Under the pieces are notes generated by a model, which worked only from the letters and a program-made list of their open reading frames with translations, did no database searches and had not been told where the DNA came from. This document shows positions 1-64,000 of a DNA stretch of 64,000 nt, piece after piece. Source of the DNA: Yuukianura sp. NJ FZ-2021. Its lineage: Eukaryota. The stretch spans positions 6,882,001 through 6,946,000 of the forward strand of contig CM102285.1 in NCBI GenBank assembly GCA_046563655.1, written 5' to 3'. The position numbers were made by a program, and so were the translations under genes. Positions within the stretch are counted from its first letter, which is position 1, and each line of letters starts with the position of its first letter.

Positions 1-2644
1 GGAGAAGCGGAATTGAACAAGGCTAAATTTATCAAGGACTTAAGGAAATTTTTCGGAAATGCGTCAATTAAAGTAACAATTGGCACGAGCTAAATTCAAC
101 AAACAACTCTACCGCCATATTGGAATAAGGGAATATTGTCCAATGTTCTGCTACGTGGATTCGCTTTTTGGCATAATTTCTAGAAAAAAAAACGAAATCA
201 AGGATTTTCCATTGTTTGAAGTCTTAACGATGATTGAAAATTGCTGTTATTGTTCTTATTAAACTTAGTGACGCATTTAAATACATAACTGGACGTAACG
301 TCTTAAAATAGGGGAGAACGTTGGAAACCGAATAGATGTGACTAGACCAGTGGTCAGTCGCATCGAGTAATGCAAGGTCTGGTTTTTGGCCTCCTCCAGT
401 TAGGTTGTTTAGGTTAGGTGCCAGTGGTGTTGTCGCGGCGGGAGAAGAGAAAATGAAAGACAAAGTTGAAACAATTGGAAACCAAAGTTGAAGAATTGAA
501 ATCCAATTGAAACTTCATTAGTACAACGAAAAGAAAATTTTCAGTTTTTAAACTAATTCTCTATTTAAATGTTTCATCCAGAATTTTAATTTAAGTCTAA
601 ATTGAAATTAAATTCATAGGGTTTGCAGCGCGTTGCAGATTTCTAAACTTCTGCGGGGCGTTTTGTATTTAGAATTTATTCAAAAATTTTACTTTTCTCA
701 CTGCTCTCCATTTGCCTTAAACAGCTTATATATCAAAAATATTTTTAAATTTTGAACAGTTGAAAGTTGTTGGGTACAAAGTTTGTTTTGTCAAATTGTG
801 TAGAAAAATTTTCTTAAAGTTTTTGTTTATCGCTTTAAATTTTCGATGTATTGTTCCAGTCCTTCCCAGTTGGCCATATAGTCAATGTGTCGTTGACCTT
901 GAGGGCCAACACTCAAATTTTTGCTTTTGGGGGTTCTACAGTTGACCTGTACTGGCAGGAGCATGTAAACTTCTGCCTAGTCGTATGTAGTATCGATCTG
1001 TGAGTCCGATGTCTTTTGCGTCATCTTCATCTTCAAAAGTTGACACCAAGCTCGGAGATTTTTTTTTGTCATTTCTCACCCTGAGAAAACGCAGAATTAA
1101 ATTACATAATAAAAGTTGAATTAAGTAAATCGTTTTAGGAAATCATTTTAGTACATTCGTCCTTCCCGAATATCTTCAAAAAGTTTAGCAGAAGAGTTGA
1201 AGTCAATGAGACGAATGACTACACCACAGTTTGGACAAGTATTGCTTGACCTTCCCTCAATTCTGTGTTTCCGTTCAGGAGTTAAGGAAGGGCGTTCAAT
1301 GTAAAATTCACCCGGAAGAAACCACGAATTCACCCGGAACAGATTTTAACACCCATCAAACAACATGCAACAAACTGCATCAAACGGAACGCATAAATAA
1401 TACACGCGGAAGATTTAAAAGGGTAAGTAAATTAAATGGAGCAGGAACCGCGAAAAGTATTTTTTGAGAAAAAGACATTTCACGTGAGGCAGACAATGAT
1501 TCCTGACCTGAATGACCTCTGACCGATGCTTACTCTTGCCTAACAAAATGACTTGATGGAAGACTAAAGCAGAGAGAGCTGTTGATGGGTAGAGGCGTTT
1601 ATTGAGACTAGCCCTGTCTATATACAATTTTCCCTATCTCTCATCATTTTGAATTGTATTCCCGCCGGGGTCTCACCTTATCCCGTTGCACACGAGTTTT
1701 GTAAAGTTTAATTAATAATTAAGAAAACTTACAGAATGTTTTCTAGGTCGAACAACCTAATGTTATGTTAAAATTTCAAAAAGTTATGAGTTTGTAACTA
1801 CATTTGGAAATGTAATCCTAGGTGGCTTAGAACATTGCTCTCATTCTCTCATGATTTTGATCGTGGAATCTGTGAAGAAACACAAAGGATTGCGAAAAGT
1901 AAGTTGCAAAAGTAAATAAAATGTTTCATTTGTGTACATTATGCTTGACCTTATATATTTTTCAATGAATATTAAGGTCAATGACCTTAACTTTACTAAG
2001 TATTTAACCTCAATTTTGATGGTTTAATTTTTAATGTTTATTGTTAAAACTTACGTTCATCCATGCTACTTCCAGTAGAGCTGTTTCGTAGCCGTCTGAT
2101 CGGAGTCTACGATTTGATTCTAGTCGATTTGTATTTGCAAGCACAGATTCATTTCTAGTTGTGACGACATCTAGGGAGCAACAGTTGTCCACTCCTGGGT
2201 CAGAGGTCACAGTTGAGTATTTGCCACAGTGGTCTGCTTTTGATTCAGTCGACTGAATCTGAATGGACTCCAGAATCTTGATCCATTGCTGAATTGCTAA
2301 TAATCTAAAATTCTCTCTGTAAAGAGTCACGGTGCAGAATATTCTTGATCTTGACCTCTGCCATTATTAGAGGTCTCTTGATGTCAAGCAACAGTTGGAA
2401 CCTTACCCCATGGACGTGGAGTTTTAGAACACGTTTTTATAGATGATCTTTCATAGATAATTTTTTTTTAGAATTTCATAGATAACCTTAAGGCAAGTAG
2501 TTAAAAAACGACAAAAATTTTCATCTTACCAATAAAGTGTAAAATTGGTAGTTTCGATAATTTAATTTTGTAGATTGTCATTTATTGCTTTCAATTTGAA
2601 ACATGTAGCTTACTAGGAGACAGAAATATATGCATGCATACTTT

Positions 2645-2677
2645 TATTAAGTAGCGAAGCTACTTATTGGTTTGACA

Positions 2678-2711
<34 letters not shown>

Positions 2712-3030
2712 GGCCGGCCGTCAGCGGCGATTATCTCGGGAACCGCTCAACATTTCCGGGATCTGTTTTCACCGGTGGACACCTAGTGACCCGGTGATGT
2801 TCACTATTGAATATCATCCCGGTGGGTCAACTCCTTCCGGGTCAAAGGTCAAGGTCAACCGGTTTCAACCCAGGTAACCTGGAAAATTACCTCTACAAAA
2901 GTTGTTCGTCTCATCGAGACCAACAACTTTTGTTTACGTGACGTGAACCCAGGTGACCCCCTCCAGGATCAAAGGTCAATTTTTTTTCGCTTTAACGCCC
3001 TGATAGGGGGCAACCCATCTTCACTCTCCC
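2645..3030 (+). mobile_element. Non-autonomous Helentron/DINE-1-like element, family B (5' part, truncated)
   Basis: Terminal hairpin TAAGTAGC-GAA-GCTACTTA at 2648, (GTCT)n microsatellite ~2680-2711, core (GGTCAAAGGTCAAGGTCAACC...CTCTACAAAAGTTGTTC) shared with copies at 42046, 44422 and 62012. Confidence 0.75.
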
Positions 3031-3180
3031 GCATCTGATTTTTTAAATTTTGAATTTTTCTGAGTACCGGTGTTGCCCGCCTGATATATTCCCATAGCCT
3101 CAAATTTTTATCAACGTTTTTCCGTTGCACTCAAGTTGACAAATAGAATGGGTCTTGTATTACTAATTATGGCCCTAACC
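3031..3180. repeat. Partial, slightly diverged 224-bp satellite unit (left edge of array)
   Basis: Matches the last ~150 bp of the 224-bp unit, ending TATGGCCCTAACC. Confidence 0.9.
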
Positions 3181-3183
3181 AAA

Positions 3184-4175
3184 CAAGGTAGGGCAATGCT
3201 CAAGGGTTGAGCACAGGTCTTCTGGAGGGAGTTGCCAATTGATGCGACTTAAACCGGCCTGCCTCAAAACTGTAGAAGAACTGAGAAACCGTTTTCATGT
3301 AGCGGATGTACCAAAACGTCGCTCAAAATTTTCAGCGCGGATTTGAGGTCCTCTTTTGTGCATGCGTTGCACCAAAACTGGATCGCCAACGGCACTAAAA
3401 TCATGTTCCGGTTTTGCGCCCCAAAATATTTGCACTAAATTGATGTTCTTAATTTGTTGAGCAGGATGCACATAATGTATTATCGGTGTTGCCGTGGCAA
3501 TGTACTTATTAGCGAAAAGAGCGTGAACCAAACGGCGTCAAAATAATGATATCGAAATTTAGCTTTGTGCATCATGCACAAAATTGAACGCTGAGGAGGA
3601 TGAGTCGAATATCCTTTCTTTTAAATCAAAATTGGTTCATGTAAATGCACAACTCAACGTTTATGTATAGTTGTTGGTCATAAGTGTGCATCATGCATGC
3701 ACAAAAATGAATCGCTGGCTCGAGGGGTCGGATATCGCTTTTGAAAATCGAAACTATAAAAATTTCTAGTAAATGCAACTTTGACCCCTGTTGTGCACCA
3801 TTCACATATTACACATTTAAGCCGGATTTTCTACCCTCTGATCAGTCTTAATTTAACAACGTAATTAAACATACTGCCAGAAAATGACCAGATCAAAACT
3901 CCGTTGTTTATATATATTTTGAGTGCAATCGAAACCAAAACAGTTTTGCCGAGCCACGATACTGCGGGTACGTAAAGTAGCCGCCTGCTTCTACGTTGTT
4001 AATTTAACACTTTGAGTGGAATATAGACCTACTGAAAACACTTGAGGCAAACATAACCCCCCGAACAGAAGAGGGCTTATGTTTCAGTGCAAAGAGTTCT
4101 AAAAAATGAACACACAGACAAAGTCGTATCAATAGTCTTCTTCAGCACGTCGTAGACGTGCGTCTCCAGAAGACT
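3184..4175 (-). mobile_element. Non-autonomous Helentron (HINE/DINE-1-like) family A, copy 1
   Basis: Minus strand: 5' subTIR AGTCTTCTGGAG with internal inverted repeat and short GTCY tract; 3' subTIR CTCCAGAAGACC followed by stem-loop TGCTCAA-CCC-TTGAGCA; flanked by T runs; 3' end shared with the autonomous Helentron at 23901. Confidence 0.85.
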
Positions 4176-4401
4176 AAAATTGCCATATCTCGCGAATTTT
4201 CGCTATAAGAGCCTAGCGATATAAGAGTTCACGACTGCCTCGTTTGAGCATTCTGATTTTTTAAATTTTGAATTTTTCTGAGTACCGGTGTTGCCCGCCT
4301 GATATATTCCTATAGCCTCAAATTTTTATCAACGTTTTTCCGTTGCACTCAAGTTGACAAATAGAACGGGTCTTGTATTACTACTAATTATGGCCCTAAC
4401 C
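4176..4401. repeat. 224-bp satellite, single unit
   Basis: One unit with a 3-bp insertion, between HINE copies 1 and 2. Confidence 0.9.
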
Positions 4402-4404
4402 AAA

Positions 4405-5352
4405 CAAGGTAGGGCAATGCTCAAGGGTTGAGCATTCGTCTTCTGGAGGGAGTTGGCAATTGATACGGCTTTTGACCGGCTGTCCGCAAAGCGTTCAAGA
4501 AAAACGTTAAGAAACCGTTTTCACGAGATTTATGGAACGAATTGCACGGAAATGCGAAAAAACCGTTTGCATAAAAATGTTGTGCAACTTGAGCTCTGAA
4601 ATGTTTTCATTCTCTTCAAAATTATTTTGATGGACAATATTTTGACATCGAATTGTTCTCAAGTGTGTACAAGAATAGAATGCCCTTAAATCTGTTCACG
4701 TAAATTCACAAGTATTCGGATGTAATCCCCATTCTAAAAGATGTTATGTGCAGTTGTTCTCCAGTATGCACAAATTTTGAAATAACAACGTCCTTTACCC
4801 AGCGTCAAAATAACTGCACAATTTTACATTCATGTGCAATAACTGTGCAACATGCACGAAACTGAACGTTGAGGTTCAGTGGTCCAATATAGCTTTTTTA
4901 AATCAAAATTACGAAAATTTGTTGCAAAAGCAAATTTGAACCTTGCCAATCACTGTTTGCATGTTACGAATTTAAGCCGGATTTTCTACCCTCTAATTAG
5001 TCTTAATTTAACAACGTACCTAAACATAATATCAGAAAATGAGAAGATCAAAACTTCGTTGTTTAAATATATTTTGAGTGCAATGCAGACCTAACACAGA
5101 AATTTTGAGGACTTAAGAAACTGCAACGCGAAGCAGCCGCATACTTTGACGTTGTTAACTTAACACTTTGAGTGCAATGTAGAGGTAGAGAAAACACTTG
5201 AGCCATACATGACCCCCCGACTGCGATAGGGCTAATGTTTCAGCGCAAAAGATACTAAAAAAGCGAACGGACAGACAGACAGACAGACAGACAGACAAAG
5301 TCGTATCAATAGTCTTCTTCAGCATGTCGTAGACATGCGTCTCCAGAAGACT
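4405..5352 (-). mobile_element. HINE family A, copy 2
   Basis: Same termini, (GACA)n on plus at ~5270-5297, internally diverged from copy 1. Confidence 0.85.
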
Positions 5353-6471
5353 AAAATTGCCATATCTCGCGTATTTTCGCTATAAAAGCCGACCGATATA
5401 AGAGTTCACGACTGCCTCGTTTGAGCATTCTGATTTTTTAAATTTTGAATTTTTCTGAGTACCGGTGTTGCCCGCCTGATATATTCCTATAGCCTCAAAT
5501 TTTTATCAACGTTTTTCCGTTGCACTCAAGTTGACAAATAGAAAGGGTCTTATATTACTAATTATGGCCCTAACCAAAAATTGCCATATCTCGCGTATTT
5601 TCGCTATAAAAGCCTAGCGATATAAGAGTTCACGACTGCCTCGTTTGAGCATTCTGATTTTTTAAATTTTGAATTTTTCTGAGTACCGGTGTTGCCCGCC
5701 TGATATATTCCTATAGCCTCAAATTTTTATCAACGTTTTTCCGTTGCACTCAAGTTGACAAATAGAAAGGGTCTTATATTACTAATTATGGCCCTAACCA
5801 AAAATTGCCATATCTCGCGAATTTTCGCTATAAAAGCCGAGCGATATAAGAGTTCACGACTGCCTCGTTTGAGCATTCTGATTTTTTAAATTTTAAATTT
5901 TTCTGAGTACCGGTGTTGCCCGCCTGATATATTCCTATAGCCTCAAATTTTTATCAACGTTTTTCCGTTGCACTCAAGTTGACAAATAGAAAGGGTCTTA
6001 TATTACTAATTATGGCCCTAACCAAAAATTGCCATATCTCGCGTATTTTCGCTATAAAAGCCGAGCGATATAAGAGTTCACGACTGCCTCGTTTGAGCAT
6101 TCTGATTTTTTAAATTTTAAATTTTTCTGAGTACCGGTGTTGCCCGCCTGATATATTCCTATAGCCTCAAATTTTTATCAACGTTTTTCCGTTGCACTCA
6201 AGTTGACAAATAGAAAGGGTCTTATATTACTAATTATGGCCCTAACCAAAAATTGCCATATCTCGCGAATTTTCGCTATAAAAGCCGAGCGATATAAGAG
6301 TTCACGACTGCCTCGTTTGAGCATTCTGATTTTTTAAATTTTAAATTTTTCTGAGTACCGGTGTTGCCCGCCTGATATATTCGTATAGCCTCAAATTTTT
6401 ATCAACGTTTTTCCGTTGCACTCAAGTTGACAAATAGAAAGGGTCTTATATTACTAATTATGGCCCTAACC
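5353..6471. repeat. 224-bp satellite, 5 units
   Basis: Head-to-tail copies with period 224. Confidence 0.95.
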
Positions 6472-6474
6472 AAA

Positions 6475-7522
6475 CAAGGTAGGGCAATGCTCAAGGGTTG
6501 AGCATAGGTCTTCTGGAGGGAGTTTGCAATTGATGCGACTTAAACCGGTCTGCCTCAAAACTGTAGAACTGAGAAACCGTTTTCATGTAGCTGATGCAAC
6601 AAAACGTAGCTCAAAATTTTCAGTGCATATGTGGGGCCTTTTTGTGCACAATTGCACCAAAATGTGAAAAAACCGTTTGCATAAGAATGTAGTTCAGCTT
6701 TAGTCCTGAACAGTTTTCACTCTCCTGAAAATTATTTTGATTCACAACATTTTTGCATCAAGTTGTTCTAAGTATGAACACAATTAGAAAATTCCATTAA
6801 ATCTGTTCATATAAATGCACAATTATTCTGATCTAATCACCATTCTAAAAGATGTATGTGCAGTTATTCTCCAGTATGCACAAATGTTGAAATAACAAGG
6901 TTCATTACCCAGCGTCAAAATATCTGCGCAATGTGACACTTATGTGCATCTACTTATAAGTGTGCACGAAATTAAACGTTGAGAGGCAGGTGTCAATTAT
7001 AGCTTCTTAAAAATCAAAATGCATGCACTATGTGTTAAGTCATGTCCATAAATAACAGAGTCGAATATCATTTGTTTAAGATCAAAATTATAAAAATTTC
7101 TTGTGAATGAAAATTTCAACCCTGCCAACCACTATTTAAGTATTACGAATTTAAGCCGCATTTTCTACCCTCTAATCCGTCTTAAGTTAACAACGTAACT
7201 AAACATACTGCCAGAAAATGACCAGATCAAAACTTCGTTGTTTAAATACATTTTGAGTGTAAACGAAACCAAGATGTGTTCGCCATGCCACGAAACTGCG
7301 GGTACGTAATGTAGCCGCTAACTTATACGTTGTTAATTTAACACTTTGAGTGCAATTTAGAGGTAGAGAAAACATTTAAGCCGTAGATAACCCCCCGACT
7401 GCGATGGGGCTTATGCTTCAGCGTAAAGGGTACTAAAAAACGTTACGGACAGACGGACAGACGGACAAAGTCGTATCAATAGTCTTCTTCAGCATGTCGT
7501 AGACATGCGTCTCCAGAAGACT
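6475..7522 (-). mobile_element. HINE family A, copy 3
   Basis: Same termini and microsatellite; interior shares segments with copy 1 and with copies 2/4/5. Confidence 0.85.
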
Positions 7523-8417
7523 AAAATTGCCATATCTCGCGTATTTTCGCTATAAAAGCCGAGCGATATAAGAGTTCACGACTGCCTCGTTTGAGCATTC
7601 TGATTTTTTAAATTTTAAATTTTTCTGAGTACCGGTGTTGCCCGCCTGATATATTCCTATAGCCTCAAATTTTTATCAACGTTTTTCCGTTGCACTCAAG
7701 TTGACAAATAGAAAGGGTCTTATATTACTAATTATGGCCCTAACCAAAAATTGCCATATCTCGCGTATTTTCGCTATAAAAGCCTAGCGATATAAGAGTT
7801 CACGACTGCCTCGTTTGAGCATTCTGATTTTTTAAATTTTGAGTGTTTCTGTATACCGGTGTTGCCCGCCTGATATATTCCTATAGCCTCAAATTTTTAT
7901 CAACGTTTTTCCGTTGCACTCAAGTTGACAAATAGAAAGGGTCTTATATTACTAATTATGGCCCTAACCAAAAATTGCCATATCTCGCGTATTTTCGCTA
8001 TAAAAGCCGAGCGATATAAGAGTTCACGACTGCCTCGTTTGAGCATTCTGATTTTTTAAATTTTAAATTTTTCTGAGTACCGGTGTTGCCCGCCTGATAT
8101 ATTCCTATAGCCTCAAATTTTTATCAACGTTTTTCCGTTGCACTCAAGTTGACAAATAGAAAGGGTCTTATATTACTAATTATGGCCCTAACCAAAAATT
8201 GCCATATCTCGCGTATTTTCCCTATAAAAGCCGAGCGATATAAGAGTTCACGACTGCCTCGTTTGAGCATTCTGATTTTTTAAATTTTGAATTTTTCTGA
8301 GTACCGGTGTTGCCCGCCTGATATATTCCTATAGCCTCAAATTTTTATCAACGTTTTTCCGTTGCACTCAAGTTGACAAATAGAAAGGGTCTTATATTAC
8401 TAATTATGGCCCTAACC
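7523..8417. repeat. 224-bp satellite, 4 units
   Basis: Period 224. Confidence 0.95.
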
Positions 8418-8818
8418 AAACAAGGTAGGGCAATGCTCAAGGGTTGAGCATAGGTCTTCTGGAGGGAGTTGGCAATTGATACGACTTTTAGACCAGCTGT
8501 CCACAAACCCGTTGAAGAAAAACGTCAAGAAACCGTTTTCACGGGATTTATGCAACGAAACGTCGCTCATAACTTTCAGTGCAGATGTGGGGCCTTTTTG
8601 TGCACAATTGCACCAAAATGTGAAAAAACCGTTTGCATAAGAATGTTGTTCAGCTTTAGCCCTGAACCGTTTTCACTCTCCTGAAAATTATTTTGGTTCA
8701 CAACATTTCTGCATCAAACTGTTAGCAAAATTTTTTTTAATTAAAAATTTATTAAACAGAATTCACAAACACCTGCCTAGGGCAGGTTGAAAAGGTTTAG
8801 AGTATATATTGAGAAAAG

Positions 8819-11800
8819 TTAGAGGTAAAAAATTTCGTCCAATCCTTTCCCCGGGGGAAGAGTGCCAAGGATTGATGCGGAGTTGCCACGTTGAATGGCG
8901 ATGCTAATCCGTTGAAGCAAAAAGTTGGTGGATCGGAGTTCACCGGTGACCTCGGCAAGACGTTGACCAATTGACCTGATGAGAATTAGTCCTTCGGCTC
9001 CGAAGACTCCCGAAGTTTCAACAGCAATGATGGAGACGATGAATTGATGATTTAGGTCTTGATACACTTTGTGTTTCTGGATTTCAGCCAAAGCGGCAGG
9101 ATAGCCACTTGAAGAAGAGGAAATGGAGAGGTACGAGTTGGCATAAGTGTCTCGGCAAGTGACGTCCCACACCAAACAACGTCCAGTATTCCAAGGTATC
9201 AAAGTGATGCCGTCGGGGCGTTTTCCATCAGAACGAGAACAACCTGGAGGTTCTTTCAGGCTAGGGACTCCGGCTGTTTGAAAGGCTCGAGCAATAATAT
9301 CGTTGATTGAACCATGTCTTGAGTGTCTTCCTGCACTTTTCGGACAACTCAGCCCGTGAAGACCGTCTTCGTTAACAGTTGCACCACAGCGACATTTGTG
9401 GGGTAGACATAAGTTGGTGCCAAGCCGCAAGGAGCACGAAATTCTGAAGCATTCGTTGGATAGAAGAGTCCCCAGTTGTGAAGAGGGTAGGGCCTTCAGC
9501 CAATCACCGGAATGAGCAGCAGCGGCAGCAATTAGTCTTGCTTTGTCAGTCAAAGTGGTGGAGTTGTTCAGCAGACTGGTGTAAATTTTCGATGATTTTA
9601 ATATCTCCCATTCCTTCTGAACTTTGTGATTAGATGGAAAATCAAAATCGTTGGACCATTTGAAAGTTGCTAAGTCGTACGATGGATCGAAAGGCGATAG
9701 GTTACCAGGTAGGAAGGAGGTGATTAGGTCTGCGCAGCTAAAGATTGAAGCCAAAAAACAGAGTGTAGCGCAATCGTTAGCTTGGCGGATTCCCAAACCT
9801 CCTTGTGCCACCGGCAGAGATGTTTGAATCCAGGCATTTTCAGAAAGGCTTATGTTGAGAATTTTTTCCAAAACTTTACGAAGAGAATCATCGTAGTCTT
9901 TCAGTAGGTCTTCTTCAAGAAATGATGGTGCGCAGCGAAGGAAGTATGTCAGTCTTGGAATCGAAATTGAAGCTCTTAGTAAGAAGAAAGCCACGTGAGT
10001 CGGAAGAGCTAGCAGCTTAGACGAAAGTCTGTTGAAATCGTCGGTCTTCATCTTCAAGATTCGTCGTCCAGAAGCTTTGGATAATGGGGCTCCGAGTAGT
10101 TCGGCGTCTTCTTCATTGCAGACTCGTATATCAGGTGCGAACGAAAGAAATGAGCTAGAGATGGCTCTGGACTCCATTTCATCGCCACCGATGACGATGA
10201 TCTCACATTTCTGTGTGTTAAGTTGTAGGCCAAAAGATGCTGCGTTGGTGGTGATATGCTGCAGATACTTCAGGACTATTTCAGGCTTGTCGGCAATGGT
10301 TGAATCGTCAAGATACCATACGTTAAACTCTGACTGGATTGCTGTTGCCAGTGGCTGGATGGTGATGGCGAAGAGGGCGGGACCGATCGGATCGCCTTGT
10401 TGGACTCCAAGGCTCGATTTGATTTTGGAAGAACCGTAAAATAAATTCGAGTCTGATGAATAAGCTTGATGGATGAAGTTATAGAAGTCGGGAATGAGAG
10501 ATTTAACAGAATCTAGCATTTTATCTCTTCTGATGAGGTTAAAGGCGTTCTTGAAATCAATCTTGAGCATGACCTTACTGGAAGAATGTGGAGAATTGAC
10601 GTAGATCCTAGCGGCGTGGGCTGCAGCTTCAGAACCGTTGTTGACTCCTACCCCAATTTGTACTGGGCTCAGGTATGAGACGATGTCTTTCATTGATCTC
10701 GATAAGACAAGCTTTGATGCTATCCGGCGCCAGGTCCATCCAATCGCGATAGGGCGGATCCCACCTTTTTTTTTCTGGAGTGCAATTAAAGAGGCACCGT
10801 AGAAGATCGGACGGATTACTTCAGGGATGGTGTTATTAATGATGAGGTTTGCAAGCTTCGTTATGGAAGACAGAAGTTTTTGACCGGAATCGCCAGTAAT
10901 TTTTGAAGTTAGCTCTTTCAGTACTTGAGGTCGCAGAGAGTCGAGACCTCCGGCCGAACCATTCGGAAAAGAAGAGATTGATTTTAGCAGTTCGAGTTCG
11001 TCGAAGACAACTTCAGATGATTGTTGACGATCTGGAAACTGGAGTGGTACTGGATGAGGAGGATGTAATCGTTCAAGAGCGTCTAATGTAGAAGAATCTT
11101 CATTGGCCATTGAGTCATCGGAACATAAAATACGAACTGCACCGTGAATGTCTCCATCAGCAAGTTTAGATTGAATAATGTGGGACTGAATGGCTGGATT
11201 TGATTGTGGAGTGCTTGAAGTTTCCAAGATTAACGTTGAAACGTTGAGAGCCGAAGAAGGTGACAAGGTGCAGATATTGGATTTTACCCAGGAGGTGAGG
11301 TTGGTGACACGGTCGGCCTTCTTAGGTAGACGAAACGCGAAGAATGGGAAAAGCAAGAGGTTTGACCATGACTCGGCGGAATTAGTTGAAGTCACTTCAT
11401 CAATGAAGTCTGAAAGCCTGGACGCGGCAGTGGTCCTGGCACCTTTAGGAACGTGCTTCATCGTGTGTGTCGATTGTTTGAGTTTTGCGAGGATGCTTCC
11501 TAGGTCTTCTTCTGTGGAATTGCGAGCAGGTGAAGAGCAAACATCCTTCCAAGCAATGCCAGAGTAGGACTGTTCAGAATGACGGCGACCTCCGGCACGA
11601 ACTGTCGACATTGAAGGGAATAACTTTCGCAGTTTGGTACCGAATGTGGTGTCAACGACTGGACGAATGTTGAGAGAGTTGCAAAATTGATGGTATTTGG
11701 ATTTGACGTCTAATTTTCGAATTGAGCCACTGGCGGACGAAATGATGTTATCAGCAATCCATTCATCTGTTATTTTGCGATTCTGGAGTGTTCTAGTAAG

Positions 11801-12577
11801 AGAAGGAGTATTGGAAACGTGTTGATTGGTAATTGGGACTGAGCATGAACTTGAAGCCATAACATTGATTGGAGCTGATGCAGCACGGCAACCGAAGTCA
11901 TTTGACGCTGGAGCTGGCACAATACAGGAACCGGAGTCATTTGGAGATGGAAATGATTCAATTGCAGCTGGGGTTGAGTTAATGCAGAAACCGGAATCAT
12001 TTGAAACTGGAACTGACTCCTTTGAAGTTGGAGCATAGTCATTTGAAGCTGGAACTGATTCAATACAGGAACCGGGATCATTTGAAGCTGGAACTGACAC
12101 AATACAGGAACCGGGGTCATTTGAAGCTGGAACTGATTCAACACAGGAACTATAGTCGTTTGAAGCTGGAACTGATTCAATACAGGAACCATAGTCGCTT
12201 GAAGCTGGAACTGATTCAATACAGGAGCCGTAGTCATTTGAAGCTGGAACTGATTCAATATAGGAACAATAGTCATTTGAAGCTGGAGCTGATTCAATAC
12301 AGGAACCATAGTCATTTGAAGCTGGAACTGATTCAATACAGGAACCGTAGTCATTTGAAGCTGACGCTGGAATGATGATGAAATCACTTGATGCTGGAAC
12401 GGATGTAATACGGGACCCGGAGGAACTTGATGCTGGAACTGGTGAAGAAACTGCATTCTGGGCTGGAGCTGGTGACACTTTAGAGATTGTTTGCACAGAT
12501 GAAGAATCAGGAGCTGGAGTCAAGGAGATAGATGTTGATTTCATTTTACTTCGATTTTTTAATTTTCGTTGAGTCAT
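8819..12577 (-). CDS. Single-ORF retrotransposon protein (~1252 aa): 13-aa repeats, RFX-like winged helix, reverse transcriptase, Cys/His knuckle, PD-(D/E)xK RLE
   Basis: Uninterrupted ORF (track starts at GTG 12712, first ATG 12577). RT motifs GIRPIAIG, KIDFKNAFN, GVQQGDPIGP, WYLDD; CRCG...HGLSC...RHSRH; RLE KRPDG...VWDVT...AEIQK. Confidence 0.92.
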   Translation of the reverse strand: MTQRKLKNRSKMKSTSISLTPAPDSSSVQTISKVSPAPAQNAVSSPVPASSSSGSRITSVPASSDFIIIPASASNDYGSCIESVPASNDYGSCIESAPASNDYCSYIESVPASNDYGSCIESVPASSDYGSCIESVPASNDYSSCVESVPASNDPGSCIVSVPASNDPGSCIESVPASNDYAPTSKESVPVSNDSGFCINSTPAAIESFPSPNDSGSCIVPAPASNDFGCRAASAPINVMASSSCSVPITNQHVSNTPSLTRTLQNRKITDEWIADNIISSASGSIRKLDVKSKYHQFCNSLNIRPVVDTTFGTKLRKLFPSMSTVRAGGRRHSEQSYSGIAWKDVCSSPARNSTEEDLGSILAKLKQSTHTMKHVPKGARTTAASRLSDFIDEVTSTNSAESWSNLLLFPFFAFRLPKKADRVTNLTSWVKSNICTLSPSSALNVSTLILETSSTPQSNPAIQSHIIQSKLADGDIHGAVRILCSDDSMANEDSSTLDALERLHPPHPVPLQFPDRQQSSEVVFDELELLKSISSFPNGSAGGLDSLRPQVLKELTSKITGDSGQKLLSSITKLANLIINNTIPEVIRPIFYGASLIALQKKKGGIRPIAIGWTWRRIASKLVLSRSMKDIVSYLSPVQIGVGVNNGSEAAAHAARIYVNSPHSSSKVMLKIDFKNAFNLIRRDKMLDSVKSLIPDFYNFIHQAYSSDSNLFYGSSKIKSSLGVQQGDPIGPALFAITIQPLATAIQSEFNVWYLDDSTIADKPEIVLKYLQHITTNAASFGLQLNTQKCEIIVIGGDEMESRAISSSFLSFAPDIRVCNEEDAELLGAPLSKASGRRILKMKTDDFNRLSSKLLALPTHVAFFLLRASISIPRLTYFLRCAPSFLEEDLLKDYDDSLRKVLEKILNISLSENAWIQTSLPVAQGGLGIRQANDCATLCFLASIFSCADLITSFLPGNLSPFDPSYDLATFKWSNDFDFPSNHKVQKEWEILKSSKIYTSLLNNSTTLTDKARLIAAAAAHSGDWLKALPSSQLGTLLSNECFRISCSLRLGTNLCLPHKCRCGATVNEDGLHGLSCPKSAGRHSRHGSINDIIARAFQTAGVPSLKEPPGCSRSDGKRPDGITLIPWNTGRCLVWDVTCRDTYANSYLSISSSSSGYPAALAEIQKHKVYQDLNHQFIVSIIAVETSGVFGAEGLILIRSIGQRLAEVTGELRSTNFLLQRISIAIQRGNSASILGTLPPGKGLDEIFYL
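11978..12361 (-). repeat. 39-bp coding tandem repeat (PASNDYGSCIESV)n, about 9-10 copies
   Basis: Repeated TTTGAAGCTGGAACTGATTCAATACAGGAACC.. on plus strand. Confidence 0.9.
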
Positions 12578-13560
12578 ATTTGTTGCTATGGAGATGAGTT
12601 GAAGGATCCGCTGGTGTTGAAAACTTAGATAGTTGACGGTGACTGGACTTCCAAGTGACAAAACAGGACCGGACAGGCTGAACTGGCAACGTATTTTCTT
12701 GAAACCTGTCACGAGTTGATCAGTAGACGAAGTGCTTTAGGACGATATGAGCAAAAGTTGGGTAGATCACAAATTAATGTCTTAAAAAACTGGAAAATTG
12801 AGGAGCAAAATTTCGTGTTTTCCAAACTTTTGTTTTGGCATAATTGTTAGCAAAATTATTTGGTGGACAATTGAATGGCTTCGCGGAACAATTATTATTG
12901 TTCTCCAGTATGCACAAAATTTGAAATAACAACGCCCATTACCCAGCGTCAAAATAACTGTACAATTTTACATTTGTGGAATAAGTGTTCAACATGCACA
13001 AAATTGAACGTTGTGGAGTAGGGATCGAATATAGCTTCTATAAAATCAAAATCGGTTCAAATAAATGCACCATGTGTTAAATTAAGTGCATAAGTTATAA
13101 ACTCGAATATCCCTTGTTTATAATCAAAATTACGAAAATTTGTTGCAAAAGCAAATTTGAACCCTGCCAATCACTGTTTGCATGTTACGAATTTAAGCCG
13201 GATTTTTACCCTCTAATTAGTCTTAATTTAACAACGTACCTAAACATAATATCAGAAAATGAGAAGATCAAAACTTCGTTGTTTAAATATATTTTGAGTG
13301 CAATGCAGACCTAACACAGAAATTTTGAGGACTTAAGAAACTGCAACGCGAAGCAGCCGCATACTTTGACGTTGTTAACTTAACACTTTGAGTGCAATGT
13401 AGTGGTAGAGAAAACACTTGAGCCATAGATAACCCCCCGACTGCGATGGGGCTTATGTTTCAATGGAAAGAATCCTAAAAAAGGTGACAGACAGACGGAC
13501 AGACAAAGTCGTATCAATAGTCTTCTTCAGCACGTCGTAGACGTGCGTCTCCAGAAGACT

Positions 13561-14007
13561 AAAATTGCCATATCTCGCGTATTTTCGCTATAAAAGCCGA
13601 GCGATATAATAGTTCACGACTGCCTCGTTTGAGCATTCTGATTTTTTAAATTTTAAATTTTTCTGAGTACCGGTGTTGCCCGCCTGATATATTCCTATAG
13701 CCTCAAATTTTTATCAACGTTTTTCCGTTGCACTCAAGTTGACAAATAGAAAGGGTCTTATATTACTAATTATGGCCCTAACCAAAAATTGCCATATCTC
13801 GCGTATTTTCGCTATAAAAGCCTAGCGATATAAGAGTTCACGACTGCCTCGTTTGAGCATTCTGATTTTTTAAATTTTGAATGTTTCTGTATACCGGTGT
13901 TGCCCGCCTGATATATTCCTATAGCCTCAAATTTTTATCAACGTTTTTCCGTTGCACTCAAGTTGACAAATAGATAGGGTCTTATATTACTAATTATGGC
14001 CCTAACC
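13561..14007. repeat. 224-bp satellite, 2 units
   Basis: Period 224. Confidence 0.95.
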
Positions 14008-14010
14008 AAA

Positions 14011-15033
14011 CAAGGTAGGGCAATGCTCAAGGGTTGAGCATAGGTCTTCTGGAGGGAGTTGGCAATTGATACGACTTTTAGACCAGCTGTCCACAAACCC
14101 GTTGAAGAAAAACGTCAAGAAACCGTTTTCACGGGATTTATGCAACGAAACGTCGCTCATAACTTTCAGTGCAGATGTGGGGCCTTTTTGTGCACAATTG
14201 CAGCAAAATGTGAAAAAACCGTTTGCATAAGAATGTTGTTCAGCTTTAGCCCTGAACCGTTTTCACTCTCCTGAAAATTATTTTGGTTCACAACATTTCT
14301 GCATCAAACTGTTAGCAAAATTATTTGGTGGACAATTGAATGGCTTCGCGGAACAATTATTATTGTTCTCCAGTATGCACAAAATTTGAAATAACAACGC
14401 CCATTACCCAGCGTCAAAATAACTGTACAATTTTACATTTGTGGAATAAGTGTTCAACATGCACAAAATTGAACGTTGTGGAGTAGGGATCGAATATAGC
14501 TTCTATAAAATCAAAATCGGTTCAAATAAATGCACCATGTGTTAAATTAAGTGCATAAGTTATAAACTCGAATATCCCTTGTTTATAATCAAAATTACGA
14601 AAATTTGTTGCAAAAGCAAATTTGAACCCTGCCAATCACTGTTTGCATGTTACGAATTTAAGCCGGATTTTTACCCTCTAATTAGTCTTAATTTAACAAC
14701 GTACCTAAACATAATATCAGAAAATGAGAAGATCAAAACTTCGTTGTTTAAATATATTTTGAGTGCAATGCAGACCTAACACAGAAATTTTGAGGACTTA
14801 AGAAACTGCAACGCGAAGCAGCCGCATACTTTGACGTTGTTAACTTAACACTTTGAGTGCAATGTAGTGGTAGAGAAAACACTTGAGCCATAGATAACCC
14901 CCCGACTGCGATGGGGCTTATGTTTCAATAGAAAGAATCCTAAAAAAGGTGACAGACAGACAGACAGACGGACAGACAAAGTCGTATCAATAGTCTTCTT
15001 CAGCACGTCGTAGACGTGCGTCTCCAGAAGACT
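14011..15033 (-). mobile_element. HINE family A, copy 5 (intact)
   Basis: Both subTIRs, 5' double stem, GTCY microsatellite and 3' stem-loop present. Confidence 0.9.
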
Positions 15034-18000
15034 AAAATTGCCATATCTCGCGTATTTTCGCTATAAAAGCCGAGCGATATAAGAGTTCACGACTGCCTCG
15101 TTTGAGCATTCTGATTTTTTAAATTTTAAATTTTTCTGAGTACCGGTGTTGCCCGCCTGATATATTCCTATAGCCTCAAATTTTTATCAACGTTTTTCCG
15201 TTGCACTCAAGTTGACAAATAGAAAGGGTCTTATATTACTAATTATGGCCCTAACCAAAAATTGCCATATCTCGCGTATTTTCGCTATAAAAGCCGAGCG
15301 ATATAAGAGTTCACGACTGCCTCGTTTGAGCATTCTGATTTTTTAAATTTTAAATTTTTCTGAGTACCGGTGTTGCCCGCCTGATATATTCCTATAGCCT
15401 CAAATTTTTATCAACGTTTTTCCGTTGCACTCAAGTTGACAAATAGAAAGGGTCTTATATTACTAATTATGGCCCTAACCAAAAATTGCCATATCTCGCG
15501 TATTTTCGCTATAAAAGCCGAGCGATATAAGAGTTCACGACTGCCTCGTTTGAGCATTCTGATTTTTTAAATTTTAAATTTTTCTGAGTACCGGTGTTGC
15601 CCGCCTGATATATTCCTATAGCCTCAAATTTTTATCAACGTTTTTCCGTTGCACTCAAGTTGACAAATAGAAAGGGTCTTATATTACTAATTATGGCCCT
15701 AACCAAAAATTGCCATATCTCGCGAATTTTCGCTATAAAAGCCGAGCGATATAAGAGTTCACGACTGCCTCGTTTGAGCATTCTGATTTTTTAAATTTTA
15801 AATTTTTCTGAGTACAGGTGTTGCCCACCTGATATATTCCTATAGCCTCAAATTTTTATCAACGTTTTTCCGTTGCACTCAAGTTGACAAATAGAAAGGG
15901 TCTTATATTACTAATTATGGCCCTAACCAAAAATTGCCATATCTCGCGTATTTTCCCTATAAAAGCCGAGCGATATAAGAGTTCACGACTGCCTCGTTTG
16001 AGCATTCTGATTTTTTAAATTTTGAATTTTTCTGAGTACCGGTGTTGCCCGCCTGATATATTCCTATAGCCTCAAATTTTTATCAACGTTTTTCCGTTGC
16101 ACTCAAGTTGACAAATAGAAAGGGTCTTATATTACTAATTATGGCCCTAACCAAAAATTGCCATATCTCGCGTATTTTCGCTATAAAAGCCGAGCGATAT
16201 AAGAGTTCACGACTGCCTCGTTTGAGCATTCTGATTTTTTAAATTTTAAATTTTTCTGAGTACCGGTGTTGCCCGCCTGATATATTCCTATAGCCTCAAA
16301 TTTTTATCAACGTTTTTCCGTTGCACTCAAGTTGACAAATAGAAAGGGTCTTATATTACTAATTATGGCCCTAACCAAAAATTGCCATATCTCGCGTATT
16401 TTCGCTATAAAAGCAGAGCGATATAAGAGTTCACGACTGCCTCGTTTGAGCATTCTGATTTTTTAAATTTTAAATTTTTCTGAGTACCGGTGTTGCCCGC
16501 CTGATATATTCCTATAGCCTCAAATTTTTATCAACGTTTTTCCGTTGCACTCAAGTTGACAAATAGAAAGGGTCTTATATTACTAATTATGGCCCTAACC
16601 AAAAATTGCCATATCTCGCGTATTTTCGCTATAAAAGCCGAGCGATATAAGAGTTCACGACTGCCTCGTTTGAGCATTCTGATTTTTTAAATTTTAAATT
16701 TTTCTGAGTACCGGTGTTGCCCGCCTGATATATTCCTATAGCCTCAAATTTTTATCAACGTTTTTCCGTTGCACTCAAGTTGACAAATAGAAAGGGTCTT
16801 ATATTACTAATTATGGCCCTAACCAAAAATTGCCATATCTCGCGTATTTTCGCTATAAAAGCAGAGCGATATAAGAGTTCACGACTGCCTCGTTTGAGCA
16901 TTCTGATTTTTTAAATTTTAAATTTTTCTGAGTACCGGTGTTGCCCGCCTGATATATTCCTATAGCCTCAAATTTTTATCAACGTTTTTCCGTTGCACTC
17001 AAGTTGACAAATAGAAAGGGTCTTATATTACTAATTATGGCCCTAACCAAAAATTGCCATATCTCGCGTATTTTCGCTATAAAAGCCGAGCGATATAAGA
17101 GTTCACGACTGCCTCGTTTGAGCATTCTGATTTTTTAAATTTTAAATTTTTCTGAGTACCGGTGTTGCCCGCCTGATATATTCCTATAGCCTCAAATTTT
17201 TATCAACGTTTTTCCGTTGCACTCAAGTTGACAAATAGAAAGGGTCTTATATTACTAATTATGGCCCTAACCAAAAATTGCCATATCTCGCGTATTTTCC
17301 CTATAAAAGCCGAGCGATATAAGAGTTCACGACTGCCTCGTTTGAGCATTCTGATTTTTTAAATTTTGAATTTTTCTGAGTACCGGTGTTGCCCGCCTGA
17401 TATATTCCTATAGCCTCAAATTTTTATCAACGTTTTTCCGTTGCACTCAAGTTGACAAATAGAAAGGGTCTTATATTACTAATTATGGCCCTAACCAAAA
17501 ATTGCCATATCTCGCGTATTTTCGCTATAAAAGCCGAGCGATATAAGAGTTCACGACTGCCTCGTTTGAGCATTCTGATTTTTTAAATTTTAAATTTTTC
17601 TGAGTACCGGTGTTGCCCGCCTGATATATTCCTATAGCCTCAAATTTTTATCAACGTTTTTCCGTTGCACTCAAGTTGACAAATAGAAAGGGTCTTATAT
17701 TACTAATTATGGCCCTAACCAAAAATTGCCATATCTCGCGTATTTTCGCTATAAAAGCAGAGCGATATAAGAGTTCACGACTGCCTCGTTTGAGCATTCT
17801 GATTTTTTAAATTTTAAATTTTTCTGAGTACCGGTGTTGCCCGCCTGATATATTCCTATAGCCTCAAATTTTTATCAACGTTTTTCCGTTGCACTCAAGT
17901 TGACAAATAGAAAGGGTCTTATATTACTAATTATGGCCCTAACCAAAAATTGCCATATCTCGCGAATTTTCGCTATAAAAGCCGAGCGATATAAGAGTTC

Positions 18001-21000
18001 ACGACTGCCTCGTTTGAGCATTCTGATTTTTTAAATTTTAAATTTTTCTGAGTACCGGTGTTGCCCGCCTGATATATTCCTATAGCCTCAAATTTTTATC
18101 AACGTTTTTCCGTTGCACTCAAGTTGACAAATAGAAAGGGTCTTATATTACTAATTATGGCCCTAACCAAAAATTGCCATATCTCGCGTATTTTCCCTAT
18201 AAAAGCCGAGCGATATAAGAGTTCACGACTGCCTCGTTTGAGCATTCTGATTTTTTAAATTTTAAATTTTTCTGAGTACCGGTGTTGCCCGCCTGATATA
18301 TTCCTATAGCCTCAAATTTTTATCAACGTTTTTCCGTTGCACTCAAGTTGACAAATAGAAAGGGTCTTATATTACTAATTATGGCCCTAACCAAAAATTG
18401 CCATATCTCGCGTATTTTCGCTATAAAAGCCGAGCGATATAAGAGTTCACGACTGCCTCGTTTGAGCATTCTGATTTTTTAAATTTTAAATTTTTCTGAG
18501 TACCGGTGTTGCCCGCCTGATATATTCCTATAGCCTCAAATTTTTATCAACGTTTTTCCGTTGCACTCAAGTTGACAAATAGAAAGGGTCTTATATTACT
18601 AATTATGGCCCTAACCAAAAATTGCCATATCTCGCGAATTTTCGCTATAAAAGCCGAGCGATATAAGAGTTCACGACTGCCTCGTTTGAGCATTCTGATT
18701 TTTTAAATTTTAAATTTTTCTGAGTACAGGTGTTGCCCACCTGATATATTCCTATAGCCTCAAATTTTTATCAACGTTTTTCCGTTGCACTCAAGTTGAC
18801 AAATAGAAAGGGTCTTATATTACTAATTATGGCCCTAACCAAAAATTGCCATATCTCGCGTATTTTCCCTATAAAAGCCGAGCGATATAAGAGTTCACGA
18901 CTGCCTCGTTTGAGCATTCTGATTTTTTAAATTTTGAATTTTTCTGAGTACCGGTGTTGCCCGCCTGATATATTCCTATAGCCTCAAATTTTTATCAACG
19001 TTTTTCCGTTGCACTCAAGTTGACAAATAGAAAGGGTCTTATATTACTAATTATGGCCCTAACCAAAAATTGCCATATCTCGCGTATTTTCGCTATAAAA
19101 GCCGAGCGATATAAGAGTTCACGACTGCCTCGTTTGAGCATTCTGATTTTTTAAATTTTAAATTTTTCTGAGTACCGGTGTTGCCCGCCTGATATATTCC
19201 TATAGCCTCAAATTTTTATCAACGTTTTTCCGTTGCACTCAAGTTGACAAATAGAAAGGGTCTTATATTACTAATTATGGCCCTAACCAAAAATTGCCAT
19301 ATCTCGCGTATTTTCGCTATAAAAGCAGAGCGATATAAGAGTTCACGACTGCCTCGTTTGAGCATTCTGATTTTTTAAATTTTAAATTTTTCTGAGTACC
19401 GGTGTTGCCCGCCTGATATATTCCTATAGCCTCAAATTTTTATCAACGTTTTTCCGTTGCACTCAAGTTGACAAATAGAAAGGGTCTTATATTACTAATT
19501 ATGGCCCTAACCAAAAATTGCCATATCTCGCGAATTTTCGCTATAAAAGCCGAGCGATATAAGAGTTCACGACTGCCTCGTTTGAGCATTCTGATTTTTT
19601 AAATTTTAAATTTTTCTGAGTACCGGTGTTGCCCGCCTGATATATTCCTATAGCCTCAAATTTTTATCAACGTTTTTCCGTTGCACTCAAGTTGACAAAT
19701 AGAAAGGGTCTTATATTACTAATTATGGCCCTAACCAAAAATTGCCATATCTCGCGTATTTTCCCTATAAAAGCCGAGCGATATAAGAGTTCACGACTGC
19801 CTCGTTTGAGCATTCTGATTTTTTAAATTTTAAATTTTTCTGAGTACCGGTGTTGCCCGCCTGATATATTCCTATAGCCTCAAATTTTTATCAACGTTTT
19901 TCCGTTGCACTCAAGTTGACAAATAGAAAGGGTCTTATATTACTAATTATGGCCCTAACCAAAAATTGCCATATCTCGCGTATTTTCGCTATAAAAGCCG
20001 AGCGATATAAGAGTTCACGACTGCCTCGTTTGAGCATTCTGATTTTTTAAATTTTAAATTTTTCTGAGTACCGGTGTTGCCCGCCTGATATATTCCTATA
20101 GCCTCAAATTTTTATCAACGTTTTTCCGTTGCACTCAAGTTGACAAATAGAAAGGGTCTTATATTACTAATTATGGCCCTAACCAAAAATTGCCATATCT
20201 CGCGAATTTTCGCTATAAAAGCCGAGCGATATAAGAGTTCACGACTGCCTCGTTTGAGCATTCTGATTTTTTAAATTTTAAATTTTTCTGAGTACCGGTG
20301 TTGCCCGCCTGATATATTCCTATAGCCTCAAATTTTTATCAACGTTTTTCCGTTGCACTCAAGTTGACAAATAGAAAGGGTCTTATATTACTAATTATGG
20401 CCCTAACCAAAATTTTTCTGAGTACAGGTGTTGCCCACCTGATATATTCCTATAGCCTCAAATTTTTATCAACGTTTTTCCGTTGCACTCAAGTTGACAA
20501 ATAGAAAGGGTCTTATATTACTAATTATGGCCCTAACCAAAAATTGCCATATCTCGCGTATTTTCCCTATAAAAGCCGAGCGATATAAGAGTTCACGACT
20601 GCCTCGTTTGAGCATTCTGATTTTTTAAATTTTGAATTTTTCTGAGTACCGGTGTTGCCCGCCTGATATATTCCTATAGCCTCAAATTTTTATCAACGTT
20701 TTTCCGTTGCACTCAAGTTGACAAATAGAAAGGGTCTTATATTACTAATTATGGCCCTAACCAAAAATTGCCATATCTCGCGTATTTTCGCTATAAAAGC
20801 CGAGCGATATAAGAGTTCACGACTGCCTCGTTTGAGCATTCTGATTTTTTAAATTTTAAATTTTTCTGAGTACCGGTGTTGCCCGCCTGATATATTCCTA
20901 TAGCCTCAAATTTTTATCAACGTTTTTCCGTTGCACTCAAGTTGACAAATAGAAAGGGTCTTATATTACTAATTATGGCCCTAACCAAAAATTGCCATAT

Positions 21001-23897
21001 CTCGCGTATTTTCGCTATAAAAGCCGAGCGATATAAGAGTTCACGACTGCCTCGTTTGAGCATTCTGATTTTTTAAATTTTAAATTTTTCTGAGTACCGG
21101 TGTTGCCCGCCTGATATATTCCTATAGCCTCAAATTTTTATCAACGTTTTTCCGTTGCACTCAAGTTGACAAATAGAAAGGGTCTTATATTACTAATTAT
21201 GGCCCTAACCAAAAATTGCCATATCTCGCGAATTTTCGCTATAAAAGCCGAGCGATATAAGAGTTCACGACTGCCTCGTTTGAGCATTCTGATTTTTTAA
21301 ATTTTAAATTTTTCTGAGTACCGGTGTTGCCCGCCTGATATATTCCTATAGCCTCAAATTTTTATCAACGTTTTTCCGTTGCACTCAAGTTGACAAATAG
21401 AAAGGGTCTTATATTACTAATTATGGCCCTAACCAAAAATTGCCATATCTCGCGTATTTTCCCTATAAAAGCCGAGCGATATAAGAGTTCACGACTGCCT
21501 CGTTTGAGCATTCTGATTTTTTAAATTTTAAATTTTTCTGAGTACCGGTGTTGCCCGCCTGATATATTCCTATAGCCTCAAATTTTTATCAACGTTTTTC
21601 CGTTGCACTCAAGTTGACAAATAGAAAGGGTCTTATATTACTAATTATGGCCCTAACCAAAAATTGCCATATCTCGCGTATTTTCGCTATAAAAGCCGAG
21701 CGATATAAGAGTTCACGACTGCCTCGTTTGAGCATTCTGATTTTTTAAATTTTAAATTTTTCTGAGTACCGGTGTTGCCCGCCTGATATATTCCTATAGC
21801 CTCAAATTTTTATCAACGTTTTTCCGTTGCACTCAAGTTGACAAATAGAAAGGGTCTTATATTACTAATTATGGCCCTAACCAAAAATTGCCATATCTCG
21901 CGAATTTTCGCTATAAAAGCCGAGCGATATAAGAGTTCACGACTGCCTCGTTTGAGCATTCTGATTTTTTAAATTTTAAATTTTTCTGAGTACCGGTGTT
22001 GCCCGCCTGATATATTCCTATAGCCTCAAATTTTTATCAACGTTTTTCCGTTGCACTCAAGTTGACAAATAGAAAGGGTCTTATATTACTAATTATGGCC
22101 CTAACCAAAAATTGCCATATCTCGCGTATTTTCGCTATAAAAGCCGAGCGATATAAGAGTTCACGACTGCCTCGTTTGAGCATTCTGATTTTTTAAATTT
22201 TAAATTTTTCTGAGTACCGGTGTTGCCCGCCTGATATATTCCTATAGCCTCAAATTTTTATCAACGTTTTTCCGTTGCACTCAAGTTGACAAATAGAAAG
22301 GGTCTTATATTACTAATTATGGCCCTAACCAAAAATTGCCATATCTCGCGAATTTTCGCTATAAAAGCCGAGCGATATAAGAGTTCACGACTGCCTCGTT
22401 TGAGCATTCTGATTTTTTAAATTTTAAATTTTTCTGAGTACAGGTGTTGCCCACCTGATATATTCCTATAGCCTCAAATTTTTATCAACGTTTTTCCGTT
22501 GCACTCAAGTTGACAAATAGAAAGGGTCTTATATTACTAATTATGGCCCTAACCAAAAATTGCCATATCTCGCGTATTTTCCCTATAAAAGCCGAGCGAT
22601 ATAAGAGTTCACGACTGCCTCGTTTGAGCATTCTGATTTTTTAAATTTTGAATTTTTCTGAGTACCGGTGTTGCCCGCCTGATATATTCCTATAGCCTCA
22701 AATTTTTATCAACGTTTTTCCGTTGCACTCAAGTTGACAAATAGAAAGGGTCTTATATTACTAATTATGGCCCTAACCAAAAATTGCCATATCTCGCGTA
22801 TTTTCGCTATAAAAGCCGAGCGATATAAGAGTTCACGACTGCCTCGTTTGAGCATTCTGATTTTTTAAATTTTAAATTTTTCTGAGTACCGGTGTTGCCC
22901 GCCTGATATATTCCTATAGCCTCAAATTTTTATCAACGTTTTTCCGTTGCACTCAAGTTGACAAATAGAAAGGGTCTTATATTACTAATTATGGCCCTAA
23001 CCAAAAATTGCCATATCTCGCGTATTTTCGCTATAAAAGCCGAGCGATATAAGAGTTCACGACTGCCTCGTTTGAGCATTCTGATTTTTTAAATTTTAAA
23101 TTTTTCTGAGTACCGGTGTTGCCCGCCTGATATATTCCTATAGCCTCAAATTTTTATCAACGTTTTTCCGTTGCACTCAAGTTGACAAATAGAAAGGGTC
23201 TTATATTACTAATTATGGCCCTAACCAAAAATTGCCATATCTCGCGTATTTTCCCTATAAAAGCCGAGCGATATGAGAGTTCACGACTGCCTCGTTTGAG
23301 CATTCTGATTTTTTAAATTTTGAATTTTTCTGAGTACCGGTGTTGCCCGCCTGATATATTCCTATAGCCTCAAATTTCTATCAACGTTTTTCCGTTGCAC
23401 TCAAGTTGACAAATAGAAAGGGTCTTATATTACTAATTATGGCCCTAACCAAAAATTGCCATATCTCGCGTATTTTCCTATAAAAGCCGAGCGATATAAG
23501 AGTTCACGACTGCCTCGTTTGAGCATTCTGATTTTTTAAATTTTGAATTTTTCTGAGTACCGGTGTTGCCCGCCTGATATATTCCTATAGCCTCAAATTT
23601 TTATCAACGTTTTTCCGTTGCACACAAGTTGACAAATAGAAAGGGTCTTATATTACTAATTATGGCCCTAACCAAAAATTGCCATATCTCGCGTATTTTC
23701 CCTATAAAAGCCGAGCGATATAAGAGTTCACGACTGCCTCGTTTGAGCATTCTGATTTTTTAAATTTTGAATTTTTCTGAGTACCGGTGTTGCCCGCCTG
23801 ATATATTCCTATAGCCTCAAATTTTTATCAACGTTTTTCCGTTGCACTCAAGTTGACAAATAGAAAGGGTCTTATATTACTAATTATGGCCCTAACC
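15034..23897. repeat. 224-bp tandem satellite, 40 units (one internally deleted at ~20410), with higher-order variant pattern
   Basis: TTGCCATATC recurs at 15038, 15262, 15486, 15710...; units differ at only a handful of diagnostic sites. Confidence 0.97.
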
Positions 23898-24057
23898 AAA
23901 CAAGGTAGGGCAATGCTCAAGGGTTGAGCATAGGTCTTCTGGATCGAGTTGACAATTGATACGACCTTCAAAATAACGGCGACGATGAGAAAAGGAATTC
24001 CACTGAAATTTTATTTCAAACATACAAGAAAGATAAACTAAGGAATAGGCATTTTAA

Positions 24058-25158
24058 CTAACATATCATTTTGTGACTCATTGATTTCTGGTTAGCACAA
24101 ACATTAGACAAAGTGCGACGACATGCGTTGTTAGTAGTGTCTTTGAGAACTAAGTTTGGAGATCGATTGACGACGTTCAGAGATGTAGAAAGTTGCACAT
24201 CTTTCAGAACGCCAGCTCTGAAGTCCGTTTTCGTGTCTGTACCAATTGAAGCTAAGGATGTTGTACTGATTGCGGCAGCAATGCCACAAGAATTGGAAAA
24301 TGGCTGAGATTGTTGAATTGTGAATCTGACCCTCTTAGCACCATTGCTTTGACTTGACTCTACATCCGGATCACAATTCTCCGCAGTATTATTTCCTTCC
24401 TGAGTTGACATGTTCTGCTGCAAGTATACCTTATTCTGAGACGAAACAAAACAAAAAGTACGCTTTAGTAAACAAACATCTTTAAAAAAATTTAGGCTTA
24501 CTTTCGATTTTGAAAGTTTGTCAATTTTGGTCAGACTTCGATTATTGTTTGACGTTTGTTTTTGGTCCTGTTGCAAGTTTAATGATTTTCTGAGCGAATG
24601 CATCTGAGCGAATGTCGGAAGGCGAATTGAATCCAAATTTTGTCCCTGTAACTTGATGACCTGACGCATAATCCATATAGCGAATAATGCACATCAATCT
24701 GGGTAGTATTGGCGTACGTTGTTTGGAAAACGATATTTCTTGAACTTGATTGGTGCTCCAGGGTAGCAGGCTCTCAACCGAATCATCATATTTGTTTTTA
24801 CCGCCTTCTCATAAATGTCGCCTTTTAGTTGACAAAACTAGAGGGCTCTTCCTGCGTCCACGTCAACATACAGTAATGATAGGTGATCATGGGCAGTTTC
24901 TTCTACTTCTCCGTGTGTCAGGAAAGCTATCGGCATGAAAATTTTTCGGTCTTCTTGCTGTAATTTTGGAAATGAGACAACTTTTCTGGAGTATAATTGT
25001 TTCCGTGACTCTGCTACGCCCACTGTGTATCCTTCCATCTCTACAATTGCTTCTCCATCTTCAATGAACTTGAACTTTTCGCCGTATCTGCCTTTGTCTT
25101 CCGCGATGATCCTATTTAGCTCGTAACTTTCAATACCATTAAAGAATATTAAAGCCAT
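24058..25158 (-). pseudogene. Helentron cargo gene, possible Ulp1/C48-like cysteine protease
   Basis: ORFs 24838-25158 and 24058-24669 are in one frame, broken by TAG (24838-40) and TGA (24694-96). Read-through gives IFMPI...DHLSLLYVDVDAGRAL*F...RQYYPD*CALFAIWIMRQV, resembling the His and Q..DCG.F motifs of C48 proteases. Confidence 0.4.
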
Positions 25159-26184
25159 TTTTAGCTTTAAATCTTATTTGATAGCTACCTTTGGAATTAA
25201 ATCAACTTGATTTTTTCAAATCAATTTTATGTACAGAAAATGTTAAAATTGTAGAAGATTTCCATAATTGTAAAAATCAATACATCTACCCAGTTGTTAT
25301 GATGACGGTACATGAGGTACAAAGGTCAAAAAATATTTCGGAATACTTCAAACTTTGTTAACTTTTCTCAACAAAAAACATGGTTGAATGTAAAAATATA
25401 TAGAAATTGAACATGAATGAAGCAACAAAACTGTCTGACGACATTTTTTAAATTTTTATCTATTCGAATGATATAAAATAAATTAGTTAATTACAAAAAA
25501 TTATGTATATACGAATATAGTAAAAAAGTCGTCATCACAACAAAACCAATGTTTATTTTTTAATGTTTATAAGAATTAGTCCTAAAATACGTTTCAAATT
25601 TGTTAACAAAAACCATTTTGCAGCCGATTTAGTCCGTTGAAGTTCGTTCAGATTTGCCTTGATCCAAGTGCCATCCATTAAATCTTAGTAACTTTTCAAC
25701 ATCATTGTCAAGCATCTACTCGTAAAGGGACAATATGCCACCTAAGAAGAAGGGGTGCTCTAATACCAAAGGCGATTTTAGAACCTGCTCCGAAGGTTCT
25801 AAAACTGCAAGACACAGATGGTAATTCTTAAAATAGAACAAATTTTCAACATTGTAAATATACATTTTTTGAAAATCGTACATTAATTTAATAGAAAACG
25901 AGAAGTGTGACGCTACTATTGATCATGCTCAAAATGCCAGTGATGTGAGTGATAGCGGCGCTTTCATTGCACCAATTGCGGAACCTACTGTCCAACCCTC
26001 AGGTAATTGCTACAAGTACTTTGAAAACTTAGCATACATGTAGCGTTTATAGTGCTGCGACTAATAATTTTTTATTTATTAAGCAAATCGATGTGAATCA
26101 ACTCTGAGTGAACCCATGCCTGGTTCTACGGTACTCAAAGTTGCATGTCGCCGTTTCAGCAGTGGAAAAGCCAGATTGAAAAAG

Positions 26185-26974
26185 CTCAAGTGAAATCAAA
26201 GGAGAAGCCAGCTGAACTTGCCGTGATCGCTGTGAAGCATGAGTAATCGAAGTCGTCGTGCTGAAAGTTGCACGACCAATTGCGTACGGAAACGGAGGCC
26301 AACTGCAGCATTTTTTTTTGGTGACGAGTCCGGGGAGATCCAGTTCACGTTATTCGGAGGAATGAAACCACAATGGGAGTCCCTGCTTCAGTTATGTGTA
26401 ACGTATTATTTCTATAACCATTGTTTTAAAATATATTAGAAGTTATCAAATAACCTGTTTCAGGTCAACTCTTTTGTTCGAGTAGAAGGCTTTCTTCTTC
26501 GGCCAAAGGATAATCGAAACAAATGGACGAATGCATCATTTGATGCAAGCAGTACTGACGCCACCTCTATTACCGAGCCCAAAGGGGAGAGGCATGAAGT
26601 AAAACTAACTCCGATAGACTCAGAAAGCCTCATGTTGATGTCCGATGGCCAATTTGTCGATATGGCTGGACTCGTGATTGATGTTGGTGAGATTCGGCAG
26701 TTTCCCACCTGTAAGCTTCGACAAATCACTCTGGTGGACAAGACCGGAAAATTCAGTGCCAAATTGTGGAACCAATTGGCGGAAATGAAACGAAATCACT
26801 CCCTTTGAAGTAATTCTGTTTAAGCTGGTGAAGATCCCAAGTTACAGCGGCGTCAACTAGATTGAATGCAACCCCGGGGATTTGATCTTAGTAGGAAGAG
26901 ATCACAACATGGCCAAGGAATTATCAGAGTGGTTTGAAGCTGCTGAGGCAGATACGCTGAATCAACTATTATAA
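26185..26974 (+). pseudogene. RPA70-like ssDNA-binding protein with two OB folds, frameshifted; start probably further upstream
   Basis: VIEVVVLKV...GDESGEIQFTLFG resembles RPA1 DBD-A (DESGEIRATAF); FVDMAGLVIDVGEIR...RQITLVDKTG....KLWNQLAE and ELSEWF resemble DBD-B; stop TAA 26972-74. Confidence 0.75.
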
Positions 26975-27335
26975 TAGTAAAAAAATCAATGAATCAATTC
27001 TCATACAAAGTGATTAATTTACAAAAACAAAACAAATATAAGTAATAAATACAACAAAAGTGAAACTTGAACATAAATTTTTCTACAAACTACCTACTGT
27101 ATTAAATCGGAAAAGGTTGATTCCTTAAAATTTTTTCTTAGGTTTACATTAGCAAACGTGTTGAAGTTTGACCAAATCTTTTATTACAGTATAATGTTTT
27201 GAATATGTAGTAGAAAGTATAAATTATAGTATAAAGTGAATATATAAATTGCATTACTATTTAACCTTGTATAATTTGTTTGATTCGTTTCACTGTAATG
27301 AAGATGAGAAAACCGACTGTTTACTGAATTACATA

Positions 27336-28176
27336 TTAAGAGAACCTCCCCCAAATAGGTTCGTGGATTGATGTTGCGGAGGTGTATAATCCAATTTTAT
27401 CCAATTGAAATGAAGCAAATACTGCGTCGATTTTTGTCCCGAATTTTGTTGTTGGAAGTTCGGGAGATTGTAGTTCTAGTCCAAGATCAAGCATCGATCT
27501 CAGTTCAACTGAAGCAGTTAGTTTGAAATTGCAGTTGAAGTCTCCGGCCACAATAGTCCTTGATCCACCAAGGGAGTTGATTAGAGATGAAATTATGGAG
27601 GTAAAGAGACACCAACGAAAACGTGGGCTGATGTAAATTCCAATTACCTTTGTTCCAGCAAAATTCATTGCTACACAGCTGCAACTTCGATGCTCATCTT
27701 CGACAAATCTAGTAGTAGTACTCAGGATGCGATTTGTCAAATGCTGCCGCAAATAAATTCTGGCTCCGAGTGGTCGCCTTGCTGTCACACAATCGACACT
27801 GCAGATTTGCACATGATCTCCAATTGTGACATTGTCTTCCGGAAGAGTCCATGTTTCACCAAAGAGAAGAATGTCGCTCATTTTGTAACTTGCATCCGAA
27901 GAATAAATTGCGGAATGCATTGGCAATGACTGGACGTTGTGGTAAAGGAACTGGATTAAACCATCATCCCTTTTGTGAAGCGATTGAAAGACTGGGACCA
28001 GCTTCATGGTTTCGTGACGAGCCATTTCCAAGGCGAGAGGACTTGTCGGTGAAATTGGTTTAGGAGCCCTGAAATCCCCCATAATGTAAAGGCCACTGGC
28101 TTTCGTAGGTCGAGAACAGCCGACGTAGATCAAAGCTCGAGAAATGTGGCGAGTACGATCAATATGGAGTACAGCA
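27336..28176 (-). pseudogene. Helentron last exon: helicase motif VI + AP-endonuclease (EEP) domain
   Basis: LIYVGCSR, then YHNVQSL, FGETW, IYISP, VAGDFN, PTT..GTKIDAVF, SIHEPI; GT-AG intron 28177-28240 joins it in frame. Confidence 0.88.
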
Positions 28177-28933
28177 CTGCACAATATAAATTGGAATGCT
28201 TAAATTGTAAAATAAATTGGCATACTTATTATATACTTACGCTTGACACGTGATTCCTTGGCTCTTATGAATGGTGATTGCTTCTGCAGGAACAAGTGGA
28301 AACTGTTTCCTTGTAATCTTGATGCTGGCATTTTTTTGGCGGATCTCTTGTGTAAGTAGTTCTACTGCAGTCCAATTTGTTTTTATGCCCAAATTTTCTA
28401 TAATTGACTCGTACCGGCGTCGCAATTGTTGACCACTTCTAGTATCTTCGAACTCCAGCCACAGTCGCATTGGGATGCGGTCGGTTGGGTCGTTTATCGC
28501 CACGCCAAGATCGATTCTCCGTAATATTCCAGTTACCCCATTCACTAATCCGTCAGCACAATCGACGTTGTTGGTCATCATATAACGAGCGTTAATTTTT
28601 AGTTAGGTAACTCGAGTGCAAGTCCCATCGTCTCATTCAAAGGTTTTGTTTGAAACCGTTGTAGTACACGAAGTTTTGACGATTGTGGGACATCTCCTCG
28701 AACACAGTCGCTAGCTCTACTGATGATCAGCTCTCCTGTCATCTGTTGGAGGAGCATTTCATTGAATGCGTTCACGGCTGCAATTGTTTGAAAGAAGTGT
28801 ATTGGTCTGAGTTCGGCCACTTCGGATGGTAGAGTGTCGTAACACCTCCCCCGCATCAGCGTCTTGTCGTCCTCAGTCATAGTTCCTCTAGCCATATTAT
28901 TTAGTGCCACAGCAAACGCAATATCCTCATTTT

Positions 28934-31900
28934 TGTAGCGTCTCGCACCGCTACTCCACCAGAAATATGGCCGCAGCCACGCCCTCAGACTCTCAATCAC
29001 TGATCAGCAGATCCCACACCTGCCCAAAGACCAAAACTCACAAAACACTGGAAACCACATCAGCGGTTAAATATATGAAATATATTTAATAAGCTGATGA
29101 AAATAATATAAGCAACTGAAAAAAACAACTAATAATATGATACTCTGTACATCTCTTCTCCATCCTCCTCTAACACCAAAACCAGACTGACTAACTCTAT
29201 ACAAATGCCTATCCTCGCTCGCTCCTCGCCTCTCTTCAAATCTACCGCGAGCCAACACATCATCTCACCTTGCCCCTATCCTAACACTCTACTAACGCTA
29301 TGGACGAGCAGGCGTCTCACGTTCCCCCTTCCGATGGATGGCGTTCCAGTCGAACCACGGGCGACATCCAACTGCAGCAGCTCCGCAGACGACTGCAACT
29401 CCCGGATCTCTGCAACTCCATCTCCATCGGCATCATCCTCACCGTCATCTCATCATGGACATCAGCGGAGTCTTCATCATAGTAATCGTCAACCGCAGCT
29501 TCGGATTCCTCCCTGATGATCCAACACGTCAACACTTGCACTTTCACTAACTTTCTCAAAATAAACTGGATTGGAGCCCATAAATGGTCTCCACTGCCAC
29601 TGCATTGCCACAAATTTTGCGACTCCACCTTCCATCACTTTATACGGGACAGTGAGACCCTCAACAGTCGAAATTGTAGACAATGAGCAACATCACACCA
29701 CAAACACATGGAAGCCAATGACTTGACTCCTTTCTGCTGCTACAGATTCTGAGTTCCACCTTCCTTCACTTTACGGGACAGTGAGACCCAAACAACTCAG
29801 AATTTGTAGACAGAAAACCGCAGCACTAACGAATTTTTAATTTTTTAATTGCTCGAATTTCGCGGGTATAAGACCCTGGACACACATAACTTCCAATAAT
29901 TTCACTCTCCAGCACTGCGACAAATTCTGTGTTCCTCCTTCCTTCACTTTACGGGATAGTGAGACCCTCAAAAACACAGAACGTGAAGCAGAACAAGCAT
30001 CACAATTAAACCGATTTTTTTTCAATAATTTCACTTCACTGAACTCGCACTCACTTTTTAAATTTTGATTTTTGAATTTGGAGGGAATAAGACCCTTGGT
30101 TTAGTTTTTAGCACCGTAGCACTATTAAGCTCATGATTTTGAGCTAGAGTAACGCCGCACTTCAGCAACGGGGCGGGGCGAACGCTCTCTTCTTGATTTT
30201 GAGGGATTGAGACCCTCCGTAGCATTTTTTGTATAAGCTCACTGTGTGGAGCTAGAGTAACACCGCACCTCAGCAACGGGGCCGGGCGAATGATCTCTTT
30301 AATGTGGCCTCTTGTGAGTCCAACATTCTGCAGTATCCCATCTTCGTGGTCATACAAAGTTTCGCTATAAACACTTTTCACTACACTTCTCACTGCACAT
30401 TTCACTTCCTCGATCCTTGGAATTTTGAAGCACAGTGCTGCCAGTCGACTTAGCAAGCAACTGTCTTCGGGAGAGTCCTGGTCGCAACCATAATTTCCAT
30501 CTTCTGACGTCGCTGGAGTCCAGGAAAACGCGTCCGCTTCCATGTACTGCCAGCCAATCTGATATTTCTGAGGAACTCTCCGTGTCTTAATTTCCGGATT
30601 CGACAATTTCCTTTTCATCATCACTACCATCACTTTCCAATAACACACTATGTACACTTGATTGGAGCCGCTAAAATGCGACTCACAAGATACTAACAAT
30701 AATTGTAACCCAACAACACTTTTTAACACACACAAATTGAATAATAGCCAAAACTTTTCACTTCTAACTTGTAACACCCACAAGTTTGTTAAATTCCTCC
30801 AAAAACGTAATTAATTTATCGTCACATAACTGTACACAAGGTTGCATGATGGACGAAAAGTCAGTTTTCATTTTTAGTTTAAATTTTCTGGATCAACTTC
30901 ACTATTTACATCATCACTTGTCTCTCCATACTCATTGTACCCTTCCGGTACGTTCTCTGAAACAGCTGATCGCGAAGATCCACTGGCCACACCCACTGGC
31001 ACTCGACACTGGAATTGCTTATGGCCGTAGCCGGAGCAACGATAACACACCACATCTTCAATCTTCATCGCAGTCACATTTTTAATCACTCTTTCACTTC
31101 CATGGGCACGAACACCTCCACTACGATTTCCACGTAACCCTCCATTTCCATAAAATTTTCTTGAATTGGAGCCCACGGTGTGGACTCCCGTGGGTTTTAT
31201 ATAATTTGCACGATTTGTGTTACACACATTTGCCACCGTAATGTCACGTGTCACTTTTCCAGAATTCCCAATTTGTGACGGCACTTGATCACAATGGTCA
31301 CATTTCTGCCTGACTTCAATTTCGCTCCTCATTTTTTCACTTGTGAAAATTTTGGATTTCACATTGTCACAACTTTGACATTTCTGGATCACTTCAACTG
31401 CACAGTCACTACACTTATTTACATCACACATATACACTACTGCCTCCTTCTTCATAGCGGCAGATTTTGGAACTATCAACATCGTTGGTGCTGAAGTGAA
31501 TTGAACATTTTCCAGGGCCGAAATGAGCGCCTGTGTGTGATCACTTCCACCACTCATGATTTTTAGCCGCAGCAGCGACTCCCTCTGCTAACTTTGTAAC
31601 TACCTCTTGCATGCTTTCCATCATCTTATGCATGGCCACATTCACAATTTTTTCTACATCACTTTTAGAATACACTGCCATGCTTCTTACTTGTCTGGTT
31701 TATCCTTATGCACTGTACACTTCACTGATTATCTTCTTTTCGGTCGTCGGTGAGCTTTGACATTGATTGGAGCCCACGAGTGGACTCCTAAATGACTATG
31801 AAAGCCATCGTAATGACTCTATACACTTTCACAATGAACAACCGCAGCTGATCAAAAACTTCTCAATTTTCTGCTCAATTGACTTTGACCCGGGATGACC

Positions 31901-32320
31901 TTACTGACCTTTGGTAGTTGTGTCACGAACGGTCGCCACTGTGTAGCGTCTCGCACCGCTACTCCACCAGAAATATGGCCGCAGCCACGCCCTCAGACTC
32001 TCAATCACTGATCAGCAGATCCCACAACTGCCCAAAGACCAAAACTCACCGAAACACTGAAACCACATCAGCGGTTAAATATATGAAATATATTTAATAA
32101 GCTGATGAAAATAATATAAACAACTGAAAAAACAACTAATAATATGATACTCTGTACATCTCTTCTCCCTCCTCCTCTAACAACCAAAACCAGACTGAAA
32201 ACTAAACTCTTTACAAATGCCGCTCCTCGCCTCTCTTCAAATCTACCGCGAGCCAACACATCATCTCACCTTGCCCCTATCCTAACACTCTACTAACGCT
32301 ATGGACGAGCAGGCGTCTCA
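28934..32320 (-). mobile_element. Non-autonomous gypsy-like LTR retrotransposon (gag-like ORF, no pol)
   Basis: TG...CA LTRs at 28934-29319 and 31942-32320; 4-bp TSD TTTT; PBS TGGCGACCGT (tRNA-Arg-like) after the 5' LTR; PPT GGAAGGGGGAA before the 3' LTR; removal restores the helicase frame MRQNEDIAF. Confidence 0.9.
30874..31557 (-). CDS. Gag-like fragment with CCHC zinc knuckle
   Basis: CYRCSGYGHKQFQC (CX2CX4HX4C) downstream of the PBS; probably degenerate. Confidence 0.65.
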   Translation of the reverse strand: MSGGSDHTQALISALENVQFTSAPTMLIVPKSAAMKKEAVVYMCDVNKCSDCAVEVIQKCQSCDNVKSKIFTSEKMRSEIEVRQKCDHCDQVPSQIGNSGKVTRDITVANVCNTNRANYIKPTGVHTVGSNSRKFYGNGGLRGNRSGGVRAHGSERVIKNVTAMKIEDVVCYRCSGYGHKQFQCRVPVGVASGSSRSAVSENVPEGYNEYGETSDDVNSEVDPENLN

Positions 32321-35300
32321 TTTTGTCGCATAGTTATGGTCAACTCATGCACAAGAAAATGATGCCATAGTGGCCGATTGAATAATGAACTAATGGAGTT
32401 GCTCATTGTCCCGTGAGTCAACGGCACAGCCAGAACTGGAGGTAGCTGATAGAAATCACCGACGCCGATGAATGAGATTCCCCCGAAAGGTGCAATCGGT
32501 TGAAACAAATCTATCAAGCGTTTGTCAACTTGTTCCAGTAAATGTTCGCCCACCATACTGATCTCATCACATATCGCAATCTGTAAATTAGTAATTTCAA
32601 TTAGACTCAGCTGTCAACAAAAAATATATGAAGGAATGTGATACCTTCAGTTCCGAGTAAGTTGAAGCCATCGTATTGGAAACATCAGCCGAAAGGGTAC
32701 CAGCTTAACGTTGGTTAACAGGTAACTGAAATGCTGTGTGAAGAGTGGAGCCTCCAATATTGAACGCCGCTTTCCCAGTTGGAGCGACAAGGAGGACACA
32801 GATTTTGTCCACATTACGGTTGAGGTCAGACCCAAAAATTCGGACCAATCCTTGGAAGAGTGTTTTGATGACATGGGACTTCCTTTCAAGTAGATGTGAA
32901 ATGGTATATTGTCATGCCGCTTCACTTGATCAAAAGTATGAAACACCAAATCCCTTTGTTCGTCGTTCAAAGATGCAAGTAGCGCCCAGTACTCATCATT
33001 AGAAGTCAACTGTGGATTCTTGAAGGTTTCAGCAAATGGTCGTCTTTCGTAGCTTCCAAAGTCAACTGCGTTAGTGCCTGAAGAATCTTCCAGACGATAC
33101 TCGCGCAGGTCTTCGGCCGAAGGCTGATTTTCATCCAAGTCATCATTCTCCGGTGGCTTAGCGAGAACTTCCTCCATCGCAATGTCAAGAATACAATCTT
33201 CAAAGAAATTAAATTCTTTTCTGCTTCTGGTGATCAAGTCAATATTTTCAGCTAGAATTTTCCGACAGTCCGTATTTTCCCCATACTCCTGCTCTTCGTT
33301 TCTCCATGGCTTATACAACATCAAGAGTTCCCGGAAAAAGTCGTCTGCATCTTTTTCTTTGTTGTAACGCACGAAGCGAATGACTTTTGCAAATTTCCTC
33401 TTTCGTACGTATCCAGAACCGTCTCTCAACTTATAAACTTCGGTTCCCGTTTCTTCTTTGGGAGATGCGTCGTCTTCTTCGTGTGGTTCGACTACCTGTT
33501 TTTTCATAGTTTTGGAGTATTCATACCATGCAGAGAATTGAGCAAGATTCAGTGATTCCAATGCAAGTGGTCGTTGAGCATAGTGGTCCGTCGGACTGTT
33601 GAAGAAAATATCTTGGTCATCTGGATCCAATTGTGACAGATCCGCTTGCGACTTCAACATTCTTGTACGATGGCTGGCCGGTCCGGTTTGTACAAAAACG
33701 CATTTTTCTGAAGAGTAGCTCATTGGCATTTGCAGAACATTGTAAGCTGCCTCCTGGGCCGAAAGTTCGCTGTTCAAGTTATGAGCCGCTCCAATAGCTT
33801 GTAGACTGTCTTTCAGAGGCGCATTACCTTTCTTCACTTCCTCTACCACGTTCCGCAACAGCTCCAGAAGCCCTCGATTGCTCTTATTGATGTAGTCGGC
33901 GATGTAACTGCAGCATGCGTACGGATCCAGAATAAATTGAATGTCCATGTTGGACTTTTGTAGCCGTAAAATCTTCTCATTGTAGGCGTTAATATAGACT
34001 TCGTTGGGTTTACGTCTCAAAAACACATGTGGCTTCTTCAATTTCGTCTGAATCACTTTTAAATACAATTGAAGATCGCAACCTATTGCTTCCAGAAATG
34101 TTTCGAATGACATTCCGGTGTCTAGAACTTGATTTTCCAAAAAATCTCGAATAGTTTTGTGTAATAACTTGAGATCCTTGAGTTGTGCTGTGTCTTCCAG
34201 AGGTACAAGGATCCGAGTTTTATCCATTGGAAAGAAGGGTATACCAAAACGACATTTGACTCCTTTGTTTGTTCGCTTGTGGCAAGTGTGTGTATGGCGA
34301 TGAGTCTGGAGAGATAGTAGACCAGTGATTGGATCTTCCGGATGGTAGTCAGTACGGCATGTTATCATACTGTCGATAAAAGTCGTTACGTCATCATGAG
34401 AAGCATTCTCCGAGTTGAAGGTTGGTGCGTCGGAGAGCCAGAACATGGCATGAACGTGAGGACTTCCACGGTGCTGGAATTCCACTCTTTCGTAGAAGTG
34501 TCGAATTCCACGATTACCAAAAGGTCCATTTCGGTAGCGATAAGTTGCTTTCAGCGCAGAGTAACGGTTGTCAAAATAACGGGCGCAAGTGATCGGATCT
34601 CTCTGGCTTAAAATTGCCTTCTCAGAGTTAGGTAACTGCTGAGCCTCCTCTTCAGAAATTTCGACGCCATCGAGAATTTTTTTCAACAACACCAGGGGCT
34701 CGTTCCACTTCAACTCTGCAGCACTAATGGTCACAAACAAAGTAGCAATTCCAAAGGTGCGAATCATGGCACGAACTTTGCTCCCCTCGTTCTTCCAGTG
34801 AGTGCCTGCGTTTCGGATCCCAGCGAGAACTTTATAAGCATTATCGTCCTTGATTAGGCCATCAACGTACGTCTGGTGCCAGACTTGAGCCGCTGTGGGA
34901 ACAATAAGCTCTCCATTTAATCTTCTCTTCCTGAGATGAATGTTCCGATTGCTGGCGATTCGCGAAACTTCTAGAGTCTTTGCCATGTACAATAAGAAAT
35001 CGATCGACTCTGCGGCACGGCGGTCCTTGTTTCTAGCAAAGGACTTGAACATATCAGCTCGCGATACTTTCTTCCCATCGAAGATAGGATTCATTTTTTT
35101 TTTCCGGCAAACAACTGCGGAAATGCCAAGAAGACAGCGTCTTCATCCAGAAGGACAGAAACAGGTCGATTTTCCTCCGCGGGAGCAATCCGAAGCCCAG
35201 AGCTGTCGGTCAACATAGTTTCGCTCGCAGTAGATTCCTCGCGATCGCCGTCGGGTGTTGCTTCGTTTGAGATTGTCAGAGAACTTTGAAGCTGACTCTC

Positions 35301-36006
35301 CAAGCCAGAATTGATTGAAGACAATTCTCGTTGCGAATCCGTGACCCAGGAATTAGAAAGTGATACCCCATGTTGTGAATATAAAGCTGATTGACATAAA
35401 ACTTTAGCAGCGTCAACTACTTTTTGTGGACGTATATTTCCGGACGTGTAGTTCTTCTCCACGTGCATCTGACGGGCAAGCCGGAGATGCAGGACTGAAT
35501 CGTCTGAAGGGAGGCGGGGCAGACTTTGAACAATATTTGTAACGGAAACTGGAACATTCACAATCCGTCCCTTCGTCTTCAATTGACCTGAAAATATTGT
35601 TATTAGCAAAACTAATCAAATTCTGAGCTTATTTCTGAACAATCGAACTGTACCTTGTGGTCCCTGGACAGCCCAAATCGCTTGAAAGACATGGTAGGGC
35701 GACACTAATCTGGCCTCTAATCGTGTCAAAGACGCTACTTCAGATGGTACGGCCGGGAACTGGAGTCCATTGTTTAAACTCAGTCGAGAGCTACGACCAG
35801 CTTTCACAGCAGGATGACAAGTAATACAAAAGTGACCTTCAACTTCGCTAGACGTGAAAATACTGTTCAGAAAGTTGTCATCAGATTGAGTACAGTCGAA
35901 TCGTCGTAGGTTTTTAATAGATTTCTTAAACCAAAGGCCACCTCAGTAGATACACACGTGTGATGGGCCTTCCCGGCATTTTTCTTCAAAGATTTCAACG
36001 ACAGAC

Positions 36007-36447
36007 TGTTGAAAATACCAAACAAGATTATGATTAATTACTTATTAGGATTCATGATTTGTTCTATATGACTAATTAAGGTCTAGGACTTTTTACTACG
36101 TAAGTAGGAACAGGAATTGGTCGCTTACAATTAATTAGGTTGTTAATACAAGGTTATTCTTTGTGTATAATTTATAAGTTAGAACCAGGAACCAGGAAAA
36201 TAGTTATAAGGTCAGTTCTGACGTACACTCTAGGAATAATAACGTTTTAGTTAATGTCACTAGGAAATGACTAGTGTAAAGTCTAGGTCACTAGGTTAGT
36301 ATAAATACTAGTTACCTAGATTGTTAGAATTAGTAGTGCCTCGTAGATTGTTGGTGTAACAACTTTATTTGTATTAAATAAAAACTCTCAGAAAATCCAA
36401 GTTCAGTTGTGTAAGTTTGTGTGGCGTTTTATTAAATAATTTCAACA
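36007..36447 (+). mobile_element. Solo LTR (BEL/Pao- or copia-like)
   Basis: TGTTGAAA...TTTCAACA termini, 5-bp TSD CAGAC (36002-06 / 36448-52), TATAAA ~36300 and AATAAA ~36377; removal restores PWESVVEIFEEKCREGP. Confidence 0.85.
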
Positions 36448-36484
36448 CAGACTCCCAGGGTTGATCATGAGTTTGTGCACGTAA

Positions 36485-36800
36485 TGTACGATGTGCTGCG
36501 GAGTCCCGTTGTTGTTCCAGTTGCCGGTAGTCTTCATTCTCCCGTAGTTGACGATGTGCTGCGGAGTCCCGTTTTTTGTTCCATTTGTCGGTAGTCTTCA
36601 TTCTCCCGTAGTTGACGATGTGCTGCGGAGCTACGTTGTTGTTCCATTTGTCGGTAGTCTTCATTCTCCCGTAGTTGACGATGTGCTGCGGAGCTACGTT
36701 GTTGTTCCATTTGTCGGTAGTCTTTATTCTCCCGTAGTTGACGATGTGCTGCGGAGCTACGTTGTTGTTCCAGTTGGCGGTAGTCTTCATTCTCCCGAAG
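36485..36800 (-). repeat. 63-bp coding repeat (RENEDYRQ(L/M)EQQR(S/D)SAAHRQL)
   Basis: About 5 tandem copies in the Rep N-terminus. Confidence 0.9.
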
Positions 36801-37095
36801 TAGATGATGAGCTTCAGTATTTCGTTCCCGTTCTTCTTGACGTCGCTCTTCATCTTGCCGGACAACTTGGTGAGCAATGCTGTCTCTGCCCTGTTCTTCT
36901 TGCCTGCTAGATTCGGCTGCCCGTAAGAACTGTCGTCGTTGCCTCGCTCTGGCTCGTTGTTGTCGACTTGACATAATTGTATCTACTAAAACAATGAAAT
37001 AAGACGGAATTCGGTATAGCTTGGTATTAAGAAATAAGATCAGAAACCATATTCTTACCCGATGAAACTGTATAAACTTGCGCCTAAGATTAAAC

Positions 37096-37562
37096 CAAGG
37101 CAACTAAACAAAATGACACACCGCGTTATAAGGTAGTCTCACGAGCCGTTTTTTAATTGTTTTTTGCGAAAGTATATAGTGGGGTGGTATCCAAGGCGAT
37201 AAATTCGTGCTAAAGTTGGTTGAGGTAACGATATGTGTTACTTGTAACCAGTGTTCGATATTTGGTACAAAATCAACTAATTTTCAATTGAGTTGTGATG
37301 AATTCTTAGTAACAACTATAAGCGTTAAACTTTTTCTTCCATTTTTCAATCCAAAAACCGATATAAACTTCAGGTTTGATGAGTGGTTACACTGGGTGGT
37401 TACAGTGAATTTTACTTTGTACTCCAACTGAAAGAAAACGTTTGCACAGAAACGTTAAAAACAAACAATCCACCCCACTATATACTTTCGCAAAAAAACT
37501 GAAAAAAACCGCTCGTGAGACTACCTTAGTAATGCGGTGTGTCATTTTGTTTAGTTGCCTTG
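37096..37562. mobile_element. P-element-like MITE
   Basis: ~90-bp TIRs starting CAAGG/ending CCTTG; 8-bp TSD GATTAAAC at 37088-95 and 37563-70. Confidence 0.8.
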
Positions 37563-39206
37563 GATTAAACGTATTTACTAAAAATATTACGGAGAACGGT
37601 AAATTAAACTATAAATTAAACACCTCAATGAAATATAGAGTTTAAGAATTGCCAATTTAACAAAGATCAAACAAAATTTGAAGGTCGAGGTTGAATAGTG
37701 TAATATGATTTGTTTAAATTCAAGATGATAACAACTTCCTAGACATGATTGATAGTAATAAACAACTTACTAAACAACCTGCAACTGCATTGTCCATGTT
37801 GCCATGACAATATATTAGAAAGCATAGCGTCAATCAAACAGTTTCAAAATAATGTTCAAAAACCGTTTTTATGGAATTGAAGCTCTAAAACGTCGCTAAA
37901 AATTTTCAGTGCGAATGTGAGATGCATGAGTTTGATGCATTGCATGAATTTGGTGCATGAGTTGCACCAAAATTGTTTTAGCAATTTTAATTGAACCAAA
38001 ATCATGTCATAGTTTTGAGGACCAAAATATCTTCACTGAATTGATGTTGTTAATTTGTTGTGCACAAAGTGCACAAAATTTAAAGTTTTGAAGAAGATGT
38101 CGAATATAGTTCTTGATTCATGTTCTTAATTTGTTGAGGAAGATTCACATAATGTATTGTCGATGTAGTCATGGCAATGCTCAAGGTAGTTCTCAAACCT
38201 GCACAAACTTTCAATTGTGTACATCATGCACAATATTGTACGTTGTGGGGTAGGGGTCGAATATCGTTTCTTGAAAATCAGAATAAAAAATTTCTTGTGA
38301 ATGCAAGTTTGAACCCTCCCATTCGCTGCTTACATATTACGAATTTAAGCCGCCACAAAACATAAGAACTTCGCGCTGGTGTAAATTTATTACAAAATTA
38401 ATATAGTAGCGTATAATGTCATGACGAATTGTTGGATTGTGATAGTCGACAATAAATTGTCCATGGGAATAGTAACTTACTATTTGGAGTATATAACCTA
38501 TACGTAACTGCATATATTAAACTTAAAATCCAAATTAATTACTTTAGTTTAGCACGAAAATCTTATCAACTTCTGTTCCTTTTCATAATTCAACCTTTAG
38601 TTTATGCAGCTCTATAATCGGTGCTTCTATTGGTTATCTTTATCCGAACTTTTGTGTCTAACATACTTATTGCAACTGGACGCACTTGAACTTTAAGGAA
38701 AGTAATAGCTTCTTGAAGATAAAACTTTAATAGATTTATTCCGAACGCTTCGCCTACTCTTCGATAATCTCTTTATGCATGAAGCCTAAGATTTGCAGGT
38801 GTGAAAGGATATTGACGTAACGTTGATGCCCGATAAGTGTACGGGAATTAGCGGGAGACTTCTAGTAAAATAAGTTATAATGTAGTGAATCACTAGGCAA
38901 ATAAAAACGTCAAAAATTGTGATGCGCGTTGAATTAAATTAAAGCCCACTAAACATGAAATAACCTCTATACACCTGATTGCAAACATATCAGTGAGTAG
39001 GTACACAAATCAAAAATTTTGAAACCGAAATTATGAAACTTAAATGAGACTGTCACAATGGTAACGTGATACGGTAAAACTATGGGTGCCACAAACGTGC
39101 GTAAAGAAGTGGAAAGCTTAATGCGTGAAGTCTTAAACTTATCCTCCAAGCACAGACTTCGACAAATTCCACCTCAAGTTGAGATTGTCGACACATAACC
39201 CAAAGG

Positions 39207-39567
39207 GGAGCACGCCATTTCATCGAATGAATTACAACGTGGTGAATTTCGCCGAAGGAAATTCCCCGAAACCATTCACAACGAAAGTTCAATTACCCCG
39301 AAGCGAATTACAACGAAAGTGCAATTACAACAAAAGTCAATGGATTCCGGCTAGCTTACGATGGGTTACCGCGCCGAAGGTGCGGCGACAGGTTTGGTAA
39401 AGCACGTAATAAGTGATTACGTCTGTAGGTTCTAATTGTCCAAGCCGGGCTATGGTTACACCGTTGGAGTTAGTACTTCGTTGTACTTTCGTTGTAATTG
39501 ATTTCGGGGAAATTCCTGCGATGAAATTCACTTCGTTGTCATTCACTCGATGAAATGACATCGAACC
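39207..39567. mobile_element. Degenerate MITE/foldback element
   Basis: Imperfect ~85-bp inverted arms (CATTTCATCGAATGAATTACAACG / CGTTGTCATTCACTCGATGAAATG). Confidence 0.6.
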
Positions 39568-40431
39568 AAGCCAAAGCCGGGGGATTACTGGGCCCTGGCG
39601 AGGTGTAAATGAATTGAATGAAGTGCATCTCAGGGAGAATTGCTTCCAAAAATTTTCTTCTAATAATGTTAAAGGATAGGTTTTTTAGAAGAAATTCATA
39701 TATATGATTTTATCATATATTTGATCTTAGAGATTTCTTTACAATCATTTGGTCAATTTCTGATGGAACTCCTTGTACGTAGTAGAACTCCACTTCCAAT
39801 AAACGCAGTAGCTCTGCAGTGCAAAGTCTGCACCGGCAGATACAGGATTTGTCTCCAACACTAATAACGATACAGAAAAAATCAAACTCATTTTAACGTA
39901 TATATATCCGTTAATAGTGTGATCCGTAAAATACGTGTTGGGATCTGAAATTAGGATATTTTTTGTAAGTTTTAGCTTGTGCCGCGGTAAATTCAAAATA
40001 GCGTTTTTGTGTTATTTTTAGGTTTTTGCTTGAAAGAAAAAGAGGAGAGTCGGAGTTTAGACCAGTTAAGATAGGACCAGTTCGAAAAAAGTGTAAAAAG
40101 GGTTAACTGGTCAATTAAGTAAAATAAATCGAACAACGAAGGATTCAGTCATCTAGCGGTTAGCAGTCGACTGTCCTTACGATAGGCAATTGCAGATTCT
40201 GAACAACTCATATATTCCCGGCCCCACTTTCTCGCCCTCCCCCCCCCCTCTCCAGGGGGAGTGGGTGTGTTTCCCCCACTTTCCCGCCACCCCCCCCAGG
40301 GGGGAATAGGAGTTTTCTCCTAATTTTCCCGCCCCCACAGGGGTAGTGGGGGTGTTCCCCCCAATTTCCCTCCTCCAGCTTGAGTGGGGTGTTCCTCACA
40401 CTTCCTTAGATGCGGTGGAATAAATATAGAT

Positions 40432-40890
40432 AATACTTAGATGCGGTCGGATGAAGCCTGACAAGAGTTTTCTTTGAGTGTAAGTTTTAATGTGAAGCTT
40501 AAATATATTCGTGGTGTTAAATATTACCAAGGTTGACCAACACAAATCAAAAATGCATTGTTAAGAGCAGTAGTATATACAACGGTCTTAAACGACTGTT
40601 TGTTGACTGTTGAATGTAGCTGTTGAAATTCTACAACGATGTTTTTAATTCAGAAACTTAGGTCAAATATCAGGATTATTATTATTAGAATTAAAAACGC
40701 TGGTAAAATGTTTTTTTAAACACTAACATTCTAACCGCAACATATTGAGTTTGGTAACATGGTACCAAAAATTAATACTTAGATGCGGTCAAATGAGGCA
40801 TGACAAGAGTTTTCTTTGAGTGCAAATTTTAAGGTAAAGCTTAAATATATTCGTTGTTAAATAATACCGTTAAATAATACCAAGGTTGAC
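40432..40890. repeat. Diverged ~105-bp direct duplication
   Basis: AATACTTAGATGCGGTC...TACCAAGGTTGAC at ~40432-40538 and ~40774-40890. Confidence 0.65.
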
Positions 40891-41087
40891 GTAGAATTTC
40901 AACGCAACGTATCCTTAGTTTGGTTACTTTTGCGACTTCAGTTAAACCATACATTATCAGTTATTCAGTTATACAACAAATGGGTCGTTGAATTTTGACT
41001 GAAACTTGTTGTAGATTTTAAAGCCATTGTGAACAACGAGAAGCTTCCTGGAGTACTGCAACCTATTTATGAGTATTCGATTCTTAC

Positions 41088-41330
41088 CAAATAAACCTGT
41101 TGTAAACCGCCCATAAAGATAATAGCGAAGAAATAGGTCAGTTTTTTAAAGCGTACTGAACGCCCCCCCCCCTCGCAGATGGCGTGTTCCACCCACTCTT
41201 CCGCCCCACAAGGGGCGGAAGAGTGGGGGTGTTTTCCTCCCTTTCCCGGTCTCCATGGGGAGTGGGGTGTGTTCCCCCCATTTTCCCGCCCCCAGGGGGA
41301 ATGGGGGTGTTCCCCCCACTTTCCCGGAAA
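41088..41330 (-). mobile_element. Family B HINE end fragment with G/C-tract repeats
   Basis: AATAAACC(T/G)GTTGTAAACCGC.CATA motif shared with 42066 and 44432. Confidence 0.55.
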
Positions 41331-42045
41331 GCGTTTCCACTGGAAACGGAACTGAACGCAACTTGAACATTCTTACCGTCAACACCAAATACTACGACAG
41401 TAAACTATCATAGGTATCGATGGAATTCAGAATGTCTTCGTTGACCACAGAGAGAAGCTCCTTGAATTTCATGGCTTAAGCTGATATCAGTGTGGACATG
41501 GCAGCAGGACTTGCTGCTACTGATTTTGCAGCGTACGAGAGAAACTTGCCCCTTGATGAAAGATGAATTCATTCGTAATTAATTACCAATTTTCGATTTT
41601 TTCGATTATGTCTTTCCTCAAGGAAAATTTGTCCAAGTTCGATATTTTCCGATCTTACTGCAAATGATACTAAACTTGGAGTTGTCAAGGGTGGGTTTTT
41701 AAAAAGAAAGAACACTACATGAATAAAAGCTAGTGCCACATATGGATAAGAAGAGAAGGAAGCAGTTCGTAATGCAACAAATGATACCAGAAAAAATTCC
41801 TTGCACCATAGGTCTCGATTTTCGACGCTATGATGCTGTAGGTTTTGATTCTCTGCGCTTCGATTTCCTGCGCTATGATACTCTGCAATACGAATTGCTG
41901 CGTCAGAATTTTCAGCGATATGACTTGGTCTTTGCAACGTTGCATCACAGTTTGTGCTCGTTTCATGAAATCGAATCTTTTAGCTTGAATTCTTTTCCCA
42001 CGTTATTGATTGGAAAAATCTTCATTATACTGTACAGTAGGTTAA

Positions 42046-43047
42046 AATAATAGCTTCGCTATTGTAATAAACCGGTTGTAAACCGCGCATAACGAAATAG
42101 CTCAAGCAGATAGACGGTTTCCCCCCAGGTGGGGAATGTGGAGTTACCCCCGGGGAGTGGGGTTGGGTTCTCCCTAGTTTACTTCCGCTCCCAGGGAGAG
42201 TGGGGGTGAGTTGCCCCACTTCTCGGCCCATCCCCCCACGAAGTGGGGGTGTGTTCCCCCACTTTTTCGCTCCGCACCCCAGGGGGCGTGGGGGAGTGTT
42301 CCCCTACTTTCCCACGTCCATCCACCGGAGAAGCGGGAGTGTGTTCCCCGGGGAAAAGTGGTGAGTTCCCCGGGGGGAGAGAGGGTGGGTTCCCCGGGGG
42401 AAAGGTGGTGAGTTCCCCGGGGGGAGAGAGGGTGGGTACCCCGGGGGAAGAGAGGGTGGGTTCCCCGGAGCAAGAGAGGGTGGGTTCCCCGGGGGAACAG
42501 GGTGTGGGTTCCCCGGAAAAGAGTCGGTGGGTTTCCCGGATGAGAGGGGTGTGTTCCCGGGAGACTGGGTTCCCCGGGGGAAGGGCGTGGGTTCCCCCGG
42601 GGTGTGGGGAGGGTTTCCCCGGGGGTGTGAGTGTGGGTCACCCGAGGGAGTGAAGATGAGTCACCAGGCACTGTGGGTTGGGTTGCTCCCCGCTTCCCAG
42701 CTAGCAGGACGTTAATATGAAAAAAAAAAGTTGACCTTTGACCCGGCAGCAGGTCACTTGGGGTCATGTGGTATAAACAAAAGTTGTTGCTCTCGACGTG
42801 ATGAACAACTTTTGTAGAGGTCGTTTTCCGGGTTACCGGGGAAGAAACCGGTTGACCTTGACCTTTGACCCGGAAAAAGATCATAGACCCCAAAAACAAA
42901 AATAAACTTGATCTGGAGGCCGTCATGGGATGCCCATTGGTGAAAACCCGGGTAGAATCGGTCCAGTAGTTTCCGAGATAATTGAGTTGGACAGACGGAC
43001 GGACAGACAGACATGAATCAGATTATTAAATAGCTTTCGCTATTTAG
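42046..43047 (-). mobile_element. Family B HINE/DINE-1-like element with G-rich central tandem repeats
   Basis: TAGC-hairpins at both ends (~42049, 43027), GTCY microsatellite ~42990-43012, shared core, GGGTTCCCCGGGGG-type repeats 42120-42650. Confidence 0.8.
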
Positions 43048-43263
43048 TAATTGGTTGGCAAGCTTAATGTGAATTGTAGTTTATTCGTTTGATTATTTTT
43101 CATCTGAAAGTTGTTACGATTTTGCTGAAGCGCACGATATCTGGCATTGACAGTTCTAAATTAAAAAGTAAATCTCTAAAAATATATCCAAGGCATAATT
43201 AATTATGTGGAAGAGATATATTTCTCTATATAACAGCTCTACCCTGCCTGGAGCCATTTGATA

Positions 43264-43381
43264 CAGGGTGGCCACGCAAAGTCGTTACCCTCTTTTCTTT
43301 TCCTCTCACTCTTCTCATTTAAAACTCATGTGTGAGTTTCTCTTTCTTTCACTTGGGTAAGGACTTTGCGGGGCCACACTG
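43264..43381. mobile_element. Tc1/mariner-type MITE
   Basis: TA-flanked; TIR CAGGGTGGCCACGCAAAGTCGTTACCC versus GGGTAAGGACTTTGCGGGGCCACACTG. Confidence 0.75.
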
Positions 43382-44421
43382 TATATTGGATGTGGGTAAT
43401 AAAGACTTATGCTCTGCCCAATCGCCAATTTCCAGATTGATTAGTTTTCTGCAGATTTTCAAGTTTTAATGGAAGTCGTTTACAGTAGTTACCGAGCAAG
43501 GCTTTGTTACTGACGAGGAAGCAAGAAAGAAGACGGACATGTATTTTATAGTTTCTTCCGAAGGAGCAATGCTTTGCGTATGTGGAATGGAAAAGGGTAT
43601 GCGTGCGTGCATGTCCGTGGCTTCATTCTGAGTTGGTTTGAATGGGGAAAGAAACAAACCCCAGAACAGAAACTGATCTTGACTTTGAAGCTGCTCCAAA
43701 GTGAAAGCTCGGACGAGACTGGTTGTATCAACACACTTTCTCTTTAACCTACTGAAACCACTGTTACATTTTTGTGGTTCAAATAGTAGCGCTAGTAGGT
43801 TAGTTGCAGTTACTTGTTGTCATTAATTTAAAGCAGTGCTAACAGAAGCGGAGTCTAATTATGCATTACATTTGCCGGCTTCCGGTACTGTGGGTAAGTT
43901 TAGCATTATTATACTGGTATTTACATCTTTGAAAACTCAAAGCAAATAATATTTCATACTTCCTTAACCTTTTACCGGAGGCAGATTATGGTCACCCCTG
44001 GACCATATGAAGTGCATCTGCGAAGACAGATTGAAAATCGGTACAGTGGTTTTAGAGTTACCGACCAAACCATGAGCGAAGCCATTTTGTTACGTCTAAC
44101 GTCTGAATATGTGGAAGCGCAGGTCAAAGGTCTAGGTCACATACGCCAAAGTTCTTTCGACGAGTTAAATAACTTTTGAAGGAGTCATTTTTTCGATTTC
44201 GAGAAATGTAATAAACCGAGACCTTTGACCCGAAAGTTGTCAACTGCCGGTCATTCTGGGGACTGATCGTTCACCCCTGCACTATGTAAAGTGCATGTAC
44301 GATGGCAGATTGGAAATCGGTTCAGTGGATGAAGAGTTATAGACGCGTGTAGATAGACTCACGGACGGATGGACGGACGGGCGAACAGTCAGACACGAGC
44401 GAAAAATAAAGTACCGAATAA

Positions 44422-45260
44422 ATTCGCTACTTAATAAACCGGTTGTAAACCGCGCATACTGATAATAGCTCAGGAATGAGGGGCTTCCCCCAAGGGGGTG
44501 TTCCCCCCACTTTCCCGCCCCCCCCGGGGGAGTGGGGTGTGTTCCCCCGCTTTTTTGCTCCGCACCCCAGGATGTGAGGGTGGGTTGCTCCGCACCCCAG
44601 GATGTGACGGTGGGTCACCCGGGGGTGTGAGGGTTGGTCACCCGGGGGTGACGGTGGGTTACCCGGTGCTGTGGGGTGGGTTCCTACCAGCTTCCCAGCT
44701 AGTAGGACGTTAATATGAAAAAGAGAGAGGTGGGATCTGGATGAAGATGAAGCAACAACAGAAAGAATGGATGGAAGAAATGGACACTTGACACAGTGCA
44801 TGAGTGTGTATATGTCAACTGCGTAATAGATTTTTTGCTAAGCAGAGAATCAAGTCCCATGCCAATTGCCTTTCCAGTCTCACAAGCAGAGTTTTTTGTA
44901 CCCACACTTGCATTACAAATGACCTTTGAAATCAATTTTGACCCGGAAGGAGGTGACCTAGGGTCACACATTAAACACAAAAGTTGTTTCCCTTGATGAG
45001 ATGAACAACTTTTGTAGAGGTCATTTTCCCGGTTACCGGGGATAAAACTGGTTGACCTTGACCTTTGACCCGGAAGGAGTTGACACACGGGGGTCATATT
45101 CAATAGTGACCAAGTCCGGGTCATGACATGGTCACCGGTGAAAACCGGAATCAAATCGGACCAGTAGTTTCCGAGGTACGTGATCCGGACGGACGGACGG
45201 ACGGACGGACGGACGGACAGACAGACAAACCACTTTTATCATAATAGCTTCGCTATTATA
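44422..45260 (-). mobile_element. Family B HINE/DINE-1-like element
   Basis: Hairpin ATAATAGC-TTC-GCTATTAT at 45241, (GGAC)n/(AGAC)n ~45187-45226, shared core, G-rich repeats. Confidence 0.8.
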
Positions 45261-46419
45261 ATAATGTTCAGCGAAAACAGCACGGCACCAAATGCACAAA
45301 TTTTCACCTGACGTTGAGACTAATTTAATGTTACGGACATGGACATACGGAGAGACACGGTTAGATTTTGCTATACTGCCTGGCCATTGTTAATGGATGT
45401 AAAAAAAATTAAAACCTTAATTTTGCTGTAGAAATCCAACCTTTAAAGGTTGGAAACCTTTTGAAGGATCGCATTGTTCAAATTGAACAATTAATCCAAA
45501 CAATTCGTAATTATTGACATAACTAGTTTCGATAATTACGTAGCTTTTTACGTACATTACACTACAGAAAGAGCAACAAACAAGCAAGTCAGTTTTTATT
45601 CGTTGGTGTTTTACTTAGCACAAATTTATTAGTTGAATTTCAAATTTTTTCCAACGTTTTATTATTTCTTGTCACGAGAAAACTGTCTGGAACTTTTTTT
45701 GGCAAAAGAAAGGAAGAAGCTTCGTAGGCCTTTCTGTTCAAAATCGCAAATGAGTAAGAACAAAATCTTCTTTTACTTTTTGTATTGATTGATTTGTTTG
45801 TTTCAATTCAAACCGTGACCCTTTTTTAAACCGAGAAAAGAAAAATAACCAGGGATTTCCAGGATGTTTGAAACGTGTTCTGTCTAGCAGAATAAAAAAA
45901 AATTGAATACGCTTAGCATTTTTTTATGTTGAGAAAGAAAATAATTCACATATTCCGATTATTGTGAATTCGGGCCCAAAAACATATTCTTTTCATGTCA
46001 CAAAATATTTTCTATGCAATAAGAGTGTACGGTGAAATGGAGGTTTTTCCAATCGAGGTTTTTATTCCACTTCGTCATCTTTTTTCATTCACTTTTCAAA
46101 TTCACTTTTCGTTTCGGAAGACTGCAGGCAACCCTACAAAAATTATGAAAATTTTCTTTCGTATTATTTTTAATGGTTCCAAATCAAATACAAAATAGAA
46201 ACACAAAACGAAATTTCCTTCTTTCATGTGACCCATCAACAGAATAAAATAAGGTTAGAAAAAGCAAATGATGGATGACATCTCGGATTTTTTTGTACTT
46301 TTTTTTTTATTCCTTTCCACAGATTTTGAAAGACGTATGTTTATATAAAGGTTTCGTTTTTTTTTGTTTGATACAGGCTTGGCCAATTTCTCTTACATTT
46401 TGGGAAGCATTTGCTCAAA

Positions 46420-47031
46420 ATGAATTCAAAGCGTACACATGTTGACGCATACAAAACATCGAGTTTGGAAATGATAGCAATCCCTGGGACAGGAAGCCCG
46501 GACTTGTATCTTACGACTGATCCCGAAACGGAGTCTGCATCTGAAACATTTTTGCTTGAAGCGCGTCAGAATTTAACGTTTGATGATTACTGGCCACTGC
46601 GAGATCCATTGGGAGTGGTGATTCCAATTACAGTGATTTACGTCCTCATCCTCGTAACTGGTCTGTTGGGCAACATCGTCACTTGTATTGTCATAGTTAA
46701 ATCACGATACCTCCACACCACAACAAACTACTACCTCTTCAGTCTCGCAGTCTCTGACCTTGTCCTATTGCTCTCCGGACTTCCCCCTGAAATGCATTCT
46801 ATCTGGCGGAGATACCCAGACCCGTTTGGAGAGGCATTCTGCTTCCTGAGGGGCCTTGCTTCCGAAACATCGGCAAATGCAACGGTGCTGACTATTACGG
46901 CCTTCAGTATAGAGCGGTATCTCGCAATATGTCGGCCATTTCTTATCCAAAAATGGCAGAACAACACGTCTCGAGTTGTTCGACAAATTCTTTTCATTTG
47001 GGTTATCTCCACTATGTTGGCCATTCCACAG
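46420..47031 (+). CDS. Pyrokinin (PRXamide)/neuromedin U receptor-like GPCR, coding exon 1 (TM1-TM4)
   Basis: RDPLGVVIPITVIY, GN, TNYYLFSLAVSDL, ETSANATVLTITAFSIERYLAIC (pyrokinin-receptor-like); donor CAG|GTAAAT. Confidence 0.93.
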
Positions 47032-47139
47032 GTAAATACATTTCCCGTCGAGTTTGTTGGGCAGTCCGGTTGTGCAATTCAAAGTGTTATAACGTGTCAA
47101 TGTGTCAGTATTTAAAGAAATGTTCTTTTTCTAAATTAG

Positions 47140-47416
47140 GCTCTTCAGCTGGGATTGGTTCCGATGATGCCAGGCATGGGAGCCGAGGGCCTTATTTGCA
47201 CCGTGAAGAATATTTTTATCGAGCACTCCTTTGAAATTTCGACTTTCGTCTTCTTTGTCGGACCCATGATCCTTATCACAGCCTTATACTGTCTCATAGG
47301 GCTAACACTTCATCGTTCAACATATGCTACCACCAGCTCCTCCAAGCTTCGTTTGCGAAAGTCGCTAAGTGGACAAAAGCGAGAGGCAGGACAACGCAGA
47401 GTCCTTAAAATGCTTG
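47140..47416 (+). CDS. Pyrokinin receptor-like GPCR, exon 2 (ECL2, TM5, ICL3)
   Basis: TTAG| acceptor; FEISTFVFFVGPMILITALYCLIG...RRVLKML; donor G|GTAAGT. Confidence 0.92.
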
Positions 47417-49892
47417 GTAAGTACTCAGTAATTGTAAGATCAACAGTTCGTAAACCGGAGTATACGTACATATACTGTAGTACGGAGTAGAGCCGTACTA
47501 CAGCGGCTCATGCTTTCATTATTTTGAACCATAATGCAATATTTATGAATGGTTGGTGGAAAATTGACTTTTGCACTGGAAGAAACTGAACCAAAGAGAG
47601 CGAGTAATAAACTTCTCCCGGTTCCCCTGGTGTTCCCTAGTGAATATATATGCCGGAATTGTTGAGCCATTTTGGACGCAATGCCGCTTGACAAACGGAA
47701 GGACAGATCTGGTTGATGTACAAAGCAGCTTCCGATCCTTAGTTATATTAGTTTCTGCAGTAACGTACATAGTCAGTAGATAAACTCAGCGCATGTTTAA
47801 CATCCTGTGGCCCCAACTTTTATTAGAAGGTCATCATGAATTTTCGTCAAAAATTCATTCGTTTTAAAATTTGTAAAAAATTACAATTGTACCAGAGTGA
47901 AGATTGCGATTTGCAGTTGAAATACAAACTTTCGAAAAAGAATTCTGGCGTGCAATTTCGAGAACCCATCATTTCGCGAAGAGGGACGCGGAATTTTGTC
48001 GTTACCGTACGGTCTTGGAATCTAGATAGCTTTCAAGCTAACCTCTAGTTTGGAGCGATTCTTTCAGAATTGGTAATATTTTAAACCATTCGGATCGATT
48101 AAAAGGTGTCATGATATTAGTCTTATTATTTTTCACGTCTAGGAATTTTCTCAAAAGATAACACTGTTAGCAATCATGCGCGTCAGTCATGTTCGTCTTT
48201 GGAACGATGCAGTTTATAAAATATGGCAGTTCTTAGAATTCAATCAACACACAAGCGCGCTCCCTCTTATAATGGTAGTCTTGATTTATGCTATGGATTC
48301 TGTGTACCGCGTATGTTTAAAAAAATCGGTATTTAAAGGTTAGAATGTATAATAAAGGTTTATTCGAATACCACCAGGACAACTTATAAACTTTGGGCTC
48401 TACCATTTCTAAATTGTTGTTAAGTAATGCTGCATTTGTGCCACAACGTATCTTACAGTTTCTGCGTGTCGTTTTGCAGTAAAATGTCCATAACTAGAGT
48501 ACTACGCGTCCACAAGTGTACTTGTTCCTAAAGGCTACCTGTCCATTGATGATCATCTCTTAGTAACCTTCCATCCGTCAACGTCACGCGTCACCGTCAG
48601 TTATTGATCGTTTCACGCGTGGTCGTGCATTAGTTTCCGCAAATTCATTTTCTTAGTTATTGTAATGTATTATATTAATAATTTTTTTTGTGGTTTGTAA
48701 GTGAAAAATGTAACGGAAATGGAAAATCATGCAATTGAGACTAAAATCCAAGTTTAACTTGCTCTATGAAGTTTCAAAACTGAGGAAGTATTCTGATCAG
48801 CTTAATCCAATTTTTGACTTTTTCGTTTGAAAAGAAAGTTGGAGGTGTCGCCAAGGCGTTTATCATTTTCATTATACACTTTTCAAAAGATTATGATTAA
48901 TTTTAACCGACGAGTCTCAAACTTCACGCGTGGAGATACTATAACATTTGAATTTGTCGGTTAGTTCATACATTTTCGCCCATCTTAGACCGTTAGTTCA
49001 AGATGTCGGGTTAACTTTTAAAATGGTTTAAAGATGCTCTAAAAGTTTGATTAAGATGCTATATTTAACCTCTTATGACACATATCATATTGTGTGAGAA
49101 AAGGTTAGTTAAAAATGATTAAAAAAGTTTTCAGGTTGAACAAGACACACAAACAAGTTCAATCTCCTACACTTTCTCATCAGAAGTAGCAAAGTAGTTC
49201 CTCCATGTATAATTTTCACAGGGCGGATAACAAAGATACATCTTTCTATTAGAACCTTCACGTCTTTAAAAACTTTTAAAAACTTTAAAACCTTATTAAA
49301 TTCCCTCTGTGACAAAACTTTAAGATAACTTTTTTTGGAACTTTTTGCAGTCAAATGTAATGAAAACCCCAATCTTCGAAACAGAAAACAACATTTTGCG
49401 TTAATATTTGTATGTTTAGCTTATTCTTTTAGCAAAATATATATTCTCTCAACTTTGTACACAGACAATACCTTGTATTTTTTACCAGCTTTATATCTGC
49501 TAGCATGTATATGCATTCCGTAACACTATTTTGATACCCATTAAAAAACATTTTAGGCTTAGAAACAGCCAGACAGGTTCTTTGACTATGCCCAATATAG
49601 CGAAATACAGCCGGAGTGCCTACACTGAAGATTTCAATAGCGGTTGTTGTTCATCCTTACCTTCACCAACTTAAGTGACGGCGTATTTAGGTACTGTTTC
49701 AATCGAATTGTGTTAATCATAGAAGCAGGTATACGCAGGCTATTCAGAATTTTAGAACATTTTTTGAAACGTTTTACGGAAACTTTTACATCGTAAAACG
49801 CCTGTTTGGATCTTCTTTATCCGGCGTAGTTGTACATTTTAGGCCAGCAAGAAGAAAGCAATACTCTGATTTTGAAGCGTCCGTTCCGTTAC

Positions 49893-49950
49893 CTCACCCA
49901 TTTCCTATTATTCTGGATGCTTTCATCCAGAATAAAAGAAAATGGGTGAG
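49893..49950. repeat. Short near-perfect palindrome (27-bp arms)
   Basis: CTCACCCATTTCCTATTATTCTGGATG-CTTT-CATCCAGAATAAAAGAAAATGGGTGAG. Confidence 0.75.
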
Positions 49951-52900
49951 TGCGAGAAATGACAAGTTTAATACAGGCATCTGTTAAGCTTCCGAGGGAA
50001 TATGAGCTCTATAAACTGAGCCGCAGTACATCACTTTCCCCACGTCAGACTTATGTTCATTCTTCCTACAGCATCGCAAATACTTCTTAAGATGCCTAAA
50101 CAAATCAATACAACCAGGGTTACAAAAAATGTTTTGTCATGTTTGTATTCCTGTATCCGGTTAAGTTGAAATCCAATTGAAAAGTAAAGTGAATACATAA
50201 GTCATCTCTCTAACAGATGAAGGGTCTTGTTCAGGAAATTAAAAAAAAATATTGGCGTTTTTCAATTACATAGCCTTCAGACGTAAGCTGAAAATGAAAT
50301 CTGAATCGGAAATGAAAATCCTTTCCGTGAAGCCCACATTTGGTCATGTCTACTTTACATAATCAGTACATAATCCAAATGTACAGGTATATGTGGGTAA
50401 TGCCAACTAACAATATTGCAAAGAATTGCAAATATTAGTAAAAGAAGCCTTTCCAAGTCCATCTGAGCAGCGTTTATGGATTCATTGAGAACTGATGCTA
50501 GTGTCAGCTTCAAAAAAAAAGTTTAAAAAAAAGCAGACCATTCGCTGAAATAACACCAGCGGTCGTAGCTACTACTATTGTTTTGATAATTCAAAAGTAA
50601 TAATGCAATAATGTAAAGTCCAATAAGTTCACTTGTGTAGCGCGTGTCAAAAGCGGAAAAGTGGCGCATTGGCTTAACACAGATTAGTGTCACTTTTCTT
50701 GTCACTTCGTTTACATCAGCGTCAAAATATTTGACAGGATTTTGTGCTTTACAATCTAATGGATGCTAGTTTCTACTGAACCAACACTCAACTTTAGTTT
50801 TTACGCAGAACCTTTTGCTTAACCAACAGGAAACTATTTGAACTATTTGACCCTGCTTTATTGAACATTCTGCTATGCAATGATTGATGGAATCATGCTA
50901 TCGTGCAATCATCAATATTACAAAAGGCCCCAGGCAAAAACCAAGCCTGTTATGAAACGGATTTGTACAGCATTCAATCGAGTCGGGGAAAATTAAATCT
51001 TTGAAGTGAAGGTGATTGATAGGGGTTGTGTTCTTTCAAAGCTTTTATGTTATCCCCAACGCCGTACCTGCCATATTTAACTAATTTGACATTGTGTTTG
51101 ATCAATGGTACGTTACACTCAATTTTGACGTGGGGTACGTGGGCATGAGGAAAGATGACGCTGTAAAAGTTAGCATGACGATGACGAAGTCAAATGTTAT
51201 GAGTAAGTTTAGAACAATGGGGAATGACCATCAGTATTGTACATACTGAGCGAATTAGCCTGCTGAAGTGCTGTTAGTTTCTCAAAATCTCGCAAAAATC
51301 TGAAAACGTCGGGCAATTGTCGTTGGAAAAACCTAAGCTTATGCTATTTGGTTACAGTTTGCAAATTGCCAAGTTAATTCTAGTGTATTCGAGTTTCAAA
51401 GTAATTTGCATCTGCGCTATGAGATTTTTTGCTACATAATACACCAGAATTTATGTCACCGGAAAGAAGTTTGGAAGCATGTAAATGCTGTATTTCTGCG
51501 CATAATATTTTATTTTTATTTTTTTGTATTTTTGTATTTTTTTACACTTGTATTTTTTTTTGTAATTGTTCAGAAAAGGATTCGAAGATAAAGATGTAAA
51601 CTTCAGCGAATTCGACAAGAAGAAATCGCTTCGTTTAAGCACATTTCCTTTTTTTTAGTGCAGAATATAACGTAAACGTAACACCACAATATTGTTAAGG
51701 TTTTTTACGCTTTGGCTCATTTGTGCCATCGGAGCATATACAAACTTTGATCGAAACAAAGAACACGTAAGAACATAAAAAAACGAGCTTTATTCAGCAC
51801 GCGATTAATGGAAAAAGCAACCTCCAGAAAACGCTTGATATACGTAAAGCTTTCAACTTTAATTTTATATGTGACATCGTGAGCTTTTTTGATGCCGCAT
51901 TCTCCATCTTCCTAAAATTACTTGAATAACGGCACAAGTACTCCAGTAGTGTTGCAAAACAAAGCACCACTTTCATAGATAGCATACGGGCGTTTTTCTT
52001 ATGTTCCCAAGACATTTATGACTTCTGACACGAAGACTTTGTGTTTGCGTACATTGCGGAAAGCAATGCAAGGCATTCATGGCGCTCTAAATTGCTCCGT
52101 GCACTGCATGGGGATTAGGTTTACAAATAAATTCCAGTCACAATTCTTGAAAAGCTTTTGCGAACTCCGCTTCACTATGTTCTTAAAAAATGTTGAATAA
52201 AGCTACCCCTTAACTGATAAAGTATTTTCCAGGCTCAGTTTTGCTTTCACTCATTCCTTAGGGAAACCTGCAGTTACACGACAATAACCCTGTTCATCGA
52301 AGGTCTATGACGACCGAATCATAATTCCTACAACAAGGTCATCCAGTAATTCGGGATTTAGAAAAATCATGCTCCAAACAATTAAATAATTTGTTGCAGC
52401 AATTTTGCAACAACTCTGTTGACATTACTAGAAGCAAGAAAAGAGCTTAAAGTTCGTAGAAAAGAACTTTTGTCATTTTTTGAACAGCATTTAAAACTTG
52501 GACTTATTTGACTTGTTCTTTAAGAAGCTCGGTGTTCGTGTATGTCTTGTTTTGTGACAATCCGTAAAGCTAATTTGAATTTTGCATCTGTTGTACCACG
52601 AATCATCTTCACTATTGAATGTCATCCAGATCGTTGGCTCCTACTACGGGGAAGGCCAACGTCATCATGAGCATTTTAATTGAACCCGAAATACTACACA
52701 AAAGCTGTTCTAGTCATCATCGTAACGAAATGGGGAGTCAACATTACAACGTGCAAAGTTTGATATCCTTAGCCAAGGCATTGGAGTACAAAACAATTCC
52801 GGATTTAGAGGGAGGAAATTTCATTATCAACTCTCGCCCTTCCCCGTGTTGATTTTGTTTATCTAGAAAACGTACTTTTAAGTACTTGTATGTTTTTACA

Positions 52901-55540
52901 CACTATCTGTTTAGGATTTTAATCCTTATGAAATCACTGCTTACAAAATTGAGCCTAAAAATGAACCTGCTGCGATGGGTAGGAAAGTACCGCGGAGGTT
53001 AGGTTTGCTTTGAAGTGTAAGAATAAAGGCACTAAAGCTGCCACTGGAATGACGCAACCTCAAAAATGCTGCGAGGCATGCCGTATGCAGAATTCTTCAT
53101 CGTGCGTGGAATTTATTTGATGTTTTGGAAGATGAAGAGAGAATCTTTGGTCACGTCCCTCCACCATGTTGAAATTAGTCTATTTAAGTGTGCATAGCCC
53201 AAAAGTTTTAGATAAAGGGTATGGCCCAAAGTCCTTAAGAAAGTTGTCCCGGTAGTATTCGAATGACATTTTTACCAGCTCTTTAGGACAATACTGGGAT
53301 CATATGTGCAAAATTTCAGACCCCAAGAAAGGATAGGTCACGGGTGACTGGAGAACAAAAGTCAGGACGTAATCCTACGATTACGCCATGCAAGTAGCAT
53401 ATCGGCGGAAGGATCTTCACCTCCGCATTCAGAAAATGTATATGTCACTATCTACGACGTTAGGGAACAAAATTACTACGAATTCAATTATGAACTGTAT
53501 GTCGCAATCGACCTCCAATTTCCGACTGCGACATGTAATATGCAATAACTTTGTTGTCTAACGTCATACACATTTTCACATATACATTTTCTGAATGATT
53601 AGGAGGTCAAACCCTTTCCCATGATAGGATGCTACTTGCATAGGGTCGTCATAGGAAGAGAAATAGCCCTAACTAGTGAACTAATTTTGATTTGCGAGAG
53701 GCGGAACGCACAGAAATGATAAATGAAAGTAAAATATGAAATTGCTGCAAAACTACTTACTTCTCCAAGGAAAAAATTGCCACATATTTTGCACTCTGAC
53801 AGCGAAGCACATGTGCAACACTTTCTCCAAAGCTTTAACATAGGCATGCCAATTGGAAAGTTGCAAAAAACGTAATATGCTGCAGTTGAGCGGAAATGAT
53901 TTGCAGAGGAATCAATTTACAACGTCGTAAAAGCAATATCTTTTGTAGTGTTTTGTACACAATGAGCTTGGCTTGACTTTATTCAACTCAGAATCAATTG
54001 CGGTTTGTTTTGTACTTACGGAAAAAAGTGGCTAACCCCATTCACTTTAGTTTATTACCACTATCAACAAGTAACGCTCATAACAGTTTACTTTTAGTGA
54101 AACTAAAGGAAAAGGTGGTCTTGCGTCACGGAGGTGTCAATGCACAAATCATTGCTGTTTAGCGTCAGTTGGGTAAGACAGCCGTGGCATTTTAAAAGCA
54201 TTTACAAGGCCCTTTTCTAGTAACTTGGAAATCGAAGATGTATAGTAGACTAATTTCATTACGACATGTGAAGCCATTAGTAAAATCTAACGAGACGTGA
54301 TCGTTACATCAATATCAATAAATTCCGCCAAACTTTTGCATATTCGCATTATCGCATATTCGAATCGCATCCGAAAGTTCCACAACTTTGTAGCCAAAGT
54401 GAGACACGAATTCGTCGAAAGTTAGATTACGTTGGGAAAGTTTGAAAGTTGTCTAAAAAGTTAGCACGCGCTCAACAAAAAGCTACTTTTCTTTAATTTT
54501 TTTTAAATATGTTTTTGCGATCCCGTGTGAGGTAGGTGGTTCGTTCCAAATTGTGAATACGGATTACATCTAACTTTTCTAAGTTATTTAAATCTCCCTA
54601 ATTTTGAATAATCATTTTATTTTACTAGGAAAAACGGAAGCTTAAAGTCACTTCTTGGGAAACCGTTATTCGCACCATACTTTATTACTTTCCAACTTTC
54701 TTTACTTGGCAGACGCCGTAAAAGGAGAAAGCAACTGGGCTCCCCTCAGAGCGAGTGAAAGTGTGCCAATAATGACGTTTTCTGCCATGAATGACACTTG
54801 ATGCTTATAGTTTTCACCTAATTGGTTCTCAAAATTTGAACCTTGACAAAATTGCAAAGAACCAGGTGATTTTGATGTGAAATGTGAAACGACCCTCTCT
54901 TAATTCACTGAACTCCCCTTTGTGCGCCTCTGGTTTTTCATTGTTAATACAGAGCTAATCGCGTTTAGAAGTTGAATCAGGCATTTACTTCGAAACTAAA
55001 TCCTACGAAATAGTTTCCTCCGTGGTAGGGTTTCTCTTGAATGTCATCAAGGGCAAACCATCATCATACTTTTGCATGAATGAATTTGAATCCCCAAATT
55101 AAAGTGAGTGTTTTGGATGAATTTGGGGGAATGAAGCTGGGTGAAAGTGATTCATGAAGCAGGATGGAGGAGTGTTTAGATGGTCATTAAGCTTTCTATT
55201 GTCCCAAACCATACATGCAGAAAAAGGAGGTCCTCATGCCTTGACATTGGTTTCGACAATTTCCGGGAAGTGAAAATCTTTAAACCACGAAATGTAAAAG
55301 AGGTTTTCATTCCAGCCACTTCAATTATTCTACCGTACACGCATTGGCTAACTTTAAAGAATTTCCCATCCCGCTTTTTTCTCGTTTAGCTAAATGAGAA
55401 AAGAAAAGGGTCAGGGGAATAGTCAGACCCAATTTTACAAACGAGCTTACGGCACCATAAAGAGGTTGTGTAAGCACTTGACACAATTAAAATAAAGTAA
55501 TTCTCCTTGACCTTAACCTAGATCTTGTTTTTAATTTCAG

Positions 55541-55572
55541 TGGCAGTCGTCGCAGCTTTCTTTGTTTGTTGG
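55541..55572 (+). CDS. Pyrokinin receptor-like GPCR, exon 3 (32-nt microexon, TM6)
   Basis: TTTCAG|TGGCAGTC...TGTTGG|GTAAG encodes VAVVAAFFVCW in phase with exons 2 and 4. Confidence 0.9.
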
Positions 55573-56624
55573 GTAAGCTACTTACAAATGGAGACTTTTT
55601 CCGCTCGGTTACTTAAAAAGTTTACACAACACTTTTTTTGGAAACTAATTCTAATTTGGTTTTGACGTTTACTATTGATCGACGCAACTGCACAAACTAT
55701 TGACTTCGCTGTTTTTTTTTAAAACGGGTTATTGAATTTCCACAGGGTTTCGCTAATTTTTTTTTGAGTGTCGAATCGAGTTAAGTTCTATAAATAGAAT
55801 TTCACTCAATAGGCAAGAATAATGTTTGCAATTAACAAATAAACCTTTGTTTCGCTACATTATTTCCATACTACTTTAGGTAGACTTACTTCAAAATATT
55901 CCAAACGTATCAGTCAGCAGTCAGCACACTACAAAAGTTAACTTTCAAAAACATATCTTCAAAATGACTAAAGAAAATGAAATGGACAAAAGGAAATCTC
56001 ATATTGTCAAACTCTGATCTGAACTCAATGCTCGATTTTAATTAACATCGTCACCACCATTGCCTTTGGGAAGTGCAGCTGGGTTCTTTAATTACTTGTT
56101 TTGATGTTGATTACAGACTGTACTTCGAGAATTGTTTTGTTTCATTAAACAAACGATGACTGAAGACTTGAGTGTTCTGACCATACATAATGAAAACTTA
56201 ACGCCGCGATGACAGAAATGATTTCCAGGGAACAATAATGTTTTGACAAAACAAAATTCATAGTTTAAGCACTAGATTGTATAGCACCTCATCATATCAG
56301 TGAACTTAAATACTGCGTCTTCACATTTATAGAATTTTCATTCACCGCATTGCCAATAATATAAATTGTACAGCTATATAATACGTGTTCCTTTACGAAA
56401 GCGGTATTGAAGATTTGGGTAGCTGACATAAATGAGGTTTATATGCTCATGTTTAATTCCAATTTATTACATAAACTCCTTCAACCAGTGTGGTTAGGTT
56501 GGTTAATTGTTTATTGCGGTAACTTTAATCAATTCAAAATCAAGGCCTACACCAATTTTAGCATCAAGTTACACGATCATGCCATTGATTCGGATATTTG
56601 CCTATACCGTAAAAGTTACAAAAA

Positions 56625-57190
56625 GTGGAAGGGACAAACTCCTCCGTAAGAACGTATAGTCGGTGCGATCCCGCTGAACTTTTTACCACTTATTAACACT
56701 TCTATGAAGGTCATTTAACCAAATTTTCAACTTCGTACGATCACTAGGTGACGAGGAATTAAGGGTCAAATGTCACGACATTGACCTATGATGACCCTAT
56801 GCAAGTGATAAATCGTTGGAAAGCCCTTGATCAGATTCAGAAAATTTATACATGTTGCCATTTCTGACCTTCAGTTCAAAAGTTATCACCCGGTCAAACG
56901 AAGACATTGCAGACGACACCGAATATACTTTTGAACTAAAGGGCAGAAATGGCAACTTCTATATATTTTCTGCATCCGGGGATTCAAGGGCTTTCCAACG
57001 ACATATCACTTGCATAGGGTCACGATAAGTTAATCTCGTGAACTCCTTTGACCCAAACTCCTCGTGACCTTGCGGTCGTACGAAGTTGAAAATTTGGTCA
57101 AATGACCTTCATAGAGGTCCTAATAAGTGGTAAAAATTTTAGCCGGATCGCCCAGACTATACTTCTCTTACGGGGTTTGTCCCTTCCCAT
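56625..57190. mobile_element. Foldback MITE with ~260-bp imperfect inverted arms
   Basis: GAAGGGACAAAC...GTTCAAAAGT mirrored by ACTTTTGAAC...GTTTGTCCCTTC; an older relative lies at ~53215-53700. Confidence 0.75.
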
Positions 57191-57277
57191 TTCTTCTGAA
57201 AGGAACACAACCATTAAAATAAATCAAATTTAAAAAATTGTCATGTAGAACCAATGCATTTTTGCATCTATTATGTA

Positions 57278-57402
57278 TGGTAAATAAGCTGTTCATCAGT
57301 TTGGAGTTGAGTTTGAGTATAGGAGAGATATAGCGGAGGCCTTCTCCTATATCTCTCCTATACTCAAAATCAACTCCAAACTGATGAACAGCTTATTTAC
57401 CA
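57278..57402. repeat. Hairpin with 56-bp arms, one mismatch, 13-nt loop
   Basis: 57278-57333 is the reverse complement of 57347-57402. Confidence 0.9.
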
Positions 57403-57575
57403 CAAATAGTACTATGGCGTGTTTCCAGGTTGTGATTCTGGAACTTCCATGTTTGGTTCTGTTTCTTTTTACTTTTTTATACCTAGCAAATAGACTCAAA
57501 ATCAGACCGGTTTTGTTTCGCTCATTTTTTTTTTAATTTGAGAGTCAAAACTTAATTTTTAAATTTTGCTTATAG

Positions 57576-57758
57576 GCTCCGTTTCACACCCAGCGCCTAA
57601 TATCAATCTGGGGCATGACATGGCTCGATTCTTCCGCTGGTCTGCGTCAAACGTATCACATCTTGACCTACGTCTCAGGCGTCCTCTACTACCTATCAAC
57701 TTGCATTAATCCAATTCTTTACCACATCATGTCGCTCAAGTTTCGGCATGCATTCCAG
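57576..57758 (+). CDS. Pyrokinin receptor-like GPCR, exon 4 (TM6 end, TM7)
   Basis: TATAG| acceptor; APFHTQRL...SGVLYYLSTCINPILYHIMSLKFRHAFQ (NPxxY, helix 8). Confidence 0.9.
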
Positions 57759-57974
57759 GCATGTTTTACTTGCTTTCTAACCTATAATTCCATAAACCAT
57801 TTTGCCAAAATAAATTTCACCTCATCATTCCTGTGGTTCATCGATCTGCACACGATACGCAAAGCAAACGTGGCTTATTTCAATATATTGCCCATGTTGT
57901 TTGAGATTTTATCAAATTCCTTGTTGATAATTTTTCGAAAAAATTTAATACTTAAAATTGTGGTGTTTGAGCAG

Positions 57975-58259
57975 GCGATGGTGAACAACGGTTGCATGAC
58001 AGGCACAGCTGTAAGGAGCAATCGTGAGCAGCAGATGTGGCTCAATGTGCCTGAGACTGTCCAGTTTCTTGAGCGCAGTTTATCATCACGTTCTTCCCGT
58101 CCAGGAAACGTCCTAGCACTTCTGGACCGGTCAATGCTGGGGGCATCTCACACTCCTTCCCCTGTCACATCTAATAATAATTGTTCCCCCGTCCCGACAA
58201 AGTATTATTTAGATATTCATAGCCCTGGTGTCCATGTTGGACCAGTTGCTACCCTCTAA
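57975..58259 (+). CDS. Pyrokinin receptor-like GPCR, last exon (Ser/Thr-rich tail); full protein ~462 aa
   Basis: GAGCAG| acceptor after a putative GC-AG intron 57759-57974; stop TAA 58257-59. Confidence 0.7.
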   Translation, partial: AMVNNGCMTGTAVRSNREQQMWLNVPETVQFLERSLSSRSSRPGNVLALLDRSMLGASHTPSPVTSNNNCSPVPTKYYLDIHSPGVHVGPVATL

Positions 58260-58820
58260 AAATATTGAAAACAAAATCTGGGTAAAATTTATAATGTCAT
58301 TAAAGACTACTTTCTACCTCTACTTTCTTCATGGTAGGTTGGGTTAAGTATTCAAGTTAATAACTTTTAGTTCAGGCCAAGGTTAGGTTTTTTTTTGATT
58401 TTTGATGTTGATTAGGTTAGGTTAGGTTACGTAAACAATGTTAGTGTGGTAGGTTGACTACAAGGGAACACATCCACTTTTATCGCAATCCTCTTTTGTA
58501 AGGGCCCACTTTTGTAAGAGTCCCCTTTTGTCTATCCACTTCTGTCGGCGGACCGGTATTACTAACATTTGTAAAACCAAGGTCCGAATAATTTGTTTGG
58601 CAGCATCTCCTTTTCTCTCAAACATTATTTTTTACAAACAAGCGGTTCAAATAGAAATCAACATGACATGAATTCGACACAATAGTCAAATTCAAAATTC
58701 TCCAGAGATTGTTGATTCAGAAGTTCGGATGTCTGTTCCCGTGGTTAATTTCGCGCGATAATAGCAATGTGTACACCCATTGAGATTGAGGATAAATCCC
58801 CTCTTGTCACAGTATGAATC

Positions 58821-59699
58821 AAGCCATTTTCGATTATACCAAAAAAGCAATCGATTACGGATTACTTCGTTGCATTTGAAATTCTGCAATCGATTACAGC
58901 CTCCGAATCCGATTACTTAAGCCTGTAATCGTATTCGAAAATTAGTAACTTGTAAGCGTAATCTTCCAATTAATTCGATTACATTTTTCGATTACAGACA
59001 TACTCAAAAGTTAAACATTTTTTCCTAAATTCATAGGCTAAAAGTTGAATTTTCTTAACATTTAGGACTCTACACTATATAATTGAACTTCTGGACCTGC
59101 CATTGTCGGCAGAAATTACTGCTTGTTGTCGGTCTTGACTCTTCTGTTAACAGTGGGCGCTCCAAGTATGGCAAACACTCTCCTATTACCCGAAATCTCG
59201 TGAGGAATAGACACGCGAGGTATTCCATGACACAATATCCAGAGTTGAGCTTATTTTGAAAAAAAGCCAGTAATCCAAGTATTTTAAAGAGGAGTCCGAT
59301 TACGACTACAATTACTCAGCCAATATTTTTGTAATCGATTACACTGTCGATTACGATTACGGAACCCGATTCAATTACGGATTACAGATTAATAATCCTT
59401 AACCGTATTCTACGTAATCTAACCCACAAAGTTCAATTAAATAGTGTAGAGTTCTAATGGTAAGAAAATTCAACTTTTATTGTATAAATTAAGGAAAAAA
59501 TGTTCAACTTTTGAGTATGTTTGTAATCGAAAAATGTAATCGAATTGTACGATTACGATTACAAATTACAAATTACTAATTTTCGAATACGATTACAGCC
59601 TTGAGTAATCGTATTCGAATGCTATAATCGTTTACAGAATTTCAAATGGAATCAAGTACGCCGTAATCGATTACGTTTTTAAATAATCGAAAATGGGCT
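58821..59699. mobile_element. Foldback MITE with GTAATC/GATTAC subterminal repeats
   Basis: ~260-bp inverted arms (58821-59080 versus ~59440-59699). Confidence 0.75.
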
Positions 59700-60257
59700 G
59701 CAGATAGGTTTGTGACATTCACAGATACCGCAGACTTCGAATTGAAGTCAAAAGTTTTACGTTTGGTGGGATTTTGATTTTAGGAGCCATTACTAGAAAG
59801 AAAAATAACGGTTTGTTAAGTCCTATTCCACCGCAACAGTTTGCCAAACTAATTCTGCGAAAACAGACTTTATGTCCTCCTAACGATGGTGCCTGGCATA
59901 TATATAAATTCATGTTTACATATTTAAGTCATTATAAAATTGTTTTTATTTCAATCTCTGTTGTTTACAATTTTGATAAATTCTGTTGATACCGTTATGA
60001 AAGCTTTTGTTCACATTTCTTCAATTACAAAGGATTTTGAGTCAAAATGAAATCTTTATAGTATTCCTTTATGTAACGTTAACTTTCAATTTTGCTTTTT
60101 ATTCTGGAATGCAAAATTAGCACCGATGGCGACATCTGAATCGACCTGAAAAGTAAACCAATTTAACATTAATGCATACTATAGTAGGTGCATACTGCTT
60201 TATTCAAACCTATACATTACAATTGTTGTACTGTTAAAATAGAGCATTAGGAGCAGT

Positions 60258-60455
60258 CTACTCACGAGGCGGATCCAATGGTGATACTTTGCTTCCTCCA
60301 CGACGCTGTCTCTGTACGCTTCCCTGGCTTTCCCCCCACGGTCCTAAATTCGTGTTTTCTGTGGCATCTTCAGATTTTGGCGGAGTACGAAACCTTACGG
60401 CTGCGGTGAAAATGGCAAGAAATGTAATCAAAATAAATATTCTTATCCACTTCAT
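60258..60455 (-). CDS. Small putative secreted peptide (65 aa)
   Basis: Signal-peptide-like N-terminus MKWIRIFILITFLAIFTAA, RQRR site, AATAAA ~55 nt after the stop. Confidence 0.45.
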   Translation of the reverse strand: MKWIRIFILITFLAIFTAAVRFRTPPKSEDATENTNLGPWGESQGSVQRQRRGGSKVSPLDPPRE

Positions 60456-62011
60456 TTTGTGTTTCAGAAGCTACGTACACAAAACGGGACTTGTGGAGAC
60501 GCAATGGCTCTGTATATGTCTAATGACAATCGTTGAATGAAAGAGTGTTAAGAGTACGTAGTAGTTCAGTGTCAAGTTCATGGTTTTATCAATGACTTTC
60601 TATCTCTGTAGATACCCGCTGGTCACAGGTAACCGCAAGCGTTGTTCCGTTTTAAAAATCTTTATCAAAGTTATGCAACCAAAGCGGAAGTGGTAGTCTT
60701 CCCATGGCTTATTCTAATTTCGGGAATTCGCGTATCCTAAATTCTTTTGTTTTTTTATTGAAATAGATTGGCAGGAAAATGATTGAACAATATTTCTAGA
60801 AACTCCCACGCTTTGCTTTCCACAAACATAATTTTATATGCCTAACCTATGTGGGTTTCTTTATTGCGTAGTAAGTATGTTGTCAACGGTTCAAACAACT
60901 AAAGCTGTCTTGCGTTTGATTCATGAAAATCAACTGATTTCTATTATTTTTACAATTACTCTGGGCTTTCGGATTTTGCAAATTGTTGACTGGAAACAAT
61001 TTGATTTCGCACGAAAGTTGCAACTTGCAACTTGCAAGTTATAACGACAATAGGTTATCTGAGTTGAGCTCCCTTCATTTGCGTTTTTTTTTAAACTAAG
61101 AATTTGGAACTATAGCAGATGGTTTGTGTTTTGTGAAGGATGAGAAGGGAGTTGAAATGAATGTTTTTGCTTTCTTTGATGAATTCAAGGTTGCTTTTCT
61201 CTCGGTAAAAAAATACATAGCTCTCGGGAAAACGAAAACGCTTCTGGACAGAATTCCTTTTTTTTTGGCAAATCATTTCCCTTCCCAATGTTCTACGCTC
61301 GCTAGCCCTGTGTGTATTTTAATTTTGGATTTTGGTGAAAGTGCTCTCGGCAACTATAGTCTTGCATTCTCCTCAGTTCCCCTTGTTCATCCTACAGGCA
61401 GGCCTTGAACTCCACTAGGCTGTTAAATTCGATTAGGAGCATTTGAATTAACTGACCAATTTACTCAAGTTGGAGATTCAAGATGTAAATTTAAATTCAG
61501 TGCGACGCTAGATTCAACTACAAGAGTGAGCAGTTAGCTTGGATTTAAGAGGAAAGGAACAGAGAAGGTAAATAAATCATTACCACCAGGATTCTCAAAA
61601 GCTCGTATTTTTTGGCACCTCTTTTAATTTTTTTTTCTTTTTTTTAATTTTCAAATGTCTTTTAATTTCTAATGTGAAAATTCAATTCCAATATTTACTT
61701 GAAGTTTTATGTTGCCCAAATTTTTTTGAACAATTTCCTTACAATTATATTTAAATATTAAATTTAGATTTGAGGAGCCATGGTTTCTGAAGTCTATTAA
61801 GTTAAGTTTGGCATGAAAATTTGACGAGTTTTATAAAAAAAAAAAAGAAGGAGAACTGAATGTAGATTTGAACTTCCCGCCCACTCTCCATCGCAAAAAA
61901 GGTTAGGTTAGGATTTAGTCTAGAAGTCTAGATTTCATATTGCAAAATGCTTACACATGCTTACCGTTCAGCAGTATGTCCGTATGTCCGTCTCCGTATG
62001 TTCAGCAGGTA

Positions 62012-62335
62012 TTAATAGCGAAAGCTACTTTAGCGCAGCAACCTTGTGCATCTGTTCTTTCGGCTGTCAGCGGCAATTATCTCGGAAGCGGCTCGACATT
62101 TTCAGGATCTGCTTACACGTTGAGCACCTAGCAACCAAGGAATGACCACTATTGATTATAATTCCTGTAGGTTAACAAGCTCCAGCTCAAAGGTCAAGGT
62201 CGTTATCTCTGTAGCATAGAAAATGACCTCAACAAAAGTTGTTTACCTGATCGAAACTAACAACTTTTATGCATTTATATTACATGACCCCACGTGACCG
62301 CCTTCCTTGTCAAAGGCCAACCTTTTTCTTTTTAC
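62012..62335 (+). mobile_element. Diverged family B HINE fragment
   Basis: AATAGCGAAAGCTACT hairpin, GTCAGCGGC.ATTATCTCGG and AAAGGTCAAGGTC core as at 2645. Confidence 0.65.
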
Positions 62336-62832
62336 CCTTCGTTGCCATTCTGTAGTGTGTTATACACTATACAGTTTACTCCAAAATACACTACCAGACT
62401 GTCGCAGTACACTCCAAAAAAGGCATTTTAGTCACTTAAATAGGCCTCAAAAATCGGTCCAGATAATTCCAAAAATGTTCTAGAAAAAGTGTGTTGCAAA
62501 GCATGCAACAATATTTCTCGGAGGCTTTGATTTGAAACTTGCGACACTATACAAAAGCATCTCAGATGACTTTCTTTTTAGACGTTTGGGTACGAATTAG
62601 CCGCCGAACTTAAACAAATTCAATCAATTTTATGAAAAATTTTGCCATTTTTGATTAAAAAAAATGACATATTTAAGCATATTTAAGCATATTTGACATA
62701 TTTAAGTCCTAGAACAGTTTTTATAATCAAAAAAGTTTTAAATCCTTTTTTTAGTTTCTAAAAGTCCGAAAATTCCTAAAAGTGCTAAAAAAGTATTTAC
62801 GTACTTATCTGACCTGTGATTGATTATGACAG

Positions 62833-64000
62833 ATGGGGAAAGCGGACGAAGCCCATGCTCTTGATTTATTTGGAGGAACAGCGCCGCCTGCTGAAGAAAC
62901 GGCGACATTTACTCGAACCGGGAAGCCAGGTCATCTTTGGCAACGCCTATTCACCGTTGTCTTGGCCCCATTTGTTCTGCTTGCAATTCCAAGCCATCTT
63001 TTATTCCTTAAAAGCGGATATCGAGGCTCCAAATCAACTTTCGCCTGGATTAAATCTATTTTTGTTCCACTTCACATAGGACCTACCATTCTAACGGTCT
63101 TCACGCTCATCACGACAGCCATTGCTACAATCTCTGTGGCGTACTGGATATTCATCATTTTCTACTCACTCATCATCCTCGGAGAAGTGAACTTTGACAT
63201 ACTGGATGCATTTTACAACTTAATTCAATCCGCACCGATCTATCTGCCAACTATGGCCATCTGGCTATTTGGATACTCACTCAAAAATCAGTTGCTAGGC
63301 TACGACACATATCAGTTCGAGTTGGAGAAACTGGTAGAAAGTTGCAGCAGTGAAAAAACTGCGCCCAAATACTATTCGTCCAAATCACTACTCATCCGAG
63401 CCTTTTGCCTCTACTTTCTAATTGGAGCAATCGTAATTGTGACAATGGTGTTGGACTTTTCACGCATGCGTTTTCCACGGTCAACACCTTACTGGTTGGA
63501 CATTGACTACTGGCATGGGCTCTGGATTCTACTCAGCTACAACTGCGTCCTTGCCACTTACTGCATGATATGCTGGGGTCTCCAATGCCAACTGCAGTTG
63601 TTCTCCGCCTATCTTACATACTTGGTTGTGGACGCTCGTGAACCGAGTTTCAAAATTTTGGCAGATGTGAAATTTTACTTTAAGAAATGCGCCGATCAGA
63701 TTTTGCTGGTTAACAGAGCGGCCTCTTTATTGGTATCTGCGGTGGTTCTCATACTTTTATGTTTCGTCGCTATGGATACAGCCTTTGTCATATTCTATGC
63801 CATACCTAGTTCCGTCACTATTGCAATTGGATTGGTTGAAAAGTATCTGAAACATTTTGGGATTGACCTTGACATAGTAAGTCCATGGGAAAGGTACAGT
63901 CATCGATTTGACTCTGATGATTCCGTGACGACGACCCCAGGGCCTGATCTTCTAGAGAGATATGGGCCGATGTTTGTTCGCAAAACTGTTGCTTACATTT
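62833..64000 (+). CDS. Multi-pass membrane protein, possibly gustatory-receptor-like; partial at window end
   Basis: Stop-free frame from ATG 62833 (MGKADEAHALDLF...) to the window end, ~389 aa with at least 5 hydrophobic segments; absent from the ORF track because it has no stop. Confidence 0.7.
   Translation, partial: MGKADEAHALDLFGGTAPPAEETATFTRTGKPGHLWQRLFTVVLAPFVLLAIPSHLLFLKSGYRGSKSTFAWIKSIFVPLHIGPTILTVFTLITTAIATISVAYWIFIIFYSLIILGEVNFDILDAFYNLIQSAPIYLPTMAIWLFGYSLKNQLLGYDTYQFELEKLVESCSSEKTAPKYYSSKSLLIRAFCLYFLIGAIVIVTMVLDFSRMRFPRSTPYWLDIDYWHGLWILLSYNCVLATYCMICWGLQCQLQLFSAYLTYLVVDAREPSFKILADVKFYFKKCADQILLVNRAASLLVSAVVLILLCFVAMDTAFVIFYAIPSSVTIAIGLVEKYLKHFGIDLDIVSPWERYSHRFDSDDSVTTTPGPDLLERYGPMFVRKTVAYI

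Follow-up and report, generated by a model that had tools for sequence, protein, structure and literature searches.

In the window, the whole 64,000-nucleotide stretch of DNA analysed here, six transposons of one family (family A) occupy the same base of a 224-bp satellite unit, all on the minus strand. Repeated integration at this one nucleotide is the most likely history. We think it probable that a common HINE family made independent oligo-T insertions into one T5 run and that local duplication added to them. The inserts are canonical Helentron-type rolling-circle transposons: five short, non-autonomous HINEs (c1 to c5) and one decayed coding Helentron (c6).

Table 1. Features of the satellite array and its inserts, in order of position
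Feature	Position	Strand	Details
Left module of second HINE family B (copy B1)	2644..3031	+	Ends exactly at array start
First, partial satellite unit	3032..3183		From about position 73 of the unit to 224, with 2 additional A
HINE family A copy c1, 992 bp	3184..4175	-	Termini, alignment
Single satellite unit, 229 nt	4176..4404		Most diverged among full units
HINE family A copy c2, 948 bp	4405..5352	-	(GACA)7 microsatellite at 5270-5297
5 satellite units	5353..6474		
HINE family A copy c3, 1048 bp	6475..7522	-	Termini, alignment
4 satellite units	7523..8420		
HINE family A copy c4, 5140 bp	8421..13560	-	c5 plus nested retrotransposon
Non-LTR retrotransposon nested in c4	8733..12844	-	Open 1305-aa frame, 8819-12736
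2 satellite units	13561..14010		
HINE family A copy c5, 1023 bp	14011..15033	-	Termini, alignment
39 satellite units	15034..23900		39.6 unit lengths; higher-order pattern of unit variants
Protein-coding Helentron copy c6, 14.5 kb	23901..38352	-	True 3' end at satellite site
c6 helicase C-terminal part and putative C-terminal endonuclease	27342..28934	-	Three frame segments
3.4-kb insertion splitting c6 helicase	28935..32316	-	Frames with weak CCHC zinc knuckle
c6 Rep (HUH) domain and helicase start	32317..35142	-	PF14214 at 1.1e-18; P0001 residues 20-891

The 30-nt terminus CAAGGTAGGGCAATGCTCAAGGGTTGAGCA occurs six times on the plus strand, at the left-hand coordinate of each of c1 to c6 in Table 1, and never on the minus strand; GCGTCTCCAGAAGACT occurs five times, ending at the right-hand coordinate of each complete copy. 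There are 53 GGCCCTAACC sites: 46 continue into AAAAATTGCC and are empty, 6 continue into AAACAAGG and are filled, and one continues into AAAATTTTTCTGAG, which is an internal 94-bp deletion near 20400. On the plus strand an empty site reads A5 and a filled site A3 plus A4 (6/6 left and 5/5 right junctions). Read on the minus strand, a filled site is TTTT-element-TTT and an empty site TTTTT, the only T5 run of the unit on that strand. This is oligo-T insertion without target duplication, as in Helentrons and HINEs. A sequence-only reading of this DNA had claimed that six elements share one nucleotide and one orientation in the unit and that the five complete copies share one end, and the terminus and junction counts bear this out. 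It had also placed the start of each element at the CAAGGTAGGGCAATGCTCAAGGGTTGAGCA side; Rep is encoded on the minus strand, and therefore this side is the true 3' end.

The satellite is homogeneous. Among 51 full units, 44 are 224 nt long and four are 226 nt, the rest being 229, 223 and 354 nt; all four 226-nt units directly precede an insert, and the 354-nt unit (20186-20539) holds an extra 130-bp partial unit. Most units have 0-3 differences from the consensus, which confirms the earlier description of them as nearly identical. None of the 51 is interrupted away from the shared insertion position, so the other A/T runs of the unit are unoccupied, as had been claimed. The array is small, with tens of units by rough depth, and may exist at this locus alone.

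According to the parts of Thomas, Vadnagara and Pritham 2014 (PMC4067079) that treat element structure, DINE-1/HINE elements carry subTIRs of 12-15 bp a few nucleotides from the 5' end, together with a 5' IR, a microsatellite and a palindrome 8-35 bp from the 3' end; they insert at T-rich sites, where T's flank them on either side and the target is not duplicated, and they have common ends with a coding partner that encodes Rep-helicase-endonuclease. Family A matches these descriptions, and those in parts of PMC7492417, in end structure. Six copies on one base of a tandem unit are not described in those parts of PMC4067079. In family A, a 12-nt subTIR, CTCCAGAAGAC(T/C/G), is present at both ends of all five complete copies (10 matches versus 0.15 expected), within the limits for length (12-15 bp) and for distance from the 5' end (2-4 nt) and the 3' end (38-60 nt). 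At 12 nt from the 3' end, inside the range given above, is the palindrome ATGCTCAA-CCC-TTGAGCAT, which is folded in the minimum-energy structure. A 5' IR hairpin and a (GTCT)n microsatellite are also present. The retrotransposon nested in c4, an insert of 4.1 kb, has a poly-A tail and a 13-bp target duplication, TGTTAGCAAAATT, and its frame contains RVT_1 (2.5e-19) and an RFX DNA-binding domain (5.7e-11).

The coding copy, which had been called autonomous, is instead 5' truncated, with a broken RepHel-endonuclease gene. Over its first 65 nt it shares 91-95% identity with the HINEs; HINE homology ends at 38352, and the missing true 5' end (~370 bp) was not found elsewhere in the 64-kb window. 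Rep (HUH) and a PIF1-like helicase lie in one gene, colinear with P0001 residues 20-1120, and the order of Rep, helicase and putative endonuclease is also that of P0001. In Rep, the HUH motif (PHVH) can still be read, as can the two-tyrosine motif, YIADYINK. The Rep/helicase part has two in-frame stops and degenerate sequence at the expected Walker A position, and the RepHel-EN frame as a whole contains these 2 in-frame stops, the 3.4-kb insertion and 2 frame changes. P0001 residues 889-1400 align to 28934-27342 in frames -3, -2 and -3, with 35% identity between residues 1120-1400 and 28178-27342. P0001 and P0011 carry PF14529 and PF03372; the c6 frame for the putative apurinic-type endonuclease scores below the Pfam threshold against Exo_endo_phos_2 (E 0.01) and Exo_endo_phos (E 0.05).

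Family A is abundant and dispersed, both in this genome and under a second organism label; its insertion sites are T-rich and their flanks unrelated. We compared the contigs of four public sequencing runs, X1 to X4 (3767, 2977, 1456 and 696 contigs), with 4.1 kb of sequence. Summed contig depth, a rough measure and not a copy number, was 88,906, 187,223, 16,473 and 3,459 in the element-end bin (3144-3280) and 2,684, 44,123, 242 and 63 in a satellite-only bin (5473-5600), giving ratios of 33x, 4.2x, 68x and 55x. Exact contigs of single-copy flanks had depths of 52-91 (X1), 86 (X2) and 16-19 (X3). At least 17 contigs in X3 (behind 5356) and at least 7 in X4 (behind 4179) continue from the element end and AAAA into non-satellite flanks that are mutually unlike (agreement 0.45-0.5). 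None of the 24 loose ends listed, out of 1493, is at the true 3' junction, and an extended target motif may therefore exist on that side. A 503-nt contig (X1, record 7) carries the other element terminus with a non-satellite flank. We note as a caution that the X2 depth ratio is just 4. The sequence-only reading had taken family A to be site specific, with repeated targeted integration into a dedicated array. The repeated use of one nucleotide stands, but a dedicated array is not supported: R2-like families have most copies in one target sequence, and the depth ratios of 4-68 and the unlike flanks speak against this. Most copies lie at unrelated T-rich sites, the outcome which that reading had itself named as contrary to its claim.

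We propose that family A would have entered the array several times, each time between the T's of the minus-strand T5. With about 50 identical good oligo-T targets adjoining one another, repeated insertions could build up. We infer that the independent insertions number 3 to 5. At least one pair, c4/c5, would have come later from block duplication inside the array: without its retrotransposon, c4 has 2 differences from c5 in 1015 aligned positions (99.8% identity), and a rare variant set (99/106/107) is restricted to satellite units u7747 and u13785, which makes a block duplicate probable. The other short copies are much less alike. With the c4/c5 pair excepted, the bodies of c1-c5 are 72-88% identical with 57-318 gap columns (72-75% over aligned columns for c1 against c2-c5), and the 150-nt satellite flanks of the inserts have 0-7 differing positions and up to 6 gap columns. 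The copies are thus homologous, diverged variants of one family and not, as had been claimed, at least four internally different HINE types. The comparison of HINEs with their flanks, which the sequence-only reading had put forward as a check, supports separate insertions for the diverged bodies but not for c4/c5, which are likely duplicated.

The alternative that survives best, though we consider it unlikely, is that only one or two insertions occurred, that unequal exchange copied blocks of insert and unit, that conversion homogenised the units and the element ends, and that the bodies drifted. The c4/c5 pair and its shared unit variants fit this history. So does the recurring higher-order pattern of unit variants, which reflects recent block copying in the array, and so does the variant 39G>T: just 4 of 51 units carry it, and each interval between inserts has exactly one of them. 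In three of these intervals the carrier is the second unit after the insert, a hint of an old repeat block made up of an insert and two units, which also fits duplication. In addition, c6 either decayed in place or was already decayed when it arrived, and its adjoining unit is near consensus. However, the bodies differ by 12-28% with large indels and the flanks by 0-5%, and simple duplication cannot turn 1-kb HINEs into a 14-kb coding copy or the reverse. Conservation does not change steadily away from the junctions: blocks in the interior are conserved to the same degree as the ends. Finally, the c1-specific interior (3418-3554) has no counterpart in c2-c5 and reaches summed depths of 25,613, 41,168, 4,355 and 1,400 in X1 to X4, so c1 is a member of a dispersed subfamily rather than a duplicate that diverged in place. 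Other variable interiors are also deep in the four runs, and subfamily differences therefore exist elsewhere. The units next to the inserts differ in the variants that they carry. The identical termini could alternatively have come from conversion tracts entering from the satellite.

To our knowledge, hardly anything is known of Helentron target choice and cutting beyond a preference for T's. Five independent events would all hit a single T/A run with probability 7e-4 if each side must have two T's or more, and with probability 1.4e-5 if any TT suffices; without a strand rule, T-run preference is insufficient to explain five of five in one run. If insertions are limited to the minus strand, the probability is 0.13. 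Strand bias, hairpin context and an extended target motif are candidates for the use of a single run, and our best guess is strand-specific choice: the T run would be taken as the longest on that strand, with the loop of a short inverted repeat perhaps helping.

It is doubtful that the family instead reads an extended target, in sequence or structure, of which the unit is an ideal copy and the array a preferred landing pad, although insertions of the family occur at other places too. Finding all 5-6 insertions in one run and one orientation favours this, at the T-run-only probabilities above. The last 8 nt of the element, GCCCTACC, can also pair with the flank GGTTAGGGC, and the 3' junction lies in a predicted hairpin loop; the predicted fold of the true 3' junction has z -4.06, and 0/200 shuffles fold as well. 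Likewise, the empty T5 run lies in the predicted loop of TATGGC/GCCATA, and the flank of the X1 record 7 contig, a dispersed copy, has seven letters, AACCAAA, in common with the array flank. We hold it equally doubtful that the target would be read as single-stranded hairpin-loop DNA through pairing of GCCCTACC with GGTTAGGGC, which would make the array a strong, strand-specific hot spot. Against an extended target, the flanks on the true 5' side are mutually unlike, the empty site folds no better than shuffles (z -1.0, 30/200 fold as well), and the strand rule alone makes the choice of run unsurprising. All six copies have the same termini and hence offer no covariation. A paired change in the hairpin (C-G to T-A) concerns two CpG sites and may be plain decay.

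The 224-bp array is most likely the expanded central tandem-repeat module of a family B HINE. In the parts of Vojvoda Zeljko et al. 2020 (PMC7492417) that describe it, Cg_HINE of the Pacific oyster has satellite-like central repeats: a left module with subTIR, IR and GTCY/GTCK-type microsatellite is followed by a 10-500 bp variable stretch and tandem repeats, and related flanking modules have unrelated repeats between them. B1 and the array follow this order, with a left module (2644-2712) that contains the 5' subTIR AAGTAGCG, a complementary IR and a (TGTC)8.5 microsatellite, then a 318-bp body to 3031 and the array from 3032. Homologues of B1 are found on the minus strand (43050-42701 and 45228-44937) and on the plus strand (62061-62327). 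B1 and B2 are homologous up to 3031, the last base ahead of the array, with the motif CATCTTCACTC at 3016-3026; the matching point in B2 is 42658-42648, and GC-rich tandem repeats (42629-42339) begin 14 nt past the motif. Family B is therefore like Cg_HINE in left-module layout and in having related modules with unrelated repeats (one copy has 224-bp units, and others have GC-rich units of 24-47 bp). It differs from those descriptions in having 51 units where they report short arrays, in being invaded by another HINE family and in its right module: no 3' subTIR and palindrome follow the last repeat on the plus strand of the 64-kb window, and every family B right-module match (41126-41090, 42133-42066 and 44520-44433) is on the minus strand. 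The truncation of c6 has removed the right edge of the 224-bp array.

The sequence-only reading had also offered another origin, the amplification of a captured flank by Rep. In this case rolling-circle read-through would have captured the flank, and Rep would have multiplied the element together with 224 bp to build the array. Tandem forms do exist in the genome, since the window also contains family B elements arranged head to tail, their ends directly abutting. Nevertheless, we regard this origin as very improbable, because the unit is low-copy and unlike the elements: neither element end is similar to it (best E 0.17), and unit-only bins are far shallower than element bins. Moreover, 46 of the 52 junctions that continue into unit or element are element-free (the 53rd is the deletion), and the array begins within the repeat slot of another element family. 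Just as implausible is an assembly artefact in which repeats were mis-stitched in a long tandem array, since, although no contig bridged a satellite-element junction among 32 of 9424 pieces listed, the six junctions are base-identical and the bodies and neighbouring variants differ, which mis-joining would hardly give.

R2 in 28S rDNA and CRE/SLACS in spliced-leader arrays are families found almost exclusively in their targets, and they integrate by reverse transcription primed at the target. Family A is like them in that its array copies share a single position and orientation in a tandem unit, but it lies mostly outside the array, and its enzymes and mechanism differ. The IS200/IS605 elements (e.g., IS608) are bacterial single-strand HUH transposons with a Y1 transposase that lacks a helicase and with a defined 4-5-nt target. 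Family A resembles these in its HUH nuclease and hairpin ends, and possibly in strand bias and end-target pairing. If true, pairing of GCCCTACC with GGTTAGGGC would give eukaryotic rolling-circle transposons their first guide-like rule for choosing a target. These data reveal no new kind of transposon-satellite system. They provide a clear example of one HINE family colonising the probable expanded repeat module of another, and several insertions at the same base and in the same orientation, beside about 46 empty sites, make this locus a compact test bed for target choice.

To establish where the inserts lie, we searched the window for both family A termini by exact match. The 30-nt terminus was found six times on the plus strand (3184, 4405, 6475, 8421, 14011, and 23901) and never on the minus strand, while the 16-nt other terminus was found five times, ending at 4175, 5352, 7522, 13560, and 15033. 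Tandem Repeats Finder placed the 224-bp repeat in blocks from 5353 to 23900. There are 53 GGCCCTAACC sites: 46 continue as AAAAATTGCC and are empty, 6 continue as AAACAAGG into an element and are filled, and 1 continues as AAAATTTTTCTGAG, with 94 bp of the unit missing there. Splitting the array at a fixed anchor gave 51 full units, 44 of them 224 nt long. The four units directly before elements are 226 nt long because the A5 of an empty site is replaced, in a filled one, by A3 to the left of the element and A4 to its right. None of the 51 full units is interrupted elsewhere. Most units depart from the consensus at 0 to 3 positions, and divergence is highest at the left edge of the array. Thus, the counts of junctions, termini, and units bear out the earlier claim that six inserts share one satellite position and one orientation. 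We also observed that one unit, at 20186-20539, carries an extra 130-bp partial unit, whose junction, CCAAAA followed by TTTTTCTGAG, falls within the A run used by the transposons, as if 94 bp had been lost between two short A runs. Between 15034 and 23900, an ordered series of unit variants (20T>A/111C>A/122G>A, 27G>C/95A>G, consensus, and so on) repeats at 15706, 18618, and 22332, a pattern suggesting that blocks of about 13 to 17 units were copied recently.

The sole Rep domain (PF14214; E 1.1e-18) occupies 32647-35142 of the minus strand. P0001, the top relative from the protein search, has Rep, helicase, and Exo_endo_phos_2 as its listed families and is colinear on the minus strand (residues 20-891 with 34932-32317 and residues 889-1400 with 28934-27342). 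Even the closest Rep relatives, P0001 among them, reach only 39% identity; their hosts are insects, spiders, rotifers, and molluscs. Because both the Rep domain and the P0001 alignment are on the minus strand, the elements are oriented that way, and what the sequence-only reading had called their start is the true 3' end. The boundaries it drew agree with the HINE geometry in the available portion of Thomas et al. 2014 (PMC4067079). The layout read on the minus strand is listed in the table. As far as the portions available of that paper and of Vojvoda Zeljko et al. 2020 (PMC7492417) describe HINE/DINE-1 elements, it is the same layout, including the GTCY/GTCK-type microsatellite and oligo-T insertion without target duplication. 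On these points the inserts are ordinary members of the Helentron/HINE kind. Exact-pattern scans of metagenome, prokaryote genome, and viral contigs gave no matches to either terminus.

Features of the inserts and their surroundings, with summed contig depth (a rough guide, not a copy number) in runs X1 to X4
Feature	Position	Strand	Details
Family A 5' start		minus-strand reading	AGTCTTCTGGAG, subTIR 1-2 nt from end
Family A inner 5' part		minus-strand reading	hairpin and inverted repeat of subTIR, then (GTCT)n microsatellite
Family A near 3' end		minus-strand reading	complementary subTIR and palindrome ATGCTCAA-CCC-TTGAGCAT
Family A 3' tail		minus-strand reading	12 nt beyond palindrome
Non-LTR retrotransposon	8733-12844	-	nested in HINE copy c4; apparently intact
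Family B left module	immediately left of array	+	5' end AAGTAGCG, inverted repeat, (TGTC)8.5, 318-bp body
Left-module recurrences	43050-42701, 45228-44937	-
Left-module recurrence	62061-62327	+
Depth, satellite only	3007-3143		X1 62; X2 7,294; X3 23; X4 16
Depth, element end	3144-3280		X1 88,906; X2 187,223; X3 16,473; X4 3,459
Depth, element end	4103-4239		X1 218,029; X2 275,000; X3 25,915; X4 4,458
Depth, satellite only	5473-5600		X1 2,684; X2 44,123; X3 242; X4 63

Five of the inserts are HINE copies (c1 to c5). Copies c1, c2, c3, and c5 are 948 to 1048 bp long, and c4 is c5 plus an internal 4112-bp non-LTR retrotransposon. The five can be aligned over most of their length (72 to 88% identity in aligned columns, 57 to 318 gap columns) and are therefore variants of one family, not the four or more internally different HINE types previously described. 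The retrotransposon in c4 has a poly-A tail, a 13-bp target duplication, and a single open frame of 1305 aa in which an RFX DNA-binding domain (E 5.7e-11) precedes RVT_1; no endonuclease domain was recognized in this frame. The sixth insert, c6 (23901-38352), is 91 to 95% like the HINEs over its first 65 nt and also has pieces in common with them near 37860-38352. Its homology to the HINEs ends at 38352, about 370 bp before the true 5' end, which was not found anywhere in the window. The c6 gene is broken by two in-frame stops and by a 3.4-kb insertion (between 32317 and 28934), and its frame changes twice; where Walker A would be expected, the sequence is degenerate. Although described earlier as a 14.5-kb autonomous copy, c6 is not intact; it is a decayed coding Helentron. 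Within the insertion, which divides the helicase (28935-32316, minus strand), there are two frames (237 and 250 aa), and one of them weakly matches a CCHC zinc knuckle (E 0.0097). A 63-bp tandem repeat of 5.2 copies (36488-36813), located in the true 5' part of c6, is open in two overlapping minus-strand frames and has no family match.

We then asked whether the six copies reflect one insertion or several. The insert bodies differ by 12 to 28% and have large indels, whereas the adjoining 150 nt of satellite on each side differ at 0 to 7 positions. An interior stretch of c1 (3418-3554) has no counterpart in c2 to c5, and its high summed depth (25,613, 41,168, 4,355, and 1,400 in X1 to X4) indicates that the c1 form is present at many other places. 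The 14-kb coding copy and the 1-kb HINEs cannot be plain mutual duplicates. Conservation along the c1-c5 alignment is patchy, with no gradient from the junctions, and the units adjoining the inserts bear differing variants. Together, these observations argue for several insertions. Other observations speak for duplication within the array. Copies c4 and c5 have 2 mismatches in 1015 positions (99.8% alike), and a rare variant set, 99/106/107, occurs only in the units ahead of them, u7747 and u13785; we take this pair to be a probable block duplicate. The variant 39G>T, found in only 4 of 51 units, occurs once per inter-insert interval, and three times out of four it sits in the second unit after the insert, which hints that an older block of an insert plus two units was duplicated. 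The termini differ at 0 to 2 positions in 82 nt. This near identity would fit active transposon lineages, but conversion tracts extending from the satellite are another possible source. Because it involves two CpG sites, a paired hairpin change (C-G to T-A) speaks only weakly for selection. We conclude that at least three insertions were separate (c6, c1, and one for the c2-c5 group); the number is probably five.

Is family A confined to the satellite? The window matched six public runs: a single organism A sample gave four of them, organism B gave another, and the last was a metagenome. Contigs of X1 to X3 (organism A) and X4 (organism B) were placed on 1500-5600 at 85% likeness (3767, 2977, 1456, and 696 contigs, respectively); the metagenome run X6 (0.05 share) was left out of this comparison, and uncovered bins (X1 and X3 at 4240-4376) were excluded as evidence. 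Exact contigs of unique flank have depths of 52 to 91 (X1), 86 (X2), and 16 to 19 (X3). By the rough guide of summed depth, the element ends exceed single-copy depth roughly a thousandfold, and the unit exceeds it by a factor of tens in X1 and X3 and by a larger factor in X2. This unit depth is about that expected from the 51 units of the window alone. At 5356 (the c2 end plus AAAA), 17 X3 contigs continue into non-satellite flanks that are unlike one another (agreement 0.45), as do 7 X4 contigs at 4179 (agreement 0.5). A 503-nt X1 contig carries the other terminus, and its flank is like the satellite for only 7 letters. Among the 24 of 1493 loose ends listed, none is at the true 3' junction. 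The depth ratios and unlike flanks correspond to the outcome that the sequence-only reading had named as its own refutation, with most copies at unrelated TT sites; its proposal that the family is sequence-specific and has a dedicated array is not supported. Family A is dispersed, and the low-copy array cannot be its dedicated home. Literature searches turned up no report of a target-specific Helentron or Helitron.

The array itself may have a source in a second HINE family, family B. Homology between its left copy, next to the array, and B2, a minus-strand relative near 43050, extends to 3031, one base before the array, and the tandem repeats of B2 start 14 nt past a motif common to the left copy. 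The array therefore occupies the central-repeat slot of family B. After the body, the copies on the minus strand carry GC-rich tandem repeats and then a right module that ends ACAACCGGTTTATT and abuts the 5' end of the next element. The plus-strand right module is absent within the window and may have been lost together with the 5' end of c6. Related flanking modules carrying unrelated repeats, the likeness seen here, are a published case in the available portion of PMC7492417. We regard it as evenly balanced whether the array is the central-repeat module of a family B HINE. The unit resembles neither the elements nor the rest of the window (best E 0.17, for the doubled unit against c1 to c4, c6, and the flanks); its derivation from element ends or a longer element was rejected, and nothing favors the previously suggested amplification of a captured flank. 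A longer element with ends inside the unit is also opposed by the fit of the boundaries to the HINE geometry in the portion of PMC4067079 available. We likewise rejected 2957-3030 as a diverged first unit (59 differences, no BLAST match); this stretch is part of family B.

Elsewhere in the window, family B HINEs form a head-to-tail cluster on the minus strand (40200-45230), each with GC-rich central tandem repeats of 24 to 47 bp; at the junctions, the 3' end (...ACAACCGGTTTATT) directly abuts the next 5' end (AAGTAGCGAA / ACAATAGCGAA). The most abundant repeat of the compared stretch is 2733-3006, with summed depth up to 99,916 (X1) and 146,707 (X2). The part of the left module at 2459-2732 is about 100 times shallower, so many more elements share the body of family B than have this left end. 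A plus-strand frame at 46372-47115 has a rhodopsin-family 7TM receptor domain (E 8.5e-27), which marks the window as animal DNA.

Finally, we considered the choice of one T5 run. The plus strand of the unit has one T6, three T5, and two T4 runs, and its A5 and A4 runs are a T5 and a T4 on the minus strand. A model requiring at least two T's on each side allows 14 cut positions per unit. Five events all in one run then have a P of 7e-4, or 1.4e-5 if any TT is allowed. If insertions are restricted to the minus strand, P is 0.13 and the T5 run is the natural choice; the main puzzle is therefore the single orientation. At filled sites, the last eight element bases pair with the flank (GCCCTACC with GGTTAGGGC), so that the true 3' junction falls inside the loop of a hairpin (z = -4.06; none of 200 shuffles folds equally well). 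The T5 run of an empty site falls in a loop closed by TATGGC/GCCATA, a fold no better than that of shuffles (z = -1.0). Both predicted hairpin features are leads, not findings. What emerges is a local hot spot, with several hits at one T5 run in a single orientation, in a small array that may well be the repeat module of another HINE, plus one block duplication. We consider an extended, structure-guided target rule for family A quite unlikely.

Follow-up and report, generated by a model that had tools for sequence, protein, structure and literature searches.

An RFX-type winged-helix domain in an intact R2-like retrotransposon of Yuukianura sp., a probable target-DNA-binding module

Positions 8733-12844 (minus strand) of the window, the 64,000-nucleotide stretch of Yuukianura sp. 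NJ FZ-2021 DNA analysed here, hold a non-LTR retrotransposon of the restriction-like-endonuclease (RLE), R2-like type that is intact and was inserted recently. Its protein carries a true member of the RFX DNA-binding-domain family, apart from which the element was ordinary in all respects. The best joint explanation, which we consider probable, is that the element is R2-like, intact and recent, that its RFX domain was captured early, and that this domain would serve as the N-terminal module binding the target DNA.

The limits of the element were defined by alignment to a neighbouring, uninterrupted copy of the same spacer, in which the flank 8110-8736 matched 13700-14326 at 98.7% and the flank 12842-13827 matched 14307-15300 at 98.8%. 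The insertion and its noncoding parts were as follows:

8733..12844, minus strand: full retrotransposon insertion, 4112 bp, with a single ORF; its flanks align to the uninterrupted paralogous spacer
12845..12857, minus strand: target-site duplication (TSD), 5′ copy, AATTTTGCTAACA, an exact 13-mer
8720..8732, minus strand: target-site duplication, 3′ copy, an exact 13-bp repeat of the 5′ copy
14299..14331, minus strand: empty paralogous site within the adjacent copy of the spacer, 33 junction-spanning nt found once and uninterrupted
12578..12844, minus strand: 5′ UTR of 267 nt preceding the first ATG, which is residue 54 in the stop-to-stop frame; from the sequence
8733..8818, minus strand: 3′ UTR of 86 nt containing AATAAA, a small hairpin and, at its end, A6; from sequence and fold

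The hallmarks of such an insertion were all observed, namely the lack of LTRs, an A-rich 3′ end and the TSD, whose 13-mer occurred exactly only three times, at the two junctions and in the empty site (chance expectation of 0.49 at up to one mismatch). Moreover, the empty-site joint was included in contigs of sequencing runs, and contigs of two runs diverged from the window at 12833, 11 nt within the 5′ end of the element. The empty paralogous site lay about 1.5 kb from the insertion. The target was a spacer between 224-bp satellite arrays, and no second copy or fragment of the element was found elsewhere in the 64,000-nt window. No rRNA or other Rfam family matched in the window at gathering scores, nor in 8500-13050 at E≤1. 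An HDV-like ribozyme was likewise not found in or around the element by Rfam search, and the 5′ UTR was therefore described as devoid of one. The fold of the 3′ UTR reached –14.4 kcal/mol (z –2.83), with equally good folds in 4 of 200 shuffles.

The element was read from a stop-to-stop minus-strand frame of 1305 codons (8819-12736), whose translation contained the peptide quoted in the original prediction (DEWIADNI...). The encoded protein presented, in this order, a Ser/Pro-rich repeat, the RFX winged helix, an N-terminal extension, the reverse transcriptase (RT), a CCHC motif and the RLE:

8819..12577, minus strand: ORF from first ATG to stop, 1252 codons plus stop, by translation
12034..12363, minus strand: tandem repeat with a 39-bp unit in 8.5 copies, coding for the Ser/Pro-rich 13-aa unit SVPASNDYGSCIE, by Tandem Repeats Finder and translation
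11546..11773, minus strand: RFX-type winged-helix DNA-binding domain, residues 322-397, by Pfam, PDB matches and an AF2 model
10193..10777, minus strand: reverse transcriptase core RVT_1, residues 654-848, with YLDD at 808, Pfam 70 bits
9344..9394, minus strand: CCHC motif, residues 1115-1131, between RT and endonuclease, by regular expression
9017..9328, minus strand: restriction-like endonuclease region, residues 1137-1240, with RPD1175, D1191 and K1221, by conservation and structure

The tandem-repeat array, placed N-terminal to the RFX domain, was 255 nt shorter in contigs of three of the four runs (joint 12028>12284). The catalytic parts were strongly conserved in a 50-sequence alignment (A2, numbered as P0001 minus 309), in which D501 and D502 of the RT, C822 of the CCHC motif and E853, P854, D866, D882 and K912 of the RLE region were invariant, and C806, C808 and H818 nearly so. 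The features of RLE-type elements were thus all present: a reverse transcriptase with YxDD, followed towards the C-terminus by a CCHC motif and an endonuclease of PD-(D/E)xK type. The original prediction of an intact RLE retrotransposon is borne out by these RLE residues, together with the exact 13-bp TSD and the uninterrupted frame. No APE or further Pfam domain was detected, the search of the whole protein at E≤10 returning RVT_1 and RFX only. The absence of a C2H2 finger before the RT, also predicted, agreed with this search and with the finding that a C2H2-spacing expression matched only beside the C-terminal CCHC, and a Myb domain was not found at the N-terminus by Pfam or regular expression. 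The predicted model of 996 aa had a pLDDT of 92, and its best seven Foldseek matches were R2 proteins, with E-values from 8e-21 to 3e-18. The R2 chains superposed on residues 133-989 of the model over 690-738 residues (Z 20.7-23.1) and ended at 988-989. In the ESM Atlas, only generic RVT_1 clusters were recovered, with a best score of 0.90.

The identification of the RFX domain was supported by sequence profiles and by structure. The span first proposed for it (11546..11770) agreed within one codon with the Pfam match, and its location upstream of the RT was as predicted. The profile search proposed with the original prediction gave 43.3 bits for RFX_DNA_binding (PF02257) in the whole protein (E 5.7e-11, spanning positions 3-78 of the 79 in the profile) and 48.3 bits in the isolated 127 aa (E 1.6e-12), both above the curated gathering cut-off of 27 bits. 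In the PDB sequences, phmmer found only two matches at E≤1, RFX5 (8zjr_M, E 2.6e-9) and the RFX1 DNA-binding domain (1dp7_P, E 1.2e-3). The structure prediction proposed alongside the profile search pointed the same way, with a pLDDT of 85 overall and 96-97 across the core. This model superposed on 8zjr_M with a target TM-score of 0.90 and an rmsd of 1.1 Å over 80 columns, and on 1dp7_P with a TM-score of 0.88 and an rmsd of 1.4 Å over 74 columns. Both were RFX DNA-binding domains and the only Foldseek matches at E≤0.001, the third-best standing at E 0.16, and this likeness to host RFX was partly built in, since the alignment behind the model contained host RFX sequences. The signature residues W27, Y49, G67, F74, P75, R81, G83 and R85 were present, while K68 was replaced, the lysine of the FGK motif being shifted in the window element (FGTK).

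The RFX domain was not restricted to this copy. A domain HMM recovered it in 12 of 121 family proteins, and 8 of 36 family proteins carried it above the Pfam cut-off; all the RFX-bearing proteins fell inside one 21-row clade (SH-aLRT 98), whose members, from springtails and soil metagenomes, were 42-53% identical to the window protein across 98-100% of the query. The clade included two proteins of Folsomia candida (OXA58286.1 / A0A226ENY2 and OXA39608.1 / A0A226D463) and the metagenome or Logan proteins P0002-P0009, P0016 and P0018. The domain scored below the Pfam cut-off in P0003, P0007 and P0018 and was absent from 9 of the 21 rows, some of which were truncated gene models; within the clade it has therefore decayed or been lost several times. 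Two metagenome loci also carried it. The 80 metagenome loci listed were mostly contigs the size of an element, about 3-4 kb, with scant flank, and among them only L001 and L044 matched well into the RFX part, both with a stop or frameshift. A word-indexed search with the RFX-domain region alone gave no match among 80 candidates, and one with a TE-domain profile at longer lengths gave seven, three of them previously in the set, the sensitivity of both being bounded by the word index. The automatic names of the relatives conflicted, comprising SLACS, R2DM and R1.

The original prediction had also proposed a domain swap in a young element. The change of domain stands, because C2H2, OTU or PHD-only N-termini occur in the sister lineages (UCH was also found among them), which indicates that N-terminal domains were exchanged within the family. 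The part that did not hold is a swap peculiar to this young copy, since the domain is common to a clade only 42-53% identical to it; the capture was therefore old. RFX was captured once, early in the clade, and not by a recent swap. In a donor tree of 138 RFX domains and 80 columns, with 68 of its 135 inner branches open, all the transposable-element rows lay with RFX5_N-type and multi-RFX rows, and with none of the ten BCD-type rows, on the 94-row side of a split carrying no support value.

By analogy with R2, and from its N-terminal position, the most likely role of the RFX domain is in targeting. In R2, the target DNA is bound by zinc fingers and a Myb domain at the N-terminus (PMC7650587, PMC13586686). 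In their stead, the RFX domain would be the N-terminal target-DNA-binding module and would anchor the protein to a short DNA site close to where the element inserts. The bottom strand would then be nicked by the RLE, and the RT would use this nick as primer to copy the RNA from its A-rich 3′ end; another nick, offset by 13 bp, would account for the 13-bp duplication. The RFX-coding segment itself moved with the element, because the TSD-bounded insertion includes it and an empty paralogous site is present. Among the 23 differences listed between the window copy and contigs of the four runs, 11 were synonymous and 12 were not, a synonymous share exceeding the neutral-decay expectation for those listed, from a table 25 rows longer. 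The hexamer GTTGCC, which we take to be the canonical RFX half-site, was observed 74 times in the window against about 24 expected, an excess due to one copy per 224-bp satellite unit. No copy was present within about 400 bp of either junction, which speaks against the targeting role, as do the repeated decay or loss of the domain in its clade, the varying wing of the TE copies and the shifted FGK lysine of the window element. The candidate GCTAAC inside the TSD matched the half-site at five of six positions and was too weak to count.

The strongest alternative, which we nevertheless regard as unlikely, is that the RFX domain is functional without selecting the site. It could tether the protein to chromatin or generally to X-box-like sites of the host, perhaps together with the PHD finger in the relatives that have one, or act on the DNA or RNA of the element itself, for instance during transcription or the assembly of RNPs, with the cut site set by the RLE, the CCHC motif and the linker. 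PHD fingers are readers of histone tails, and one stands ahead of the RFX domain both in P0004 and P0006, where it passes the Pfam cut-off, and in P0005, P0009 and L044, where it scores below it. Moreover, a lone winged helix reads only a short site. The presence of GTTGCC in the 5′ UTR of the element (12685-12690) and in each surrounding 224-bp satellite unit would also suit such a tether, but the hexamer is common by chance, as the expected count above indicates, and the N-terminal position of the RFX domain is the same as that of the target-binding domains of R2, which favours site selection.

It is quite improbable that the domain survives in the window element as an inherited relic that now does little or nothing, as its repeated decay or loss in the clade and its variable wing sequence might suggest. 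Against this, the window domain scored 43-48 bits and matched 76 of the 79 profile positions, its core was confidently folded in the prediction, and it was 47-49% identical to that of P0002, compared with 53% for the whole protein. Furthermore, two of the three run-contig variants listed inside the RFX domain were synonymous. A fusion artefact, by which a host RFX exon was joined to a retrotransposon through insertion or misassembly, is exceedingly improbable. No observation in its favour was found, the frame is single and uninterrupted within an insertion that has a TSD and an empty counterpart, and the identical domain order recurs in 11 other proteins and two metagenome loci from independent sources. 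Run contigs from two studies also match the sequence between RFX and RT at ≥99%, among them X1 record 4, which covers 10248-11808 with four differences.

Beyond site selection by the RFX domain in this element, a wider proposal is offered tentatively, with somewhat less than even confidence: in an R2-like clade of springtails and small soil animals, zinc-finger/Myb targeting may have given way to a captured RFX domain, often with a PHD finger, that directs insertion to repeat-associated sites. The spacer between 224-bp satellite arrays, occupied by the one copy examined, is the candidate site of this kind. If true, this would represent natural retargeting of an RLE retrotransposon by exchange of its DNA-binding module, and RFX plus PHD would form a compact reader of DNA plus chromatin. 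The N-terminus is modular in nature, because the family exchanged its module for RFX, with PHD, C2H2, OTU and UCH in sister lineages. RLE retrotransposons are a model for site-specific RNA-templated insertion and have been engineered for gene insertion, their targeting being credited in reviewed descriptions to zinc fingers and Myb domains (PMC13580325, PMC13586686). If the RFX domain selects the site, it would offer a small, structurally understood reader for studying how the choice of a target and the nicking step are linked. To our knowledge, no mobile element would have been connected with the RFX family before.

As for whether the architecture was already catalogued, this was the case at the database level only, OXA39608.1 / A0A226D463 having been automatically named 'RFX-type winged-helix domain-containing protein', while full-text searches returned no publication that describes RFX or PHD domains in RLE retrotransposons. 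Fell et al. 2025 (Nature 642:1080) reportedly provides an inventory of RLE elements, which may list such architectures.

Among known systems, the R2 proteins (Bombyx mori, 8gh6; turtle and finch, 9nl2 and 9nl3) gave the best whole-chain structural matches and share with the window element a single ORF, an N-terminal DNA-binding module, an N-terminal extension, the RT, the CCHC motif and a C-terminal RLE. R2 carries C2H2 zinc fingers and Myb and inserts in 28S rDNA (PMC7650587), whereas the window element has an RFX winged helix and a spacer target, with no rRNA in the window and no HDV-like ribozyme found; it therefore lacks the 28S rDNA insertion and the N-terminal C2H2, with or without Myb, of the R2 clade. 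Their sequence likeness was also low (phmmer E 4.4e-7, 14-18% identity). Classical CRE-clade members insert into spliced-leader genes. The 'CRE-like' label of the original prediction is a putative one, for which the single hint is that the relative P0041 (Nymphon striatum) was automatically named 'SLACS'. CRE and SLACS share the RLE and the single ORF with the window element, but the window element has neither an N-terminal C2H2 nor a spliced-leader or other RNA gene at its target according to Rfam, its target being a satellite-associated spacer.

The RFX transcription factors (RFX5, 8zjr_M, and RFX1 on X-box DNA, 1dp7_P) have the domain family and fold in common with the element, whose domain was nearer to RFX5 than to RFX1 by sequence, as the phmmer E-values above indicate. 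The TE copies retain the family positions W, Y, G, FP and R-x-G-x-R. Unlike the host matches, the element lacks the partner domains RFX5_N and BCD/dimerisation. An additional Trp following strand 3 (W77, A4 consensus) is conserved among the TE copies but not in the mostly host-derived alignment A3. The wing of the TE copies varies in sequence; in RFX1, the wing reads DNA. The same RFX-RT-RLE order as in the window element was found in the PHD-RFX-RT-RLE proteins of Folsomia candida and in P0002-P0009, P0016 and P0018; several of these clade relatives carry a PHD finger before the RFX domain, at the place where the window element carries its 13-aa tandem repeat instead.

The retrotransposon on the minus strand of the window is an intact R2-like (RLE-type) non-LTR element that carries an RFX-type winged-helix domain upstream of its reverse transcriptase (RT). 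Its features and setting are listed below, with residues numbered along the stop-to-stop frame.

5353-8420, 13561-14010 and 15034-23900: 224-bp satellite arrays, 97-99% matching inside each array
8733-12844, minus strand: insertion, 4112 bp (duplication and empty-site alignment)
8819-12736, minus strand: open frame, stop to stop, 1305 codons (translation)
11546-11773, residues 322-397, minus strand: RFX_DNA_binding (Pfam)
Residues 654-848, minus strand: RVT_1 (Pfam, 70.2 bits)
Residue 808, minus strand: YLDD of the RT (motif in protein)
Residues 1115-1131, minus strand: CCHC (motif in protein)
RPD1175, D1191 and K1221, minus strand: endonuclease residues (motif in protein)
Within the element: 39-bp coding repeat, a 13-aa Ser/Pro-rich tandem repeat in the place of a PHD finger (repeat detection and translation)

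The Pfam scan of the whole frame scored RFX_DNA_binding (PF02257) at 43.3 bits over profile positions 3-78 of 79, and the isolated 127-aa stretch containing it reached 48.3 bits (E 1.6e-12), against a curated cut-off of 27 bits. Only RVT_1 and RFX_DNA_binding were recognized in the frame at E<=10. A sequence search of all PDB chains returned just two distinct sequences at E<=1, RFX5 (8zjr_M, E 2.6e-9) and the RFX1 DNA-binding domain (DBD; 1dp7_P, E 1.2e-3), bearing out the original prediction of such a domain upstream of the RT, whose peptide and position were also correct. When aligned with 19 short proteins bearing the RFX domain, the window sequence kept all the conserved family positions (W, Y, G, FP, R-x-G-x-R), FGTK instead of FGK being the sole departure. 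The AlphaFold2 model of residues 300-420 (pLDDT 85 overall, 96-97 in the core) had a predicted helix-strand-helix-helix-strand-strand topology, and the structural check suggested at the outset yielded a winged helix superposing on RFX5 (TM 0.90, rmsd 1.1 Å, 80 columns) and on the RFX1 DBD (TM 0.88, rmsd 1.4 Å, 74 columns), the only Foldseek matches in the PDB at E<=0.001, with the third-ranked at E 0.16; this likeness depends partly on sequence likeness, because host RFX sequences were present in the alignment behind the model. On every feature tested, the domain belongs to the RFX DBD family. A Trp following strand 3 (W77 in the consensus of A4, the alignment of RFX domains from retrotransposons) was nearly invariant across these TE domains, and its position showed no conservation in A3, a mostly host-derived alignment.

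The frame, whose first ATG is residue 54, is flanked by a 5′ UTR of 267 nt and a 3′ UTR of 86 nt, the latter with AATAAA, a terminal A6 and a small hairpin whose fold was equalled by 4 of 200 shuffles (z -2.83). The endonuclease aspartates and lysine were invariant, and the CCHC positions mostly nearly invariant, in an alignment of 50 relatives. Neither an APE domain (Pfam at E<=10) nor a second ORF was found in the element, there was no Rfam match in or around it and hence no HDV-like ribozyme, and the 64-kb window held no further copies or fragments. The open frame, YLDD, CCHC, RPD1175/D1191/K1221 and the R2-like fold of the model agree with the earlier claim of an intact RLE element, which on every feature tested is an RLE-type non-LTR retrotransposon.

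An uninterrupted copy of a ~1-kb spacer, 1.5 kb off, matched both flanks of the element, the left (8110-8736) pairing with 13700-14326 at 98.7% and the right (12842-13827) with 14307-15300 at 98.8%. Junction alignment and an exact-word search revealed a 13-bp duplication, AATTTTGCTAACA, at 8720-8732 and 12845-12857, found elsewhere in the window solely at the empty site (14310-14322); the duplication at both junctions, together with the empty site, defines the insertion limits. The element occupies one of ~5 spacer copies interleaved with the satellite arrays, and the exact target sequence was kept in just one other copy. In the sequencing runs, word depth in the satellite and spacer exceeded that in the element by factors of tens to hundreds. 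Each 224-bp satellite unit contains one GTTGCC hexamer, the RFX half-site consensus. Elsewhere in the window, an 831-codon open frame (32650-35142, minus strand; Helitron_like_N, 68.6 bits) probably belongs to a Helitron transposon, and tandem repeats lie at 36488-36813 (63 bp x 5.2) and, within a GC-rich stretch, at 42339-42558 (24/47 bp x 9.4/4.7).

The RFX-bearing retrotransposon is real and common to a clade. A query with residues 310-1305 against a 5.8-billion-protein collection scored 7998 candidates, 287 of them at E<=0.001, and within the best 120 of these the closest relatives were 53% and 52% identical. Among 36 relatives scanned with Pfam, RFX exceeded the cut-off in eight (P0002, P0004, P0005, P0006, P0008, P0009, P0016 and P0019) and fell below it in two (P0003, 18.9 bits; P0018, 20.6 bits). 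P0004 and P0006 also had a PHD finger N-terminal to RFX that passed the PHD cut-off, and P0005 and P0009 had one that did not. Remoter members carried PHD alone, C2H2 fingers, a C-terminal UCH or an N-terminal OTU, which in one of two cases came with a BED-like finger. Deubiquitinase-type domains, either UCH/USP after the endonuclease (P0043, P0081 and P0095, three separate clusters) or OTU at the N-terminus (P0028 and P0064, two clusters), were observed in family members that may be true element ORFs or gene-model fusions. With a domain HMM from our own alignment, RFX was detected in 12 of 121 family proteins (P0001, the window protein, to P0009, plus P0016, P0018 and P0019). In a maximum-likelihood tree of 50 rows and 900 columns (quick search, midpoint root only), built on the region C-terminal to RFX, all RFX rows fell within one 21-row clade (SH-aLRT 98), where the window element clustered with P0002 and P0003 (SH-aLRT 98); the domains of the sister clade were C2H2 or OTU. 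Nine of the 21 rows had no RFX, some being gene models cut N-terminally. Folsomia candida contributed two clade entries, OXA58286.1 and OXA39608.1 / A0A226D463. Of 599 candidate metagenome stretches, 468 encoded a relative, and among the 80 kept, loci L001 and L044 reached well into the RFX part of the query and had the RFX domain themselves (49.1 and 43.8 bits), L044 with a sub-threshold PHD as well.

An exhaustive phmmer search of 1.84 billion representatives with the 121-aa domain gave 99 matches at E<=0.001, of which P0002 and P0009 were RT-bearing entries. PF02257 was present in 31 of the 32 scanned with Pfam and RT in none; P0144 was rejected as a low-complexity false hit. The scanned RFX proteins were host-type, with RFX5_N or BCD, or carried 2-5 RFX domains. 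The top scorers showed this unusual latter architecture (P0122-P0128, P0132, P0138 and P0141; 490-1090 aa, 2-5 tandem RFX domains, no other strong Pfam domain). The short matches P0130, P0131, P0133, P0136 and P0213 look like fragments of RFX-bearing elements, and P0133 extends into the conserved region after RFX in the retrotransposon family.

Taken together, these data indicate that RFX was captured once, early in the clade, and later retained by some lineages while eroding in others, and that the PHD finger was lost from, or never present in, the window element. The 39-bp repeat is length-variable, since contigs in three of four runs omitted 255 nt at 12028-12284. The window frame is intact, its duplication is exact, and contigs from sequencing runs of two studies, which bear two organism labels, match the element at about 99% or more; in run X2, for example, there were 6 differences over 1325 nt, 4 over 1264 nt and 1 over 666 nt. 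The 23 in-frame differences listed comprised 11 synonymous and 12 nonsynonymous changes, a synonymous share above the neutral-decay expectation, although the full table of differences has 25 rows beyond those listed. In two runs, a contig connects the two flanks with 33 different letters where the insertion would lie, which we read as a diverged empty spacer. Contigs of X1 and X2 diverge from the window sequence at position 12833, 11 nt short of the element's 5′ end, which implies at least one other copy or 5′ context differing from the first 11 nt here; they continue with 77 and 206 unlike letters.

The domain order, catalytic residues and 13-bp duplication were observed, and the R2-like fold comes from a model. 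We infer the function of the RFX domain: it would bind DNA close to the insertion point, by analogy with the N-terminal zinc fingers and Myb that bind the R2 target (PMC7650587, PMC13586686). The RLE would then nick the bottom strand, the RT would use this nick to prime on the RNA's A-rich 3′ end, and a second nick 13 bp off would make the duplication. No GTTGCC half-site was found within ~400 bp of either junction and the wing differs between TE copies, both of which count against a simple RFX-like specificity.

The proposed novelty of the RFX-RT-RLE architecture did not hold for the databases, where it already stands under automatic names (OXA39608.1 / A0A226D463, 'RFX-type winged-helix domain-containing protein' in UniRef), but it is apparently undescribed in print: full-text searches brought up no account of an RFX domain in any retrotransposon, and it might be among the architectures inventoried by Fell et al. 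2025. On the original CRE-like label, the automatic names of relatives conflict (SLACS, R2DM, the latter given to OXA58286.1, and R1). For the Utopia group, the variable domains described are zinc fingers, RNase H and Ulp1 protease (PMC4640811). Lacking an rDNA target and ZF/Myb, the element was not assigned to the R2 clade. The model of residues 310-1305 (pLDDT 92.0, pTM 0.84) had R2 retrotransposon proteins as its top seven Foldseek matches (E 7.9e-21 to 2.9e-18). The best alignments to LINE-1 ORF2p reached Z 27.6 but mostly ended near model residue 747, whereas in a second-look structural alignment the R2 chains (690-738 residues aligned, Z 20.7-23.1) spanned 133-989 and thus took in the C-terminal endonuclease.
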